The notes under the pieces: generated by a model | The model's input: only the letters and a program-made list of their open reading frames with translations | What the model was told of the DNA's origin: nothing | Databases searched by the model: none | In this document: positions 1 to 44,612 of the stretch, in pieces | Layout of the letters: every line of letters starts with the position of its first letter | How positions within the stretch are numbered: position 1 is the stretch's first letter | Translations under genes and position numbers: made by a program | Source of the DNA: Patescibacteria group bacterium | GTDB taxonomy: Bacteria; Patescibacteriota; Minisyncoccia; UBA6257; JAKLIH01 | Direction: 5' to 3' | Assembly: GCA_022705625.1 (NCBI GenBank) | Contig: JAKJEE010000002.1 | Location: forward strand, 1-44,612 | Length of the DNA stretch: 44,612 bases

Positions 1-2456
1 GATTGATTCTTGCCAAACATTTCCCCTGGCCCACGTAATTTTAAATCGATTTCAGCCAATTTAAAACCATCATGGCAATCAACCATGGCCTCTAATCTTT
101 CTTTTGTAGTTTTACTATTTGACTCGGTAAAAAGAAAACAATATGATTGATAATTACCCCGGCCAACTCGACCACGGAATTGATGAAGTTGAGATAGTCC
201 AAAACTTTCCGTGCCCATGATCAACATGACGCTCGCATTAGGAACATCAATACCAACTTCAATAACGGAAGTTGCAACCAATAAATTAATTTCATTATTA
301 TAAAACTTTTTCATAATCAATTCTTTCTCTTTGGATTTCATTTTACCATGAAGCATTTCAATTTGAAATTCGGGAAAAACTTTTTTCATCTTTTCCACTT
401 CTTTCTTGACGGCTTTAACTTCATAATTTAAAAGCTGATCAAAAGAAAATAAATTTTTGGCTTTTTTAGTGCCGTCTTCATTGGTTTCTTCAGCAATTTC
501 AATCCGAGGGCAAATCACAAAAGCTTGGCGTCCATTTTTTATTTCTTGGCGAATAAATTCAAACATTGGTTTCTCTTTTGATTTGGTCACGATTTTGGTT
601 ATAATAGCTTTTCGATTTTTAGGCATTTCGTCTAAAATTGATAAATCCAAATCACCGTAAATTGACAGTGCTAATGTGCGTGGAATTGGCGTAGCAGTCA
701 TGGATAAAAAGTGCGGAAGCAATACGCTATCCAAACAATCCGAACAACCCGAACGATTCGAATATTCTGAGTTCAAAACTCTTTTGGGTTTTAGATATTT
801 TTGAGTAAAATTTACTAATAAGCCCAGCTCTAAATTTGTTGTTTTTAAATATCTCAAAATTTGATTATAGTCAATTTTCTCGATATATGGCTTTGACTTT
901 AACTCAACAATAATTTTATCTTCGATAATAAAATCAGCAAAATTTGATTTTATATCAGCAATTTCGATCGGGACTTCTCGCTGAAAGTTAATATTATTTT
1001 CTTTTAATTTTTGTGCCAATAAATCGCCATACTGCCTTTCGCGACAAAATCTACCAATTTCATCGTGAATTTCAAGGAATATTTTATTCAACTTAAAAGA
1101 TAAATCTTTTTCAATAATTTTATCATTTTGATGTTTTGTTGCTTTCTCTTCGGATAATTCGGATGGGTTCGGGTTGTTAGGGTGGCGAAGCAGTTCTTTG
1201 CGCTGTTTGATACCAAAACGATGTTGTTCATCAATAATAACCAAACCTAATTTTTCAAAATCAATATTTTTTTGGATTAAAGCATGGGTGCCAACTACCA
1301 ATCACTGAGTGCCCTCTTTGATACTCTTTAATAAATATTCTTTGGAAACTTTACCTTCGATAAAGCCATCTTTAATTTGAACCCCTTCGCCAGTCATTAA
1401 AGCAACTTTTATATTAAATGGTTCCAAATATTTTATAATACTTTGATAGTGTTGTTTGGCTAACACTTCGGTTGGTGCCATAAAAGCCACTTGTCAACCC
1501 TGTTTTATACATAATAAAGCCACAGATACTGCTACAATGGTTTTACCCGAGCCAACATCGCCTTCCAGTAAACGATTCATTGGCGATCCACTTTCTAAAT
1601 CTTTCATCACATCCCAAATGGCTTTCTTTTGAGAATTGGTTAAAATAAAAGGTAGAGTTGATAAAAATTGCTTTGTTAAATCAATGTCGGCTTTAATTTT
1701 TGGAGCTTTATTTTTTGACATCTTGTCTTTGATACGCATTAAATGAAGTTGAGTTAACAACATTTCTTCAAACACAAAACGATTGCGAGCTTGAGTGGCC
1801 TCGTCAATTGTTTCGGGAAAATGGATTTTGTGCAAAGCATCTTTTAAATTAAATAATTTATTTCTTCTTTTAGTTTCGGCCGGTAAATAATCAATAAATT
1901 CTGCGTCGAATGTATCTAATAATCTTTTAACATAATTGCGCAACATTTTAGAACTCACTCCACTGGTTTCTGGATATACGGGGATTAAGCGGCCAGTATG
2001 CTTTAAATTGTTAATATCAATATCTTCGTAATCTTCTTTGCCAGAAATAATTTCAAAAGCTGGACTTTGGAAAACAAAATGTTTGCCCTTGGTTTTGGGT
2101 TTGCCAGAAACAGTAACAATCGTGCCGTTTTTAATTTGATTAGCAATAAACGGCTGGTTAAACCAAACTAAATCAGCCGACCCAGTGTCATCAATAATTT
2201 TACCTTCGGTTAATAGTATTTTGCGTCGATAAGTTCGATAGCTTTTTAATTTTTCAACTTTACCAATAATGGTGGCTGGTTCATCAAGTTGCAAATCAAT
2301 AATTGGCTTAATATTAGTAAAATCTTGGTAACGAAAAGGAAAATGTCACAATAAATCTTTTATGACATTGATGTTTAAATTTTTTAGTTTGTCTTGATAA
2401 TATTTGCCAACCCCATAGAGGTTAGAAATATCATCGGTTAGTTTTATATCGGACAT
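1..2456 (-). CDS. recG: ATP-dependent DNA helicase RecG. The C-terminal end runs off the window. Read with TGA=Trp (in-frame TGA at 1302, 1494 and 2346).
   Basis: The frame is open from ATG 2454-2456 down to position 3, with no TAA/TAG (checked codon by codon for 3-1301). Motifs present: GDVGSGKT, VIIDEQHRFG, MTATPIPRTLA, QLHQFRGRVGRG. ORF-track pieces 1302..1490 and 1494..2294 share this frame. Confidence 0.9.
723..1187 (-). other. In-frame ~155-aa insertion in RecG between motif II (DEQH) and motif III (TATPIPR). It encodes a PD-(D/E)XK nuclease-like GxxExxY/PDDEXK_3-type domain and is bounded by imperfect ~35-bp inverted repeats.
   Basis: The translation IGRFCRERQYGDLLAQKLKENNINFQREVPIEI..ADFIIEDKIIVELKSKP..QILRYLKTTNLELGLLVNF..KRVL matches my recollection of the GxxExxY family, including the D...ELK catalytic-type motif. 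The normal RecG spacing here is about 20 aa. The inverted-repeat arms are 735-770 and 1146-1184 and share the core AACAACCCGAAC. Confidence 0.6.
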
Positions 2457-2514
2457 ATTAAATATTTATAGAAATATTTTAACAAATTTTTGAATTAATG
2501 TCATTATAAAAAGA

Positions 2515-2755
2515 AAAACGGCAACCTGTTTAAGGCAGATTGCCGGCCGAGGATAGCCAGTATTGGACATTGTTTTCGCGGATGGCGAAAGCTATTGAAA
2601 ATACATATTTCTATAATATTTTCTTTGAACGATACTGAACTATTTTAGTGATTTTTTCGTTCACCACTACTTATCACTTAGAATTCCTCTGTTACGTTGA
2701 CTCCACTGCTTGTGGTCGCAGCTTTATGCTTATAGCATAAGTATCTAATGTACAT
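2515..2755 (-). ncRNA. Putative ~240-nt hairpin-rich small RNA or leader between hisS and recG.
   Basis: A minus-strand promoter TTGATT-16-TATAAT lies at 2762-2789. Several internal hairpins are present (CTTATGC/GCATAAG, TTTCGC/GCGAAA, AGTGAT/ATCACT). An intrinsic terminator CGGCAA.CTG/CAG.TTGCCG plus a T-run lies at 2517-2550. No ORF is present. Confidence 0.3.
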
Positions 2756-2932
2756 ACTATTATTATATAATAATATTTAGAAAAATCAAGTTTTGGATAA
2801 AAAATGAGCGACTCCTTTATGAGAAGCCGCGCGCATATCAAAAAATAATAAATAAAGAACAAATTTTACTCCCCTTTTAGTATCATTGCCAATTGGCAAT
2901 GTATCCAAGAGGAGGCCTTCTTGGAATAGCTA

Positions 2933-3001
2933 TGATATAATTTAACATAGAAATAAAAAATGTCAAATGAAATAGCGGCCCATATCGCGAGCCGCTTTTT
3001 C
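2933..3001 (+). promoter_or_regulatory. Tiny plus-strand transcription unit: an extended -10 promoter (TGATATAAT) followed by a GC hairpin and T-run.
   Basis: TGATATAAT lies at 2933-2941. The hairpin AGCGGC..GCCGCT plus TTTTT lies at 2974-3001. Only a 19-codon ORF fits between them. Confidence 0.3.
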
Positions 3002-3241
3002 TTGAGAACTAAAATATAAAATAAAGAACGAGTTTTTGAGTAGGAAGGTGACTAATCTTCCTACTACAAGTGTCTTTATATTTAAATTAGGAGGTTAAAT
3101 AGACAAAGACCGAGTTAGACAAAGAATGAAAATCTTCGGTCTTGGATGCAAGACACTAATGTTAACTTATCATAAAAACACAAATGTGTCAAGCTTGAAA
3201 ACAAGACATTATCACTCTCAAAATGGCCACAAAAACACACT

Positions 3242-3278
3242 AAAAAAGAGCAGCCCACGTTGTTAAGTTGACTGCTCT
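3242..3278 (-). terminator. Intrinsic terminator of hisS.
   Basis: The stem AGAGCAG/CTGCTCT is followed on the minus strand by a T-run, 17 nt after the hisS TAA. Confidence 0.7.
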
Positions 3279-3294
3279 TTAAAGTAATGGCTAA

Positions 3295-4575
3295 TTAAAA
3301 TTTTAAAGACGCCAATAAATCATCTTTTTTGACTTCGATTTGTTCTTTGGAAATTAAATTTTTTACTGTTAAAATTCCTTTAGTTTTTTCATCTGGACCA
3401 TAAATAATTAAATATTTACAGTTTTTTGATAAAGCATACTTGATTTGATCGCCCAATTTATCGGCCGACAAATAGATTTCGGAATTAATATTATTATCAG
3501 TCAAAAATTTTAACAATTCTAAGCAATCACCTTTCATGGTATCGTCAAACAAAGCAATGAGAACTGATTTCTTTTCATTTTGTATTTCTTGATCATCTAA
3601 AAGACCAAAAATTCTTTCAATGCCGATAGAACCTCCACAAGCTGGAGTTTTATTGCCATTAAAAATACTAGTTAAACTATCATATCTACCGCCACCAGCA
3701 ATAGTTGAACCTAAATCAGGACTATAGAATTCAAAAATAGTGCTAGTATAATAGTCGAAACCTCTAACTAAAGTTTTACAAAAATAGATATTGATATCCG
3801 ACAAGAAAGGTCTGGCTAAAGCCATAATAGTATTAATTTGATTAATGATAGTTAAAATTTCTGGTTTATCTTTACAATAATTTTCAAAGTCAGATTCATT
3901 GCTTAAAATCTTTAAAATATTTTTGGAAATAGTTTCATCAAAATCTTTTGATTTTAACTCTTCTAAAACACCGTCAAAACCAATCTTGTCTTGTTTATCA
4001 AGACAAGTCATAAAAGTTTTTAAATCTACTATACCAAAACTTTCTAAAAATTTCTTCAAAAAATCTCTGGAGCTAATTTTTAAAGAAAGATTTTTCAAAT
4101 TAAAACATTCCAGAGCTTGCGCTAAAGCTAAGAACGTTTCCACTTCAACTAAGTTTGAGCTAGAACCGATGGTATCAATATCACATTGATAAAATTCACG
4201 AAATCTACCCCGCCCGGCCCGTTCGGCACGTCAGACTTTATCAATACAATAACGTTTAAAAACTTTGGGCAAATCATTTTGATATTCAGTGTAAAAGCGT
4301 GATAAAGGAACGGTAAGGTCATAACGAAGACCAAGATCGCTACCTTCTTCGGATTTATCGCCTCGTTTTTGAATTTGAAAAATAAGCTTTTCGTTTTCTT
4401 CTTGACTGCTAAATTTGCCATTTAAAACCTCAATTCGTTCCAAAACGGGTGTGTCAATTGGATCATAATTAAACTTTTCAAAAATTTGTTTTATCTGATT
4501 TATAATTTGTTCTTTTTTTCTAAGCTCATTTGGCAAAGTATCTCGCATACCAGATGGCGGTTTTGAACTAATCAT
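3295..4575 (-). CDS. hisS: Histidine--tRNA ligase (426 aa), with one in-frame TGA=Trp at 4231-4233.
   Basis: ORF-track pieces 3295..4143 and 4231..4575 are in the same frame. Motif 2 reads [25 protein letters not shown]. The GGGRYD motif 3 region is present. Confidence 0.95.
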
Positions 4576-4715
4576 ACTTAATATTTAATAATTATATGTA
4601 AATATTACCATAAAAATTGAAATATTGCAAAAAAAATGACTATTCATTACTACACTTTTTATGAGCGGTCATTTTTTCAATACTACTGTTTGACCTTAAT
4701 AATTGACCGCCTGCT

Positions 4716-4751
4716 TGATGAAACGCCGCAAGGCGGCGTTCCATTGAAAAG
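4716..4751. repeat. GC-rich palindromic hairpin element, copy 1 (AACGCCGC..GCGGCGTTCCATTGAAAAG).
   Basis: It is a near-identical copy of the perfect 33-nt palindrome at 24161-24193. Both are intergenic. Confidence 0.7.
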
Positions 4752-5006
4752 TAGAAAATTATAAAAATTTTATGCAAAACATAAGAAAAATCAAATGTAA
4801 AAAGTTAAAAGTTAAAATCAAAGTTCAAAAATAAATACAAAACTTCTATAAAACGATTCCTCCTTCTATCGGTTTTTAACAAAGCAATCATTAATAAATA
4901 AATTTGCTACAACAATACATATAAAAATTATATATTCTAAACCTTAAATCTATCACGGATACGAATTACCGCTCGTCACTAATCGGTGACGAGCGGTTAA
5001 ACACAT

Positions 5007-5288
5007 TCATGTCGCAGACGAATCGGTGACATCGTCAGTTGGTGGTGGAAATGAATCAAGCGAACCGTCGTTGTCTTTAGTGGTCGGGGTATCGTCAGTA
5101 TAAAGTTCATACTCACCGAGTAATTCTTCCCAACTGCCAAACGATTCTGGAAAAATATACTTGGTTAATTTTGCCATCCAATTGGCAACATGCTGATTGA
5201 TGGTGTTTATCAATTTCTCATCATCGGTTTGGACGGTAATACAAATTGGGAGATGATCGGGATTGCTAATCTTAAAAACTCGTTTCAT
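5007..5288 (-). CDS. Hypothetical 93-aa protein with an acidic, Pro/Thr-rich tail (cassette gene).
   Basis: It has an ATG with a GGGGG Shine-Dalgarno-like run upstream. It is GC-richer than its flanks. Both Trp codons are TGG. It ends in TGA, followed by the hairpin at 4968-4997. Confidence 0.5.
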   Translation of the reverse strand: MKRVFKISNPDHLPICITVQTDDEKLINTINQHVANWMAKLTKYIFPESFGSWEELLGEYELYTDDTPTTKDNDGSLDSFPPPTDDVTDSSAT

Positions 5289-5398
5289 TTTTTTACCCCC
5301 TATATTAAATTTCTTTGTTTAAATTAACATAATATTGATTATCTGTCAAATAAAAACACCACTCAAAATTATGTTGATGAGCGGTGTTATTTGCGTCT

Positions 5399-5644
5399 TT
5401 AATTAATGCGGGGTCGCTGACTTAACGTCAGCTGATCTTCAAGACGGCGATTTTGTCTTTTGCTTTTGGTGATTTCTTTCTGAAGCTCACCTTTTTCGAT
5501 CTCTAAAATAACAATTGCTTTTTTTTGCTGTTCAATAATCGGCAAAAGTGCTTTGAAAGTGTAATCGGCGGCATTAACTGTGCCATCTTCAATTTCTTCT
5601 TTGAGTTTGTTGACGATCTTATCGATCTCTTTTGCATCTAACAA
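5399..5644 (-). CDS. Hypothetical 81-aa coiled-coil protein (cassette gene).
   Basis: An AGGAGG-type Shine-Dalgarno site is present. The ORF overlaps the upstream ORF by 7 nt and ends in TAA. Confidence 0.5.
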   Translation of the reverse strand: MLDAKEIDKIVNKLKEEIEDGTVNAADYTFKALLPIIEQQKKAIVILEIEKGELQKEITKSKRQNRRLEDQLTLSQRPRIN

Positions 5645-5841
5645 TTTTTGCCTCCTTTCTTGAGCCAGTTAAAAAATCGATACCACCAAAGTTCGTGCAC
5701 CTCAATAATTTGAAACGCACTGGTGGTTTTCTTTAAAACAGCGCAGGCTGGATTTGTAATCTCGCCGATAAATTCACAAGCGTGATCGCATCCCGGCCGA
5801 TGGCATATTAAAATCGCCTTTTTTACATTTCCTTCTTCCAT
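5638..5841 (-). CDS. Hypothetical 67-aa Cys/His-rich small protein (cassette gene).
   Basis: An AGGAGGAGG Shine-Dalgarno site lies directly upstream of the ATG. The motif CHRPGCDHAC..C is present. All three Trp codons are TGG. The stop is TAG. Confidence 0.5.
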   Translation of the reverse strand: MEEGNVKKAILICHRPGCDHACEFIGEITNPACAVLKKTTSAFQIIEVHELWWYRFFNWLKKGGKNC

Positions 5842-5912
5842 GCCTCCTCCTAATTAAATATTTAAATATTAATTTGCTGAATAAATATTACCACAAATAT
5901 ATTAATATGTCA

Positions 5913-5926
5913 AAGACACATGTCTT
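5913..5926. promoter_or_regulatory. Operator-like palindrome AAGACA-CA-TGTCTT in a divergent promoter region.
   Basis: It sits between the divergent ORFs 5638..5841 (-) and 5986..6243 (+). Confidence 0.35.
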
Positions 5927-5985
5927 GAAAATTGATTAAATTTGTGCTAAGGTTTTAAAAGCTGTTTAAAAAATAGGAGGATTAA

Positions 5986-6243
5986 ATGGGATTAATTAGT
6001 AGTAAAAGAGATGAACATGACAAATTTATCGATCAACAGATTCAAAAATGGATTAAACAAAAACTATCAAACGACGGTTTAATTCAAAATCGTTTGATTA
6101 TCTATTTGACTGGCTTGATCCATACTGGACACAAAAACTATGTCAAAGCGAAAATTGATGAAATTGTTCAACGCTTATCTAACAATGGTTTTGAAATAAA
6201 CCAATATCAGGAAGTGTTGAACCTAAAGAAAGAATGCGAATAG
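5986..6243 (+). CDS. Hypothetical 85-aa protein (cassette gene).
   Basis: An AGGAGG Shine-Dalgarno site lies 7 nt upstream of the ATG. The stop is TAG, followed by a bidirectional terminator. Confidence 0.55.
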   Translation: MGLISSKRDEHDKFIDQQIQKWIKQKLSNDGLIQNRLIIYLTGLIHTGHKNYVKAKIDEIVQRLSNNGFEINQYQEVLNLKKECE

Positions 6244-6245
6244 TC

Positions 6246-6280
6246 AAAAAAGCGTTTACAAAAAATGTAAACGCTTTTTC
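6246..6280. terminator. Bidirectional intrinsic terminator between 5986..6243 and ppdK.
   Basis: The stem AGCGTTTACA/TGTAAACGCT is flanked by A and T runs. Confidence 0.7.
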
Positions 6281-6310
6281 AACTATATAATTTTTATTAA
6301 ATATAAAAAT

Positions 6311-8983
6311 TTAAAGTTTTTCTTCGATCACCGCTTGAGCCGCTGCTAATTTAGCAACCGGCACACGATAGGGTGAGCAAGAAACATAGGTGAGACCGAG
6401 TTTATGACAAAATTTTACACTTTCGGGATCGCCACCGTGTTCACCACAAATACCAATCTTTAAATCTTTTTTTACTTTTCGGCCCAGCGTTACGCCCATG
6501 GCCACTAATTTACCAATACCCTTTTGATCAAGCGTTTGGAATGGATCATTATCTAAAATCTTTTTATTTAAATAAATTTTAATAAATTTACCGGCATCGT
6601 CTCGAGAAAAACCCATGCCCATTTGAGTTAAATCATTGGTACCAAATGAAAAGAAATCGGCTTCTTTGGCAATTTCGTCAGCTGTTAAAGCGGCGCGAGG
6701 CACTTCAATCATGGTGCCAATTTTATAATCAAGTTTGACTTTATATTCTTTTAATATTTCTTCAGCAATTCTAATCGTTAGATTTTTCTGATCAATTAAT
6801 TCTTTGACATTACCAACGAGTGGAATCATAATTTCGGGAATAACTTTAATTTTTTCTTTTTTATATAATTCGCAAGCGGCTGACATAATCGCTCGAACTT
6901 GCATTTCGGTAATTTCGGAATAAGTTATACCTAAACGACAACCACGATGACCAAGCATTGGATTTTGTTCATGAAGTTCTTGGGATTTTTTCATAATCTT
7001 TTCAACTGGAATATCAATCGTGGCGGCTAATTCTTTAGCGGCCTCGTTGGTTTTTGGCAAAAACTCATGAAGAGGTGGGTCTAATGTTCGGATAGTTACA
7101 GGAAAGCCCTTCATAGTTTTAAATAAACCATAAAAATCTTCTTTTTGGAATGGTAAAAGTTTATTTAAAGCTTTGCGACGTTCTTGTTCAGTATCAGCCA
7201 AAATCATTTCTTGCATATAAGGCAATCTTTGGGAATCAAAAAACATATGCTCAGTTCGACAAAGACCAATGCCTTCGGCACCAAATTGATTGGCAACTTT
7301 GGCATCTCGAGGAACATCAGCGTTCGCTCTAACTTTTAGTTTAGCAATATTATCGGCTCATTTCATAAAAGTTTTAAATTCACCTTCTATTTCCGGCATA
7401 ATGGTATCAGCTTTACCTAAGATTACATTGCCATTATTACCGTCAATGGTAATATAGTCGCCTTCTTTGATAATATATTTTCCTTCATCATTGTTAGCAG
7501 TAAAGCATTTTTTGATCATATCAATTTTAATGTCTTCGCAACCAACCACGGCACATTTACCCATACCCCGAGCTACAACAGCCGCATGCGACGTCATACC
7601 ACCTCGAGCAGTCAAAACCCCTTGAGCAACGTTCATACCATTAATATCATCGGGCGATGTTTCATCACGAACCAAAATCACTTTCTCGCCTGATTCTGAT
7701 CAAGCCACCGCTTCATCAGGATCAAATACGACTTTGCCAGTACCAGCCCCAGGCGAAGCAGGAAGTCCTTTGGCAATAATTTCTATTTTGGCTTTAGAAT
7801 CAACTACTGGATGAAGCAGTTGATTAATTTGATTAGGGTCAATACGCATTAAGGCCTCATTAACAGTAATAAGTTTTTCATTAACCATATCAACAGCAAT
7901 TTTTATACCGGATCGAATACTTCTTTTACCACTACGAGTTTGGAGCATATACAAAATATCATTTTCAATTGTAAATTCAAAATCTTGCATATCTTTATAG
8001 TGCTTTTCGAGATTAGTCGTGACTTCAACTAATTGCTTAAATACTTTTGGCATATCCTTTTTAAGATTAATGATTGGTTGGGGGGTTCTCACGCCAGCCA
8101 CGACATCTTCACCTTGAGCATTAATTAAATATTCTCCATAAAATTCTTTTTTGCCAGTAGAAGGGTTACGAGTAAAACCAACTCCCGTTGCACAATTATC
8201 ACCCATATTGCCAAAAACCATAGCTTGAACATTAACAGCCGTGCCTAAATTATCAGGAATTTTATTAATTTGGCGATAAGTGATGGCGCGAGGATTATTC
8301 CAACTTTTAAAAACCGCATCGCGAGCCATAGCTAATTGAGTTAAAACATCTTGAGGAAAATCTTTGCCAATTTTAGCTTTGACTAACTTTTTATATTTAT
8401 CGATTAAATCTTTTAAATCAATATAAGAAACTTCATAATCATATTTTATCTTTTTGGCATCTTTTAATTTATGCAAAAATTCTTCAAATTCCGATTTATC
8501 AATACCAAGCACAACATCAGAAAACATCATTATAAATCGGCGATAGGAATCATAGGCAAAACGCGGATTATTTGATTGACTCGATAAAGCTTCAACAGTA
8601 ATATCGTTTAATCCTAAATTTAAAATTGTATCCATCATCCCTGGCATTGAAAATTTTGAACCAGAGCGCACTGAAACTAAAAGCGGATTTTTATTATCAC
8701 CAAATTTTTTACCACTAGCTTTTTCCAATTTACTAATCGCTTGCTCAAATTGATTTTGAAAATCAATGGGTAATTTTTTGTTATGACGATAATAATAATT
8801 GCAAACTTGAGTAACGATTGTAAAACCGGGTGGAACCGGAACACCAATTTTGGTCATTTCAGCCAGTCCAGCCCCTTTACCACCTAACAATTCTTTCATC
8901 GAACCATTACCGTCGGCTTTGCCATTTTGAAAGCTGTAAATATATTTTTCAACCTTAGTCGTCTTCACCTTTTTTGTGGTCAT
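6311..8983 (-). CDS. ppdK: Pyruvate, phosphate dikinase (890 aa), with two in-frame TGA=Trp at 7358 and 7700.
   Basis: The three ORF-track pieces are in the same frame. Motifs present: [16 protein letters not shown] (phospho-His loop), [10 protein letters not shown] and [13 protein letters not shown]. Confidence 0.95.
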
Positions 8984-9132
8984 AAAATTTATTTAATCTT
9001 TTATTAATTTTTGATTTTAAACTTTTATTTTTTACTATTTTTTTACCAATTACTTTTCACTGTTTGCTCTTTTACACGAGCGGTTTTATTGTAGCAAATT
9101 TTTTTTATAAAAACAATGGAAATATACCTCCT

Positions 9133-9161
9133 TTGACATAATTTATATAATATGGTACAAT
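9133..9161 (+). promoter_or_regulatory. Sigma70-type promoter TTGACA-17-TACAAT.
   Basis: The hexamers lie at 9133-9138 and 9156-9161, about 30 nt upstream of the 9193 ATG. Confidence 0.55.
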
Positions 9162-9192
9162 TTATTTAGAAACTTGAAAGGAGATCTAAATA

Positions 9193-9771
9193 ATGAAATA
9201 CATTATTGTTTTGTGTCAAGGCATCTCGACCAGTGGCGAAGTGTCCCCTCAAACCAAACAACTTATTCGATTTGTTTTGGATAAGGGAATGTCTACACAA
9301 ATAGATGTTGGAAAAATTATTGTTTCTGGCGGATACAGAGACAAAAATGGCAATATCGAAGCTGATACGGCTAAAAAGTATTTGCGACTTTGTCATGCTG
9401 CTATGGTTGATCCACAATGTGTCACTACCATATTTTTTATGGACAGCTTTATTTTCGAAAGAAGCTCGTCTTTCAAAAAAGGCGGTAATATCTCAAATTT
9501 AGTTGAGAGCCGCAAGATAATTCAAGCAGAGTTGGGTTTAGGTGATGAAATCATTATCATTACCAGTAAACCGTGCGCTTTCCGAACTATGTGGGCAGCC
9601 AGACGAGTATTCCCCGAACAAAAAATCAAAATTATCGGTCAAAAAATGATTTATGGTAACAATGTTCAATTCCGAAACAGCAATGAATTGATTTTTTGGA
9701 TCTGGAATTTCATACTCACTATTGCCACCATTGTGTATTTGTTTTTATCTCCGATCCAAAATGAAAAATGA
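9193..9771 (+). CDS. DUF218 (YdcF/ElyC-like) family protein, 192 aa. Under table 4 it would read on to the TAA at 9808-9810.
   Basis: The SGGYRD..EADTAKKYL pattern fits DUF218. An AAGGAG Shine-Dalgarno site is present. All three Trp codons are TGG. It ends in TGA, followed by a terminator hairpin. Confidence 0.7.
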   Translation: MKYIIVLCQGISTSGEVSPQTKQLIRFVLDKGMSTQIDVGKIIVSGGYRDKNGNIEADTAKKYLRLCHAAMVDPQCVTTIFFMDSFIFERSSSFKKGGNISNLVESRKIIQAELGLGDEIIIITSKPCAFRTMWAARRVFPEQKIKIIGQKMIYGNNVQFRNSNELIFWIWNFILTIATIVYLFLSPIQNEK

Positions 9772-9777
9772 ATTCTA

Positions 9778-9808
9778 AAAGGCCGCATGCAAATTGCCCC
9801 GGCCTTTT
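9778..9808 (+). terminator. Intrinsic terminator hairpin AAAGGCCG..CGGCCTTTT.
   Basis: It starts 7 nt after the TGA at 9769-9771. Confidence 0.6.
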
Positions 9809-9828
9809 AAAGTTTGCGATTAATCAAT

Positions 9829-9877
9829 TTTTGATTTTTGATTTTCACTTTTGACATTTGACTTTTGAGATTTGACT
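9829..9877. repeat. Degenerate heptad array, about 7 units of TTTTGAC-like sequence.
   Basis: The sequence reads ttttgat ttttgat tttcac ttttgac atttgac ttttgag atttgac. It lies in the convergent gap just past the smc stop. Confidence 0.7.
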
Positions 9878-9889
9878 GAATTTTTATAT

Positions 9890-12187
9890 TTAATTTTTCA
9901 TAAAATCTCTTGAGCTGTCTAATTCGAGTGATAAGATTTGCGAGAACTTCTCTTTGCCGATAGTAACGCCATAAATTACATTAGCGCTTGACATAGTTAA
10001 TCAATTGTGGGTAATAACAATGTATTGAGTTTTATCACTTAAATCTTTTAATATATTTGAGAATTTGCGAGTATTTTCTTCGTCAAGAGCGGCATCCACT
10101 TCATCTAAAACTAAAAGTGGTGGTTGGCTTTGAGAAACAATCGCAAATAGTAAAGCAATGGAAACTAAACTTTTTTCTCCACCCGACAAGGCCTCAACTC
10201 CATCAAGTTTGGTCTTAGGTAGTTTGACCTTGATTTCAACTCCTAACTTATCGTCGGTTTCTTCTTCAGCAGTCAAGCTATCCTGCGCACTTTCTTTGTC
10301 TTCAGTTTTGGCAATTTTTTCTTTAATTTCAATAATTTCTAAATTGCCTTTACCACCACCAAAAATTATTTCGAGATATTTATTAAAATCGGCATTAATA
10401 TTTTTAATTGATGTTCGAAAAGTATTATTAATCTGGTTAGTCAATTCTTTGATAACAATTTTAAGATCACTAACCGCTTTTTCTAAATCAGTTTTCTGAT
10501 TTTCCAAAAATTCGATACGTTTTTGGGTGTCGTTATATTCGTCAACAATGTTTTGATCCACAAAGCCAAGCTCGTTTAAAATGGCACGAAGTTTTTCAAT
10601 CTTATCATAATAATTTTTGAGATCTTGGTCGCTCAAAATCAAGGAGGTCTCTTCATCTTTAATTAAAAAATTGAAATCTAAATTCATCGAGGATACTTGA
10701 TTTTTTAAATTTTCGATATTGATATTGTTTTTTTCAATTTCAACATTAAAGCTCTGTTTGTCCCTTTGTAAATTCATTAATTCTCGTTGCTTGTGTTCAA
10801 TTAGATTGAACATTTCACGTTGTTTTTTTGATTCATCCTCTATTCGATTTTCTAAGTCATTGGCTTCGATGTCTTTGCTACTAATTTGTTTATCAAATTC
10901 ATTGATTTGGTTTTTAAGATTCAAAATACGATTTTTGATTGTTTCAATATTAACGTTTAATTCTTCAATGTGGGCAGTGTTAACCATAACTTCCGGTTGG
11001 ATTTCTTCAGTTGGTTTAATGTCTAAAATTTCATCCAAAATATTCTCAATAGAAACGATATTACTTTTAATTTCGTGAATATCACTACTATTTAAAATAT
11101 TTTTTATAAGTTGTTTTAAATTGTTAAATTTTAACTCGAGATTTTCAAAACTAATAAATCGAGGTTTTTTTGCCACATTAGAAGCAGATTGTAAGGGTTG
11201 ATGATTAGTAGTTAAATGCTGGAGTGATAATGTTTTTTCTTCAATTTGTCCTTCTAATTTGGCCATTTCATAAACTAAGGTTTGCTTTTGAGTATTTAAG
11301 TCCTTAATAAAATTTTCAACTTCACGCTGTTGTTGGTTAAGATTACTAATTATATTTTTATCAGTGATATTACTCAAGCCAAGTTTAACTTTTTCATTTT
11401 CAATTTCGGATTCGATGGTTTTAATCTTATCGTCGTAATTTTTAAGTTCAAGCAAAGTTGATTCATTACTTTTTTGAAAAGTATGGAAGCGATAACCGTA
11501 ATATTTTTTGCATAAATTAACTAATTCGTCTTGATACTCTTGTTGTTTATCAAACCGCGAAACATAACGTTTAAGCGATCTAAAATGAGGAAGAATCTCA
11601 TTTACAAGTGAGGTCACTTTATCTAAATTAATAATCGTAGCATCTAATTTCTTTTGAGAAGATTCTTTTTTTATTTCCAATTGTCTTAATCCTAAGATTT
11701 CTTCAAACATAATCTTACGCTCAACTGGCGAAACTTTCAAAATATTTTCGATACTACCCTGGCTAATAATTGATAATCCTTTGGTGCCTAGCTGAAATGA
11801 TGCTAACAATTCAACTAAGTCTTTTTGGCGAGCATCTTTTTTATTTAAAAAATATTCGGTTTTACCATCACGATAAATTACTTTTTCAATTTCTAAAGTA
11901 TTGACCTCGATTATATCGGGTCGGTTAATTTCATCAAAAACTAATCTGACTTTAGCGCTTTGGCCAGCCGGACGAAATTCGTTGCCACTGAAAATTAAAT
12001 TGATATTGTTGTCAATTCTAAGATTTTTTGAACTTTGTTCGCCTAAAACTCAACGCAAGGCGTCAACTACATTGGATTTGCCTGAACCATTAGGGCCAAC
12101 AATAGCGCTAATTCCTTTAGGAAATTGTAAAATAGTTTTGTCGGCAAATGATTTAAACCCTTTGATTTCGATTTCGCGCAAAAACAT
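9890..12187 (-). CDS. smc: SMC-family chromosome segregation ATPase, unusually short (765 aa) with no recognisable hinge domain. In-frame TGA=Trp at 10001 and 12050.
   Basis: The N-terminus reads [26 protein letters not shown]. The C-terminus reads [35 protein letters not shown]. The frame was checked for TAA/TAG at both joins. Confidence 0.85.
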
Positions 12188-12197
12188 GTTAAGAATT

Positions 12198-12225
12198 CAA
12201 AAGTCAAAAGTCAAAAGTCAAAAAT
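12198..12225. repeat. Heptad microsatellite (AAAAGTC) x3-4, abutting the smc start codon.
   Basis: On the minus strand it reads TTGACTTTTGACTTTTGACTTTTG, 10 nt upstream of the ATG at 12187. Confidence 0.75.
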
Positions 12226-12324
12226 ATAATTAACTTAAAACTAATAGGACCATGGTTTGTTAAAATAAACAAAGATATAATAACAAATATAAAAAATAAA
12301 AGCAATATTCTCAATATTTTTGCA

Positions 12325-12353
12325 ACAAAAAATACCACTAATTTTAGTGGCAT
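12325..12353 (-). terminator. Intrinsic terminator of rnc.
   Basis: On the minus strand, ATGCCACTA..TAGTGGTAT is followed by a T-run. Confidence 0.65.
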
Positions 12354-12363
12354 TTTTTGTTTA

Positions 12364-13122
12364 TTATTTTCATTTTTCTTCTTTGAGAGCATTCTCGGCC
12401 GCTTTTTCTTCGGCATCTTTTTTAGACCAACCTTCACCCATACCTATTTCTTGGTTGTGAATTGAAACCGAAACGGTATAAAAAACTTGATGAGCTGGCC
12501 CAACCGATTTAATAACTTTATAGTTTGGTGCTTTTTTGTAAAGTTCTTGCATTTTTTCTTGTAATAAACTTTTGTGATCTTTTTGATTACTTTTCTCGGC
12601 AACTTCGTTAATAAAATCTTTCAAAATATCAGTAATAACATTTTTGGCAACTTGAAATCCCTGATCTAAATAAATGGCGCCAAATAAGGCCTCGACTGCA
12701 TCCGCTAAAACATAACATTTTACTTTGGACTCATCGATAGTTTTTTCATTTAATTGAGACAAAAATTGTTCAACGCTCATTCTCTCTCCTTTGGATATAA
12801 AAATATATTTGTCTAAAGATAAAGATAATGCAATTTTTGACAGCATTAAGGAATTAACTAAATTGGCGCGTAGAGGCGTTAAAATACCTTCCGGCAAATC
12901 AGGATATTTGGAAAAAATAAAATCAGAACTTGAAAGTTGTAACACGGCATCGCCCAAAAATTCTAAACGCTCATTATGTTTATAAGGTCATTTTTTGTTT
13001 TCGTTTAAAAACGAACTGTGGGTAAGTGCTTCAAAAAAATATTCTTTTTTTCTGATTTTTATTTTGAAATGATTTTCAAAATATTGTAGAGCTTCGTCTT
13101 TACGATGTTCTCAATTGGTCAT
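12364..13122 (-). CDS. rnc: Ribonuclease III (about 252 aa). In-frame TGA=Trp codons are present. The old TGA stop at 12370 is read as W-K-stop.
   Basis: Motifs present: HNERLEFLGDAVL signature and a C-terminal dsRBD (GPAHQVFYTV..GEGWSKKDAEEKAAENAL). The frame was checked from 12901 to 13122. Confidence 0.9.
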
Positions 13123-13133
13123 AATAAATAATT

Positions 13134-13610
13134 TTAATTAACAATTTGTTCAGTTGAAGGTGGATTAGGTATAGCTTCGCCTTCGGGTTTTATTGCTTGC
13201 ATAGTTTTATAAACCGTGCCTAAAACACCATTTACAAAACTGAAAGAATTTTGACCACCGAAATTCTTGGCCAATTCTACGGCTTCATTAATGGCTACTT
13301 TCGGTGGTACATCGCCGGACTTGTCAAATAATAATTCATATAAACCAATGCGTAAAACATTGCGATCAACAGTGTTGATTTGCGAGATTGGCCGCTCAAC
13401 CGCTGATTTTTGGATAATATCATCAAGTTGCGTTTGGTTTTTAAGAACGTTAGTAATTAACGTTTTTGGATATTCTTTATCAATTAAATCACTACCATAA
13501 TTAGCAATATTACGATCGATAATCTCATTGATGTCTTTTTCATGATTTCAAATTTCTCACTCATAAAGTGATTGCAATACAATCATACGACTAAAATGAC
13601 GTGAAGCCAT
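13134..13610 (-). CDS. nusB: Transcription antitermination factor NusB (158 aa), with two in-frame TGA=Trp.
   Basis: The frame is open (checked). The patterns R..VLQSLYE and [10 protein letters not shown] fit NusB. It ends 11 nt upstream of the rnc start. Confidence 0.85.
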
Positions 13611-13616
13611 AATATA

Positions 13617-13692
13617 ATTTTACTTTATAAAATTTAGAAGTTAGAATAAAACGATATTCTAAACTCTAAATTATACAGAATCTTTTATTAAA
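13617..13692 (-). promoter_or_regulatory. 76-nt promoter/leader module, copy 1 (upstream of nusB-rnc).
   Basis: It is 75/76 identical to 14002-14077. It contains a TATAAT (13670-13675, minus strand) and the leader hairpin GTTTAGAAT..ATTCTAAC. Confidence 0.6.
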
Positions 13693-13702
13693 TGGTATTT
13701 TA

Positions 13703-13735
13703 ATGGCGAAAAAAGTAAATTGCTTTTTTCGCCAT
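13703..13735 (-). terminator. Intrinsic terminator of rpmF.
   Basis: The stem ATGGCGAAAAAAG/CTTTTTTCGCCAT lies just past the rpmF TAA. Confidence 0.65.
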
Positions 13736-13741
13736 TTAAGA

Positions 13742-13993
13742 TTATTTTGCCTTTGATTCTTTCGAGGTTGATTTCAACTCTTTTTGTTTTGCCTTCTTTT
13801 CCTTCTTATCAAGACCTTTTAAAACATCTACAATTGTTTTGCCTTTATAGGTTCCGCAATTAGGACACACACAATTCGCTAATATTTTTTCTTGACATTT
13901 CGAACAAGAAATAAGGTTAACTTTGGTAAGAGCATGATGCGATCGACGTTTGTTAGTTCTTGACTTGGAATGATGTCGTGATGGTAAAGCCAT
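13742..13993 (-). CDS. rpmF: 50S ribosomal protein L32 with a Lys-rich C-terminal extension (83 aa).
   Basis: The sequence MALPSRHHSKSRTNKRRSH..C..C..CPNCG carries a zinc-ribbon pattern typical of bL32. Confidence 0.9.
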   Translation of the reverse strand: MALPSRHHSKSRTNKRRSHHALTKVNLISCSKCQEKILANCVCPNCGTYKGKTIVDVLKGLDKKEKKAKQKELKSTSKESKAK

Positions 13994-14001
13994 ATTGCTA
14001 A

Positions 14002-14077
14002 ATTTTACTTCATAAAATTTAGAAGTTAGAATAAAACGATATTCTAAACTCTAAATTATACAGAATCTTTTATTAAA
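14002..14077 (-). promoter_or_regulatory. 76-nt promoter/leader module, copy 2 (upstream of rpmF).
   Basis: It is 75/76 identical to 13617-13692. Confidence 0.6.
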
Positions 14078-14180
14078 ATTAATTCGATTTAACAGTGATA
14101 TTGTATCATAAAAAATGATGTTTTACAAGAGCTAACGCTACCCTAACAATCCTAACATCCCAAATTATCCCCGCTGCGCT

Positions 14181-14556
14181 CCCCCAAACTAACCAATAAT
14201 AAAGTCAAATGTCAAATGTCAAATGTCAAAAATGAAAATTCCAATATCCAATAAACAAGAATAAAGTCAAAAATCCCCCACACTAACCAATAATAAAGTC
14301 AAATGTCAAATGTCAAATGTCAAAAATGAAAATTCCAATATCCAATAAACAAGAATAAAGTCAAAAGTCCCCCACACTAACCAATAATAAAGTCAAATGT
14401 CAAATGTCAAATGTCAAAAATGAAAATTCCAATATCCAATAAACAAGAATAAAGTCAAAAGTCCCCCACACTAACCAATAATAAAGTCAAATGTCAAATG
14501 TCAAATTTCAAAAATGAAAATTCCAATATCCAATAAACAAGAATAAAGTCAAAAGT
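14181..14556. repeat. Tandem array of 4 x 94 bp. Each unit is CCCCCA(C/A)ACTAAC + (GTCAAAT) heptads + AATTCCAATATCCAATAAACAAG.
   Basis: The CCCCC landmarks at 14181, 14275, 14369, 14463 and 14557 give an exact 94-bp period. The units are nearly identical. Confidence 0.95.
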
Positions 14557-14655
14557 CCCCCACACTAACTTTACAATAGAACGGTAATATTAGTTAAGAG
14601 AAGCGAAAGATAGTAGATAAATTATGGCATGTATTTAGTAAAGTTAATGTGGGGG
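14557..14655. repeat. 99-nt hairpin/MITE-like element H1 with 18-19-bp terminal inverted repeats CCCCCACACTAACTTTAC..GTAAAGTTAATGTGGGGG.
   Basis: The architecture and length match the elements at 19728-19826 and 19893-19991. Confidence 0.8.
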
Positions 14656-14660
14656 CGAGA

Positions 14661-14698
14661 CGCTTCGCTCCACTACTAACCGAAGGTTAGTGTGGGGG
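14661..14698. repeat. Short REP-like hairpin S1 (CGCTTCGCTCCACTACTAAC..GTTAGTGTGGGGG).
   Basis: The same element occurs at 19314-19352 and 19539-19578. Confidence 0.8.
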
Positions 14699-14771
14699 CT
14701 GGCCGAAGCAAATATAGCTATCTTACTGTTGTTTTGCTATTTACTAATTAATAATTACGTTTTACTCCTTT

Positions 14772-15107
14772 CTATTTCTCATCTTTCTTTGGAAATCGAA
14801 TAATTAGAATGCCTTTGTCATCAAAATTGGCAGTAGCATTATCGGTATCAATATCTGGTGGCAACACACAAGTTTTAGAAAAATTACCTCAATAACATTC
14901 GTGTTTAATATAGTCATCACTACCAACAATTTCTGGTTCTTTTCGTTCGCCACGAATGGTTACCATATCGTTGTTAATAGAAATATCGATTTCGCTTTGG
15001 TCAACACCAGCGATAACAGTGCGTAAAACAATTTCCTCATCGGTTTCATAAAGATCAACCGGGAGTCGCCCTTCTTCAGGACATTCAGGCAATTTTTTAT
15101 CTGGCAT
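14772..15107 (-). CDS. Small heat-shock protein, Hsp20/alpha-crystallin family (111 aa), with one in-frame TGA at 14889.
   Basis: The motifs ..VTIRGERK.. and ..GNFSKT..LP..D...A.F..GIL.I.FPKK fit the ACD pattern. The stop is TAG at 14772. Confidence 0.85.
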
Positions 15108-15224
15108 ATTATGTGGTTTTACCCCCGCTTTTAAGAACCATTTTAATTCTTAAAATCGGAGTGTTTTAATTAATTTTTTGTTTATCCCCTTTTTAAAAAA
15201 ATTTGAAAAGAGGGGGCTTACTGA

Positions 15225-15959
15225 CTATTTTTTTACTTTCACATTTAAACGTTCAACAACATCAAATAGTCATAACAGTACTGAGGCGCCAACAAATACG
15301 CAGGTAAACATTAATAGAACCGCAAAAATTCCATAAGTGAATATTAAAGTATTAAATAAAGCATGGAATAAAATAGCTAATGTCAAACCAGTTAATAATA
15401 AATATTTTCGTTTGGAAACAATTTGTATACTTCAGAAAAAACCGATTACGCCTGAGCAGATAATATGTAATAAATTAGCGCCTAAAAATCGAGCCATTAG
15501 TGTCTGAAAAGGTATGATAAAGGTCTGAAGTTGATTAAATATTGAGAAATAATTTTCGATAGAGGAAAAACCAATAGCACAAACAATCATATAAATCATT
15601 GGGTCGATAGCTTCATTAAGGTGCTTGCTATGACTTAAGGTGGCATAAATCATTATGAACTTAACAATTTCTTCGACAATCGCCACTCAAAGAAAAGCAT
15701 TAAAACTATCATGGTATTGGATGGTATTATAAAAAGCTGGTCAATAAATTTTTGAAAAAGCTTCCACAAAGTTTTGAGTGAACAAAACCACAATGGTAGC
15801 AACAATACCCATTAAAAAAGCATGGAATAAAACATATTTTGGCTCAGGATTTTTCCAATCACGCAGTAGAAAAAAGATTAGCCAGATAGTTAGAGGTATC
15901 ATACCAAAACTGAATGGTAAAAGATAGGTATTAAAAATTGCTAAAAAAGCTGATCACAT
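15225..15959 (-). CDS. PrsW-family intramembrane metalloprotease-like membrane protein (244 aa), with several in-frame TGA.
   Basis: The frame was checked and is open. Motifs EEIVKF, GFSSIEN and FHALFN sit in a multi-TM context, matching PrsW signature positions as I recall them. Confidence 0.7.
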
Positions 15960-16056
15960 TTACATTAATTTAAATATAAAGGCATTATATAGAAAAAAAC
16001 AAAAATAGTCAATGATTAGACGTTTATAAATATCAAAGATATTAAGTTTGGTAAAA

Positions 16057-18210
16057 TTAATTATATTTTTCAACCATTAAAAGATTGTGGCGATTGGGCA
16101 ATAAGCTTCAAATATATTCGGTTATAAACGGAATAAACGGATGAAGCATTTTAAGATTATTTTCCAAAATCTTTAAGAGTACATATTGAGCTTGAGTTTT
16201 GTTTTGATTATTTTTAATATCTTGTTTCAAATCTTCAATAATTTTATCAGCAAAAGTAAACCAGAAATATTTATATAGTAGCGTGCTAGCGCCAGTTAAA
16301 TTTAATTTATCAAAAGCTTTTTGATATTTTTTTACGATTTCGTTATTATTGTCTAAATATTTTTGGTATTTGCCGTCGAGAGCAACGGTTTGAAAATCAA
16401 AATCGGCAATATTCATTAAAACAAACTTGGAAACATTTCAAACTTTATTCACAAAATTGCGGGCACCAATAACTTTATCATCAGAAAAAGCTAAATCATC
16501 CCCAATTTTTGTGCCGTAGAGCATTGATCAACGCAAAACATCGGCCCCATATTGATCACAAATAGTCAGCGGGTCAATGGCATTACCCTTGGATTTAGAC
16601 ATCTTTTGATGATTTTTGTCACGAACAATACCGTGAAGCAACACTTGTTTAAACGGAACATGATTAGTTTTGTATAAGCTCATCATAATCATACGCGATA
16701 CTCAGAAAAAGAGTATATCATACCCGGTCTCCATCACATTGGTTGGAAAATACATTTCAAAATCGTTTTTTAAATTTAATTTTTGATCTTTAATGTTTGA
16801 TTTTGAACTACTTGACGATAGGAGAGTGGCAAATGGTCATTGGCTTGAAGAAAATCAAGTATCGAAAACATCTTGATCTTTTTCTCAACCTTCACCTGGA
16901 CATTCTTTTTGAATTTTTATACTCTCGCCTTTAAATCAAGCTGGAATAGGAATACCTCAATAAATTTGACGAGAAATATTTCAATCTTTCAATTCTTTCA
17001 TTCAATGAAAGAAAGTTTTTTCAAAGCGTTTAGGAATAATTTGAACATCGCCTTTTTTAACGGCTGCCACGCCTAAATCACGTAATGATTTTTTTGTGTC
17101 ATTGATTGGTTTAGTCATAGCCACAAATCATTGCGGAATAACTAATGGTTCGATTGGAGTATTACATTTATAGCAAACGGAAACATTATGCTTATAGGGC
17201 TCTTGTTTGACGAAGGAACCTTGGTCGGTTAAAATTTTGATGGCTTCTTCTCTCGCAACTTTTGGTTTAAGACCAGCTAATGGCCCAGCATTATTATTCA
17301 ATTTTCCATCAAGATCAATAATCGATCTAAAACCAAGATTATTTTTTTGGCCAATCTCAAAATCAACTGGATCGTGGTTGGGAGTTATTTTGAGAGCACC
17401 GGTGCCGAATTCAATATCAACACCTTCATCAGCGACAACAACGATTTCTCGATTGGTAATTGGTTCAATAACTTTTTTACCAATTCAAGTTTTATATCTT
17501 TTATCTTGAGGGTTAACGGCTATAGCCAAATCGCCAGGAATAGTTTCAGGGCGAGTAGTGGCTACGGTTAAAAAATCATCACTGTCAATTGATTTATATT
17601 TTAGATAGTATAGAAAACTGTTTTCTTCTATATATTGGGTTTCTAAATCAGATAGGGCTGTTCGATGTTTTGGGCAATAATTAACAATGCGATTGCCACG
17701 ATAAATCAAGCCATCATTATACATTTGTTCAAAAGTATCATAAACAATATCGACAATTTTTGAATCAAGAGTGAAGGTTTCACGACTTCAGTCACATGAA
17801 CTACCTAAACGCTTAATTTGTTCGTTCATATGTTTTTTGTTTTCTTGAGTAAAATTTCAAACTTCATTATAGAAATCTTGCCTTTCCATTTGAAAGCGAG
17901 ATCTGCCTTCTTTTTCTAATTTTTTTTCATACACGACTTGCGTTTCAAAACCAGCATGATCGGATCCAGGAAGTCATAAAGTTTTTTTACCTTGCATTCG
18001 TTGATATCTAATAATCGCATCTTCAATGCTCATAACTAAACCATGACCTAAATGTAAACTACCATTAGCATTGGTTGGTGGCATAATAATACAAAACGGC
18101 TCTTGATTTTCTTTAGGCAAATTATCGGGATTAAAAAAACCGGACTTTTCTCAAGTTTGATAAATATTTTCTTCTACGTTTTTATGATCATAGGCTTTGG
18201 GTAAATCCAT
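16057..18210 (-). CDS. valS: Valine--tRNA ligase, short form (717 aa, no C-terminal coiled coil), with many in-frame TGA=Trp.
   Basis: Motifs present: [14 protein letters not shown] (HIGH), [37 protein letters not shown] and [13 protein letters not shown] translated the whole gene by eye. Only parts were checked codon by codon. Confidence 0.88.
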
Positions 18211-18265
18211 AATGTAAATTCAGCGTATAATAATGATATTATATCATAAAAAAGATAAATGTAAA

Positions 18266-18294
18266 TAAAAAATGAGCCGGGAATATCCCGGCTC
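18266..18294 (-). terminator. Canonical intrinsic terminator (GAGCCGGG..CCCGGCTC plus T-run) starting 8 nt after the TGA of ORF 18303..19007.
   Basis: It has a GC-rich 8-bp stem and a 5-nt loop, followed on the minus strand by TTTTTTATTT. Confidence 0.8.
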
Positions 18295-18302
18295 ACCCTT
18301 AC

Positions 18303-19007
18303 TCATTTAAAGGATTTTTTCAAGACTATTGCCGAAGCTGATTCTGGTATACTGTTATAACTACCTATCGACTTGACATAAATAAAGTTCTCTAAAGGTT
18401 GGCCGAACCTATCGGTAGCAGACAATATATTTTCCATGATTAAAAATCGCACATTGGAATCGGAGAATAAGTTAATTGGGTTATATGAAACAAGGAGTTT
18501 TTCGCCAAAGGGCTGGTTAGTATATTGACGCCGGAAAACAATTATTTCATCAATACTTAATTCCCTAAGGCCAAAACTATCAGCTAATTCTTTAAGCTCT
18601 TCCTTCCTTGGGGTTGTTGTTCCAAAGAAAGTTTTAAAATCCATTTTGAACAAAAGCAACTTATTTTCTTGGTCACTTTTGTTATTACTTACATGGTGTT
18701 CTAAAAACTCCCTCATTAGAAAGTCTGCAATAAACATGTCGTCATACGCAAAATAAGTTCGTGCATCACTATTATTCTGATGCAAACAACTTATTTCTCT
18801 TAACATCTCCGTGACCTGACTAGTATTGTAATCAAGCCTTAACCAAGGAACCTTGGCTAGAACTTGTTGTACAATAAGATTAGCATGGGCTTGTGAATTC
18901 ATAAACTGGAACCAATCTTCTTCATCACGTCCAACCGCTTCAAGACTTTTAATAATTAAATAGTTTACCCTTAAAAGCCTACCCAACACGTTAATAACTT
19001 TACTCAT
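18303..19007 (-). CDS. Hypothetical 234-aa protein (cassette gene) with no family I can recognise.
   Basis: A GGGAGG Shine-Dalgarno site is present. The ATG overlaps the stop of the small upstream ORF (ATGAGTAA). Both Trp codons are TGG and there is no internal TGA. It is GC-richer than its neighbours. Confidence 0.6.
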   Translation of the reverse strand: MSKVINVLGRLLRVNYLIIKSLEAVGRDEEDWFQFMNSQAHANLIVQQVLAKVPWLRLDYNTSQVTEMLREISCLHQNNSDARTYFAYDDMFIADFLMREFLEHHVSNNKSDQENKLLLFKMDFKTFFGTTTPRKEELKELADSFGLRELSIDEIIVFRRQYTNQPFGEKLLVSYNPINLFSDSNVRFLIMENILSATDRFGQPLENFIYVKSIGSYNSIPESASAIVLKKSFK

Positions 19008-19104
19008 TTTTTCCTCCCACCTTTCCTCCTATATCAATAGGCATCCAGGTATTTAAATAGTAGTCGCCGCCTGTCATAATATTATTTATGATTTCTTGCG
19101 CCAT
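19000..19104 (-). CDS. Possible 34-aa leader/partner peptide, translationally coupled to the 234-aa ORF.
   Basis: The ATG is at 19102-19104. The TAA overlaps the downstream ATG. The ORF-track M at 19209 is an alternative start that lies inside the promoter. Confidence 0.3.
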   Translation of the reverse strand: MAQEIINNIMTGGDYYLNTWMPIDIGGKVGGKNE

Positions 19105-19170
19105 TTTGGTAAGGATATTCCCAACCAAAATGGTGCAAGAAATACTTATTGTAAAAGATCTAATTAGTGG

Positions 19171-19199
19171 CATTATACCACAAAATACTGCCAGTGTAA
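19171..19199 (-). promoter_or_regulatory. Promoter TTTACA-17-TGGTATAAT (extended -10) for the 18.3-19.1 kb cassette.
   Basis: The hexamers lie at 19194-19199 and 19171-19176, with TG at the extended -10 position. Confidence 0.6.
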
Positions 19200-19237
19200 A
19201 TAAACACAAAAAACCGCATTGGCGGTTTTTTGTGAGA

Positions 19238-19437
19238 TTTATTTTTGTTATTGTTTGAGTATTGAATGTTGAATATTGGAATTTGAAAAACCGTGTTAAC
19301 GGTTTTTTGTAGTCCCGCTTCGCTCCACTACTAACTAAAGTTAGTGTGGGGGTTTATTTTTGTTATTGTTTGAGTATTGAATGTTGAATATTGGAATTTG
19401 AAAAACCGTGTTAACGGTTTTTTGTAGTCCCGTTTCA
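19238..19437. repeat. Two direct ~114-bp units: the inverse-orientation relative of the 94-bp unit, plus the hairpin AAAACCGTgttaACGGTTTT, plus an S hairpin.
   Basis: The unit TTTATTTTTGTTATTGTTTGAGTATTGAATGTTGAATATTGGAATTTG.. is repeated from 19238 and from 19353. Confidence 0.8.
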
Positions 19438-19533
19438 CTCCACACTAACTTTATGATAGATTTTGTCTGTTCTATAAGCTTAGTATTATTGTTAAACGTT
19501 ATATTGTTTATTTTTAGCAAAGTTAGTGTGGGG
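19438..19533. repeat. Hairpin element H4 (divergent member, about 96 nt).
   Basis: The terminal inverted repeats are CTCCACACTAACTTTAT..AGCAAAGTTAGTGTGGGG. Confidence 0.7.
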
Positions 19534-19538
19534 ACTCG

Positions 19539-19578
19539 CCCCGCTTCGCTCCACTACTAACTAAAGTTAGTGTGGGGG
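19539..19578. repeat. REP-like hairpin S3.
   Basis: The sequence is CCCCGCTTCGCTCCACTACTAACTAAAGTTAGTGTGGGGG. Confidence 0.8.
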
Positions 19579-19628
19579 TTTATTTTTGTTACCGAAAGTT
19601 TTATTAAAAACTTCCGACAAAAATCTCG

Positions 19629-19700
19629 TAGCCCTAAGGAGAATCGAACTCCTATTGCCAGATTGAAAATCTGATGTCCTGACCATTAGACGATAGGGCC
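19629..19700 (-). tRNA. tRNA-Glu (anticodon UUC).
   Basis: The cloverleaf has acceptor GGCCCTA/TAGGGCT, D arm GTCT-AATGGTCA-GGAC, anticodon stem TCAGA/TCTGG with loop TTTTCAA, and T arm AGGAG-TTCGATT-CTCCT. No CCA is encoded. Confidence 0.9.
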
Positions 19701-19727
19701 AAAGAAAAAGCTCCAACATTCAATAGT

Positions 19728-19826
19728 CCCACCACACTAACTTTACGTTAGAATTACAATACTTGCTAATGGATGTGATTGTAATAAATAATTCTTATCA
19801 TATCTATAGTAAAGTTAATGTGGGGG
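19728..19826. repeat. 99-nt hairpin element H2.
   Basis: The ends are CCCACCACACTAACTTTAC..GTAAAGTTAATGTGGGGG. Confidence 0.8.
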
Positions 19827-19892
19827 CATAGCAATATCCAAAGAGAAGTTACAATATTCAATAAACAAATAAAAATTCCAATATTCAATATT

Positions 19893-19991
19893 CCCACCAC
19901 GCTAACTTTACATTAGAATGGTAATATTAGTTAAGGGCTATAAACATTTTAAACAAATTATACTATGTATCCAGTAAAGTTAATGTGGGGG
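19893..19991. repeat. 99-nt hairpin element H3.
   Basis: The ends are CCCACCACGCTAACTTTAC..GTAAAGTTAATGTGGGGG. The interior shares GGTAATATTAGTTAAG with H1. Confidence 0.8.
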
Positions 19992-20235
19992 CAGGCGCCT
20001 GTCAAAAATGAAGGTCATAATACAGAAAGAAGAAATTGGAAGCAAAATAACCATACCCTTTTCTTAAATTAAAGAAAAAAGTTCAAAACTAACGATGATT
20101 AAAAGTGTAAGGACGTGGTTTTGCTTTTGACCATAAATATACTATCATATTTTGGGAAAAAATCAACATAAAAATCGTTCTTGTAATTTGAATGTTTTTA
20201 ATGTATAATAAAAAATAATAAGAAAATAAAAAATT

Positions 20236-21309
20236 ATGAAAATTTTATCGATTGAAACGTCTTGTGATGACACAGCTATGGCGATAGTTGAATGTAATGG
20301 TACTTTAAATAATTTGAGTACTAAATTAATATCAAACGCTATTTCTAGTCAAACAAAACTTCACGCAAAATCAGGTGGAATTATTCCCAATTTGGCGGCT
20401 AGAGAACATGAGAAAAATTTAATACCGATTTTTAATGAAGTCCTGAGATTGGCGAAAATAAAAAAGCAGAATCTTGGAAAAGAAATAGATTTAATTGCTG
20501 TAACTAAAGGACCGGGATTACAACCATCTTTATTGATGGGATTAAATTTTGCAAAAACACTGGCATATATATTAAATAAGCCAATCATTGGGGTCAATCA
20601 TTTGCTTGGCCATATTTTATCTAATTTTATAAAAAATAATGAAGAGTTTAAAAACGAAATAAAATTACCTTTAGTATGTCTATTGGTTTCTGGTGGACAT
20701 ACTCAACTTTACAAAATTAATTCGTGAGATAAGATTGAACTAATGGGCGAAACTTTGGATGATGCCAGCGGAGAATGTTTTGATAAGATTGCAAAAATAA
20801 TGAAATTGGGATATCCTGGTGGAGTATTTGTTTCAAAGATAGCTGAACAGTTCAGAAATAAAAATAAAAATTGTAAACAAGAATTTAATTTACCAAAACC
20901 ATTAATTAATTCAAAAGATTATAATTTTAGTTTTTCGGGATTAAAAACAGCAGTATTATATTTAGTTCAAAGATTAAAAAAAGAAAAGAAATTTAATAAA
21001 AAAGTTTCGGAGAGAATTTGTTTTGAGGCAGAAGAAGTTATCACAGACGTGTTAGTTCATAAAACTTTGAAATTGGCCAAGGATATAAATGCTAAAACCG
21101 TCATGATATCTGGCGGGGTATCAGCTAATCAACGATTACGGTCAAAGTTTTTAGAAAAAATTGGAGGAGAATTTGATTTTGTTTGCCCTGACAAATTAAT
21201 GTCGACTGATAACGCCGCGATGATAGCCATTGCTGGCTATTATGAATATTTAAAAGGTAAAAAAGACGATTGTTTAACGTTAGAAGTTGATGCGAACCTC
21301 CAAATTTAA
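20236..21309 (+). CDS. tsaD: tRNA N6-adenosine threonylcarbamoyltransferase TsaD (357 aa), with one in-frame TGA at 20725.
   Basis: Motifs present: ILSIETSCDDTA, GVNHL.GH and GETLDDASGECFDKIAK..GYPGG. The two ORF-track pieces share a frame. Confidence 0.92.
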
Positions 21310-21428
21310 GTAAAACAATTGTAAAACGATAGCCAGACAATAGAAATATAACAAAAACCACCGAACAAAATTAATTATTAAACCATTGGCTTACTTAATC
21401 AAAATTTTAATAAACTAAAATTAATATC

Positions 21429-21764
21429 ATGGAATACATAAACATTGACGATTTCTCCAAAATTGAAATAAAAATTGGCCAAATTATTGAAGCCGAGAAA
21501 TTAGAGGAAAGTAATAAACTTTTAAAATTAAGGGTTGATTTTGGTGGCGATGACCTACGCCAAGTTTTGTCGGGTATTGCAAAATGATATAATGCTGAAG
21601 ATATTATAAATAAAAAATTCGCCTTTGTGACCAATCTCGAACCAAGATCAATGCTTGGTTATGAAAGCCAAGCCATGATACTGGCAAGTCAGGATGAAAA
21701 TACTAATATAGTTAGTGTTTTAACTCCTGACAAAGACGTTTCACCAGGATCAAAAGTTAACTAA
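21429..21764 (+). CDS. tRNA-binding domain protein (CsaA / MetRS-C-terminal-like), 111 aa, with one in-frame TGA.
   Basis: The sequence KIEIKIGQIIEAEK..KLLKLRVDFG...QVLSGIAK-W-Y..FVTNLEPR fits the pattern. It is missing from the ORF track because of the TGA. Confidence 0.8.
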
Positions 21765-21766
21765 TT

Positions 21767-21795
21767 AAAAATCTCGCCATAATGGCGAGATTTTT
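21767..21795. terminator. Bidirectional terminator between the tRNA-binding gene and tmk.
   Basis: The stem is AAAAATCTCGCCAT/ATGGCGAGATTTTT. Confidence 0.7.
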
Positions 21796-22435
21796 AATTA
21801 AAGCGTTTTTCAATTTCTTGCACGATTTGTTTATGAATTTCTTCGGGTGTTTGCAAAGCATCAACATTGAACCACTTATCTTTAAATTTGTTTGCTAAAT
21901 ATTGATAGCCAGCGTATGCTCGTTGGTAAAAGCTAAAATCTTTTTTATCGAAATGATTAACTTTTTCATTTAACCGATTAGTTAGACGTTGATCTAAAAC
22001 TTGCATATATTTATCCATTGCTATATCAAGAAAAATGATTAAATCAGGAATAATGTCATGTATGGCCAAATGGCAAGCGTCTTCAATTCTCTTCAAATCT
22101 TGTTGGAAGGCAAAGCACTGATAAACAATAGTAGTCGTCCACGCTCGGTCTTGAATAATAAATATATCTTTATTCTGATTGGGAATAATAATTTTCTCAT
22201 AAATATCGGATCGACAAGCATTAAACATAAACGATTGAGTTAAGGGATCAATTGGCTCGTTATTAAATAGTAGAATTTCTCTTAATTTTTGGCCGAGTGG
22301 TGTTTGTCCTGGTTCTTTTACTAATATAAAATCTTGATTGCTGGCTTGGAAATATTCTTTTAAAAAATTGATTTGAGTGCTCTTGCCACTACACTCCATA
22401 CCTTCCAAAATAATAAGTTTGCTTTTATGGGTCAT
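21794..22435 (-). CDS. tmk: Thymidylate kinase (213 aa).
   Basis: The P-loop LIILEGMECSGKSTQ and the DR..TT region are present. Confidence 0.9.
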   Translation of the reverse strand: MTHKSKLIILEGMECSGKSTQINFLKEYFQASNQDFILVKEPGQTPLGQKLREILLFNNEPIDPLTQSFMFNACRSDIYEKIIIPNQNKDIFIIQDRAWTTTIVYQCFAFQQDLKRIEDACHLAIHDIIPDLIIFLDIAMDKYMQVLDQRLTNRLNEKVNHFDKKDFSFYQRAYAGYQYLANKFKDKWFNVDALQTPEEIHKQIVQEIEKRFN

Positions 22436-22444
22436 ATTAGAAGT

Positions 22445-23218
22445 TTATTGATCAATATTAATTTCTTGAATTTCTTCGTTGGTCTCAGCATTCTCTAACC
22501 CACTAATATCAATTTCTTCATAAGGTATTAAAAGTTCAAAGTTGCCAGCATAGTAGGGTGCGATTTGATTTTCGTTAAAATAAAATATTATGCCCTGGTC
22601 ATTTAAAGCGAAAGTTTGATAGTTAGCTTGAGTGGGTTTAAATCCTTCCATAAAAAATTCATAATCTTGCTTTTGAGTTGTCAACTTTTTAATCGCATAT
22701 TTGGAAATACTTTCGAGCATAGTTTCATCAATAATTGCTTCTTCAAATGGAATTTCAGTTGATTCAGCAATGGCAAAATTTTTTGTTCAAATCAAATGAC
22801 TCGGATGAGCACCACCCGTATAAGCTTCGCTATTAAACTTGATACTTAACACATCGTCTTGGTTGAAAATTGTTGTATAATTAATTGTCAAAGTTGTTTT
22901 GGCACTATTGGGCGAAGGTATGGTTACGATGGATTTAAAATCATTAATTCGCTTTTCAATATCGGCAAAAATATTATCATCAATGGTTTTGTTTTCCGTA
23001 ACTGGATAATGAATATCAATTAGATAATTATTTTTATCTTCATAGATAGTTTTATCAGTAATAGTTAAGATCGTTTCTTGACTGACGATAGTAGTGGTAG
23101 TGGTTGGCATAGTGCTTTTGCTACTTATATAATGACGCAATTGATTTTGAGTATTAAAAATATATATACCCAAAATGATAATCACTATTAAAAATAAAAT
23201 TAGCAAAAATTTTTTCAT
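22445..23218 (-). CDS. Membrane-anchored DUF4163/DUF3298-type protein (257 aa), with one in-frame TGA at 22787.
   Basis: It has an N-terminal TM helix and the YTGGAHP motif typical of DUF3298. The join was checked codon by codon. Confidence 0.7.
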
Positions 23219-23221
23219 AAA

Positions 23222-23791
23222 TTACTTTTTAAAAAATTTATTAAAGATATCTAAAATAATTTTATAATCATTTTTTTTATCAATATGCCCCCGTTTGTTT
23301 ATTTTTATAATGTTGGCATTAAGCTTTTTATCAAAAAATTCTATATTTTTTCTTGAAACATAAGGATCGTCGGTGGAGAAAATACAAACCAAGCGAGATA
23401 TTAATCGGTTGACCTTTTTAAAATTGACGGGAGTATTTATTCAAGGTTCGGCAATACTTTTTTCTTCTTTAGTTAATCCTTTGAGAGTTATTCAGCCAGC
23501 CACAAACAAAATTCCACCAATTTTTTCTTTGGATTGGCTTTTTTCTATTAATCTTAGTATGGATTGACAACCAATACTATGAGCAATAAAATAAGTATTT
23601 TTATTACTTTTATTTTTGGTAACTTTTTCTAATACCTTAACTCAGTTATCAATGATGGGGGTTTCGGTATCCGGCATATCAATAGTTATAACATCATATT
23701 GTAATTTCTCCAATTCTTCTTTAATTTTTGGAATCCAATATGATGTTGAATTGAATCCTCAGCCGTGAATTATAAAAACTTTCTTTTTCAT
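23222..23791 (-). CDS. Alpha/beta serine hydrolase, YdeN/RBBP9-like (189 aa), with several in-frame TGA.
   Basis: The frame was checked and is open. Motifs present: VFIIHG-W-G and FIAHSIGC (nucleophile elbow). It is absent from the ORF track because of dense TGA. Confidence 0.7.
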
Positions 23792-23847
23792 AATCATTGC
23801 TTAATATTAAACAAATTGTAACAGATTTAAAATTTTTTTACAACCAA

Positions 23848-23874
23848 TAAAAAATGAGCGATTTTTTCGCTCAT
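23848..23874 (-). terminator. Terminator downstream of tRNA-His.
   Basis: The stem ATGAGCG/CGCTCAT is followed by a T-run on the minus strand. Confidence 0.6.
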
Positions 23875-23882
23875 TTTTTTAT

Positions 23883-23958
23883 TGGGGTGGCTGATGGGAT
23901 TCGAACCCACGACTTCCTGTGCCACAGACAGGCGCTCTACCGCTGAACTACAGCCACC
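23883..23958 (-). tRNA. tRNA-His (GUG) with encoded G-1 and encoded CCA.
   Basis: Acceptor G-GTGGCTG/CAGCCAC-C, anticodon arm CCTGT-CTGTGGC-ACAGG, T arm GTGGG-TTCGAAT-CCCAT. It is very close to E. coli tRNA-His as I recall it. Confidence 0.92.
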
Positions 23959-24160
23959 ATAAAATAATGTTCTAATGCTCTAATAACCTAATATTCTGAA
24001 CAAAAGACCCTACACTCAGAAAGCTTAAAATTAAAAATAAACACCCACAATATTTAAATTAATCATAGCAAAAAATTGATCAAAATGCAACGAAATGAAT
24101 TAAGTAATAATAATCTAAGCGGAAAAGTATGGTTAACAGTTAAAATTAAGATGGAACCCA

Positions 24161-24193
24161 TCAATGGAACGCCGCCAGGCGGCGTTCCATTGA
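24161..24193. repeat. Perfect 33-nt GC-rich palindrome TCAATGGAACGCCGCC-A-GGCGGCGTTCCATTGA (copy 2).
   Basis: It is self-complementary over 16+16 nt and related to 4716-4751. Confidence 0.85.
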
Positions 24194-24363
24194 AAAGAAT
24201 TTGCTTACAGCTAATTCAATTATCTAAAGAGCCTCAAAAAGCACGACCATTAAATTGGGCAAGCTGTAAAAGGCAAGAAATAGTTAAACAATATCCAAAA
24301 TCATACTGCTAAATTCAACCAACGCGCAAGGTCATGTCACTTACACAATTGAATGACGTAACC

Positions 24364-24404
24364 TTTAAAACAAAACCTGGCGACAAATAAAATTTGTCGC
24401 CAGG
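24364..24404 (-). terminator. Intrinsic terminator of the surface-protein gene.
   Basis: The stem CCTGGCGACAAA/TTTGTCGCCAGG is followed by GTTTTGTTTT on the minus strand. Confidence 0.75.
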
Positions 24405-24434
24405 CACAAGTCCTTTAGTTTCCGAAAATGATAT

Positions 24435-26837
24435 TTAATTTTTTAAATCGTTTATTTTCTTTTGAATTTGACGATCTTCTAATTTCTTTAAAAACTTTTT
24501 ACCATTTTCATTTTTAGTAATATAAACTCAAGATGCCCCGGTAATTAAAATACTTAAGCCAGTAACAATCATTCCCGTTTCCATTGGACCAGTAGCAATT
24601 GTTGAAGCGCCTAAAACGGCACTATAAGTCACGGTGGCGCTATCGCTAACAGTAGTCACGTCATCAGCTTTAACTTCGGCCGTGTTAGTTATAGTGTAGT
24701 AGGTACCAGTTTGATTGGCAATAGCCTGAAAAGTAATAATTTTTTTATCGCCTGGCTTGAATGTGCCAAGATTGATACCCACAGTAGCAATACCATCAAC
24801 ATTTTGGACACCATCAATTTTTGTAGTATTAACATAATAGCTTAATGGCGCTGGTAAGCGATCAATTACAATTGTGTTGTTAGCATACTTAGTAGCGTGA
24901 ATATTGGAAATTAACAAATAAAATTCAACGACATCACCTTGTTTGGCATTAACAACTTTATTATAGGAACGATCGCCGTTTGATAAGTTTCTACCTAATT
25001 TTGTGATTGTTAAAATTTTATCAGTTTGTTGATCTAAAACATTAACCACCACGGTGTCAGAAACAGTCGAACCATTGGTGCCATTACAAGTAATTGTGTA
25101 AGTAGTGGTGTTGGTAGGAGAAATTGTTTCGCTACCATAAGTTGATTTGTTTCCATTTCAACCATTAGAAGCATAACATGAGTTAACGTTGTTTGATGAT
25201 CAAGACAGAACAGCTGTTTGTCCTCTATATATAGTAGAAGGATAAACCGATAAATCAACAGATGGACTTACTTCTCTAACTGTAACTGTTACAGTGTCAG
25301 AAGCAGATGTATATTCGTTATAACAAGTTATAGTATAAATAGTTGTAGCTGACGGCGTAGTTGTTTCACTGCCATACATTGACTTAGAACCGCTTCAGCC
25401 ATTTGAAGCTACACAATAAGTGGCATTACTTGATGTTCAAGTAAGAACTGATGTTTGGCCTCTATCAACTATAGTTGGATTAGCAGTCAGATCAACAGTA
25501 ATATTTTTCTTAGCACAAGCATTGTTACAAGTAGTTAGATCCAAATATAAACCATTGGTATCTTGAAGACATTGACCGGTTGATTGATTACAAGAATATT
25601 TTATAATTGGTTTTTGACAAGCATAAAAACATTCGGTGTAAGAAGAGTATTGGCCAATGGTCGAAACTAGACAAGCATAAGTTGATAAATTACATTCGTA
25701 TCTTGGCAAAGGTGTTTCAGCTATACATTCAGCCGCACAAGCGTTATATGAACTATATTCACCGAGACCAGAAACATTACAAGCATAGGTTGTTCGGTTA
25801 CAGGTATAACGTGTGGCTGGAGGTTGGGCTGGAGTACAAGCCGATTGGCATTCACTTAATGAAGCAAAATTGCCTAAACTTGAGGTGTAGCATTGATAGG
25901 ATGAACGATTACATTCATAACGTGTGGCTGGAGATGTATAAGTACAAGCCGATTGGCATTCACTTAATGAAGCAAAATTGCCTAAACTTGAGGTGTAGCA
26001 TTGATAGGATGAACGATTACATTCATAACGTGTGGCTGGTTGTTCATCTTCAGTAATATTAATTGAACAAGTAGCCGATTTAGTTTGGTTCTTTTCATCA
26101 GTTACGGTAACCTTAAAACTTTTAAGACCTTTGGAAGTAAAAGTTTTATAAAGAATACGAGAGTAACCACTAACATCACCACTTCAAGAGTATGAATAAG
26201 GAGATGTGCCGCCAGAAACTTCAGCATAAATTTTAATTTCTTGATCTGTTTTACCACTAGTTGGAGTGGTATAACAAGCCACAGTAATTGGATCAGCTTC
26301 TTCTTCGACAGTAAAAGCTCGAGTGTTGCTAACGCCTAATGTTGGATTATTAGTAGTATTGTTATATTTTTCTTCAGCATAAACTCAAACTTTACAATAT
26401 TTATAGTTAGCCACTCAAGAAGGAATACTTCAAGAAAGGCTAGTATTGGAAGTTGTTCAGCCAATAGTGTTGTTGTCATTAGCAAAATCAATGCTATTGC
26501 CACAACCAAATCTGACTAAATAAGCACCAGGGGTGGCGCCAGTTTTAGTTCAACTAACGGTAACTGTTTTATTAGGAACAACATAACCACCTTTAACAGC
26601 TGTATTGCGAGCTGAAGAGCTAGTATCTGAATCAGTATAGCCGTTGACAGTAATGGAAGTAATAAAAATAGTACAAGATTTTGTGTTGTTAGGAGAAATA
26701 TCCGGACAAGCACTGGGATTACCATTTTTGTCGGCAATAGTTAAGGCGTTAGCTTGATTATTATTAAGAAAAACCAAGGCGCTTACAATTACGACCAAAA
26801 CGATAAACAATTTTTTATAAATATTTGAGTTTTTCAT
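24435..26837 (-). CDS. Secreted/cell-surface protein (800 aa). It has a signal peptide, five Cys4 ~35-aa repeats, Ig-like/DUF11-like domains and a C-terminal hydrophobic anchor. It contains many in-frame TGA=Trp.
   Basis: The frame was checked for TAA/TAG across all gaps between the ORF-track pieces (24528, 25437 and 26550 share a frame). The N-terminus MKNSNIYKKLFIVLVVIVSALVFL is a signal peptide. The C-terminus reads ..ATGPMETGMIVTGLSILITGAS-W-VYITKNENGKKF. Confidence 0.85.
25836..26038. repeat. Intragenic near-perfect tandem duplication (period 108 bp = 36 aa) encoding two identical Cys4 repeats.
   Basis: ACAAGCCGATTGGCATTCACTTAATG...GTGTGGCTGG occurs at 25836 and again at 25944. Confidence 0.9.
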
Positions 26838-26898
26838 ATTGCTGATTTTAGCTCTAAATAAATATTTAGAGTTTTTAATTAATTATTTAGTTTATTAA

Positions 26899-26927
26899 AT
26901 TATATCATTTTTATATAAATTTGTCAA
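26899..26927 (-). promoter_or_regulatory. Consensus promoter TTGACA-17-TGATATAAT (proximal) for the surface-protein gene.
   Basis: The hexamers lie at 26922-26927 and 26899-26904, with an extended -10 TG. Confidence 0.65.
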
Positions 26928-27009
26928 TTGGTGCTAATGCAGAGAAAAGTTGTTTTTGACCAAAAACAACTGAACTTAACTTTCAATACTATTAGTTTTA
27001 TATACCTAT

Positions 27010-27038
27010 ATTATATCACTTTTTATTTATTTTGTCAA
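27010..27038 (-). promoter_or_regulatory. Second consensus promoter TTGACA-17-TGATATAAT (distal), with a conserved upstream block CACAGGTGGGTATTGACAAAA.
   Basis: The hexamers lie at 27033-27038 and 27010-27015. The same 21-nt block recurs at 37919-37939. Confidence 0.65.
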
Positions 27039-27166
27039 TACCCACCTGTGGATAACTCTTTAATAATAATATGCCTTTTGCGCTTAATCTTAAAATAAAA
27101 CATTGATAAAATAAATATAGAAACTACCAAACCAAGGCATTCTTGGCCCTCATTTTGTAAATTGGC

Positions 27167-30100
27167 TTATAATTTTTGATTTTTCTGCCGTCATTGTTCA
27201 ACAAGCTCTGCTACGGAATCTTGCGTTTCTGTTGTTTCTTTTCTTTCGTTACTTTGTTTGGGTTCATATTCTGGTAATGGTTCAACAATATAAGATCGAC
27301 AGTCTGATCCACCATTGTATTTTTTGGTATAGAAAAAATATTCAAAATTTTCTGAGCTAGGCGGAGGAATTCGACTATCTATTTCTAAAAAGAATTTAAC
27401 ACCATTTACTTCGGTATACCAAGCTTCTTTATCGGTAAACGGGTTAATACCTCGTTTAAATTTTCCTTTATATCAACTTTTATTTTCTAAAACATAAGTT
27501 TCTAACTCTTTTACTTTTTCATAATATTCGCTCGGGTTATCTTTATAGTATTGAATCATTTTTTGTTTGTGTTCTTCATAAAATTGATTCGGATTTCAAA
27601 TCATTTTGAAATCTTTCAATTTCAATTCAGAAAAAGGTGTTTCGTTATCTCAAAGCTTAGGTCCAGCATTTTTCAAATTATAATAATTATCAGAACGGGA
27701 ATTGTCAGAACGCACAACTTCTATCTCATATTTTCCCTTTAGCATAGCTTGAACAGTAGCCATAACACCGACTACTAATTCATCCCGTTCGTTCACAATG
27801 CCTGATATTAATATTGTTCTTTCGTCGCTATTAAATCTTTCTTTAGGATGATCTTCTCAACATTTTAATGAAGAGTTCAGGAGACCACCACAAACAGGAC
27901 AGCGCTGATAATATTGTTGTATGGCGACCGGGATCATTTCTATATTTTTAGCTACTTCTTTGTATCTTTTTATTGTTTCTTGCAGTCTATCAAAGTTCTC
28001 TTGAAAATTTGCTCAATCCTTCTCTTCTTTTGCCTCCTCACAATTCTGTATAAAATAGGATAATTTTTCTTGTTGTGAATAAGTTAGATATTTAGATCAT
28101 TCTATAAAACTTGGCGCCTCTGACTCCATCTCTTGTTTGAATTTTTCAATCTCTTCAATCATTTGAGAACTTTTTTGTTCTATTACTCTCTGTTTTTCTA
28201 TTATTTTAAAAGCTTCAATAGTATTTTCAGTAGTTCGATTTGCCTCTTCTTCATCTAAGAAATGGCGAGAAAAAATGGTGATGTCGTTAAAATTGCTATT
28301 ATTATAGTTATTAACCGACCTTTTCTCTCCCCAAATTGTAACTAGCTGTGCGTCCAATCCTGGATAGGACACAAATGGTTGTTGGTTCAAAGGATTGGTT
28401 CCATATTCAGTAGGTGGATACAAATAATGTTTAATATCTGTTTCTAAGGAAAAATCAGTAATAACTTTTTTCTCTAATATACCATCTTTTTCGGCTTGTA
28501 AAAAACAACTGGTTTTAATTTGTGCAACTATATTTTCTTTGGTTGCATCTAAATTTGTTTTTTGAGGATCGTATTCTGCTCCGTTAATCAAAATCATTAA
28601 TTTTTCCTGTGATGGTGTTTGCGGTCATGTTGTTAAATTGATAAAATCTTCTTTTTTCATCTCTATGGTGCACTTTCTGTTATACTCAGCGCCATTATAA
28701 AATTTATAAGATATTTGGTATTCAATTCCATTAATTACGATCTTGCTTGGGTTTTCTTCATTAATACGATCTTGATCTTCTTTCGATATCAAATCTTCTA
28801 ATTTAATTTTAAAATTGATTGTTCCTTCTTCTATGGCTTTTAAAAACTTTTGACGAGAATTAATTTCCCCTAATAAAAATATATAATAGGCGTCGTGTTG
28901 ATATTTATACGTTCACGGTTTATAGCCACTTTTATCTTTATCTTTAATATAAAACTCATATAATTTATTAAAAACCTCTTCGTTTGATTCGAAGGGAATG
29001 TATTTTTCAATAAAGCTTCTGTCTCCTGCAAAATAAATATTGGCAGTTTTTTTAGATTCTGGGACGTTGTCATAATCTCGTTCTATGACCTTTACATCAC
29101 TGTCTAGTAAACGATGCGTTTTTTCTTCGAATATTTTATCTTGTTCGGGGTCGTATAGGTAGGAAGATCTTTCCAACTCATATAGGTCTGGGGCTAACTT
29201 GAATATTCATTCTGGCTTAACTGTTTGACAATCTAAAGCAAAGGGCTTACTGGTTTCAACGACTTTATTGCAAACAAATAGGTCGGGATTTTTAGAAAAT
29301 AGAACAGAAGATGGGTGAATATATGCTGAAGATGAATCATGCCCATCATATTTACTTTTATGTTGATAAGTATGAAAACCTGACGATAAAAAGAGTTTAT
29401 CAAGAAGACCAGCAGTAATACAAAGACCAATCTTATCTGGATCTTCGTTTTTCTCAGCTTTAATATTGTTCTTTCTTAAGATTCTTAAAAGCTGGAGCCT
29501 TATTTCTTTAATTTCGTTTAAAACTTTGGGATTTAAAAAATTATCAACAGCCCATCGATAACTATAATTACTTTTTTCATAAGCTTTTCAAACATTCAAA
29601 AAAGTAATAAAATCTGAATCATTGTCTTCAAATTGTTCATGGACTTCATCAGCTTGTCGGGCTTTTTCTTTAGGTCTAACAAAAACATTTTTACCGCTCA
29701 GAAAAGCAGTAATAGTTACTATGGTTTCAGCATTGTTATATCTTTCTGATTCTACCAAAATTCTGCCAAGATGGGGTTCTAAAGGTAATTCATTCATAAT
29801 TTCACCATCTTGAGTAATATTTCCTTCTCGATCTAATGCTCCGATTTCTTTAAGAATGGTAATGGCTTCTTGAATGTTCTTAACTCCCGGTTGATCAATA
29901 AAATCAAAAGTGTCTGGAGATATTTTTAAGCTTTTCATAGTTAAAATAACATTGGAAAGATTAGCTCTGAGAATCTCTGGTGTCGAAAACTTATCAGCTT
30001 GATCAAAAGCAGCTTCGGTACATAGTCGATAACAAAAACCTGGCTGAACACGACCGGCCCTACCGGCTCTTTGCGTCAAACCCGATTGAGAATGCATATT

Positions 30101-31174
30101 TGTTTCTAAAGATTGAATACCTTTGTCAGGATCATATTTGATTTGCTTAATCAAGCAAGAATCAATAACATAAATAATACCGGGAATAGTAAGAGAGGTT
30201 TCAGCAATATTAGTAGAAACGATAATCTTTCTTTTGCCATTCTTGGTAAATATTTTATTTTGAGATTCGGGATCCATCTGCCCATAAAGAGGAAGAATTT
30301 CTATATTATCTTTGTTAGAAACTTCTAGATTAATTGCTTCAATGGTTTTTGATATCTCTTGCTCGCCGGGCATGAAAATTAAAATATCTCCAGCTTGGCT
30401 TGTTGTCAAAATCTCTTTTACTTTATCAGCGGCCAATGATGGAATTTGGTTAGGCACAGGGTTGTATGTTTCATAACTTATTTTTACAGGATATAATCGG
30501 CCTGGTATTTCTAGAGCGGGGGCAGAATCAAAATATTGAGCGAATTTTTCTTTTTCAATGGTGGCGGAACTAATGATTATTTTGAGTGGAGGCAATCCTT
30601 GCTCCTTTCTTTTGATCTGAGTTGCTTTAAGAAGCCCTAAAGAAAAATCAATGTTTTGACTTCTTTCGTGCGCTTCATCAACCATTACAGCCGAATAGCC
30701 TTCTAACAAAGGGTTAGATTGAATAATTCTTAAAAATATGCCATCAGTAATAAAATTTAGGCGAGTACCTTCAGTAGTATGATTGTCAAATCTTATTTGA
30801 TAACCGATTTCTTGACCGATTGGAACGTCTCTTTTAGAAGCTACGTATTTGCCAATCGAACTAGCCGCTAAAGGACGGGGTTGAGTAACCAGAATTTTAC
30901 CTTCTAAAATATCTAATAAATAGCCAGGTATTTCCGTAGTTTTGCCCGAACCAGTCGCTCCTATAATAAGACAAGATTCGTTATTTAAAATAGTTTCTTT
31001 GATTCTTGTTTCAAATCTTTGTATTGGTAATTCATTAAAGAATTTTTTTTCAGCTTGTTGATATTCATCGGTTTGCTTAGCTTTCATCAAAATTTCTTTT
31101 CTCGCGTTTTTAGGTTTTGTTAATATCTCTTTTACTAAATCAGATCTAAATTTTTTAAAATTAAGATTATTCAT
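27167..31174 (-). CDS. HrpA-like DEAH-box ATP-dependent helicase, 1335 aa, with a long unassigned C-terminal region. It has at least 11 in-frame TGA=Trp.
   Basis: The whole frame was checked for TAA/TAG in 27167-28097, 28598-28912 and 29177-29587. Motifs present: GATGSGKTT, VMVDEAHERS, SATIE, TNIAETSLTIPGI and QRAGRAGR. The HA2/OB-like segment W-KAYEKS..RWAVDNFL..IRLQL is also present. The ORF-track pieces 29588, 28913 and 28097 share a frame. Confidence 0.88.
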
Positions 31175-31689
31175 TAAAAAATTCTTATTTCTTTATTAAA
31201 TTCTTTATATACTAATTCTTCAGTTTTATCATAAAGATAATATTCTAACAAGAGAACCAACAATTTTAAAGAAGGACCAACAATAGTTGTTTTTTTAGCA
31301 CATTGAACTTCCTTTTTAATATCTTCAAATGCTTTTTTAACGGCTTTTAAATAATCTTTTTCTTCTTTATATGTAGACCAGTATTTTTCTACATCAATTT
31401 CTTGTGTTTCGATTTTATCGCCAGTTAATTCATTTTTATAGATTTGATTTTTAATAAAAAAATCATCTACCTCGTCCATACGTAAGGCTTGTCTTGGTAA
31501 ATGAGTAAAAATAATTATTTTTTGGTTATTGGTTTCTTCAAAAACAAATTCTGAACTCAGCGTAATACTTGTTTTTAAAACTTTCATTAGCCATTCAATA
31601 GGAAAAGATGAATTTACTAAAACGGCTTCTCCTTGAATTTGCAAAGAGTCAAATTCTAATAATGGTTTTACATATTCTATTGTTTCCAT
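31174..31689 (-). CDS. Hypothetical 171-aa protein, translationally coupled to the helicase (TAATG overlap).
   Basis: It is a clean ORF of host-like AT-rich composition. Its stop overlaps the helicase ATG by 1 nt. Confidence 0.6.
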   Translation of the reverse strand: METIEYVKPLLEFDSLQIQGEAVLVNSSFPIEWLMKVLKTSITLSSEFVFEETNNQKIIIFTHLPRQALRMDEVDDFFIKNQIYKNELTGDKIETQEIDVEKYWSTYKEEKDYLKAVKKAFEDIKKEVQCAKKTTIVGPSLKLLVLLLEYYLYDKTEELVYKEFNKEIRIF

Positions 31690-32163
31690 AAGTTAATTCT
31701 GTAATGGTATTTTAATCTATATAATAGCATATAATATTTTTTTTAAAAATACAACGCTTAGGCATTAAATTCTAATCTTCGCTGGGGTATATAACGTATT
31801 CTAAAAAAGCCATAAATTTGGGAATATAGATTAAGCACAAACTTAATTAATCGTTAAAATCCAAACTTATGATAGATAATAATATTATTACAGAGCAAAG
31901 GAATAGTCCTACGATATTTCTTAGACATAGCTGTTAAGCCCTTTCCCACACACAAAAGGATATGGCTAAGGCATTTGACAAAGATAGAACAACTAGCTAT
32001 CAAGAGGTTAAAATAAATAGAAATAATGAAAAATACCATAGCAACATAGCTAAGCCGAAAACTGAAGAAAGAAGAATAAAAATTTTCGATTTTGGTATTG
32101 AATGATTTTTATTTATGAAATTCAGTATGATTGTCGCTATATTTTTATTTTAATTTTTTATTT

Positions 32164-32751
32164 TTAAATATATAATCTGTGCTGGTTGATATAATCTATA
32201 ACTGGTTGAGGTGTTAGCCCGAAAATGCTCTTGTTTTTCTTTATTCTGACCCTAATGTCTGTTGAAGAAATATTGGTGGAAAGATTATCAATAAATGTAA
32301 AATTTTTTAGGCTATATGGTAAATTTTTTGGTATTTTGTTTCCCATTCTTTTTAATACTAAAAATTCGTAGTGTTTAATTAATTTTGTATAATCTATCCA
32401 TCCAGAAATATTTTTTAAATTGTCAGCACCAATAACAAAAAATAATTTATCTTGTTTGGCAATTTTCTTACTGAATTTATTTAATAGTTGGATTGTCCCC
32501 AAAAACTTTTTATTATAAATTTCATCTTTTTTAAGCAATACATTATCACTGTTATTAAAAAAATATTCTAATGCTAATTGGCACATTGCTAGCCGGTGTA
32601 TGGGGTCAATTAACGAATTCTTATCTGGCCTTAAGGGAGAAGGAACTACTCAAACACAATCAACTTTTTTAGAGTTTAAAACCTCGGCTATAGTAATAAG
32701 ATGGCCATATGTTATCGGGTTAAACCCTCCCCCTATAATTCCTATGTTCAT
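32164..32751 (-). CDS. nadD: Nicotinate-nucleotide adenylyltransferase NadD (195 aa), with one in-frame TGA.
   Basis: The N-terminus MNIGIIGGGFNPITYGH carries the (H/T)xGH motif. The SSTDIR motif is near the C-terminus. The frame was checked from 32581 to 32751. Confidence 0.88.
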
Positions 32752-32753
32752 TT

Positions 32754-34706
32754 TTAGTCTTTTAAAGTTTTAATTCATTCAAACACATCGGCATCACTTG
32801 GCATACGCCAATCACCACGAGGTGATAAGCTGACACTTCCAACCTTAGGTCCATCTGGCACGCAGTTTCTCTTAAATTGCTGAGAAAAAAATCTTTCATA
32901 AAACTTCCTGAGCCATTTCCTAATTATCTCTTGATTATATTTGCGATTGAAGGCAATATTAGCCAAAAACAAGATCTTATCCGGATGGCTACCATGTCTT
33001 AAGGTATGAAATAAAAAGAAATCATTTAATTCATATGGACCAATATCGTTTTCGGTAATCTGGGATATTTCTTCTTTGGGATTGACCGGCAAAAGCTCTG
33101 GGCTAATGGGAGTAGACAAGATACCTTCCAAAGCCGTCTTTGCTTCATTGGCTGAATTATTAGCAACTCATTTAACTAAAAAACTAACTAATGTTTTTGG
33201 AATACTACAATTAACATTATACATCGACATATGGTCCCCGTTAAAAGTGCATCAGCCTAAAGCTATCTCAGATAAATCGCCAGTACCTATAACTAAGCCA
33301 TTATGTTTATTAGCATAATTCATCAAATTTTGAGTCCTGGCTCTAGCCTGAACATTTTGATACGCAATGTCATGAATATTTTCATCTTGACCAATATCTT
33401 TAAATTGTTGTAGACAACTTGGCTTTATATCAATTTCTTTAATAGTACATCCTAGAGCTTTCATTAAGCTTACAGCATTGTCATATGTTTTATTGGTAGT
33501 ACCAAAACCAGGCATAGTGATAGCGATAATATTTTCTTTTGGAAGATTTAATAATTCTAATGTTTTATGGCAAACAAGTAAAGCTAAGGTTGAATCAAGC
33601 CCGCCGGAAACACCTATAATAACATTCTTTATGCCGGTATACTCTAATCTTTTTGCTAAGCCAGCTACCTGAATATTAAAAATCTCTGCACATCTTTTAT
33701 TAATAGTCTCTGGGTTTATTGGTATAAAAGGGCAAGGGTTGATTGTTCTGTCTAAAACTATCTTTTTATTGTTCAGTTTGTTAATTTCTTTAAAATCAAA
33801 ACTGACTGTTTGCACTTTAAATTGGCTAATACTATCATCATAAAGATCAGCAAAACTTTTGTTCACTAATCTGTCATTCTTTAAATTTAAAAGATCAATA
33901 TCAGCATAAATTATATTGTTTTCTCTTTGAAATCTTTTTGATCTGTTAAGTAAACTTCCATTTTCAGCAATAAGACAATCACCTCCAAAAACAACATCAC
34001 TGGTCGATTCAAATACCCCTGAAGAAGAATAAATATAAGCAGCAATAGCTCTAGCACTTTGTTGTAATACCAATTGCTCTCTATAATCACTTTTAGCAAT
34101 GAGTTCATTACTAGCAGATAAATTAAACAAAATCTCGGCTCCATTTATGGCTAAATAGGAGCTAGGCGGTATGGGCATTCATAAATCTTCGCAAATCTCT
34201 AAGGCAAATTTAAAATCTAAGTCCTTAACTTCGAAAACTAATTTACCAAAAGGAATTTCTTTGTTTAAGAATCTTACTTTATTTATTTGGTTAGAGATTT
34301 CGTTGCCTGAAGTGAACCATCTTTGTTCATAAAATTCTTTATAGTTAGGAAGAAACATTTTCGGAACAATCCCCAATATATCCCCTTTAAAAATTACAAC
34401 TCCGCAGTTGTATAATTTATCTCCTATAGTGATGGGCATACCTATATTTATAATTATAGGTAAGTTTTTTGTTTTTTCCAATAATGTGTTTAAGGCATCG
34501 TGGCTTGAAACAATTAAATTGTTTTGTAAAAATAAATCAGCGCAGGTATACCCTGTAAGACTAAGCTCTGGAAAACTAATCAGAATAGTGTTTTTAGCTT
34601 CTGCTTCCCTTACTATTTTTTCGATCTCTAATATATTATAGGAAGGATTAGCTATTTTAATTTTTGGAGTAGCTGAAGCTACTTTAATAAATCCATGATT
34701 ATACAT
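32754..34706 (-). CDS. nadE: Glutamine-dependent NAD+ synthetase NadE, long form (about 650 aa), with in-frame TGA=Trp at 34179, 33252, 33168 and 32775.
   Basis: It has an N-terminal CN-hydrolase domain (..EICEDL), GVSGGLDS (the ATP-PPase SGGxDS motif) and [18 protein letters not shown]. Read-through of the TGA at 32775 ends at a TAA 2 nt before the nadD ATG. Confidence 0.9.
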
Positions 34707-35370
34707 ATTTTTGATTTAATTTGATTATACATTTGTTATATCACAAATTTATATTTTATACAATTTTATTTCTCAAAATATTATTTAAAAATAATGCTTT
34801 GAGAAATAATGGTAATGTTTTCGTCTACTTCCAAAACTTTTAATTAACGCTAAGGTGCGATTTTGTTCTAGAAGCTTGGATATTTTTTAGAGTTTCTAAA
34901 AACTTTTAAGATAAAAAATTTCAAATCTTTTATATTTTAACTATAATAGTCAATGGTGTTAGTGTCCCTAAACAAAATGGTCTTGACAAAAGTTGGTGCG
35001 ATGTTAATACAACATATCGCTCTTTCTTCGCTAGATCACTCTAGCTCACGTTCGAATATCTTGGCATCAGCATTTTCTAATGCCGCCTCGTATAAACCCT
35101 GGCATCTATATCCTGAGTTTCTACTATTTTATAAAGATCCAAGAAAGCTTTTTTCGTACCTTCTGTGTCAAATTGAAGATTATGGTTTTCCTCTTTTTGC
35201 TTGGCTACTTACTGGCTGAGATTATTTATATTCTCCGTTGTCTTTACAATGGAGAACAACAATACTATTATGACTATTGCTATAGCCATTATTAACATAT
35301 TTTTTCTCATTTTTAATCTCTTTTTAGACAAAAATTTTATATATTTAAAGGTAATATGGATTCCCATTAG

Positions 35371-35404
35371 CTCAAGAAATTAAAATACTTTTTAATTTCT
35401 TGAG
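35371..35404. repeat. AT-rich perfect hairpin CTCAAGAAATTAAAA-tac-TTTTAATTTCTTGAG (copy 1).
   Basis: It is repeated at 36174-36207. The two copies bracket ORF 35684..36013. Confidence 0.8.
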
Positions 35405-35683
35405 AGATAGTGGGGAATAAAAATGACTGCATTTAAATTCCCCGTGGATGAGGTTTAACTCTTTGTCAATTCTATCAACCTTAAATAGAATTGAATGGGC
35501 TCTGCTTCCCCTCGGCTCACGTGTGTGATTTTTTATACTAGATCTCCCGTGATACAAACTAGTTACCCGTGCTTTTACCCCCATGGATTTTTAGGGGAAC
35601 CTAACAAAATTACTTTTGATAGAATATTTCGTTTCTATAGATCGGAGAATCTATAAAAAGACCGTGAAAGTATTTTTTTTCCT

Positions 35684-36013
35684 TTAGATAGGAATATCCA
35701 ATTTGGATACTTCCTCTTTTGCCTCTGAAATTCTTCTTTCAAATTCTTGTTGCTGCCGCAACGACTCGTTGAACCATTTACGCATTTTCCAGAGGTAATC
35801 AACTGCTTCCTCTAGAGTCAGGGGAATCCAACATGAAAAGTTGTTGCAAGGGCTTTGGTCGTAGTAGGAAGCGGAATAACCGCTTTCATTCTTTCTCACC
35901 CGCTGAGTCTTATTGTTGCACGGATGCGTTCCGAGCAACTCTTCTCCATTTTGCATAGTTGCAAGGTTTTCTCTTGCAACTGTCTTCGAACTGATCATCT
36001 TACTTATTAACAT
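35684..36013 (-). CDS. Hypothetical 109-aa protein (cassette gene).
   Basis: A GGAGGG Shine-Dalgarno site is present. Local GC is about 43-45%. All three Trp codons are TGG. The stop is TAA. Confidence 0.5.
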   Translation of the reverse strand: MLISKMISSKTVARENLATMQNGEELLGTHPCNNKTQRVRKNESGYSASYYDQSPCNNFSCWIPLTLEEAVDYLWKMRKWFNESLRQQQEFERRISEAKEEVSKLDIPI

Positions 36014-36173
36014 TTTACCCTCCTAGGTATCTGCTGCCTGCCACTTGGTCAGGACTTATCCAGATTATAAAACATTTTTTCCTCATATAGTTTTGCTGCT
36101 TCCAGCATATAAAAGTTAAAAGATTTAACTTCTATACGCTGAAAACATTATTTTTAAAGAACATTTCTACTTC

Positions 36174-36207
36174 CTCAAGAAATTAAAATACTTTTTAATT
36201 TTTTGAG
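36174..36207. repeat. AT-rich hairpin, copy 2.
   Basis: It is near-identical to 35371-35404. Confidence 0.8.
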
Positions 36208-36532
36208 AGAATATTTTTAAATTTTAAAGAACAAAATCTATGTGTTCAAGAATTTAATCTCTTACATTCTTGAAGTATAGGGAGGAGCTTTAAACTCTTT
36301 TTTTGTTTTTTCAACAAGCGCTCCTCCTTTTTACTTGTTGAAAATTTTTTCCCTAATTTCTTTTTTAAAGTAAGTTAGTTTAGGAAATACATACTTACTA
36401 ACTAGAAAGTTTTAGTCTTTTATCTTTCTAGGTTTTCCCTGAGTTCATCAGGACCCTCTTAGCTCTTGCTTTGGTTATATGACCGGTAGGTCAGCAAGTT
36501 CCCGCAGTCTGACGAGGGGTCTGCGGGGATCC

Positions 36533-36967
36533 TTAATTTCCAGTAGGAGTTGTGTGGTCCTCCTGGGACAAAATCCAAGTCTTGTCTTTATAAGAGACAT
36601 AAACTCGGTTTTGCCCAAGGGAAGTACCTACTGATGAAGCTATCTCATCCAATAAAGATTGAACTTCTTCATCAGGTAAGTTCCGTGCATAAAGCACGGA
36701 CACTTCTCCTTGGAAATTTGCTACTGGTTCAGAGGCTCCTTGAGCCTCTCCTTTTCCTTCTGACCAAGCATAAACTACTTGGCCGGGAAATACATTCCCG
36801 GTAAGGAAAGGAAGGCCTTTTGAAGCCCTTTCTTTCATCCATCCTTTTAAGAGGTCAACTGCCTCTTCAAAAGAATGAATTTTGCCAGTATCTCCATAAC
36901 CTTCTTGCAGACCGAAAGTTATGGAGAAAGGCCTTTTGACTCCTTCGGAGTCAAATATTTTTTTCAT
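36533..36967 (-). CDS. Hypothetical 144-aa protein (cassette gene).
   Basis: A perfect AGGAGG Shine-Dalgarno site lies 6 nt upstream. The 60-nt sample I counted is 43% GC. All three Trp codons are TGG. The stop is TAA, followed by the hairpin CCCGCAG..CTGCGGG. Confidence 0.6.
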   Translation of the reverse strand: MKKIFDSEGVKRPFSITFGLQEGYGDTGKIHSFEEAVDLLKGWMKERASKGLPFLTGNVFPGQVVYAWSEGKGEAQGASEPVANFQGEVSVLYARNLPDEEVQSLLDEIASSVGTSLGQNRVYVSYKDKTWILSQEDHTTPTGN

Positions 36968-37224
36968 CTTTGCCTCCTTTCAGACAAAAATTTCACACAA
37001 TTAGCGGGAGTGTGATTCCCATACTGCTTTTCAGCAGCCAAATTATAGTTTTTTTAAACTAAAACTTGGCTGCTGAAAAATATTTTTAAATTGCTTTTGG
37101 CCACAAACAATACTTGGTGATTGGCTGGGCGATCAAAATAATTTTAATTTAAATTAAAATTGCTTTGATCGCCGACCAAAGAGGTGAGTTAATCCTCTTT
37201 TCGACGTAAACATAATTTATATGT

Positions 37225-37362
37225 TTAGGTGTGGCCTTGATTTGAGCTGTCTTGCTCACGAATCAAAGAAATATAAATTGTTTGATCGTCTTCTTCAAAC
37301 AATACATATATTTTTTCCACGAGACGAAAAATTTTCATAAATGTGCGACTGCCGCCAGACAT
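37225..37362 (-). CDS. Possible 45-aa ORF (MSGGSRTFMKIFRLVEKIYVLFEEDDQTIYISLIRE..), perhaps a toxin-like fragment.
   Basis: It has an ATG at 37360-37362 and a TAA stop. It is short, has no clear Shine-Dalgarno site and has no family I can name. Confidence 0.2.
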   Translation of the reverse strand: MSGGSRTFMKIFRLVEKIYVLFEEDDQTIYISLIREQDSSNQGHT

Positions 37363-37419
37363 ATTCCGGTGACAGTTAAAAATCTTGGTTTGAAGATTTT
37401 TAACTGTCAAAAGAATTAA

Positions 37420-37889
37420 AAAAACTCCATTGCTTTAACCGCTAACCAGCAGATGAAAGAAAAGGAGTTTTCTTTGACTTTTATATGTTAAATATAAAAT
37501 TATCTGCCCGCTAATGCGGCTAAATTTAGCACCTTTCTATATAGTAATAGAAGGTTGCTGGATAACTATAACGAGTTAGTTCTCATAACTACATAAATAT
37601 AGTTTAGTTATCTCTCAGGATAATTATTAAATTGTTATTAAAGAACGAACAAATTGTATAAAAAGAAAAACCTCTTTCGTTTATTTCGCAAGACGTACGG
37701 AATAAAAGAAAAAGGGTTTGAGTATTCTTTTATCCGTCCGCAATTTGCGGCTGAGATTAGCACCTTATTATGTAAATAGGTTGCTGGATAGCTGTGACGG
37801 GTCAGTTCCCGTAACTATATATAAATATAGTTTTGCTATCGCTCTAGATAATATCTTTCTTTTGCTTAAGAACAATTTGATTTTGTTGT
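37420..37889 (-). ncRNA. Putative ~470-nt noncoding transcript carrying two tandem paralogous ~127-nt structured modules (37728-37853 and 37498-37625).
   Basis: A consensus promoter lies immediately upstream. The modules are about 70% identical and share the same helices. Compensatory changes are seen (GATAAC/GTTATC vs GATAGC/GCTATC, and ACGAG/CTCAT vs ACGGG/CCCGT). There is no ORF. A distal hairpin AAAACTCC..GGAGTTTTTTT lies at about 37421-37471. Confidence 0.5.
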
Positions 37890-37895
37890 AATTTT

Positions 37896-37924
37896 ATTAT
37901 ATCATATCTTTTCTGTTTTGTCAA
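37896..37924 (-). promoter_or_regulatory. Consensus promoter TTGACA-17-TGATATAAT driving the structured RNA.
   Basis: The hexamers lie at 37919-37924 and 37896-37901. The upstream block CACAAGTGGGTATTGACAAAA is shared with the promoter at 27033. Confidence 0.65.
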
Positions 37925-37981
37925 TACCCACTTGTGAAAAACTCGATTGAACTGCTTTATCCAAAATAAAAGCAACTAAAA

Positions 37982-39556
37982 TTAAACATTTTTATCTCTT
38001 AAATATTTATAGTTTTTTAAAACAAAGGCTATAGCTTCTTCTTTGGTCTTAATTGTGCCTTCCTGTTGTTTTTTAAAAACACTATTCAAAATAGTTTTAA
38101 AAAATGGACTTGATTTAAAACCAAGATTAATTAAATCGTTGCCTTGAATTAATTTTTCTAAATGTCCAGAAAAAACATCTAACTCAACTGCCATTTTGGT
38201 TAATTCTTTTATTTTTTCAAGATTTACAATATTTTGATCATTTAGTTGGCCACGTCCAGAATAGTCAGCTTCCATAACTAAAACTAATTCTTTAATAGTA
38301 GCTGGTTTAATAGCATTAGAAAGTTTTTTTACAAATTTTTCAGAAATTTTATCAACACCGATAAGAGCATCATGATATTTAACGAGTTGCAAAATGATTG
38401 GAATATTTTTTTTCGGAATATTTAATTTCTCTAAAAAAGTGATAGCAAGTGGAATTGACGCTTGGGTATGACCATAAGAAGTTATTTTTTCACCTTCGAT
38501 TTTAGTAGTGGTGGCCTTGCCAAAATCATGGCATAAAACACTTAATAAAATTATGATTTGGTGTTCTTTAGAAATTTTTTCTCGCTGGCAAATATTTTTG
38601 GCTTGGTCTAACGCTTGCAATGTATGCTCGAAAACATCACCTTCGGGATGATATTTTTTTCATTGGGCTAATCCGATTAAATTATATATTTCTGGATGAA
38701 GCTTTTCTAATATTTTTAACTCTTTAGCGACTCTTAACCCATAACTTGGTTGATCAGCTTGCAATAACATTTTAATTCATTCTTCGCCAATGCGAGAATT
38801 ACTAATATTTGATAAATCTATATTTTGACAAAGATTTTTGGTTTTTTCATCAACTCTAAATTTTAAAACCGCTGCAAATCTCATAGCTCTTAATACTCTT
38901 AGGGGATCATCGGCAAATTTCCGTGCATCAACACATCTTAAGGTTTTATTTAAAATATCGTTTACACCTCCTTGTGCATCAAGTATCTCTCCAGAAAATG
39001 GGTCAATAGCGATGGCATTACAGGTAAAATCACGACGTGATGAAGCTTCTTCAATTGATAAATTAGGAAAAAAAGAAGTAGCAAAATCTTTGTGCCCTAC
39101 ACCTTTTTTTGATTCTTTGCGCGGCAAAGCAATATCAATACCTGGTTCAAGTTTATAGACTCCAAAACTTTTGCCAACTAAACCTAAAGAATCGTCAGTA
39201 TTTTTAGTTAAAACTTCTTCAACTTGTTGAGGAGTAATATTAAATATTTCCAGATCAATATCTTTGAAAGAAATCTCTTTTTTAAGTCCGAACTTGTATA
39301 ATATCAAATCTCTAACAAAGCCACCAATTAAAACTGGCTGAGCTTTATGTTTTTTAAGCAATAAACAAATTTCAATGACTTTTTTAACAACCTCTCTTTC
39401 GGATGGATTTTTAATATTAGAAAAAATTTTAACTAAACTTTCCACTTTTTTTGAGACGTTTGGCAAATTTTTATTTTTTGCTTGTTTTTTTTCTTTTGCA
39501 TTAATCTTGTTGTTATTGACATCTTTTTGGTGGATTTGATTTTTTGGTTTTAGCAT
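37982..39556 (-). CDS. cca: CCA-adding enzyme / tRNA nucleotidyltransferase with an HD domain (524 aa). In-frame TGA at 38777 and 38660. It has a Lys/Asn-rich N-terminal extension.
   Basis: Motifs present: VLIGGFVRD, ..RRDFTCNA.. and W-KKYHPEGDVFEHT (HD). The join 38621-38779 was checked codon by codon. The ORF-track start at 39640 overlaps tRNA-Ala, so I use the ATG at 39554-39556. Confidence 0.88.
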
Positions 39557-39631
39557 ATTTATTTTTGAAAAACTATTATAATGCTTTAACTTATTTTTTA
39601 TATATCGCTGTCCCGATTTTATAAGACGGTG

Positions 39632-39702
39632 TGGAGACACGGAGAATTGAACTCCGAATTGGTCATTGCGAACGACCTGTTATACCGTTTAACTATGTCC
39701 CC
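39632..39702 (-). tRNA. tRNA-Ala (anticodon CGC) with the G3:U70 identity pair.
   Basis: Acceptor GGGGACA/TGTCTCC with G3-T70, anticodon loop TTCGCAA, T arm CGGAG-TTCAATT-CTCCG, discriminator A. Confidence 0.88.
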
Positions 39703-39892
39703 ATAAAATTGTGAATCCACGATTTATTTTAATTTTTTAATTTTACAATCATTCCACAGCTTTTTCATTTTTTTAATTTGCAGTTATCTTTTTTATAGTT
39801 AACGAATTAGTAACAAAAATCTAAAAATTAATAAATTGGACGTTTATCTATATTCCCTAACTATTCACTTTGTGATTATAGCAAAAAATTCA

Positions 39893-39938
39893 AAAAATAA
39901 AAATACCCCTATAATACCTTGATCGAGGATCATAGGGG
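39893..39938 (-). terminator. Intrinsic terminator of ORF 39958..40239.
   Basis: The stem CCCCTAT/ATAGGGG is followed by a long T-run on the minus strand. Confidence 0.65.
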
Positions 39939-39957
39939 TAATTGAATTGTCATTTTT

Positions 39958-40239
39958 TTATTTCCCTTCTTCAGCGGTGGTAATAACAACGGTGACTATA
40001 AATGCTCTAATTTCTTTATGGGTCTCAACTAATTTTTCGATGCATTTTAAATTGGTTTTATTACGGGCGACAATGTGGTAATTAACAATGGATTTACCGT
40101 GGTGAGAATTTCTAATTTTGCCGATCACAAACAACCAATCATAATAATCGATTGAGACAGTCGGCTTAACGGATAATTCTTGGACAAGATAACTAATAAC
40201 CTGTGACAACTCATTTAAATCAATTTGGGTGATAACCAT
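39958..40239 (-). CDS. Hypothetical 93-aa protein (cassette gene).
   Basis: A perfect AGGAGGTGA Shine-Dalgarno site is present. The only Trp codon is TGG. The stop is TAA. An extended -10 TGATATAAT lies upstream. Confidence 0.55.
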   Translation of the reverse strand: MVITQIDLNELSQVISYLVQELSVKPTVSIDYYDWLFVIGKIRNSHHGKSIVNYHIVARNKTNLKCIEKLVETHKEIRAFIVTVVITTAEEGK

Positions 40240-40399
40240 TTTTCACCTCCTTTTTTTATAATTTTCTAAGTATAATTATATCATACTTTTTATAAAAATA
40301 AAATGTTTACAAATAATGCGTTGCTAATAGAAAGTCGAAATTTCTAATTAGTAAATTCCACAGCGGTAACTAATATCTTTACAAAATTTTAAAAACCCC

Positions 40400-40460
40400 G
40401 ACGGTAACCATAAATGGTTACCGTCAATCAACCATCCCGATTTAAATCGGGATGGTTGAT
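40400..40460. repeat. Two adjacent perfect hairpins: GACGGTAACCA-taaa-TGGTTACCGTC and ATCAACCATCCCGA-tttaaa-TCGGGATGGTTGAT.
   Basis: The stems are 11-bp and 14-bp perfect stems, back to back. Confidence 0.85.
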
Positions 40461-40477
40461 ATAAATAGTTTATCACT

Positions 40478-40983
40478 ATGTCGCAAAATATTCAGAAACA
40501 AAAGTGCGTGACACTTTAAAGTATGTCGCAAAATAATGCGTGACAAGTGAAAATGTCACGCGCGTGACACTTTGACAGCGTTTTTTGACTTTTAAAATAT
40601 AAATAATAGCTTATTGAATTGTCACGCGCGTGACAATTCAATAAAAATCTCAATTTCCAACAACCAACACCCAAATAATAAATAAAAGATTGGATCAACC
40701 AATAGTAATTAGTAAATATAAAAATAATCAAAATGTCACGCGCGTGACAATTCGATAAAAATCTCAATATTAAATAATCAACATCCGAAGAATAAATATA
40801 AGGTTAAATTAGCAAATAACAGTAAATAAATATAATAAAAATAATCAAAATGTCACGCGCGTGACACTTTGACAGCGTTTTTTGACTTTTTAAATACAAA
40901 TAATAGATTATTGAATTGTCACACGCGTGACAATTAAAATGCCATGTCGCAAAATATTCAGAAACAAAAGTGCGTGACACTTT
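40478..40983. repeat. Iteron/operator-like array: five 16-bp palindromes TGTCACGCGCGTGACA plus half-sites, nested in ~88-bp direct repeats and bounded by 40-bp direct repeats.
   Basis: The palindromes lie at 40554-40569, 40620-40635, 40734-40749, 40851-40866 and 40917-40932 (the last with 1 mismatch). The direct repeats ATGTCGCAAAATATTCAGAAACAAAAGTGCGTGACACTT lie at 40478 and 40944. Confidence 0.9.
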
Positions 40984-41344
40984 TATAGTTTAAAAAGTTA
41001 GTCAATTTTCATTGCCAACTTTTTATTGTGCTATGGTTTAATTATTTTTAACCTCTCGCATTCGCCAATAAAAACATATCGGTCATTTACGATTACGAAC
41101 TCATATGTTTTTGTCCTGAGTGTAAATAAAATAATCAACACTTAATACAGAACCAAACTAAAGCATACCGGTCGCTCTGTAGGTTGGTAATCTTTGTTTA
41201 CTACTATAATTTACATCCATTGCTGACTCTAATAATTTAAATTTTCTACTACGATTACTATATATAGTAGAAAGCTTGTCAATATGTTAATTTTATAAAA
41301 TTTGTGATATAATAATTTTGGTATATCAAAATAATTATTTTAAT

Positions 41345-42334
41345 ATGAAAAATAAAATTCCAAAAGTTGTCGTTATCGGTGGTGGCACGGGGGTGTTCAA
41401 TACATTAATGTCATTAAAAAAATATCCGATTAATTTAACGGCCATTGTATCGATTGCTGATGATGGCGGTTCATCAGGTGTATTGCTTGAAGAATTTGGA
41501 ATTCTTCCACCGGGCGATATTCGAAGAGCGCTGGTAGCTCTAGCTCCTGACTCAGCAAAAATTTTAACTAAACTTTTTAACTATCGTTTTGAAAATGGAT
41601 CGGGGCTAAAGGGTCATAGCTTTGGTAATTTATTTTTAACAGCGCTGACCAGCATCACTAAAAATTTTAACAAAGCGGTTGACGATGCTGGAAAAATTTT
41701 GAATATTAAAGGAAGAGTGGTGCCAGTGTCATTGGATCAATGCCGGTTAATAGCAAAACTTAAATCAGGAATTTTTATTTTTGGAGAAACCAATATTGAT
41801 ATTCCTAAAAATAAAGAAAAAAATATTTTTATTGAAAAAATATTTTTAAATACTAAAGTGTTGGCCAATCCTGATGCCATAAAAGCAATCAAAAAAGCCG
41901 ATTATATTATTGTTGGCCCTGGTGATTTATACACTAGCATTGTCCCAAATTTTTTAGTAACTGGGATTAGAGAAGCATTCGAAAAATCAAAAGCCAAAAA
42001 AATTTATATTTGTAATATTGTTACTAAATTTTCAGAAACGAATGGATTTAAAGCTATTGATTTTTTGAATACGCTAGAAAAATATATTTATAAAAAATGT
42101 TTTGACTTTATGCTGGTCAATGACTTTAAGAAAATACCAAAACGATTAATAGACCTGTACAAGAAAGAGAAAAAATTGCCAGTTAAATTTAACATCCGTG
42201 AATTTAAAAATAATAAAAAATTAACAATTGTGGTGGATGATTTCGCTAGAAAAAATATTTTATTACGTCATGACCAAAAAAAACTTGGGGACGCAATCTG
42301 AAAGATTATAAATAACGATTATCGGTCAAGCTAA
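41345..42334 (+). CDS. YvcK/CofD-family gluconeogenesis-factor-like protein (329 aa). The former TGA stop at 42299 is read through for 10 further codons.
   Basis: The motif KVVVIGGGTG..SIADDGGSSG..PPGDIRRAL is present. The ATG at 41345 is preferred because the TTG at 41318 lies 7 nt from the -10 TGATATAAT (41303-41311). Confidence 0.85.
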
Positions 42335-42352
42335 CATTAAAGTTTTGTTGAC

Positions 42353-42381
42353 TTGACAAATATAATAAATAGGTGTATAAT
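42353..42381 (+). promoter_or_regulatory. Promoter TTGACA-17-TATAAT for the CAP-domain gene.
   Basis: The hexamers lie at 42353-42358 and 42376-42381. Confidence 0.6.
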
Positions 42382-42406
42382 ATTAGTAGATAATAAACTA
42401 ATAACT

Positions 42407-43483
42407 ATGCTAAAAATATTTAAAAAATATTTTACATTTAACTCAGCTAATAATTACCAGCCAATTCAAACCAAACAATTTATGGTTGGCATTTTTCTAT
42501 TAATTATGATTTTTAACACCAGCTGACAATGGCTTAATTGCTATTTACTAAAACAAAATAATCTAACTGCCAACCTTAACACTCTGAATATAATTACTGA
42601 AATAAATAAAATCCGCGGTGCTTATGGCCTAGCACCATTAATTGAAAATCCCAAACTTGATATTGCGGCATTACTCAAAGCTCAAGATATGATAAATAAC
42701 GATTATTTTAATCATTATAGTCCGACTGGCAAAACACCTTGAGATTGAATCAATAGCGCACAATATAATTATAAATATGCTGGAGAAAATTTAGCTCTTA
42801 ATTTTTTCGATGATCAAACAACCGTTCAGGCCTGGCTTAACTCGCCGACCCACAAAGCCAACATATTAAATCCAAATTATCAGGATACTGGCGTAGCGAT
42901 TTTAAGTGGCGTTACTCCCACAACCAAAGAATCACGAACAGTTGTAGTTCAAATGTTTGGTGCCGAAAAAACCACTTCAACACCAGTGTTAAAGGTTAGT
43001 GCCACTGAACCAATCAAACCAACTACCACCACTATTAAATCAACCACTACCACCTTGGTCACCACTACCACCTTACTAGCCACGACAACGACAAAAGAAA
43101 ATACGATGATGATAAACTCCACAATTAGTAATGATGATAAAAAGACAATTAACCAAGAAGACACCGCATTGGCTTTTAAAAATTTAGCCCCCGTTTTGAA
43201 TAAACAAGCAAATCGGACCAACGAAACCTTGGCACTGAATACACGATTGATTAATGAAGCGGTCAATCCAAAAATTACTAAGGCAATTAATAATAGTTTT
43301 GGTTTGGGTCTTTTATTTTTAGGAATTTTTGGTATAATTAATATAAACACTCAAGAAAATATTTCAAATCAGTTTAAGAAAAAATTGCTGATTCGAAATG
43401 CCATAGTATTAGTTATCAGTTTAGGATTTATTGTAAATAATTTAACTTCTATAGTTTATAAAGTCAAAATACCAACTATATAA
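42407..43483 (+). CDS. CAP/SCP (YkwD-like) domain protein with an N-terminal TM helix, a Thr-rich linker and C-terminal TM segments (358 aa). It has four in-frame TGA codons.
   Basis: The frame was checked from 42407 to 42955. The sequence IN..R...GL.PL..N..L..AA..KAQDM....YF.H.SP.G...W...AGENLA......W..SP.H..NIL fits the CAP pattern. Confidence 0.8.
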
Positions 43484-43495
43484 TAATTAAAAATT

Positions 43496-44251
43496 ATGAA
43501 TAACATTTGAATATTTTTAAAGCGCTCCTTTATTATTTTTTCAGTATGTTTCACAATACTGTTTATATTGTTTTCAATTAACGCTATTTACTCGATTGCA
43601 AAATATAAAATTAGTCATCTTAAACAAAATGTTTTATATAGTTTAAAACGGCCAATTACTTTTAATTTACAACCCGAAACGATAGGCAATAATAACAATT
43701 TCGGTATGATAGTAAATGATGTTTTAACCAATACCCAAAATGCCTTAGGTGTTAATCGACCAATTATTTTTAGAGAGCCATTGCCAGAATTACCAACGGA
43801 AGCATTGACCCAAGATTTGTTGGTATTGCCAAAATTTGATATTAAAGCCCCAATTTGAACGGTGACATCGGAAAACAAAAAAGAAATATATGCCAATTTA
43901 AAAAAAGGAGTGGTTATTTATCCGACCACCAGTTTACCTGGCGGGGAATATTCGATAATACTTGGCCATAGCTCAAGATACCCTTGAGAGCCGGGAAAAT
44001 ACAAAGCTGTATTTTCGCTGTTAAATGAATTAACTATTGGTGATCGTATTTATGTCTTCTGACGACAAAAAGCATTGGTATACGAAGTAGTAGATAAAAA
44101 AATCTTTCTACCTTATCCTAAAGGTGAAGAATATACGGAAAATATTTTTCCACCTAATAGCCAAGAAAAAACTTTAATTTTGCAAAGTTGTTGACCAGTC
44201 GGCGTTGATTATAAGCGAATTGCGGTTAAAACAAAATTAATCAATTGATAA
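43496..44251 (+). CDS. Sortase-family transpeptidase (251 aa), with several in-frame TGA. It ends W-stop (TGA TAA).
   Basis: The frame was checked. It has an N-terminal TM helix, the ILGHSS catalytic His region and TLILQSC-W-P (the TLxTC Cys motif). An Arg is present in ..YKRIAV. Confidence 0.85.
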
Positions 44252-44261
44252 AAATATTAAT

Positions 44262-44612
44262 ATGATGGATGAACATTGTATTTTTTGTAAAATTATTAAG
44301 GGAATTATTCCCTCAAAAAAATATTTTGAAAATGATAGTTTTTTAGCTTTTTTTGATATTAATCCAATTTCAAAAAACCATATCGTATTTATTTCAAAAA
44401 ACCATTATGAAAATTTAAATGAAATGCCCGATAGTGAATGACAGCAGTTTATAGTCGAAGGGAGAGTAATAGCTGAAAAATTAGTGAAAGAAATAAATGC
44501 TGATGGTTATAACTTGATGATCAACCAAGGAAGAGCCGCTGATTCAGTTGTTAATCATCGACCGCATATGCATATTATACCTAGATATTTTAATGACAAT
44601 TTAAAAATTGAC
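44262..44612 (+). CDS. HIT-family (histidine triad) protein. The C-terminal end runs off the window.
   Basis: The sequence CIFCKII.G.IPS..... and the histidine triad HRPHMHIIPR are present. One in-frame TGA gives SE-W-QQF. Confidence 0.85.

Follow-up and report, generated by a model that had tools for sequence, protein, structure and literature searches.

Does UGA encode an amino acid in the genome from which this contig derives and, if so, which one? Reassignment of a stop codon is rare in free-standing bacterial lineages, and a sequence-only reading of the contig had proposed that UGA is a tryptophan codon throughout its core genes. The window that we analyzed is the entire contig (44,612 nt), part of a small genome of about 31% G+C that is 571 kb as assembled and 85% complete. 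We conclude, with a probability of roughly 0.96, that the organism is a member of JAKLIH01, a GTDB family of Patescibacteria (CPR) in class Minisyncoccia, and that its UGA codons are translated as tryptophan, as in NCBI table 4.

Under table 11, genes in the window appear split, and the splits had been ascribed to same-frame TGA codons. The joined frames bear this out: 26 delimited window genes (10,663 codons) contain 86 in-frame TGA, 27 TGG and no TAA or TAG; reading these genes in the two alternative frames gives 626 and 764 TAA plus TAG codons. The 24 gene ends that lie inside the window are TAA (22) or TAG (2). Pfam upheld the names given to RecG, HisRS, PPDK, SMC, RNase III, TsaD and NAD synthase, as well as the CCA/poly(A) polymerase head with its HD domain and the DEAH helicase; it also recognized the proposed envelope proteins (sortase, PrsW, DUF3298/PdaC and CAP). 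The 800-aa protein, which carries hydrophobic segments at its N- and C-terminal ends, had no match in Pfam. Usage of TGA relative to TGG varies among the window genes beyond chance (permutation P ~0.01). The main genes are as follows.

3..2456, minus strand: recG, which runs off the window; 3 in-frame TGA; Pfam RecG_wedge, DEAD and Helicase_C.
3295..4575, minus strand: hisS, histidyl-tRNA synthetase; 1 in-frame TGA, at 4231-4233.
6311..8983, minus strand: ppdK, pyruvate phosphate dikinase; 2 in-frame TGA, including 7358-7360; PDB 9pzl, 1105 bits.
9890..12214, minus strand: smc, 774 aa; 3 in-frame TGA, including 12050-12052; Pfam SMC_N, E=5e-54.
12364..13122, minus strand: rnc, RNase III; 3 in-frame TGA; Pfam match.
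15225..15959, minus strand: PrsW-family intramembrane protease; 5 in-frame TGA; PF13367, E=2.7e-22.
16057..18213, minus strand: valS, valyl-tRNA synthetase; 17 in-frame TGA (19 in the longer ORF to 18306).
20236..21309, plus strand: tsaD; 1 in-frame TGA; Pfam TsaD, E=1.7e-80.
22445..23218, minus strand: DUF3298/PdaC-domain envelope protein; 1 in-frame TGA; Pfam match.
24435..26837, minus strand: 800-aa Cys-rich repeat protein; 11 in-frame TGA, 0 TGG.
27167..31174, minus strand: 1335-aa DEAH/HrpA-like helicase; 11 in-frame TGA; Pfam Helicase_C, HA2 and OB_NTP_bind.
32754..34706, minus strand: nadE, glutamine-dependent NAD synthetase; 4 in-frame TGA, including 33252-33254 and 33168-33170; PDB 3dla, E=1.9e-137.
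37982..39640, minus strand: cca-type nucleotidyltransferase with HD domain; 2 in-frame TGA; Pfam match.
42353..43483, plus strand: CAP-domain protein; 3 in-frame TGA; Pfam match.
43496..44251, plus strand: sortase; 6 in-frame TGA, 0 TGG; Pfam Sortase, E=3.5e-14.

Six TGA codons had been singled out as falling on invariant tryptophans. Each proved to be a minus-strand TGA lying in the reading frame of its gene (smc, ppdK, valS, hisS and, for two sites, nadE), and five of the six correspond to tryptophan in the homologues that we compared. The HisRS site (4231-4233) is aromatic but not invariant: 6nhi has W there, 3net has F and human HisRS (4g84) has Y, and F recurs in G063, a standard-code relative with 32% G+C and a 540-kb genome. 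The smc site at 12050-12052 aligned to W in G063. Sites in ppdK and nadE were judged on PDB homologues; the best ppdK match in G063 is only 23% identical, and nadE gave no alignment there. Against 9pzl, the ppdK codon at 7358-7360 lies at W and the second TGA at A; against 3dla, the nadE codons at 33252-33254 and 33168-33170 lie at W and a third at F, and the fourth is outside the aligned stretch.

For ValRS, we compared whole columns. When the alignment with the Thermus thermophilus enzyme (1gax) was read by eye, the 17 TGA sites fell on 12 W, 2 L, 1 F, 2 Y and no G. The same 17 columns in 19 standard-code relatives hold W in 240 of 323 cells and G in none, and the codon at 17974-17976, also among those singled out, is W in 18 of the 19 and a gap in one. 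(These 19 come from 26 relative loci; a motif filter excluded L099, L100, L110, L114, L115, L116 and L118.) Where at least 80% of the relatives have W (12 columns), the window genome has TGA at 10, TGG at one and Y at one; where at least 80% have G (21 columns), it has GGN at 19 and TGA at none.

The signal is genome-wide. When TGA counts as a stop (table 11), 47% of the window genome lies in stop-to-stop ORFs of 150 aa or longer; when it counts as sense, the share is 81%. The corresponding values for G063 are 85% and 87%. Annotation under table 11 misrepresents JAKLIH01 genomes, with half of the coding sequence lost.

A codon that is tryptophan within genes might still act as a context-dependent stop at some gene ends. 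Because our ORFs are delimited by TAA or TAG, any UGA terminators would be read through by construction, and an unfiltered pass did place TGA beyond the alignment end in 30 of 252 ORFs, in 11 of them no more than 3 codons from the relative's end. Most of the tail-TGA ORFs that we inspected, however, were by eye short shadow ORFs of odd composition, and ORFs of this kind accounted for most of the apparent excess of TGA at the very position of the relative's stop. Both this first C-terminal test and our first codon tally contained shadow ORFs lying over real genes; both were redone on 303 non-overlapping ORFs, drawn from 378 with a match, against the completely retrieved G063 genome. With overlaps removed, a tail TGA was found in 6 of 204 orthologues, and in 1 of the 36 that have a TGA stop in G063. 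A TAA or TAG terminates 174 of the 204 no more than 5 aa from the position at which the G063 protein ends; the 36 just mentioned end here in TAA (30) or TAG (6), 31 of them inside that 5-aa limit. UAA and UAG are the sole terminators.

Nor did we find an RF2 to recognize UGA. Loss of prfB had been put forward as a check on the tryptophan reading, and only RF1 was found in the window genome: its one gene with a PCRF domain bears the motif PIT...GRIHTST (RF1, PxT type). G063 encodes one PFT-type and one SPF-type factor. The prfB model scored 242-262 bits, the level of RF1, in the four family genomes of our order sample, the window genome included, vs 278-447 bits in most relatives. Five family genomes that we searched, two of them also in the order sample, each yielded one full-length factor and a short 22-28-bit match, such that an RF2-level prfB score was absent from all seven family genomes searched. 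Because the assembly is 85% complete, we describe RF2 in the window genome as not found rather than proven absent. Together with the gene ends, these results make a dual meaning of UGA very unlikely.

The rival sense meaning is glycine. In its favour, the window comes from a CPR bacterium; the recoding long known from the CPR, in Gracilibacteria and Absconditabacteria, is table 25; and the frames opened by that table are those opened by table 4. The sequence-only reading had judged glycine a misfit, and the redone tally agrees. Of 619 TGA codons aligned to G063, 323 (52%) face W, 47 F, 37 L, 30 Y and 10 G; of 186 TGG codons, 99 (53%) face W and 3 G, so that glycine is met at TGA at the same rate as at TGG. 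The window itself contributed 57 aligned TGA (W 35, G 1). Since TGG behaves alike, we attribute the other partners at about half of the TGA codons to divergence (~45% identity) and not to another meaning. GGN codons aligned 5306 times, 3722 of them with G, and among the few other codons checked in the first genome-wide tally the commonest partner was G for GGN, C for TGY and R for both CGA and AGA. UGA thus occupies the tryptophan positions of relatives with a profile equal to that of UGG, and alignment assigns it to tryptophan, not to glycine or stop. The glycine columns of ValRS, none of which is TGA, also speak against glycine, as do the tRNA(UCA) genes of other family members: each is closest to tRNA-Trp(CCA) among the 44 tRNAs of G063 (71-83% identity), with no Gly tRNA among the three nearest. 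These tRNAs are Trp-type, unlike the tRNA-Gly(UCA) of table 25 lineages. Gracilibacteria and Absconditabacteria resemble the window organism as CPR bacteria in which UGA is sense and no RF2 is found, but differ in the amino acid, and we regard a glycine meaning here as extremely improbable.

Low G+C, a small genome and UGA as tryptophan are all typical of Mollicutes, for which table 4 would be expected. The envelope proteins named above (sortase, PrsW, DUF3298/PdaC and CAP) had been taken to argue against an origin in Mycoplasmatales or Entomoplasmatales, and kinship contradicts such an origin as well. A ValRS protein search returned nine closest loci (67-82% identical), none of them from a Mollicute and all from Patescibacteria-type MAGs; their titles read Saccharibacteria (7), Patescibacteria group (1) and Paceibacterota (1). 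Order neighbours by kinship label are small genomes (0.4-1.4 Mb) that use TGA as stop, and the tRNA set of the window genome is rich (42 genes and 1 partial, with many CNN anticodons). A Mollicute source has a negligible chance of being correct. Equally negligible is the proposal that the genes split under table 11 are pseudogenes or assembly errors with UGA an ordinary stop, given 86 in-frame TGA with no TAA or TAG in frames whose alternatives hold hundreds, the location of TGA on conserved Trp columns, and the recurrence of the pattern in independent family assemblies.

We return to the tryptophan-reading Patescibacteria lineage and its placement. Assignment to JAKLIH01 is based on genus and family kinship labels together with a record prefix: a genome with the same genus and family label as the window genome (G001) matches JAKLIH010000006.1 at 100% over 2106 nt, and from the prefix of that record we infer the family name. 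The window ValRS is 80% identical to the JAKLIH01 record (79% at the DNA level), vs no more than 58% to ValRS of other families in the order. Because no relative returned by the protein search exceeds 82% identity, the window organism represents a separate species-level genome. NCBI titles of the family members retrieved disagree, naming Saccharibacteria, Paceibacterota or Patescibacteria group.

We asked how far the recoding extends by scanning ValRS in an order sample of 81 genomes from 32 families. In-frame TGA occurred in all four family genomes (17, 15, 15 and 15 codons) and in none of the remaining 76 that gave a ValRS match, which represent 31 other families. Since it is confined to the window's family among the 32, the reassignment took place separately from those of Mollicutes and Gracilibacteria, as had been suspected. 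The Mycoplasmatales/Entomoplasmatales and the endosymbionts Hodgkinia, Zinderia, Nasuia and Stammera use table 4 and resemble the lineage described here in RF2 loss, small genome size, low G+C and a tRNA-Trp(UCA) that arose from tRNA-Trp; these Mollicutes and insect endosymbionts belong to phyla unrelated to the window organism. To our knowledge, Patescibacteria is, through the JAKLIH01-type case, the first phylum known to contain tables 4, 11 and 25.

The accompanying suggestion of novelty did not hold. UGA-to-Trp reassignment in family JAKLIH01, order UBA6257, was described in NAR in April 2026 (PMC13092985) and likewise in the gTranslate paper in PeerJ in October 2026 (PMC13695967), according to the portions of those papers available to us. 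Because of these 2026 reports, we consider the reading of UGA as tryptophan right but already known, and the window a confirmation in one more genome. The hallmarks given in the same portions, namely tryptophan at UGA columns, no RF2 and no UGA stops, are common to the window lineage, and a tRNA(UCA) is present there, as in the family here, in part of the genomes. The available text of PMC13695967 also names a second UGA=Trp lineage of Patescibacteria, genus GCA-2747955, which shares phylum, class (Minisyncoccia) and reassignment with the window organism and is treated there as distinct. A keyword search for literature on Saccharibacteria with translation table 4 returned none. Since G063 matches the window genome in G+C and is similar in size, base composition and reduction alone have no power to separate the recoded members of the order from those with the standard code. 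With these shared properties and a syntenic tRNA-Trp slot, the two genomes form a close pair for tracing the code change.

That slot bears on the origin of the tRNA that reads UGA. The proposed search for a tRNA with anticodon UCA was borne out in the family but not in the window's own assembly: neither a UCA nor a CCA anticodon occurs among the 42 tRNAs and 1 partial of that 85% complete assembly, and Trp-type tRNA(UCA) genes occur in same-genus and same-family genomes (7 of 11 other family genomes). The same-genus gene was found with the Rfam tRNA model; in 26 relatives, a degenerate UCA-anticodon-loop pattern detected no tRNA(UCA), and its number of matches was close to that of the reversed pattern used as a control. 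The family tRNAs(UCA) are Trp-like, with A1-U72 and G73. In four of six family loci examined, tRNA(UCA) follows Thr(UGU)-Tyr-Thr(GGU), and in a fifth it follows Tyr-Thr(GGU); in one genome (G002), rpmG lies between Thr(GGU) and tRNA(UCA). The same slot is tRNA-Trp(CCA) in all three genomes examined of the nearest standard-code family, which show Thr-Tyr-Thr-Trp(CCA) synteny. Because tRNA(UCA) holds the position of tRNA-Trp(CCA) in standard-code relatives, the ancestral tRNA-Trp gene was probably converted in place, by a change of C34 to U. A second, more divergent tRNA-Trp(CCA) gene, whose counterpart was not found in G063, would then serve as the UGG-specific reader, and RF2 loss would have freed UGA from termination. 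The Thr-Tyr-Thr-rpmG contig of the window genome ends in a tandem repeat of roughly 56 bp ahead of the tRNA slot, and its own tRNA-Trp genes may well lie within the unassembled 15%.

Finally, the tRNAs(UCA) share an unusual anticodon stem. Position 27:43 is unpaired in seven of seven family tRNA(UCA) genes, leaving a 4-bp stem, vs 2 of 17 tRNA-Trp(CCA) genes, in which the pair is kept in 8 of 9 family genes and 7 of 8 from standard-code relatives. So far, the effect of a 4-bp anticodon stem has been reported in CCA tRNAs that decode UGA as near-cognates. We tentatively suggest, as a possibility that we consider somewhat doubtful, that the unpaired state is selected, and that the effect extends to a cognate tRNA-Trp(UCA) after in-place conversion, with the second CCA tRNA reading UGG; if so, decoding of UGA and UGG could be widened or strengthened. 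The portions of PMC13092985 and PMC13695967 available to us mention neither the anticodon-stem state nor the syntenic origin of tRNA(UCA), and a keyword search for literature on 27:43 anticodon-stem pairing with UGA and tryptophan returned none. Among the tRNA(UCA) genes, the unpaired 27:43 takes the form of four mismatch types on two paralogous tRNA backbones.

With TGA read as sense, the housekeeping genes of the window are intact, whereas under table 11 they are fragmented: valS, for instance, spans 749 aa instead of pieces of at most 102 aa. We delimited 26 genes, which account for 72% of the window (10,663 codons), and found 86 in-frame TGA codons, 27 TGG codons and no TAA or TAG; in the other two frames of the same genes, TAA and TAG together occur 626 and 764 times. 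Of the 24 genes that end within the window, 22 terminate at TAA and two at TAG. The six sites that the sequence-only reading had cited are all in-frame TGA. TGA and TGG are unevenly distributed among the 26 genes (permutation P ~0.01; P = 0.0015 with the addition of one ORF that was picked after its counts were seen), with TGA:TGG ratios ranging from 17:1 in valS, 11:0 in the gene of an 800-aa protein and 6:0 in the sortase gene to 1:3 in a 155-aa ORF and a DUF218-like gene, and 0:2 in tmk and a 171-aa ORF.

To assign an amino acid to UGA, we aligned the window's ValRS with that of T. thermophilus (1gax). At the 17 aligned TGA sites, read by eye from the printed alignment, the homologue has W at 12, L at two, Y at two, F at one and G at none. 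We then counted the same columns in 19 relatives of its order that use the standard code (a motif filter had removed 7 of 26 loci); W filled 240 of the 323 cells, and G did not occur. Where at least 80% of these relatives have W, the window's genome (G000) carries TGA at 10 of 12 positions; where at least 80% have G, it carries GGN at 19 of 21 positions and TGA at 0 of 21. Genome-wide, all G000 ORFs, with TGA masked, were compared with the entire genome of G063, a standard-code relative of the same order (539,501 bases, two contigs, 32% G+C); 303 of 378 were kept once overlapping shadow ORFs were dropped. TGA aligned with W at 323 of 619 positions (52%) and TGG at 99 of 186 (53%), and in the window alone TGA aligned with W at 35 of 57 positions and with G at one. 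Glycine, the alternative assignment, was found at 10 of 619 TGA and 3 of 186 TGG positions genome-wide, and the ValRS glycine columns are never TGA, in agreement with the earlier judgement that UGA = Gly does not fit. Together, the TGG-like profile of TGA and the ValRS columns support the reading of UGA as Trp in substance. Five of the six sites put forward as invariant Trp have W in the homologue compared: those in SMC and ValRS in G063, that in PPDK in 9pzl, and both NadE sites in 3dla. The HisRS site is aromatic without being invariant: 6nhi has W there, 3net and G063 have F, and human 4g84 has Y.

UGA also appears to be absent as a terminator. Among 204 orthologues whose alignment reaches the G063 C-terminus, 174 terminate at TAA or TAG within 5 aa of the G063 end. 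In 36 orthologues the G063 stop is TGA; G000 uses TAA in 30 of these and TAG in six, and ends within 5 aa in 31. An unfiltered pass gave an apparent surplus of TGA at the ancestral stop position, which we rejected: most inspected cases were short shadow ORFs of odd composition.

The release factors are distinguished by a PxT motif in RF1 and SPF in RF2. G063 has a PFT-type and an SPF-type factor. G000 (571,283 bases, 37 contigs, ~31% G+C, the window being contig C9 entire; 85.3% completeness, 0.56% contamination) has one PCRF-domain factor only, with the motif PIT...GRIHTST. In the comparison with G063, G000 matched only with its own RF1. A prfB model searched over 81 genomes of the order scored 242-262 bits at most in the four genomes of family JAKLIH01 (G000 included), the level of an RF1 cross-hit, and 278-447 bits in most other genomes. 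Five family genomes searched singly, two of them already in the order sample, each gave one full-length factor and a short match of 22-28 bits. In keeping with a loss of prfB, no RF2-level score was found in seven different family genomes, and only an RF1-type factor in the 85.3% complete G000. In five named relatives, the single PCRF gene itself contains in-frame TGA. Two standard-code genomes, G085 (L169; 98% complete) and G012 (L168; 93%), likewise have a PxT-type factor as their sole PCRF-domain protein, the search finding no RF2; their ValRS genes lack in-frame TGA. G065 (L170; 85% complete) has one PCRF match, whose type the motif search did not fix, and G021 has an SPF-type factor broken by a run of N.

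The corresponding tRNA was found in the family. Trp-like tRNA(UCA) genes are present in 7 of 11 other family genomes; the closest of the 44 G063 tRNAs to each is tRNA-Trp(CCA) (71-83% identity), and each has A1 and a ...CCCCTG 3' end. In G000 (42 tRNAs plus one partial, and a tmRNA; 85.3% complete) no tRNA has anticodon UCA or CCA. In G002, a 98% complete genome of the same genus, tRNA(UCA) lies directly 3' of Thr(UGU)-Tyr-Thr(GGU)-rpmG, with tRNA-Trp(CCA) at a separate site. The G000 counterpart, on contig C36, continues from rpmG into an extra ORF and ends in a tandem repeat (~56-bp unit, last ~300 bases) just before the expected slot; the tRNA slot of G000 is therefore unassembled. Three members of the nearest standard-code family (G063, G036 and G087) have tRNA-Trp(CCA) after the Thr-Tyr-Thr cluster. 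On the simplest reading, the ancestral tRNA-Trp gene would have changed in place from C34 to U. A tRNA-Ile(UAU) gene occurs at C28:2520-2596 in G000, and likewise in G002 and G063.

All seven family tRNA(UCA) genes (L153-L159) have a non-pair at 27:43, leaving a 4-bp anticodon stem (A·A in three, G·A in two, A·C and U·U in one each). The second tRNA-Trp gene of the family, tRNA-Trp(CCA), occurs in 9 of 12 genomes (L172-L184) and has A-U in two, G·U in six and U·U in one (unpaired 1/9); in eight standard-code tRNA-Trp(CCA) genes (L194-L211) the position is paired in seven and G·A in one. These counts come from genomes related to each other and are not independent events. The second backbone is more divergent and absent from G063 (L078 in G002; L179 and L184 in G009, another family genome). 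G009 has two versions of it: a CCA gene whose 27:43 is G·U and a UCA gene whose 27:43 is U·U. The occurrence of four mismatch types on two backbones speaks for the unpaired 27:43 having arisen more than once. According to passages of a recent article, 4-bp stems occur in 8.9% of bacterial tRNA-Trp(CCA) genes and promote UGA reading by CCA tRNAs (PMC13092985); the available passages of its account of JAKLIH01 contain no discussion of the tRNA(UCA) stem, and the unpaired 27:43 is a detail beyond them.

Among the 81 genomes of the order (32 families), in-frame TGA in ValRS was found in the four family genomes (17, 15, 15 and 15) and in 0 of 76 others with a match. The nine closest public ValRS loci (67-82% identity) all come from Patescibacteria-type MAGs (titled Saccharibacteria, seven; Patescibacteria group, one; Paceibacterota, one), in keeping with the non-Mollicute context proposed earlier; the next are Campylobacter-type at 40%. 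G001, labelled the same genus and family as the window, shares a 2106-nt stretch at 100% identity with JAKLIH010000006.1. The suggested novelty does not hold. For family JAKLIH01 (order UBA6257, class Minisyncoccia), passages of the NAR article of April 2026 describe UGA-to-Trp as "a new independent case" (PMC13092985), and those of the gTranslate article (PeerJ, October 2026) give the same lines of evidence for 12 JAKLIH01 genomes and for 10 from genus GCA-2747955, presented as unprecedented in the phylum (PMC13695967); the opening of the abstract of PMC13462651 still counts three earlier phyla and Actinomycetota. UGA = Trp in the window is therefore supported and, going by these passages, the case is already known at the level of the family.

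Pfam matches agree with the earlier gene names RecG, HisRS, PPDK, SMC, RNase III, NusB, Hsp20, PrsW, TsaD, Tmk, DUF3298/PdaC, DEAH helicase, NadD, NadE, CCA-type enzyme, CofD/YvcK, CAP, sortase and HIT. The 800-aa protein (24435-26837, minus strand), which had no match in the Pfam search, consists of Cys-rich modules of ~35 residues, with a perfect 108-bp duplication (repeat at 25833-26039); all 11 of its Trp codons are TGA. The valS ORF has 31 extra codons upstream of the homology start (18214-18306, minus strand), including two more TGA, and so extended runs into the end of a 277-aa ORF lying upstream (18174-19007, minus strand), for which Pfam gave no firm hit. Translation probably starts at the Met pair at 18211-18216, the point from which the protein is homologous to ValRS 1gax. 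A SAM riboswitch (S box) match lies 3' of cca at 37727-37854 (minus strand; 45.4 bits, Rfam threshold 44.4), with no clear gene within ~700 bases after it. Intergenic tandem repeats of the following kind, and that at the C36 end, probably break up the assembly:

14180-14569, tandem repeat of 94 bp, 4.1 copies
19238-19450, tandem repeat of 115 bp, 1.9 copies
40620-40866, tandem repeat of 114 bp, 2.1 copies

Finally, RecG carries an inserted PD-(D/E)XK_3 nuclease-like domain (792-1106, minus strand; residues 451-555, Pfam E=6e-23) between its DEAD/ResIII (residues 272-425) and Helicase_C (residues 685-767) matches.

Follow-up and report, generated by a model that had tools for sequence, protein, structure and literature searches.

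A nuclease insert in recG and its inverted arms

The window (the whole 44,612-nt stretch of DNA analyzed) begins inside recG, which occupies positions 3–2456 of the minus strand, with its ATG start at 2454–2456 and its C-terminal end cut off at the window start; the strand had gone unstated in the original prediction. Translation of 3–2456 runs through three in-frame TGA codons (1302–1304, 1494–1496, and 2346–2348, all on the minus strand) and yields RecG. TGA and TGG interchange at conserved tryptophan columns of the RecG alignment, and genetic code 25 (TGA as glycine) was dropped in favor of TGA as tryptophan. Pfam detected RecG_wedge, DEAD, Helicase_C, and RecG_dom3_C, and together with alignment A1 this identified the wedge domain, superfamily 2 motifs I–VI, and C-terminal domain of a RecG helicase, 75–84% identical to other Patescibacteria RecGs. 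Motif II (VIIDEQHRFG; DEQHRFG at 1212–1232) and motif III (MTATPIPRT; 675–701) are ~170 residues apart, compared with ~20 in the closest relatives, and form the host flanks upstream and downstream of an inserted element.

Comparison of filled and empty sites placed the whole element at 723–1186 on the minus strand, where a left arm, a short spacer, a nuclease ORF, and a right arm follow one another. The element totals ~460 bases in frame within recG, and its net gain over the empty site is 450 nt (150 codons) when the window is compared with loci L001, L002, and L003, with RecG alignment A1 as further evidence. Its left terminal inverted repeat (1146–1186) forms the upstream linker, encodes RHPNNPNPSELSEE, and is assembled from the units CCTAAC-AAC-CCGAAC-CCA-TCCGAA-TTA-TCCGAA; the outer end of this arm is degraded relative to L002. 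A left-arm type linker, DPNNPNxSELSE, is also present in distant RecG inserts and in one RadA insert. The spacer that joins the left arm to the nuclease domain (1122–1145, EKATKHQND-type, read directly from the sequence) contains no in-frame ATG, GTG, or TTG, so the recG nuclease lacks its own start codon; stand-alone relatives have a methionine at the equivalent point. A nuclease domain of 118 residues (KIIEKDLSF...KPKRVLNS) follows at 768–1121. The right terminal inverted repeat (723–767) encodes the downstream linker, EYSNRSGCSDCLDSV, and is built from four 9-nt units, TCGAATCGT, TCGGGTTGT, TCGGATTGT, and TTGGATAGC, with the outer end ...GGATAGCGTA. In full-length RecG, the junction peptides between host and insert are ...KELLRHPNNPNPSELSEEK... 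and ...VLNSEYSNR.../...CLDSVLLPHF.

The core at 768–1121 matched PDDEXK_3 (PF13366) in Pfam (E = 7.5e-23, 81.6 bits, cutoff 22) and GxxExxY (TIGR04256) in NCBIfam (E = 7.7e-23, 81.1 bits, cutoff 35). The only further Pfam match in the insert was a sub-threshold, overlapping one to HSDR_N_2, another PD-(D/E)XK family. The catalytic pattern E...D...(D/E)xK is intact, comprising E28 (CRERQY), D63 (ADF), and E73-x-K75 (VELK), with E28, D63, and K75 unchanged throughout alignment A2. AlphaFold2 modeled the nuclease domain with a pLDDT of 93.8 and the topology H-H-E-E-E-H-E-E, which corresponds to the alpha-beta-beta-beta-alpha-beta core of the PD-(D/E)XK fold. The best Foldseek matches were Cas4, lambda exonuclease, MGME1, and Hjc, with probabilities up to 1.0 and TM-scores of only 0.45–0.57; EndA-like cores were also among the neighbors, with tRNA-splicing endonuclease folds at lower rank. 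A search for a solved structure related by sequence found none, the PADLOC anti-phage defense models gave no match, and PHROGs returned a single weak family of unknown function. Judged against the stand-alone GxxExxY (TIGR04256) and PDDEXK_3 (PF13366) proteins by profile, motif, and fold, the inserted domain is a clear member of that family within the PD-(D/E)XK superfamily, with predicted nuclease activity.

The two arms are complementary at 93% of 15 nt (740–754 and 1167–1181), with partial matches on either side, and each consists of about four 9-nt units with TCCGAA/TTCGGA. With one mismatch allowed, AACAACCCGAAC occurs in the 44.6 kb at both ends of the element only, a count reached by 0 of 100 shuffles, and local alignment of the arms against shuffles gave z = 5.8. 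These are terminal inverted repeats of the kind that define transposons and MITEs. A stem between the arms closes the insert in both the RNA minimum-energy and centroid folds; the folding energy of the full 521-nt region is unexceptional (z = −1.7). Beside the cleanly defined ends of ~10 elements there was no direct repeat that would indicate a target-site duplication. The recG junction itself is too diverged to judge in this respect.

An in-frame nuclease insert between RecG motifs II and III had been predicted at 723–1187, with an intact D..ExK pattern and imperfect inverted repeats at 735–770 and 1146–1184 that encode the two linker peptides. Each of these points was borne out: there are ~150 extra in-frame codons with profile matches at E ~1e-22, the coordinates agree with the element placed here, and the repeats are real, with arms of ~40 nt that are translated as the linkers. 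The three tests that could have overturned the prediction, namely profile searches, a search for relatives without the insert, and comparison of the repeats with shuffled sequence, all left it standing.

A conserved helicase region is a typical location for an intein, and an in-frame nuclease insert at such a place could belong to an atypical intein, or to another kind of protein-splicing element, with the nuclease excised post-translationally. Pfam found no Hint/intein domain, and the junction residues vary, without the combination of Cys/Ser/Thr...His-Asn and Cys/Ser/Thr in RecG, RadA, pilin, or other hosts. The linkers are also predicted to be disordered, which is at odds with protein splicing. 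An intein, already discounted in the original prediction, is effectively refuted by the absence of its defining features.

Occupancy and selection at the RecG site

The insert is patchily distributed among distant Patescibacteria RecGs. Of the 120 best RecG clusters, ~25 carry it; three sites are occupied, and the inserts come from two nuclease subfamilies. RecGs P0122–P0125, which are 78–83% identical to their insert-bearing close relative P0121, have an empty site in alignment A1, and the empty recG site can be read at L003 2725–2832. P0126 (locus L001) keeps both linkers and lacks the nuclease. The motif II/III site is thus filled in RecG hosts only 43–51% identical and empty in 78–83% relatives of P0121, an occupancy of the homing type. 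In an AlphaFold2 model of a RecG relative, the nuclease domain is folded (pLDDT 85–90) and both linkers fall below 50.

A neighbor-joining tree of the 118 nuclease residues, which carries no support values, grouped most motif II/III RecG inserts in a single clade, within which the RadA insert is nested. P0129 and P0137 (both at the motif II/III site) and the copy from the second RecG site fell elsewhere. A RecG-lineage copy has moved into radA. The nearest kin of the window copy in a metagenome scan (100% and 85%) are both also in recG, and no near-identical copies were found at different loci. Recent transposition of the window copy's lineage was considered and set aside, the metagenome scan having found close copies in recG only. 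Within the window, tblastn searches with the domain and scans for the motif array gave the recG site only, a single copy; elsewhere, second copies and nuclease-less hairpins lie near some related loci.

Between the window and L002, pS is 0.61, 0.62, and 0.61 for the host portion before the insert, the nuclease, and the host portion after it, and the corresponding pN values are 0.088, 0.074, and 0.058. The right arm has no synonymous changes over 9 synonymous sites, with ~5.5 expected. These comparisons show that the recG copy has been inherited vertically, diverging in step with its host, ever since the window organism split from a JAKLIH01 relative; it is an old resident that has lost its start codon, not a recent invader. 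Purifying selection on the nuclease is as strong as on RecG itself, and the outer arm is under nucleotide-level constraint.

Related copies in Patescibacteria

Most homologous nuclease genes are stand-alone and intergenic. All 10 stand-alone loci checked lie between complete genes, none splitting a gene out of frame, and orientation is shared with the upstream neighbor in 50 of 53 cases and with the downstream neighbor in 46 of 54. No relatives were found on IMG/VR viral contigs. Residence as an intervening sequence in rRNA was also rejected, Rfam having found tRNAs but no rRNA at 20 stand-alone loci. Besides RecG, the in-frame hosts are RadA, RseP, pilins, DHFR, archease, Dxr, a membrane glycosyltransferase-like protein, GT4 glycosyltransferases, FolD, GatB, and enolase; one further candidate, P0356 (2,422 residues, 12 "stretches"), was a false positive, an unrelated repeat protein. 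All copies found within genes are in frame and contain no stop codon. In the pilin fusions, checked on the DNA, the element begins directly after the stop codon of the upstream gene and no separate start is present for the pilin; stop-to-stop reading frames of the DHFR and archease fusions show the same layout. Short versions of 65–120 nt also exist as remnants in which both arms are retained and the nuclease is missing, with ~11 such hairpins in ~440 kb of flanking DNA.

Across the family, the arms are ~40 nt each and carry about four CGAAT-type motifs at 9–10 nt spacing, the motif varying with nuclease lineage (CGAAT, CAGAT, CGGAT, or GCGGAT), an indirect hint that the encoded enzyme may bind and cleave the ends. 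Arm scores of z ≥ 4 were obtained for 66 of 84 genome loci and for 67 of 74 loci from metagenomes, together ~130 of 158. The original prediction had pictured a mobile nuclease module, or MITE-like cargo, that invaded a helicase gene. With arms at most related loci and empty sites among close relatives, the comparison shows a family of mobile elements and not a RecG domain confined to one lineage. Mobility of the family is inferred from its distribution.

The stem that closes the insert had also been offered as a possible mark of RNA-level excision, in which the segment would be cut from recG mRNA, for example by RNase III or the encoded nuclease, and the exons re-ligated to give RecG without the insert. 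The pairing of the arms in both predicted folds, the nucleotide-level conservation of the right arm, and the resemblance of the PD-(D/E)XK core to tRNA-splicing endonuclease folds, at lower rank, are compatible with such a process. Against it, all intragenic copies are in frame and stop-free, the 10 stand-alone copies split no gene, and even linker-only remnants remain in frame. Pilin, DHFR, and archease fusions take their sole start from the element; since the element gives the pilin host its only start codon, excision would destroy expression. The recG nuclease, lacking its own start, would escape the observed purifying selection were it spliced out before translation. Rfam gave only two chance-level matches on window 600–1300 (E = 0.38 and 0.7) and no intron or other RNA family. 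RNA-level excision is therefore disfavored, and we regard it as very improbable.

The range of hosts bears on a second explanation, that the domain was once mobile and has been domesticated, the nuclease now serving the host within RecG (and RadA) and being kept for DNA repair. A branch-migration helicase with an attached structure-specific nuclease could work in the manner of a Hjc/RecU-type resolvase or of a helicase-nuclease such as AddAB, Dna2, or Hef. Expression of the recG nuclease solely as part of RecG fits this explanation, as does a pN/pS as low as that of RecG across a long co-divergence. All RecG-embedded copies retain the catalytic residues, including those in hosts only 43–51% identical. 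RecG is moreover a recurrent host, the RecG-lineage element also occurs in RadA, likewise an enzyme of branched DNA, and the Hjc resolvase and Cas4/RecB-type nucleases are among the Foldseek neighbors. Against domestication, the domain is missing from the closest RecG relatives, one of which has lost the nuclease only, and hosts unrelated to DNA are occupied as well (enolase, GatB, FolD, glycosyltransferases, RseP, and pilin leaders). The synonymous-site constraint on the right arm is not something that a pure protein domain would require. On balance, we consider domestication unlikely.

The third explanation is a homing-type gene whose arms act as an RNA device. The nuclease would cut unoccupied alleles and be copied in by recombination; the arms, rather than being the ends of a transposon, would form a long-range stem in the transcript that hides the ribosome-binding region of the nuclease or insulates the host operon, keeping a toxic nuclease at low levels. 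Consistent with this, sites are bound to lineages (the RecG motif II/III clade, the nusG-rplK spacer, occupied in at least 10 species, and a glycosyltransferase clade), and the copies are located in conserved, essential, co-transcribed loci. The lack of an observed target-site duplication and the predicted stem would also be expected. In related copies, the left arm stops 0–40 nt short of the start codon, and there is covariation between the arms within an element: own-arm pairs score a mean of 33, compared with 21 against the arms of other elements and 14.5 when shuffled. However, the motif sequence, and not merely its pairing, is kept among elements 45–60% identical, and its repeat interval, close to one helical turn, points to protein binding. 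A regulatory stem alone also does not account for the nuclease-less hairpins scattered elsewhere, and recG offers no ribosome-binding site or start to regulate, yet its arm is conserved. A homing-type gene with regulatory arms is accordingly a reading that we think improbable.

A proposed selfish cassette and its known counterparts

The evidence leans modestly towards the insert being a resident member of a family of compact, selfish nuclease cassettes with terminal inverted repeats, which persist in essential genes because translation runs through them. We propose more tentatively, with confidence just short of even, that such cassettes constitute an apparently undescribed class of mobile element in Patescibacteria: ~0.45 kb long, with terminal inverted repeats, a minimal PD-(D/E)XK nuclease as the only gene, nuclease-less versions, and ends that are open in frame and permit host-fused expression, the nuclease recognizing CGAAT arrays and driving copying through host repair. 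A search of the literature (the searchable part, which leaves out subscription journals) returned no description of such an element, nor of GxxExxY/PDDEXK_3 with flanking repeat arrays or in in-frame residence.

In the proposed cycle, the element would persist inside a gene because its frame stays open through both arms, and the host protein would be made with an additional, independently folded nuclease domain. The translated arms, as two disordered hydrophilic linkers, would tether the nuclease within a tolerant loop, here that between RecG motifs II and III. The nuclease, produced here only as part of RecG, would putatively recognize the CGAAT arrays, the unoccupied target, or both, and cut DNA. 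Host recombination and repair could then copy or move the cassette, by analogy with homing or REP/RAYT systems, and the paired arms may limit expression or favor deletion that leaves remnants. Cleavage by prepilin peptidase may free the nuclease from the pilin fusions in the form of an oversized leader. Weighing against the selfish cassette are the absence of near-identical copies at different loci, the single copy in the window, and the lack of a visible target-site duplication or of copies on viral contigs. A hydrolytic nuclease of 118 residues cannot perform strand transfer alone, and strong purifying selection with a long vertical stay (pS ~0.6) is unlike the decay cycle of homing genes; a host-level role fits these data at least as well.

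The GxxExxY/PDDEXK_3 family has been entered as being of unknown function (PMC3424549). It comprises ~7,000 clusters at 50% identity with no known function, and the present finding provides its first biological context. If the selfish cassette is correct, the Rickettsia palindromic elements would gain a counterpart that bears a nuclease and is apparently autonomous, and selfish DNA would be shown to persist in essential genes by being translatable rather than spliced. The element accounts for some unexplained insertions and low-complexity linkers in the proteins of ultrasmall bacteria, with a bearing on annotation and structure modeling. The copies also represent natural helicase-nuclease and enzyme-nuclease fusions with a short conserved motif array, which might serve as a compact pair of nuclease and recognition site.

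Among known systems, homing endonuclease genes, both free-standing and borne by introns or inteins, share several features with the element: a small nuclease gene at conserved essential sites, lineages bound to their sites, patchy occurrence, and occasional jumps to new sites. I-Ssp6803I is itself a PD-(D/E)XK homing enzyme. The element differs in that no intron or intein removes it and in having terminal inverted repeats, for which homing genes have no need; in recG, moreover, the copy is undecayed after long vertical residence. In CPR bacteria, LAGLIDADG genes are known from rRNA insertions (PMC11270868).

REP/RAYT systems (REPtrons; PMC8266576 and PMC3479197) resemble the element in combining one small nuclease gene with inverted palindromic repeat flanks, dispersed and mostly intergenic gene-less repeats, and largely vertical, long-lived inheritance. 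REPs are single hairpins of 20–40 bp tagged by GTAG/CGTC and located outside genes, whereas the arms described here are motif arrays of ~40 nt that are often translated within genes. RAYT is a HUH/Y1 single-strand transposase, in contrast to the PD-(D/E)XK nuclease of this element, which therefore lies outside the REP/RAYT class and has a merely analogous architecture.

The Rickettsia palindromic elements (Ogata et al., 2000; reviewed in PMC10969869) are ~150 bp in length and encode no enzyme. Like them, the element is palindromic selfish DNA, by our preferred reading, that resides in frame in unrelated housekeeping genes and is translated as an extra peptide in positions compatible with function, and the 65–120-nt versions without the nuclease behave exactly as Rickettsia palindromic elements do. 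Unlike them, it has an intact nuclease gene under selection and arms made of short-motif arrays, and it occurs in Patescibacteria, where its copies are mostly intergenic.

The recG insert and its terminal repeats

The recG gene (3–2456, minus strand, as are all window features described here) lacks its C-terminal end, which the window start cuts off; its translation contains wedge, DEAD and Helicase_C domains and the RecG C-terminal domain. Three in-frame TGA codons (1302–1304, 1494–1496 and 2346–2348) were read as Trp because TGA and TGG exchange at conserved Trp columns of recG in the window and three close relatives (L001–L003); the same exchange ruled out Gly. TGA also appears as a sense codon in many other reading frames of the window, and UGA-to-Trp recoding in Patescibacteria family JAKLIH01 was first reported in 2026 (PMC13092985; bioRxiv 10.64898/2026.05.24.727570), which makes this family the most likely source of the window.

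Helicase motifs II (DEQHRFG, 1212–1232) and III (MTATPIPRT, 675–701), which flank the insert upstream and downstream, are separated by ~150 additional in-frame codons. The core of the insert (768–1121) had been predicted to be a GxxExxY-type PD-(D/E)XK nuclease, and it matched PDDEXK_3 (E = 7.5e-23) and TIGR04256 GxxExxY (E = 7.7e-23), both well over the curated cutoffs, with the catalytic E...D...(D/E)xK set intact. An AlphaFold2 model of the domain (pLDDT 93.8) has the fold of a minimal PD-(D/E)XK core. No solved structure matching the domain by sequence was found; those nearest to the model were Cas4, lambda exonuclease, MGME1 and Hjc, with TM-scores of only 0.45–0.57, and the nuclease is therefore not closely related to any characterised enzyme. 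The function of the PDDEXK_3 family is listed as unknown (PMC3424549).

The predicted inverted repeats were also borne out at the positions originally given: the right (723–767) and left (1146–1186) arms share a 15-nt core (93% complementary) and matching flanks, and align to each other with z = 5.8. With at most one mismatch, the 12-mer AACAACCCGAAC is confined to the two arms in the 44.6-kb window, a count reached in 0 of 100 shuffles. Each arm is built of approximately four 9-nt units containing TCCGAA or TTCGGA, and their translations form the two linkers, HPNNPNPSELSEE and EYSNRSGCSDCLDSV. The stem formed by both arms closes the insert in the RNA minimum-energy and centroid folds; the region as a whole (521 nt) has an unexceptional folding energy (z = -1.7). 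In L002, a filled recG locus (GCA_022709715.1), the upstream linker contains a further, very small GC-rich hairpin (CCCCCACACCAACC / GGTTGGGGTGGGGG) at ~2790–2830. It is in frame, encodes SPTPTIGWGGGQ, is absent from the window copy and may be another small in-frame palindromic insertion.

Occupied and empty sites in RecG and other hosts

RecG relatives were collected by protein search with RecG and then aligned (alignment A1). The closest relative is contig JAKLIH010000006.1, whose RecG, P0121, is filled at the same position and has a longer upstream linker. The empty site sought in related recG genes was present in P0122–P0125 (713–721 residues; 78–83% identical to P0121 in A1), which read ...RKELINKHND-LLPHFLSMTATP. 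P0126 contains only the joined linkers, RNPNNPKTSNLPEEDEDENG-CSGNLGDGH, as checked on the DNA, and is an in-frame remnant after nuclease deletion. PF13366 was also found in ~25 of the 120 best-scoring RecG clusters, in hosts only 43–51% identical. Most of these RecG inserts sit between motifs II and III and belong to two nuclease subfamilies (GRFCRExQY and GxGHKExVYQ); others lie between motifs I and Ia (P0136) or in the wedge domain (P0207 and P0211). Given these empty, remnant and patchily filled RecGs, the insert is neither universal nor limited to one lineage.

Low-complexity pairs occur elsewhere in RecG in P0129, P0144, P0151 and P0180 (A1 columns ~180–200 and 1040–1090), e.g., TQTNADYTQTN...SPRESAFSPRES, and resemble translated remnants, reduced to the arms, of the second (GCGGAT-type) subfamily. 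A tyrosine recombinase (Phage_integrase) gene lies 3' of recG in L002 (5369–5673) and L003 (4190–5128); its presence in both the filled (L002) and empty (L003) states makes a link with the insert improbable.

Searches with the insert mainly retrieved ~130-residue Patescibacteria proteins, plus fusions. Scanning one genome per species yielded 372 relatives, and 80 of their loci were analyzed: ~60 hold stand-alone copies, ~10 internal in-frame copies, ~8 N-terminal fusions running into pilins, DHFR or archease, and 2 C-terminal fusions. Hosts of internal copies are RecG (two sites), RadA (directly after the Walker A motif), a membrane glycosyltransferase-like protein, an RseP-like protease and a pilin. 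Among 1.84 billion representative proteins, a profile search matched 7,159 clusters at E ≤ 1e-3, and its best matches added enolase, GatB, FolD and several GT4 glycosyltransferases to the in-frame hosts. One membrane glycosyltransferase-like frame (L014, 2707–5292) holds two nuclease cassettes, of different nuclease subfamilies and arm motifs, and a third arm-only remnant, all in frame.

Stand-alone copies sit between complete genes (10/10 loci checked), in spacers such as prfB|ftsE-like, dprA|topA and, repeatedly, nusG|rplK, and on the same strand as their upstream (50/53) and downstream (46/54) neighbors. Residence within rRNA genes was rejected for these copies. No copies of the element, of whatever class, were found on viral contigs. 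In at least 10 species (L043, L044, L047, L048, L053, L071, L072, L075, L077 and L078), a stand-alone GxxExxY cassette occupies the nusG–rplK spacer (rplK encodes ribosomal protein L11); this recurrent location in a highly expressed operon is possibly site specific.

Flanking inverted repeats (z ≥ 4) were detected in 66/84 copies in genome loci and 67/74 in metagenome loci, where the median arm z was 10. A cleanly defined arm reads (A)GCGAT-NCGAAT-NNN-ACGAAT-NNCAT-CCGAAT-GAT-CCGAAT, with four motifs about one helical turn apart, and the downstream arm is its mirror. Some nuclease lineages use CAGAT or CGGAT instead, and the second subfamily uses GCGGAT. Arms matched their own partner with a mean score of 33, arms of other elements with 21 and shuffled arms with 14.5; the own partner ranked top in 12 of 76 cases. 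No target-site duplication was visible in ~10 elements whose boundaries are clear. Approximately 11 nuclease-free hairpins (both arms, loop of 10–61 nt) were present in the sampled flanks, and such hairpins also occur in frame within host proteins. In L045, two complete ~96-nt nuclease-free hairpins with 25-nt loops (2869–2964 and 3398–3493) flank a stand-alone cassette on both sides, suggesting that a non-autonomous form is present in tandem or nested copies.

Evidence for translation and inheritance of the element

The original prediction had offered RNA-level excision as an alternative, but several lines of evidence favor translation through the element. All intragenic copies are in frame, and no stand-alone copy examined interrupts a gene. 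In five pilin fusions the upstream gene's stop codon directly precedes the element, and the pilin part (G|FTxxELL) lacks a separate start codon; the host protein can therefore be made only if translation begins at the nuclease start and continues through the right arm. In these pilin operons (L008, L010, L011, L020 and L025), the cassette stands where type IV pilin-like genes would have their start and leader, with the prepilin cleavage motif G|F(T/S)xxELL immediately behind the right-arm linker. The nuclease would then form a ~150-residue leader peptide that could be released by prepilin peptidase.

The stretch of recG from motif II to the nuclease domain contains no in-frame ATG, GTG or TTG, which means that the nuclease can be produced only as part of RecG. 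Between the window and L002, pS is near equal in the host N-terminal part (0.61), nuclease (0.62) and host C-terminal part (0.61), indicating co-divergence, i.e., vertical inheritance. The corresponding pN values are 0.088, 0.074 and 0.058; purifying selection on the nuclease is therefore as strong as on RecG, whereas the upstream linker is relaxed (pN 0.24). Together with the in-frame copies and start-less pilins, selection on this start-less nuclease makes RNA excision unlikely, and no intron-like RNA family matched the insert region. Protein splicing is likewise unlikely, as originally proposed: the insert lacks a Hint domain as well as conserved residues at the splice junctions. In an AlphaFold2 model of a RecG relative, the nuclease is a separate confident domain (pLDDT 85–90) and both linkers fall below 50, suggesting that the linkers are disordered tethers.

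In the metagenome collection, the only copies close to that in the window (100% and 85% identity) likewise occupy recG, which makes the window copy an old resident rather than a recent arrival. In a rough neighbor-joining tree of nuclease domains, built without support values, one clade takes in the majority of RecG inserts between motifs II and III. Nested within it is the RadA insert, which shares the DPxNPNxSEL linker, suggesting a jump from recG to radA. P0129 and P0137, which have inserts at the motif II/III site, fall in a different clade, suggestive of independent gain, and the insert at the second RecG site groups with pilin-associated elements.

A proposed selfish cassette and its known analogues

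The evidence best supports a compact selfish cassette comprising a nuclease gene and structured terminal repeats. The patchy family with terminal repeats supports the mobile module originally proposed. The chief alternative is domestication of the RecG copy, which would be useful to its host as a helicase-tethered nuclease. This would fit the strong selection on a long-resident copy; as the whole story, however, it is opposed by the empty sites in the closest relatives, by the many hosts unconnected with DNA and by the right arm, where 0 changes at 9 synonymous sites (~5.5 expected, window versus L002) indicate constraint at the nucleic acid level. The selfish cassette would persist in essential genes because it is translatable: its arms would encode hydrophilic disordered linkers, and the nuclease would fold independently in a tolerant host loop. 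By the likeliest route of movement, the nuclease would recognize the motif arrays and/or the empty site and cut DNA, after which host repair would copy the cassette, resembling homing or a REP/RAYT system.

We found no description of GxxExxY flanking arrays or in-frame residence in the literature outside most subscription journals. We place GxxExxY cassettes within a known kind, selfish mobile nuclease or palindromic elements; they combine features in an unusual way, and their wide distribution has gone unrecognized. The closest analogues are Rickettsia palindromic elements, which are also in-frame translated palindromes but carry no enzyme (PMC10969869). REP/RAYT systems likewise combine a nuclease set between inverted palindromes with dispersed repeats, but their enzyme is of the HUH type (PMC8266576, PMC3479197). 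A further comparison is with homing endonuclease genes, among them the LAGLIDADG genes of CPR rRNA insertions (PMC11270868).

Follow-up and report, generated by a model that had tools for sequence, protein, structure and literature searches.

The window analysed here, a stretch of 44,612 nucleotides, is chromosomal DNA of a Patescibacterium of the JAKLIH01 family (order UBA6257, class Minisyncoccia). Open reading frames of at least 80 aa cover 61% of the window if TGA is a stop and tile it if TGA is sense. In the ValRS of the window, the universal DWxISRQxWWGxxIPAW motif reads DXNISRQIYXGIPIPAXF (X = TGA), and because TGA falls at the Trp positions of this motif, it is assigned to Trp and not to Gly. 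The UGA-to-Trp recoding of JAKLIH01 is itself already known, having been published in 2026. JAKLIH01 genomes lack RF2 and have no UGA stops in conserved genes (PMC13092985; bioRxiv 10.64898/2026.05.24.727570), and tRNA(UCA) is found in only two of four of them, beside an ordinary tRNA-Trp(CCA) (PMC13092985). A C34 tRNA, Ala-CGC, is retained in the window. The literature searched holds no report of a genome of this kind divided into two classes, one written in a core dialect and the other in a cassette dialect. The features that represent these classes are listed below by position in the window, with SD denoting a Shine-Dalgarno site.

4576..6310, no single strand: island 1, the hisS-ppdK gap, with c3 and c2 (overlapping, coupled), c1 and the divergent c4
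5007..5288, minus: c1, 93 aa, ending at TGA; the code 4 reading continues to 4950
5399..5644, minus: c2, 81 aa, putative; TTG start overlapping the end of c3; SD AAGGAGG at 6 nt
5638..5841, minus: c3, 67 aa, Cys-rich; SD AGGAGGAGG at 4 nt
5986..6243, plus: c4, 85 aa; SD AGGAGG at 5 nt; 1 TGG; GC3 0.31
9193..9771, plus: c5, 192 aa, weak DUF218 match, ending at TGA; code 4 reading to 9810
16057..18210, minus: valS, an example of the core dialect; 17 TGA, 1 TGG, no SD, GC3 0.24
18303..19007, minus: c6, 234 aa, orphan family, ending at TGA; code 4 reading to 18174, overlapping the valS start
19004..19155, minus: conserved structured 5' leader RNA of c6, from alignment and RNAalifold, containing the ORF 19000..19104 (c6b)
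34707..37981, minus: island 4, a cassette array in the cca-nadE gap, delimited from sequence and repeats
35324-35415: second copy of the repeat element (nhmmer profile E=1.5e-12)
35684..36013, minus: c7, 109 aa; SD AGGAGG at 5 nt; 3 TGG, 0 TGA
36111..36210, minus: inter-cassette repeat element of about 105 nt (nhmmer profile E=4.5e-19)
36533..36967, minus: c8, 144 aa; SD AAGGAGG at 5 nt; 3 TGG
36953..37090, minus: c8 leader hairpin, R1 match of 31 bits (E about 1e-6 to 2e-8)
37727-37854 and 37497-37626, minus: tandem SAM-I riboswitch aptamers (Rfam RF00162)
39958..40239, minus: c9, 93 aa; SD AAGGAGGT at 5 nt; 1 TGG

The two-class observation, made in an earlier note on this DNA, is confirmed as real and statistically strong. 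With at least 5 nt of TAAGGAGGTGAT at -20 to -3 from the start as the criterion, an SD site is present in 0 of the 24 core genes of the window, and their Trp codons are 82 TGA and 21 TGG (11 TGA in the helicase), as the note's picture of SD-less, TGA-rich core genes implied. In the ten small ORFs all 19 Trp codons are indeed TGG (p=1.6e-11 against the core). The strong SD sites claimed for most of them are found in eight of the ten at a spacing of 4-9 nt (Fisher test against the core, p=2.5e-6), seven of these containing GGAGG; the exceptions are c1, with GGGGGT only, and c6b, with none. GGAGG-led ORFs of at least 60 aa number 7 in the window against 0.07 expected (300 local shuffles, maximum 1).

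Two of the original claims need qualification. The statement that the small ORFs hold no internal TGA is true of them as delimited and partly circular, as 5007..5288, 9193..9771 and 18303..19007 are bounded by TGA and in code 4 run on past it for 19, 13 and 43 codons, respectively. With these tails counted as coding, the cassettes have 4 TGA and 20 TGG and the difference still holds (p=1.2e-8), and a choice of ORFs that ignores TGA and looks only for GGAGG recovers c2, c3, c4, c6, c7, c8 and c9. The cassettes are also richer in GC, but the quoted contrast of 43-50% with 22% was overstated: whole-ORF GC is 0.31-0.42 against 0.25-0.37 in the core, and the clean discriminator is GC3, at 0.31-0.47 against 0.15-0.28 with no overlap of the ranges. 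Codons ending in G and in C are both raised (AGG, for example, from 0.04 to 0.19); in two-fold NNR families other than Trp the shift is from about 0.14 to 0.25, compared with 0.20 to 1.00 for Trp. Most cassettes stop at TAA or TAG, and three (c1, c5, c6) at TGA. The promoters and terminators that the note attributed to several cassettes are borne out by consensus promoters before c3 (TTGACA-17-TAATAT), c5 (TTGACA-17-TACAAT at 9133-9161) and island 4 (TTGACA-17-TATAAT at 37896-37924), and by terminator hairpins 3' of c2 and c4, the latter being bidirectional and shared with ppdK.

Island 1 is identical in L105, an activated-sludge contig of the same strain, and c2, c3 and c4 have homologues in that strain only; for c4 a viral relative was looked for and none was found. 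c2 (no Trp; GC3 0.37) is putatively coding, as judged from its SD site and ORF length, while c3 (GC3 0.40) has 3 TGG and 0 TGA. c1 has 2 TGG, no internal TGA, a GC3 of 0.40 and a 12-bp GC-rich hairpin that begins 11 nt past its TGA. Its homologue in L106 (43% identity) is a mosaic in which the middle of the protein has been replaced, while the 5' flank and the AAAGGAGGT SD site have been kept on one side and the final 25 aa, TGA and hairpin on the other. c5, led by AAGGAG, has five orthologues (81-100% identical), which all come from JAKLIH01-type DNA; in every one TGA occupies the same position, and their 12 internal Trp codons are all TGG.

The c6 family comprises proteins of 226-247 aa with identities of 28-49% and a C-terminal ..IILTNK followed by the stop, and c6 ends at TGA at the length typical of the family. 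In code 4 relatives the family lies upstream of valS, is led by the SD site TAAGGAGGA, uses TGG only and stops at TAA or TAG. All contexts looked up are code-4-type DNA, eight explicitly code 4, with L107 too short to tell. c6 is 42% identical to the L108 allele, compared with 92% for valS of the same pair, and its body has been replaced, nucleotide homology being lost over 18279-18898; among relatives generally, valS is 67-92% identical with synteny kept. The structure model of c6 (pLDDT 82.5) gave no match in a fold search, and as modelled the protein is a new fold. Its leader consists of P1 (21 bp), P2 (8 bp) and P3, the last directly next to the SD site; compensatory changes occur in 10 pairs. 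The covariance model built from it, R1, scores 124.7 bits for L108 and L109 and 104 bits for L107, all loci outside its training, and a comparison with Rfam gave no family at gathering score. The ten ORFs first put forward as genes include one, 19000..19104, that is probably part of this conserved leader RNA.

Island 4 runs in the order promoter, two SAM riboswitches, small ORF, c8, repeat element, c7, repeat element. The aptamers score 45.4 and 41.4 bits against a gathering score of 44.4 bits, and each is followed by a terminator-like hairpin; the orthologous island of L095 has neither. The repeat element has two hairpins, CTCAAGAAATTAAA..TTTAATTTCTTGAG first and TTTTCAGC..GCTGAAAA second, with TAAATGGAATTGTTCTTTAAAA between them. 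Four copies are found in L093 and five in L095, the latter lying between ORFs of 99, 259, 143 (c8) and 72 aa, all SD-led and with TGG only. Over 9.9 kb L095 and L093 match at 99.97% identity, and their divergence begins 26 nt past the end of one repeat element; in this pair c8 is swapped for an unrelated SD-led ORF of 147 aa. c7 has the highest GC3 of the ten small ORFs (0.47), a leader with a weak R1 match (36073-36158, 19 bits) and only two homologues, from short JGI contigs, with 99% and 59% identity. The c8 leader is related in architecture to that of c6. An AF2 model of c8 (pLDDT 84.5) has as its top Foldseek matches the phage SAM lyase 6zm9 (E=1.6e-5, TM 0.65/0.71), 9lqd and the SAM-AMP lyase 9gad; the fold of c8 is that of a phage-type SAM lyase, and at least this cassette is of phage type. 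c8 is about equally distant from its copy in a JAKLIH01 relative (59%) and from copies in standard-code DNA, namely a 36% GC genome (51-54%) and a 64% GC contig (47%). In L098, where the neighbouring genes are SD-less, it is preceded by a TTGACA/TATAGT promoter of its own and an AAGGAG site.

The cassette class recurs across the family. The island ORFs of L095 have 10 TGG, 0 TGA and AGGAG or GGAGG sites, with adjoining genes that are SD-less and use TGA, and the class is also seen in L005, L008, L093, L100-L104, L108 and L109. An automated, GGAGG-only tally over 11 loci gave 24 TGG and 2 TGA for led ORFs against 204 TGG and 553 TGA (p=1e-11). The comparison of presence and absence that the note had called for shows that slots differ in content and that cassettes are swapped between near-identical strains; the tsaD-valS gap varies from 0.7 to 4.8 kb, and the islands of L008 carry an AbiEii toxin and a Cu_amine_oxidN1 domain protein of the same class. 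c5, c6, c8 and c9 are syntenic in related code 4 genomes with SD site and TGG kept, c9 for example being 46% identical, with an unchanged SD sequence, in L093 and L095, where its neighbours cofD and cca are 90% and 61% identical. At conserved Trp positions of cassette orthologues TGG is kept in 6 of 6 cases, whereas in 32 of 38 comparisons of core genes at the same divergence the relative has TGA where the window has TGG. Since TGG and SD persist where the core Trp codons have already been randomised, the cassette spelling is actively maintained, by either selection in place or continual re-supply. The view that the cassettes are recently acquired or mobile standard-code DNA is therefore upheld as to a distinct mobile, hypervariable class readable in the standard code; recent acquisition is insufficient, because syntenic orthologues keep SD and TGG.

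As the reason for this maintenance we infer, tentatively, a pool of code-neutral accessory genes that is exchanged horizontally and of which the cassettes are members; this is the best explanation at hand. The small ORFs make up the flexible part of the genome and lie in a small number of slots that are prone to recombination, with core genes of conserved order on either side. Each is expressed from a self-contained unit: a sigma-70-type promoter comes first, then a structured 5' leader and a canonical SD, and a hairpin follows the small ORF. These units are replaced, even among near-identical strains, by recombination in conserved flanks or repeat elements. With Trp always TGG, the spelling reads alike under the standard code and code 4, and where an ORF ends at TGA, the effect in this host is no more than a short tail. 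The pool may also be selected in, or re-supplied from, SD-using cells or phages in which UGA is a stop; standard-code genes are readable by a code 4 host and not vice versa, so that only UGA-free alleles would persist. A standard-code source is supported by the position of the TGA in c1, c5 and c6, where the ORF would naturally end, by the raised G-ending and C-ending codons, by the distances of c8 and its setting in L098 as given above, and by cassette content of phage or defence type, and TGA-avoiding standard-code phages have been predicted for code 25 CPR bacteria (PMC10746230). Against it, c1, c5, c6, c7 and c9 were found only in JAKLIH01-type code 4 chromosomal contexts in a search of 5.8 billion clusters and 1.84 billion representatives, a standard-code reservoir being documented for c8 only. 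No integrase, transposase or phage hallmark gene adjoins any island, and the cassettes had no match in IMG/VR, INPHARED or PHROGs.

The main rival, possible but on balance unlikely, holds that the SD-led genes are a native expression class dependent on SD and that UGA is costly to decode. Ribosomes would keep a working anti-SD, most genes being SD-less and a leader-regulated accessory minority using strong SD sites that structured leaders and riboswitches may switch. UGA would be slow because the tRNA-Trp(UCA) that reads it is scarce or evolved recently; core mRNAs, being weakly initiated, would tolerate it, and it would be purged from SD-led mRNAs, where ribosomes would queue. SD motif, spacing and leader structure are kept across code 4 genomes as proteins diverge to 28-49% identity, which argues that SD and leader RNA work in this host and counts against the exchanged pool. 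TGG holds in every c6-family member examined as well as at the six conserved positions, the cassette families are lineage-restricted, tRNA(UCA) is as patchy as described above, and Ala-CGC makes dedicated tRNAs for G-ending codons possible. The earlier note would have taken the same pattern in highly expressed native genes as a sign of an expression-level effect. For SD and GC3 a simple effect of that kind is contradicted, because genes of highly expressed type (rpmF, hsp20 and nusB; in a relative, clpP, tig and nusA) lack an SD and are low in GC3 (0.17-0.27). For Trp codon choice such an effect is possible, as clpP and nusA of L009 lean to TGG (4 TGG, 1 TGA), but hsp20 has TGA in most relatives and a large surface protein has TGA at 11 of 11 Trp codons, kept in relatives, neither gene having an SD. 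This rival also sits poorly with the modest NNR shift beside the complete one for Trp, and leaves unexplained the conserved TGA exactly at the natural ORF end of c1 and c5 and the c8 homologues in standard-code DNA.

Plain recent horizontal transfer from standard-code, SD-using donors, with no drift yet and no selection, is improbable. Raised GC3, TGG as sole Trp codon, some TGA ends, variable content and the two L008 island proteins named above would all be expected from it, but several diverged relatives carry c5, c6, c8 and c9 in the slots they have here, still in the cassette dialect, at divergences that have already randomised core Trp codons. Moreover, c8 and c9 have a host-like GC3 near 0.30 with all TGG kept, searches turned up no donor for most families, and synteny points to cassette families older than the JAKLIH01 species split.

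Less probable still is a context-dependent UGA, read as Trp in core genes and as a terminator at cassette mRNA ends, perhaps by means of a downstream hairpin or of stalling and rescue. The sole TGAs of c1, c5 and c6 do lie at or past the homologue ends, and the hairpin beyond that of c1 is conserved, but JAKLIH01 lacks RF2 and UGA stops in conserved genes (PMC13092985; bioRxiv 10.64898/2026.05.24.727570), most cassettes end in TAA or TAG, and an in-frame TAA or TAG within 13-43 codons makes read-through a harmless alternative. Finally, an artefact, whether a chimeric two-organism assembly, as the note had considered, or chance non-coding ORFs, fits the same-strain restriction of c2, c3 and c4 and the probably non-coding c6b, but, taking the whole class together, is in effect refuted by the excess of GGAGG-led ORFs, the confident c6 and c8 folds (pLDDT 82-85), protein-level homologues for c5, c6, c7, c8 and c9, and the same core-cassette junctions in independent JGI, ENA, NCBI and Logan assemblies.

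The genes of the window fall into two classes that differ both in how translation appears to be initiated and in how Trp is spelled. Shine-Dalgarno (SD) sites, taken as at least 5 nt of the SD consensus at positions -20 to -3, were scored on 24 native core genes and on the ten small ORFs that an earlier note had singled out as intergenic cassettes:

5007-5288, minus strand: c1, island 1 (between hisS and ppdK)
5399-5644, minus strand: c2, island 1
5638-5841, minus strand: c3, island 1
5986-6243, plus strand: c4, island 1
9193-9771, plus strand: c5
18303-19007, minus strand: c6
19000-19104: c6b
35684-36013, minus strand: c7, island 4 (array between cca and nadE)
36533-36967, minus strand: c8, island 4
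39958-40239, minus strand: c9

The note had described the core genes as SD-less and most of the small ORFs as SD-led, and this is borne out: no core gene has an SD site (0/24), as opposed to 8/10 cassette ORFs, with a spacing of 4-9 nt and GGAGG in seven of those eight. All 24 core genes stop at TAA or TAG. Core GC3 lies between 0.15 and 0.28 and does not overlap that of the cassettes (0.31-0.47); the contrast in overall GC that the note had drawn from short samples (43-50% vs. 22%) was exaggerated, since whole-ORF ranges overlap, and it is the GC3 ranges that separate. Trp is encoded by 82 TGA and 21 TGG codons in the core genes and by 0 and 19 in the cassettes (Fisher p = 1.6e-11), so that every one of the 19 Trp codons is TGG, as had been claimed. 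The accompanying statement that cassettes lack internal TGA is to some extent built into their definition, since c1, c5, and c6 (3/10) end at TGA and are delimited by it. Nevertheless, the contrast survives when the code-4 tails of these three ORFs are counted as coding (4 TGA and 20 TGG, p = 1.2e-8) and when ORFs are chosen by GGAGG only. A rule of GGAGG plus a start codon, which is blind to TGA, picks exactly c2, c3, c4, c6, c7, c8, and c9, seven ORFs where shuffled sequence yields 0.07. G-ending and C-ending codons are both commoner in cassettes; between core genes and cassettes, the G-ending share rises only from about 0.14 to about 0.25 in the other two-fold NNR families, as against 0.20 to 1.00 for Trp. 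This shift for Trp is far beyond that of the other families, and TGA is therefore specifically avoided in the cassettes.

The host background is a recoded one. The window has a GC content of 31.9%, and ORFs of at least 80 aa cover 61% of it when TGA is read as a stop, while long ORFs tile it when TGA is read as sense. The longest valS ORF contains 19 TGA codons (17 after trimming to the conserved start), and in-frame TGA in ValRS falls on universally conserved Trp positions, as in DXNISRQIYXGIPIPAXF and XLPGSDHAG. The code of the window is thus code 4 (UGA = Trp), and code 25 (UGA = Gly), known from other recoded CPR bacteria, is ruled out. With ValRS as the query, nine syntenic MAGs of Patescibacteria were recovered at identities of 67-83%. 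Among them is RA.bin82 (accession prefix JAKLIH01, the name of a GTDB family), in which valS is 80-82% identical and gene order is colinear. The recoding itself is already known. According to two papers, UGA has been reassigned to Trp in JAKLIH01 (order UBA6257, class Minisyncoccia), on the evidence of conserved orthogroups, which lack UGA stops, of a tRNA(UCA) that occurs in some genomes along with the ordinary tRNA-Trp(CCA), and of the absence of RF2 (NAR 2026, PMC13092985; gTranslate preprint, bioRxiv 10.64898/2026.05.24.727570). The present window shares with these accounts its lineage, the alignment of UGA with conserved Trp, and TGA-rich core genes, but an SD-led, UGA-free second gene class is not described in the passages retrieved from these papers by term searches. 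More broadly, the papers returned by the literature searches report the recoding and contain no description of a two-class genome structure. Only tRNA-Glu, tRNA-His, and tRNA-Ala genes are present in the 44.6-kb window, and neither a tRNA-Trp(UCA) gene nor an RF2 gene (prfB) lies within it.

The two-class observation is confirmed in relatives and extends to the whole JAKLIH01 family. In the related contig L095, native cofD, CYTH-PRK, and cca lack SD sites, have a GC3 of 0.20-0.23, and spell Trp with TGA only, while five ORFs of 93, 99, 259, 143, and 72 aa among the native genes are led by AGGAG or GGAGG, have GC3 of 0.29-0.44, and contain 10 TGG and 0 TGA. Further examples of the SD-led class occur at the relatives' loci L005, L008, L093, L100-L104, L108, and L109, and by hand count the SD-led ORFs of relatives contain about 35 TGG and no internal TGA. 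An automated and uncurated GGAGG-only tally over 11 family loci gave 24 TGG and 2 TGA in SD-led ORFs vs. 204 and 553 in all other ORFs (p = 1e-11), with both TGA codons in a single 70-aa antisense ORF that is probably spurious. A looser automated scan that allowed AGGAG gave 47 TGG and 20 TGA and is noisy because chance motifs occur within long core genes. One ThiI fragment in L008 that seemed to be SD-led proved to lie inside a native gene of 383 aa.

A small number of slots between syntenic core genes accommodate the cassettes, and relatives differ in what these slots contain. The tsaD-valS gap is between 0.7 and 4.8 kb long and holds native thiI in three relatives, c6 in the window, and several SD-led ORFs in L008. 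In the closest relative, L108, valS is 92%, rnc 96%, and hsp20 98% identical and the sequence is colinear at 84-88% nucleotide identity, yet its c6 is only 42% identical to that of the window; nucleotide homology ends at 18278 and restarts at 18899, inside the c6 start and leader. Similarly, L095 and L093 (the contig of RA.bin82) are 99.97% identical over 9.9 kb and diverge 26 nt past the end of a repeat element, with a c8 homologue at this breakpoint in L095 and an unrelated 147-aa SD-led ORF in L093. Between c1 and its homologue in L106, the upstream terminator, promoter, SD, last 25 aa, TGA, and hairpin are common and the middle of the protein differs. In island 4, the cassettes form a one-directional array in which each ORF has its own SD and a hairpin-containing element of about 105 nt, with promoter-like hexamers, separates them; two clear copies are present in the window and five in L095. 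A tRNA-Glu gene lies within island 3, and a tRNA-Ala gene borders island 5. The same-strain contig L105, from an activated-sludge metagenome, is identical to the window across hisS and island 1 and is therefore uninformative on selection for c1-c4.

No cassette ORF has a Pfam, NCBIfam, or PHROG match to an integrase or transposase, no phage hallmark genes were found near the cassettes, and there are no att-like flanking repeats, the repeats within island 4 not being of such kind. An integron reading of island 4 was not adopted because no integrase was found: neither IntI nor attI was detected, no recombinase turned up in the window or in L093/L095, and the neighbors of the array are cca and nadE. 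Likewise, a phage origin was set aside after searches of IMG/VR (c2, c4, c7, c9, and the c8 alignment) and INPHARED (tblastn, c8) returned nothing; the cassette ORFs have no PHROG matches at all, and their setting is chromosomal as opposed to that of a phage or plasmid genome.

It was also considered whether the cassettes are simply young. Of 38 comparisons among core orthologues at a TGG of the window, 32 show TGA in the relative, also where the proteins are 80-97% identical, and the choice between TGA and TGG is thus already randomized between these genomes. In syntenic cassette orthologues, on the other hand, 6/6 conserved Trp codons are TGG in both genomes (c5, 81% identity; c8, 59%; c9, 46%). 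Every member of the c6 family, with protein identities of 28-49% and with the DNA checked for five members, is TGG-only and is preceded by an SD that either resembles TAAGGAGGA or is a purine-rich variant; all contexts of this family that could be judged are code-4 genomes. SD motifs stay conserved as the cassette proteins diverge. As SD and TGG are kept at a divergence where the core is randomized, the spelling is maintained, through selection or continual re-supply, and is not merely a sign of youth. The interpretation in the note therefore stands in part: the cassettes are mobile, hypervariable, readable under the standard code, and a distinct expression class, but "recently acquired" does not explain their persistence.

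Several features point to an origin under the standard code, namely the TGA ends of c1, c5, and c6 and the distances within the c8 family. c1 ends at TGA, and a conserved 12-bp hairpin begins 11 nt beyond it. For c5, TGA stands at one and the same place near the C-terminus in five of five orthologues, whose 12 internal Trp codons are TGG, while the window c6 meets TGA at the family-typical length, where other alleles have TAA or TAG. For c8, an in-family copy (59% identical) is roughly no closer than copies in a standard-code genome of 36% GC (51-54%) and on a standard-code contig of 64% GC (47%); in the 36% GC genome, it has its own consensus promoter and AAGGAG among SD-less neighbors. Homologues in standard-code lineages were found for c8 only, those of c1, c5, c6, c7, and c9 having been found solely in JAKLIH01-type DNA. 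The 64% GC contig (L097, JGI 3300067033, 35.7 kb) carries its c8 homologue among about 20 ORFs, one with a Pfam match on record (Pribosyltran) and none with a PHROG match among the ten tested; this unclassified element may be a vehicle of the c8 family.

Our preferred reading, held tentatively, is that the cassettes would constitute a horizontally exchanged, code-neutral accessory gene pool. The cassettes have partial parallels. Standard-code phages that avoid TGA have been predicted to infect code-25 Gracilibacteria and Absconditabacteria, and these phages mostly avoid TGA stops (Liu et al. 2023, PMC10746230). As in those phages, in-frame TGA is avoided in a recoded CPR host setting, which leaves the genes readable under either code; here, however, they are small chromosomal cassettes in fixed slots, without hallmark genes, in a host with code 4 as opposed to 25, and 3/10 end in TGA. 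Like genomic islands, the cassettes are atypical in composition and codon usage, strain-variable, in some cases adjacent to tRNA genes, and of defense- or phage-type content. Unlike them, they lie in very small islands of 1-3 kb without integrase or transposase, several are syntenic across species while retaining the foreign dialect, and their marker goes beyond composition to codon meaning. Island 4 resembles integron arrays in its small ORFs in one direction, with hairpin repeats of about 105 nt between them at which cassettes are swapped, but no IntI or attI was found, its cassettes seem to carry promoter-like sequences, and its repeats would be putative attC sites at most.

A possible, less probable explanation is a native SD-dependent set of genes for which UGA would be costly. 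Bacteroidia and other SD-poor bacteria keep a strong canonical SD on a few genes, as in the autoregulation of Flavobacterium rpsU; there, the anti-SD tail is present but occluded, and it is native regulators that carry the SD. The present genomes are likewise mostly SD-less with few strong SD genes, but here these are orphan accessory genes that also avoid UGA. SD function in this host is suggested by the c6 leader (19004-19155, minus strand), a conserved structured RNA of about 130-150 nt with a 21-bp P1, an 8-bp P2, and a 3' helix, P3, that lies against the SD; compensatory changes are seen in ten pairs. It precedes every c6-family gene (in the window, L100, L101, L102, L104, L107, L108, L109, and L008), and its covariance model finds it in loci outside the training set, including L107, where c6 lies beside greA and not valS; the model also matches, less strongly, the c8 leader (31 bits) and the c7 leader (19 bits). 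No Rfam family matches it at gathering score, and a 17-nt leader motif gave almost only random matches in genome contigs; it is a candidate new cis-regulatory RNA. Pairing beside the SD is sensible only if SD-dependent initiation works in these cells. The anti-SD motif has been reported absent in about half of Parcubacteria (PMC9297842). The note had allowed that short or highly expressed native genes might show the same pattern, which would make it an expression effect. Native genes of highly expressed type are SD-less and low in GC3 (rpmF, hsp20, and nusB in the window; clpP, tig, and nusA in the relative L009), and hsp20 and the large surface protein use TGA, which speaks against this; clpP and nusA of L009, with 4 TGG and 1 TGA, hint weakly that expression may affect Trp codon choice.

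Rather unlikely, in our estimate, is that the UGA-free, SD-led cassettes are a purpose-built "code-robust" accessory class, kept UGA-free and SD-dependent for one of two reasons. Such genes may remain translatable when UGA decoding is absent or manipulated, as in strains without tRNA-Trp(UCA) or during a phage infection that brings a release factor or destroys tRNA-Trp(UCA); alternatively, UGA may truly terminate translation in cassette mRNAs. If so, a recently recoded bacterium would have two functionally distinct translational regimes in one cell. The class would possibly serve defense or counter-defense, hints being a SAM-lyase-like protein, an AbiEii toxin (which, together with a Cu_amine_oxidN1 protein, belongs to the SD-led class of L008), and hypervariable alleles under diversifying selection. 

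The SAM-lyase-like protein is c8, whose confident model (pLDDT 84.5) matches the phage SAM lyase Svi3-3 (PDB 6ZM9; Foldseek E = 1.6e-5, TM 0.65/0.71, probability 1.00) as well as CRISPR-associated SAM-AMP lyases (PDB 9GAD). Its sequence has no detectable similarity to SAM lyases and no Pfam, NCBIfam, or PDB sequence match, and Tyr66, Glu80, and Gln119 are invariant in its family alignment. On the strength of the model, c8 is a protein with a phage SAM-lyase-like fold and a putative function, differing from phage SAM lyases in being chromosomal and in a likeness of fold without sequence similarity. Across Pfam, PHROGs, PADLOC, and NCBIfam, the ten ORFs yielded only weak DUF218 (c5) and CorA (c6) assignments and two marginal PADLOC matches; the c6 model has no fold match in PDB or BFVD and is predicted to be a new fold. 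The GC-rich stretches at 35.5-37 kb were considered as ncRNA genes and rejected, as Rfam finds only the SAM aptamers, protein homologues exist for both c7 and c8, and the latter folds. These aptamers are in tandem:

37727-37854, minus strand: SAM-I riboswitch aptamer 1 (RF00162), 45.4 bits against a gathering threshold of 44.4
37497-37626, minus strand: SAM-I riboswitch aptamer 2 (RF00162), 41.4 bits, just under the threshold

In this region (36533-37924, minus strand), a consensus promoter lies upstream, the P2 region is enlarged, and a terminator-like hairpin follows each aptamer. c8 lies about 530 nt downstream, with a 45-aa ORF and further hairpins intervening; the orthologous island in L095 is without a riboswitch.

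The remaining explanations fare worse. Recent transfer without selection is improbable, as it does not account for the persistence of the cassettes, even with ends and homologues that point to a standard-code source. Context-dependent termination at UGA, to which the conserved TGA ends of c1 and c5 could be assigned, seems very improbable. An artefact is the least credible of all, for identical junctions of core and cassette are seen in assemblies from JGI, ENA, NCBI, and Logan, and the chimeras that the note had raised are therefore ruled out. Some of the probability is given to none of these explanations.

Codon reassignment is often viewed as a firewall against phages and horizontal transfer. 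JAKLIH01 offers a natural view of the flexible genome in a recently recoded bacterium, in which the core has drifted about 80% into the new spelling while swappable cassettes stay readable under the old code and use another initiation signal. This opens questions of the direction and extent of gene flow over the code boundary and of the decoding cost of the new codon. In practical terms, TGG-only spelling together with an SD is a marker of accessory genes in these genomes, and annotation goes wrong under both translation tables: core genes are broken up by table 11, and false tails are added by table 4 to cassette proteins such as c1, c5, and c6. By-products are the candidate new leader RNA and a SAM-lyase-like gene downstream of tandem SAM riboswitches.

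Large native blocks are also rearranged, since a comparison over 26838-41317 finds the block of helicase, 171-aa ORF, nadD, and nadE (27167-34706) missing there in L093, where some 3.6 kb separate cca from the surface-protein gene, and in L007, where cofD is about 3.2 kb away from that gene. In ppdK, L105 and the window (6629-6971) differ at 25 mostly synonymous positions in 340 nt, which looks like a recombination tract; a ppdK query reached 80 unrelated phyla, and the JAKLIH01 genomes searched contained no close relative of the gene, whose best match (69% identical) was in another Patescibacterium. RecG (3-2465, minus strand) has an in-frame PD-(D/E)XK domain (Pfam PDDEXK_3, E = 6e-23, residues 451-555, about 790-1105 in the window) inserted between DEAD and Helicase_C. 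The surface-protein gene (24435-26837, minus strand), with 11 TGA and 0 TGG that are kept as TGA in relatives, contains a perfect 108-nt tandem duplication (25833-26039) of a repeated Cys-containing module.

Repeats are also found between genes. The rpmF-hsp20 interval (14180-14569) holds a 94-nt tandem repeat of 4.1 copies, 98% identical, with GTCAAAT heptad runs; smc is flanked by inverted TTTTGAC/TCAAAAG heptad runs (9829-9877 and 12197-12223), and similar repeats are present between genes in relatives. In island 3, tRNA-Glu is surrounded by tandem repeats of 115 nt and an exact repeat of 52 nt (19238-19591 and 19706-19993), with the hairpin CCACACTAACTAAAGTTAGTGTGG in each. The c9-cofD interval (40478-40983) contains nested direct repeats with the perfect palindrome TGTCACGCGCGTGACA beside TTGACA boxes; they are conserved in L004, L007, L009, L093, and L095 and look like operator sites. 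Finally, a GC-rich hairpin (GGAACGCCGCCTTGCGGCGTTTC-like) occurs in opposite orientation, 90% complementary, in two unrelated intergenic regions at 4718-4747 and 24161-24190.

Follow-up and report, generated by a model that had tools for sequence, protein, structure and literature searches.

What becomes of a gene that ends in TGA when the cell around it reads UGA as tryptophan? The question is raised by a minus-strand open reading frame, here called ORF-X, that lies next to valS in a 44,612-nucleotide stretch of contig JAKJEE010000002.1 from a Patescibacteria group bacterium (hereafter the window). Its coding sequence (18306..19007, minus strand; ATG at 19007) is defined by ORF calls and by 11 homologues with conserved motifs. 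It closes with TGA (18303..18305, minus strand), as the original prediction held, after 234 sense codons. This codon is a stop in the standard code and tryptophan in this host, and it is placed at the natural C-terminus of its protein family. The first report of UGA recoded to tryptophan in Patescibacteria dates from 2026 (bioRxiv 10.64898/2026.05.24.727570). Here we describe the gene end, its relatives and its recombinant origin, and weigh the ways in which such an allele may be translated.

The host reads UGA as tryptophan

Downstream of ORF-X, valS (16057..18210, minus strand, ATG at 18210) comprises 717 codons, among them 17 TGA and a single TGG, and because of these in-frame TGA the genetic code is taken to be UGA=Trp. 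In an alignment to the ValRS of T. thermophilus (1GAX), 12 of the 17 stand opposite tryptophan and none opposite glycine; code 25 (UGA=Gly) is thereby ruled out, and valS does demand the decoding that had been proposed for it. The valS genes of nine relatives carry 13-17 in-frame TGA, and the C-terminal TGA of RNase III aligns with tryptophan in standard-code relatives. One further TGA, in a PBP fragment (L030), falls within GW..GDT..SIGQG, which is probably a conserved penicillin-binding-protein motif. TGA accounts for about 80% of tryptophan codons in neighboring genes of the same chromosome, and every other complete ORF in the window (26 of them) stops at TAA (23) or TAG (3). We also considered whether TGA codons just before TAA or TAG are 'fossil stop codons', and rejected the idea: five were observed vs 2.2 expected (P = 0.07), and the best case, RNase III ...EKWK*, keeps tryptophan there even in standard-code relatives.

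The closest ValRS relatives include the assembly that gives JAKLIH01 its name (contig JAKLIH010000006.1, 80% identity), and the window is placed in the JAKLIH01 group (class Minisyncoccia) by this ValRS identity. Members of family JAKLIH01 have reassigned UGA to tryptophan, lost prfB and mostly carry tRNA-Trp(UCA) (bioRxiv preprint 2026, doi 10.64898/2026.05.24.727570); from the literature on this group, the window's own genome probably lacks RF2 as well. The window has much in common with table 4 bacteria (Mycoplasmatales, several insect endosymbionts and JAKLIH01; bioRxiv 10.64898/2026.05.24.727570), sharing TGA at conserved tryptophans, core genes that mostly use TGA for tryptophan, and normal genes that end in TAA or TAG. 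It differs from them in having TGA at a homologue-defined gene end in one allele, and in having one chromosomal family that is free of TGA; neither feature is described in the literature searched on the JAKLIH01 group.

The TGA is followed by a predicted terminator and an open frame

Seven to eight nucleotides past the TGA lies a strong predicted intrinsic terminator (18263..18294, minus strand), whose stem pairs GAGCCGGG with CCCGGCTC (18294-18287 and 18281-18274). The full order is GAGCCGGG-ATATT-CCCGGCTC (18294-18274), an A at 18273, and then TTTTTT-A-TTT (18272-18263). The stem of 8 bp, 7 of them G-C, can be extended to 10-15 pairs around its 5-nt loop, ATATT, and the hairpin combines the features expected of an intrinsic terminator: a G+C-rich stem of at least five pairs, a loop of 3-8 nt and a U-tract after the stem. 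A 66-nt RNA spanning it folds at -25.5 kcal/mol, vs -10.6 +/- 2.7 for shuffled sequences (z = -5.6; 0 of 200 shuffles as stable), in agreement with the canonical terminator first noticed 8 nt past the TGA. Within the window, terminators also lie 2-36 nt past the true TAA stops of PPDK, RNase III, a tRNA-binding protein, Tmk and an 800-aa surface protein, and the ORF-X transcript would, by its sequence, be expected to end at this hairpin. Neither SECIS nor any other Rfam family matched the hairpin at the gathering score or at E <= 1. Selenocysteine at the UGA was rejected on this lack of a SECIS, on the stop codon rather than Cys in homologues, and on the identity of the hairpin, with its U-tract, as a terminator.

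The sense codons of ORF-X close with ...IVLKKSFK. With TGA taken as sense (...SFKWVRVSR...), translation would run for 43 more codons to a TAG at 18176-18174, 34 nt into valS, just as had been foreseen. This read-through frame (18174..18302, minus strand; 42 codons past the TGA, plus the TAG) shares its sequence with the terminator, with the promoter and 5'UTR of valS, and with valS codons 1-12. The valS promoter (18238..18265, minus strand; TTTACA-16-TATAAT with an extended -10 TG, 11/12 matches) begins within the T-run of the ORF-X terminator, and a valS-type promoter is conserved downstream of each ORF-X terminator in relatives. The 43-residue tail is aromatic and hydrophobic because it is translated from T-rich signal sequence.

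At its other end, ORF-X is its own transcription unit, with a promoter (19172..19200, minus strand; TTTACA-17-TATAAT with an extended -10 TG) that is preceded by a terminator at 19234-19205. The structured 5' leader (19008..19165, minus strand) is conserved, with its main hairpin at 19143-19091 and compensatory changes in 10 of 34 predicted pairs; no Rfam family matched it. It contains a strong Shine-Dalgarno sequence (AGGAGG..GGGAGG, 19030-19013), an exceptional signal in this host genome, where ORF-X is among the few genes led by one and core genes are without.

Homologues stop at the same C-terminus without the extension

The 11 other ORF-X alleles and paralogues share a C-terminus (..SIILVKK; SI(I/V)L(T/V)(N/D/K)K) that is followed by TAA or TAG and a terminator, their stops falling 2-3 codons before the position of the window's TGA and 2-45 nt ahead of their hairpins. 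Programmed read-through is recognized by an extension that homologues conserve, and such conservation, which would have spoken against mis-termination, was looked for: the 43-residue tail is present in 0 of the 11, all of which stop at the shared C-terminus. Because they do so without any extension, the gene is built to end here and would be mis-terminated in a UGA=Trp cell. The position of the TGA near the family C-terminus, its spacing from the terminator, the TAA or TAG that ends all other complete ORFs of the window and the recurrence of the allele (below) amount to more than chance.

A useful tail, serving as a membrane anchor or arising because translation of the hairpin couples ORF-X to valS, is therefore hard to credit, and we regard it as very improbable. 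The tail does hold a moderately hydrophobic 19-residue stretch (maximum mean hydropathy 1.65), the frame closes 34 nt within valS, and a ribosome sitting on a hairpin stops the hairpin from forming, a known effect of transcription-translation coupling. However, no other family member has the tail, and their stops precede the hairpins; the T-rich terminator and promoter account for its composition; valS has a near-consensus promoter of its own immediately past the terminator, in the window as in all relatives; and both differences between the window and three assemblies with the same allele (L009-L011) in the tail region change amino acids.

Protein searches for further alleles returned 4 matches when word-indexed and 10 when exhaustive, none of them close to the cassette described below. 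No homologue in a standard-code context was found among 1.8 billion representative proteins; every sampled family member sits in a UGA=Trp genome, and all contigs with a homologue also have TGA-containing core genes. ORF-X is missing between thiI and valS in five relatives (L012 and L015-L018), and two others (L019 and L033) have two copies. Because the gene is absent at this locus in some relatives, we consider it dispensable, and by sequence comparison it appears to be a lineage-specific, fast-evolving accessory gene. The locus adjoins tRNA-Glu. AlphaFold gave a confident model from a 12-sequence input (pLDDT 83; a 4-sequence input gave pLDDT 44), and this fold had no match at E < 0.5 in the PDB and BFVD. 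ORF-X matched nothing in NCBIfam, PHROGs or PADLOC, and no phage or mobile-element genes were found at the locus, again with no PHROG or BFVD match. The sole Pfam hint, a CorA-like Mg2+ transporter, was rejected at 21 bits vs a cut-off of 27, in 1 of 12 members.

The TGA lies in a recombinant cassette

The same species also carries a sister allele that ends in TAG, found in 7 contigs. Compared with one of these (L001), the window is 99.8% identical upstream, 56.6% in the 3' part of the ORF, 47% from stop to hairpin and 99.2% downstream; beyond this segment the two strains are 98-99.5% identical across 11 kb. The divergent segment is a recombinant 3' cassette of about 260 nt (18273..18534, minus strand) that covers codons ~159-234, the TGA and the terminator stem. 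Its junctions fall in blocks whose conservation is specific to this family, one being the EIIVFRR motif and the other the T-run with the valS-type promoter; the donor was therefore probably of the same locus architecture and a member of the recoded group. A scan of genome contigs with the family alignment found no match to a donor or to further alleles, and a metagenome scan found the window's own allele only.

The TGA allele recurs in three independent assemblies from different projects (L009, L010 and L011; four with the window), in which 227/227 aligned bases of the cassette, including an A6 run and the TGA, are identical, and in the tail region only two differences separate them from the window. 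The allele is present in samples ERZ795059, ERZ27257428 and SRR22388329. Because three independent assemblies carry the same allele, we do not consider the TGA an error. One might suspect an artefact of sequencing or assembly, or a shifted frame at the A6 run: this homopolymer (TTGAAAAAATCC) is 9 nt upstream of the TGA, a single A gained or lost would put TAA in frame, and TAA occurs within 3 codons in both other frames. Against this recurrence of cassette, A6 run and TGA alike, an artefact is exceedingly unlikely, and a run of A6 is in any case too short for efficient transcriptional slippage.

The proposal of a gene written for UGA=stop and now mis-terminated can thus be divided. Mis-termination, by way of a non-stop mRNA or a junk tail, is supported. 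A UGA=stop origin is not shown: the TGA is found only in the 260-nt cassette of one allele, and all sampled members belong to UGA=Trp genomes. Import from a standard-code organism is no more probable than a stop-loss that arose locally.

A probable tolerated stop-loss allele

What the sequence shows directly is how the gene end is built, which code the cell uses, that the family shares a C-terminus, that the allele is a mosaic and that it recurs in independent assemblies; the lack of RF2 in this genome, termination at the hairpin, and the fate of the ribosomes and of the ORF-X protein are inferred. On balance we lean, with somewhat better than even confidence, to the view that the window's ORF-X is a stop-loss variant of a dispensable, fast-evolving gene, one that the cell tolerates and that probably yields less product. 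Homologous recombination would have exchanged the last ~75 codons, the gene end and the terminator stem for a divergent cassette (18273-18534), which brought UGA to the conserved C-terminus where all other family members have UAA or UAG. The allele would have no working stop codon, because UGA is decoded by tRNA-Trp and, according to the literature on the group, RF2 is lacking. Ribosomes would place tryptophan at the UGA and go on. On transcripts that end at the hairpin (3' end at about 18263-18270) they would reach the end of the RNA about 12 codons later, and the resulting non-stop complexes would need rescue, either by tmRNA tagging and degradation or by releasing a protein with a short tail. 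Where transcription continues past the hairpin, translation would stop at the UAG at 18176-18174 within valS, adding 43 residues that amount to translated terminator, promoter and valS-start sequence.

This scheme has close parallels. An mRNA that ends ahead of every decodable stop, as predicted here, is the textbook substrate of non-stop rescue (tmRNA-SmpB, ArfA/ArfB), although here the defect would be built into the allele by the genetic code and not caused by RNA damage or truncation. ORF-X also has the common features of stop-loss alleles, in which the effective stop is lost, the frame extends into the 3' flank and the tail is unconserved; unlike the usual case, its codon is still a standard-code stop, and its loss depends on the code of the cell. 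Two points count against a stop-loss reading. Carrying a hydrophobic junk tail, or having the product tagged by tmRNA, ought to come at a cost, but the allele is found in four assemblies. The second point is the codon usage of the family as a whole.

The ORF-X family is free of in-frame TGA

Across 15 ORFs of the family there are 22 TGG and 0 in-frame TGA, with 198 TGA out of frame, whereas the adjacent valS sequences have 49 TGA vs 4 TGG (Fisher p = 2.5e-12). Under the family's own A/G third-position bias, the probability of 0 of 16 is 1.8e-8. Avoidance extends to newly arisen tryptophan positions, and synonymous sites in ORF-X are saturated. The A-ending codon bias of ORF-X (0.62) is the weakest among core-region genes (others 0.78-0.91). 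Some ORF-X contigs had been gene-called under the standard code, and the bias this introduces was checked and judged limited: members called with table 4 or found without calls (the window, L007, L026, L019a and L019b) have 9 TGG and 0 TGA, and the only fragmentary match, P0130, ends at the contig end and not at a TGA. Such a lack of TGA would be unexpected if UGA were an ordinary tryptophan codon for ORF-X mRNAs, and it leaves room for UGA not to act as a sense codon in this gene. Because in-frame TGA is absent and a Shine-Dalgarno sequence and structured leader are present, the family might have a standard-code origin or decoding regime.

One such reading is that the cassette, or the ORF-X pool, came from or passed through a UGA=stop background (an unsampled relative, a phage or a plasmid), where the TGA was a genuine stop that became unreadable once imported; the present outcome would be the same as for a stop-loss allele. 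The stop codon and the terminator both lie within the mosaic cassette, the family is free of TGA despite its saturated synonymous sites, its A-ending bias is the weakest and its Shine-Dalgarno strong where core genes have none, and the locus beside tRNA-Glu varies in presence, absence and copy number. There is also precedent in the code-11-compatible phages of the code 25 CPR bacteria Gracilibacteria and Absconditabacteria, which have no in-frame TGA and some of whose genes end in TGA (PMC10746230). Like these, ORF-X is a TGA-free element inside a UGA-recoded Patescibacterium. The phages are whole genomes whose TGA stops are backed by nearby TAA or TAG, while ORF-X is chromosomal and syntenic, has no phage genes near it and has no backup for 43 codons. 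Of the features that mark a dual-code element, ORF-X therefore has the absence of in-frame TGA in a TGA-sense host but neither a TGA with a nearby second stop nor a phage or mobile setting. No homologue occurs in a standard-code context, the carriers all have TGA-containing core genes, the cassette junctions imply a donor from the recoded group, no mobile-element genes accompany the locus, and the databases searched gave no donor sequence. We consider this origin rather unlikely.

A second reading is that UGA remains an effective stop for ORF-X, its mRNAs being decoded when or where UGA is not tryptophan, so that the allele is fully functional. Termination might follow if tRNA-Trp(UCA) were limiting or absent, if a phage supplied RF2, or if UGA acted as a stop near the transcript 3' end. 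The strict absence of TGA across the family, even at new tryptophan positions, the placement of TGA where a stop belongs, 8 nt ahead of a terminator, and the persistence of the allele in four assemblies would all suit this idea. It is nevertheless improbable, given that chromosomal neighbors use TGA for ~80% of tryptophan codons, that UGA is not among the codons of RF1 and prfB is reported as absent from the group, that 11 of 11 other members use TAA or TAG although an acceptable TGA should occur more than once, and that no SECIS-like or other known recoding element was found. We know of no bacterial mechanism for context-dependent UGA decoding without RF2, and such decoding, raised in the original prediction as the alternative to mis-termination, survives only in an indirect way, through the lack of in-frame TGA throughout the family. 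In the ciliates Condylostoma and Parduczia, UGA is tryptophan inside genes and a stop close to the mRNA 3' end (PMC4967479). The window's UGA lies ~35-40 nt from the predicted transcript end, but this is a resemblance only, as ciliate eRF1 recognizes all three stop codons and no factor reads UGA in a bacterium that lacks RF2.

Carried to its full extent, this second reading would make the ORF-X family a chromosomal 'standard-code' gene set in a recoded bacterium, with the window's UGA a working stop, a suggestion to which we give little credence. That the family's freedom from UGA, Shine-Dalgarno, strong sigma-70 promoter, leader and terminator serve translation under UGA=stop is similarly doubtful. 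So is each of the settings one could imagine for it: infection by a phage that brings its own RF2 or eliminates tRNA-Trp(UCA), or expression once the gene has moved into a standard-code partner.

Implications

The polymorphism within one species, in which the gene ends either in TAG or in a UGA that should be unusable as a stop, would let the handling of an 'orphan' standard-code stop by a recoded cell be measured directly, the possible fates being a tail, a non-stop product or degradation. A mosaic, UGA-free family with Shine-Dalgarno signals further indicates that codon reassignment affects the genes of one genome unequally. If the avoidance of TGA reflects expression level only, it would be a modest curiosity. 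If gene flow or a second decoding regime lies behind it, the avoidance bears on whether a changed code really acts as a barrier to gene exchange, and were the family truly a standard-code gene set, improbable as that is, the locus would be a natural example of a single genome with two decoding regimes.

A TGA-ended gene before a strong terminator

The accessory gene ORF-X, the minus-strand upstream neighbour of valS, opens with an ATG at 19007 and runs for 234 sense codons to 18306, where it meets a TGA (18305-18303). Eight bases past this codon lies a stem-loop, GAGCCGGG-ATATT-CCCGGCTC (18294-18274, minus strand), followed directly by A, TTTTTT, A and TTT (18273-18263). It is the top terminator-like site of the 11-kb region in a consensus scan, and its RNA has a folding energy of -25.5 kcal/mol, where shuffled sequences give -10.6 +/- 2.7 (z = -5.6). 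With the TGA as sense, the frame runs on for 43 codons to a TAG (18176-18174), 34 nt inside valS. Re-reading the sequence bore out every one of these coordinates as first reported, and the observation of a TGA-ended ORF before a strong terminator is confirmed. Five TAA-ended genes elsewhere in the window have terminators 2-36 nt past their real stop; the ORF-X TGA is thus at the position proper to a stop codon.

The near-consensus valS promoter (TTTACA-16-TATAAT with TG; 18265-18238, minus strand) begins within the terminator T-run, upstream of the valS ATG at 18210 (minus strand). ORF-X is itself preceded by a terminator (19234-19205, minus strand) and a similarly near-consensus promoter (19200-19172, minus strand), and is therefore a separate transcription unit. 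Ribosome-mediated coupling of ORF-X to valS, whose frames would overlap on read-through, is unlikely.

UGA encodes tryptophan in this lineage

The valS gene contains 17 in-frame TGA codons and one TGG. Aligned with Thermus thermophilus ValRS, 12 of the 17 fall on Trp, the other five on Leu, Phe or Tyr and none on Gly, so the code is table 4, and table 25 is ruled out. Across the window TGA outnumbers TGG by 88 to 35, and the other 26 complete ORFs have TAA (23) or TAG (3) as their stop. Selenocysteine at the ORF-X UGA is an unlikely reading. The closest ValRS genes in GTDB data (one genome per species) come from Patescibacteria metagenome-assembled genomes at 67-82% identity, contig JAKLIH010000006.1 among them, and these genes have 13-17 in-frame TGA codons apiece.

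The first UGA-to-Trp reassignment in Patescibacteriota was described in a May 2026 preprint, which places it in family JAKLIH01 and genus GCA-2747955 of class Minisyncoccia, with prfB lost in the recoded group and tRNA-Trp(UCA) present in most genomes (doi 10.64898/2026.05.24.727570). We infer that the window belongs to this JAKLIH01/GCA-2747955 group. An August 2026 paper still gave Bacillota, Pseudomonadota and Verrucomicrobiota as the only known UGA-to-Trp phyla, newly adding Actinomycetota.

RNase III (12364-13122, minus strand) ends ...EEK-TGA-AAA-TAA-TAA; a relic stop was considered for this TGA and rejected, since Trp there is conserved in relatives, including standard-code ones. RecG (3-2465, minus strand) carries a ~150-residue insertion between helicase motifs DEQHRFG and SMTATPIPR (LSFKLNKIFLEIHDEIG...LGLLVNFT...), which is suggestive of a small domain or gene inserted there.

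Relatives of ORF-X end in TAA or TAG

Relatives of ORF-X are few: a word-indexed search gave four clusters, and an exhaustive profile search through 1.8 billion representative proteins gave 10 hits; the DNA of all those found was recovered for comparison. Eleven distinct alleles or paralogues share a conserved C-terminus (consensus ..SIILVKK; window ..AIVLKKSFK), and every one ends in TAA or TAG and is followed by its own terminator hairpin, with a valS-type promoter beyond it in most, as in the window. The 43-residue tail, or any likeness of it, is absent from all 11. A tail conserved in related UGA=Trp genomes would have spoken against the mis-termination proposed, as one of two options, in the original prediction; with 0/11 homologues carrying one, that proposal survives. 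A functional tail is unlikely, and in this stretch the window departs from the other TGA-allele loci (L009-L011) at two places, each altering the tail residues. The original interpretation is thus borne out in part: ORF-X is built to end at UGA, which is impossible in this code, but that it was written for UGA as stop is unproven.

Comparison of window 19007-20236 with loci L001, L012, L015-L020, L028, L031 and L034 revealed a hotspot of conserved order: tsaD, tRNA-Glu(UUC), sometimes thiI, zero to two copies of ORF-X, and valS. L012 and L015-L018 have no ORF-X between thiI and valS; L019 and L033 each carry two copies. The bin of assembly GCA_029557075.1 is mixed, since it holds two distinct tsaD...ORF-X...valS loci, L001 (JAKPRR010000035) and L031 (JAKPRR010000051), that come from related organisms. 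The window hotspot lacks thiI, its 1.2-kb gap holding only tRNA-Glu (19628-19700) and repeats. Intergenic repeats at 14180-14569, 19238-19450 and scattered over 19340-20050 share a core, CCCCCACACTAAC or its reverse complement, in arrays of 94 nt x 4.1 copies (98% identity) and 115 nt x 1.9 copies; another array at 40620-40866 (114 nt x 2.1) has GTCACGCGCGTGAC palindromes.

The TGA allele is recurrent and mosaic

Three further assemblies (L009-L011), each the product of a different project, carry the same TGA allele and match the window at 99.8-99.9% identity over about 5 kb; sequencing error is an unlikely source of the codon. A TAG-ending sister allele is found on seven contigs (L001-L006) of the same species, 98-99.5% identical over 11 kb with the divergent cassette excluded. 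Between the window and L001, identity is 99.8% (520/521) over the 5'UTR and first ~158 codons, 56.6% over the remainder of ORF-X, 47% from stop codon to hairpin and 99.2% from the T-run onward, delimiting a divergent segment at 18273-18534. Its junctions lie at EIIVFRR, the most conserved motif of the protein, and at the T-run/promoter, a pattern expected if diverged members of the family had undergone homologous recombination. Such exchange is common in the family, as the 3' part of L001 ORF-X is closer to L008 (76%) than is its 5' part (60%). The window's end codons, AAA AAA TCC TTT AAA TGA, align to the 3'UTR of other alleles (L001 AAAAATCCCTAAACAAG, L007 ..GTTAAATAG..), with a gap spanning the stop codons of these alleles; this suggests that the ancestral stop may have been lost through a small deletion, in an alignment too divergent for certainty.

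TGA avoidance and a conserved leader in the ORF-X family

In-frame TGA is absent throughout the ORF-X family. With one neighbouring hotspot gene included, fifteen ORFs contain 22 in-frame TGG codons, no in-frame TGA and 198 out-of-frame TGA, against 49 TGA and 4 TGG in valS fragments on the same contigs (Fisher p = 2.5e-12). At the family's own third-position A-over-G preference of 0.67, 16 Trp codons would all be TGG with a probability of 1.8e-8. Synonymous sites between alleles are almost saturated and the Trp codons occupy separate alignment columns, which makes the counts nearly independent. As a check on gene-calling bias, members called with table 4, or uncalled (L019), have nine TGG and no TGA; the single short hit is truncated by a contig end.

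Core genes lack a Shine-Dalgarno sequence, and ORF-X is one of the very few genes with one. In the window and its relatives, Shine-Dalgarno-led ORFs have 5 TGA and 12 TGG, versus 327 and 88 in the others (p = 3e-5). Those of the window, ORF-X (Shine-Dalgarno sequence at 19013-19030), orf109 (35684-36013), orf155 (36533-36967) and orf205 (9193-9810), use TGG in preference to TGA, and their codons end in A less often; among its neighbourhood genes, ORF-X has the weakest A-ending bias. Both orf155 and orf109 lie in a Shine-Dalgarno-using island of higher GC (0.42) at 34.7-38 kb, together with a SAM riboswitch (37727-37854, minus strand; Rfam RF00162, 45.4 bits) and, about 200 nt downstream, a second element resembling it (about 37510-37620, minus strand). 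Each is followed by a hairpin and T-run, and together the two resemble riboswitches in tandem.

The ORF-X leader (19008-19165, minus strand; ~160 nt), conserved far above the protein, also precedes every ORF-X copy in L007, L008, L019, L025, L026, L028, L030, L032, L033 and L034. Its RNAalifold prediction comprises a 22-bp hairpin (19143-19091) and two further helices, one of 5 bp and one, UACCU/AGGUA, adjoining the Shine-Dalgarno sequence. Compensatory changes support these helices, and ten pairs of the leader show such changes. It matched no Rfam family and is a candidate new cis-regulatory RNA.

Three readings fit the TGA avoidance, Shine-Dalgarno use, codon bias and leader, and cannot be separated. 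ORF-X may be strongly expressed, with selection against slowly decoded UGA. A probably abundant protein of the window is without TGA avoidance, the 800-residue cell-surface-type protein (24435-26837, minus strand; Cys-rich repeats with a 108-nt exact tandem duplication, repeat 25833-26039) having 11 TGA and no TGG. The gene pool may instead pass through UGA=stop backgrounds, for which the 'code-11-compatible' phages of code-25 CPR bacteria (PMC10746230) are a precedent, although all homologues sampled come from UGA=Trp genomes, and the placing of the cassette junctions implies that the donor shared the locus architecture. Finally, ORF-X may be decoded under conditions in which UGA is not Trp, but RF1 does not recognise UGA, and the rest of the family never ends in TGA.

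A probable stop-loss allele in a recoded lineage

With UGA read as Trp and RF2 missing, the TGA allele would have no functional stop. On terminated transcripts, ribosomes would append W-VRVSRDIPGSFF(I) and run to the RNA end, a non-stop complex requiring rescue; on read-through transcripts all 43 residues would be appended, with the stop within valS. The aromatic and hydrophobic character of the tail comes from the T-rich signal sequence that would be translated into it. Absent from five loci and duplicated in two, ORF-X is dispensable, and we therefore lean slightly towards reading the TGA allele as a tolerated stop-loss variant. The allele belongs to a UGA-free, Shine-Dalgarno-led and probably leader-controlled family. 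The component phenomena are already known; here the probable loss of the stop follows from the genetic code itself, in a lineage only recently recognised as recoded.
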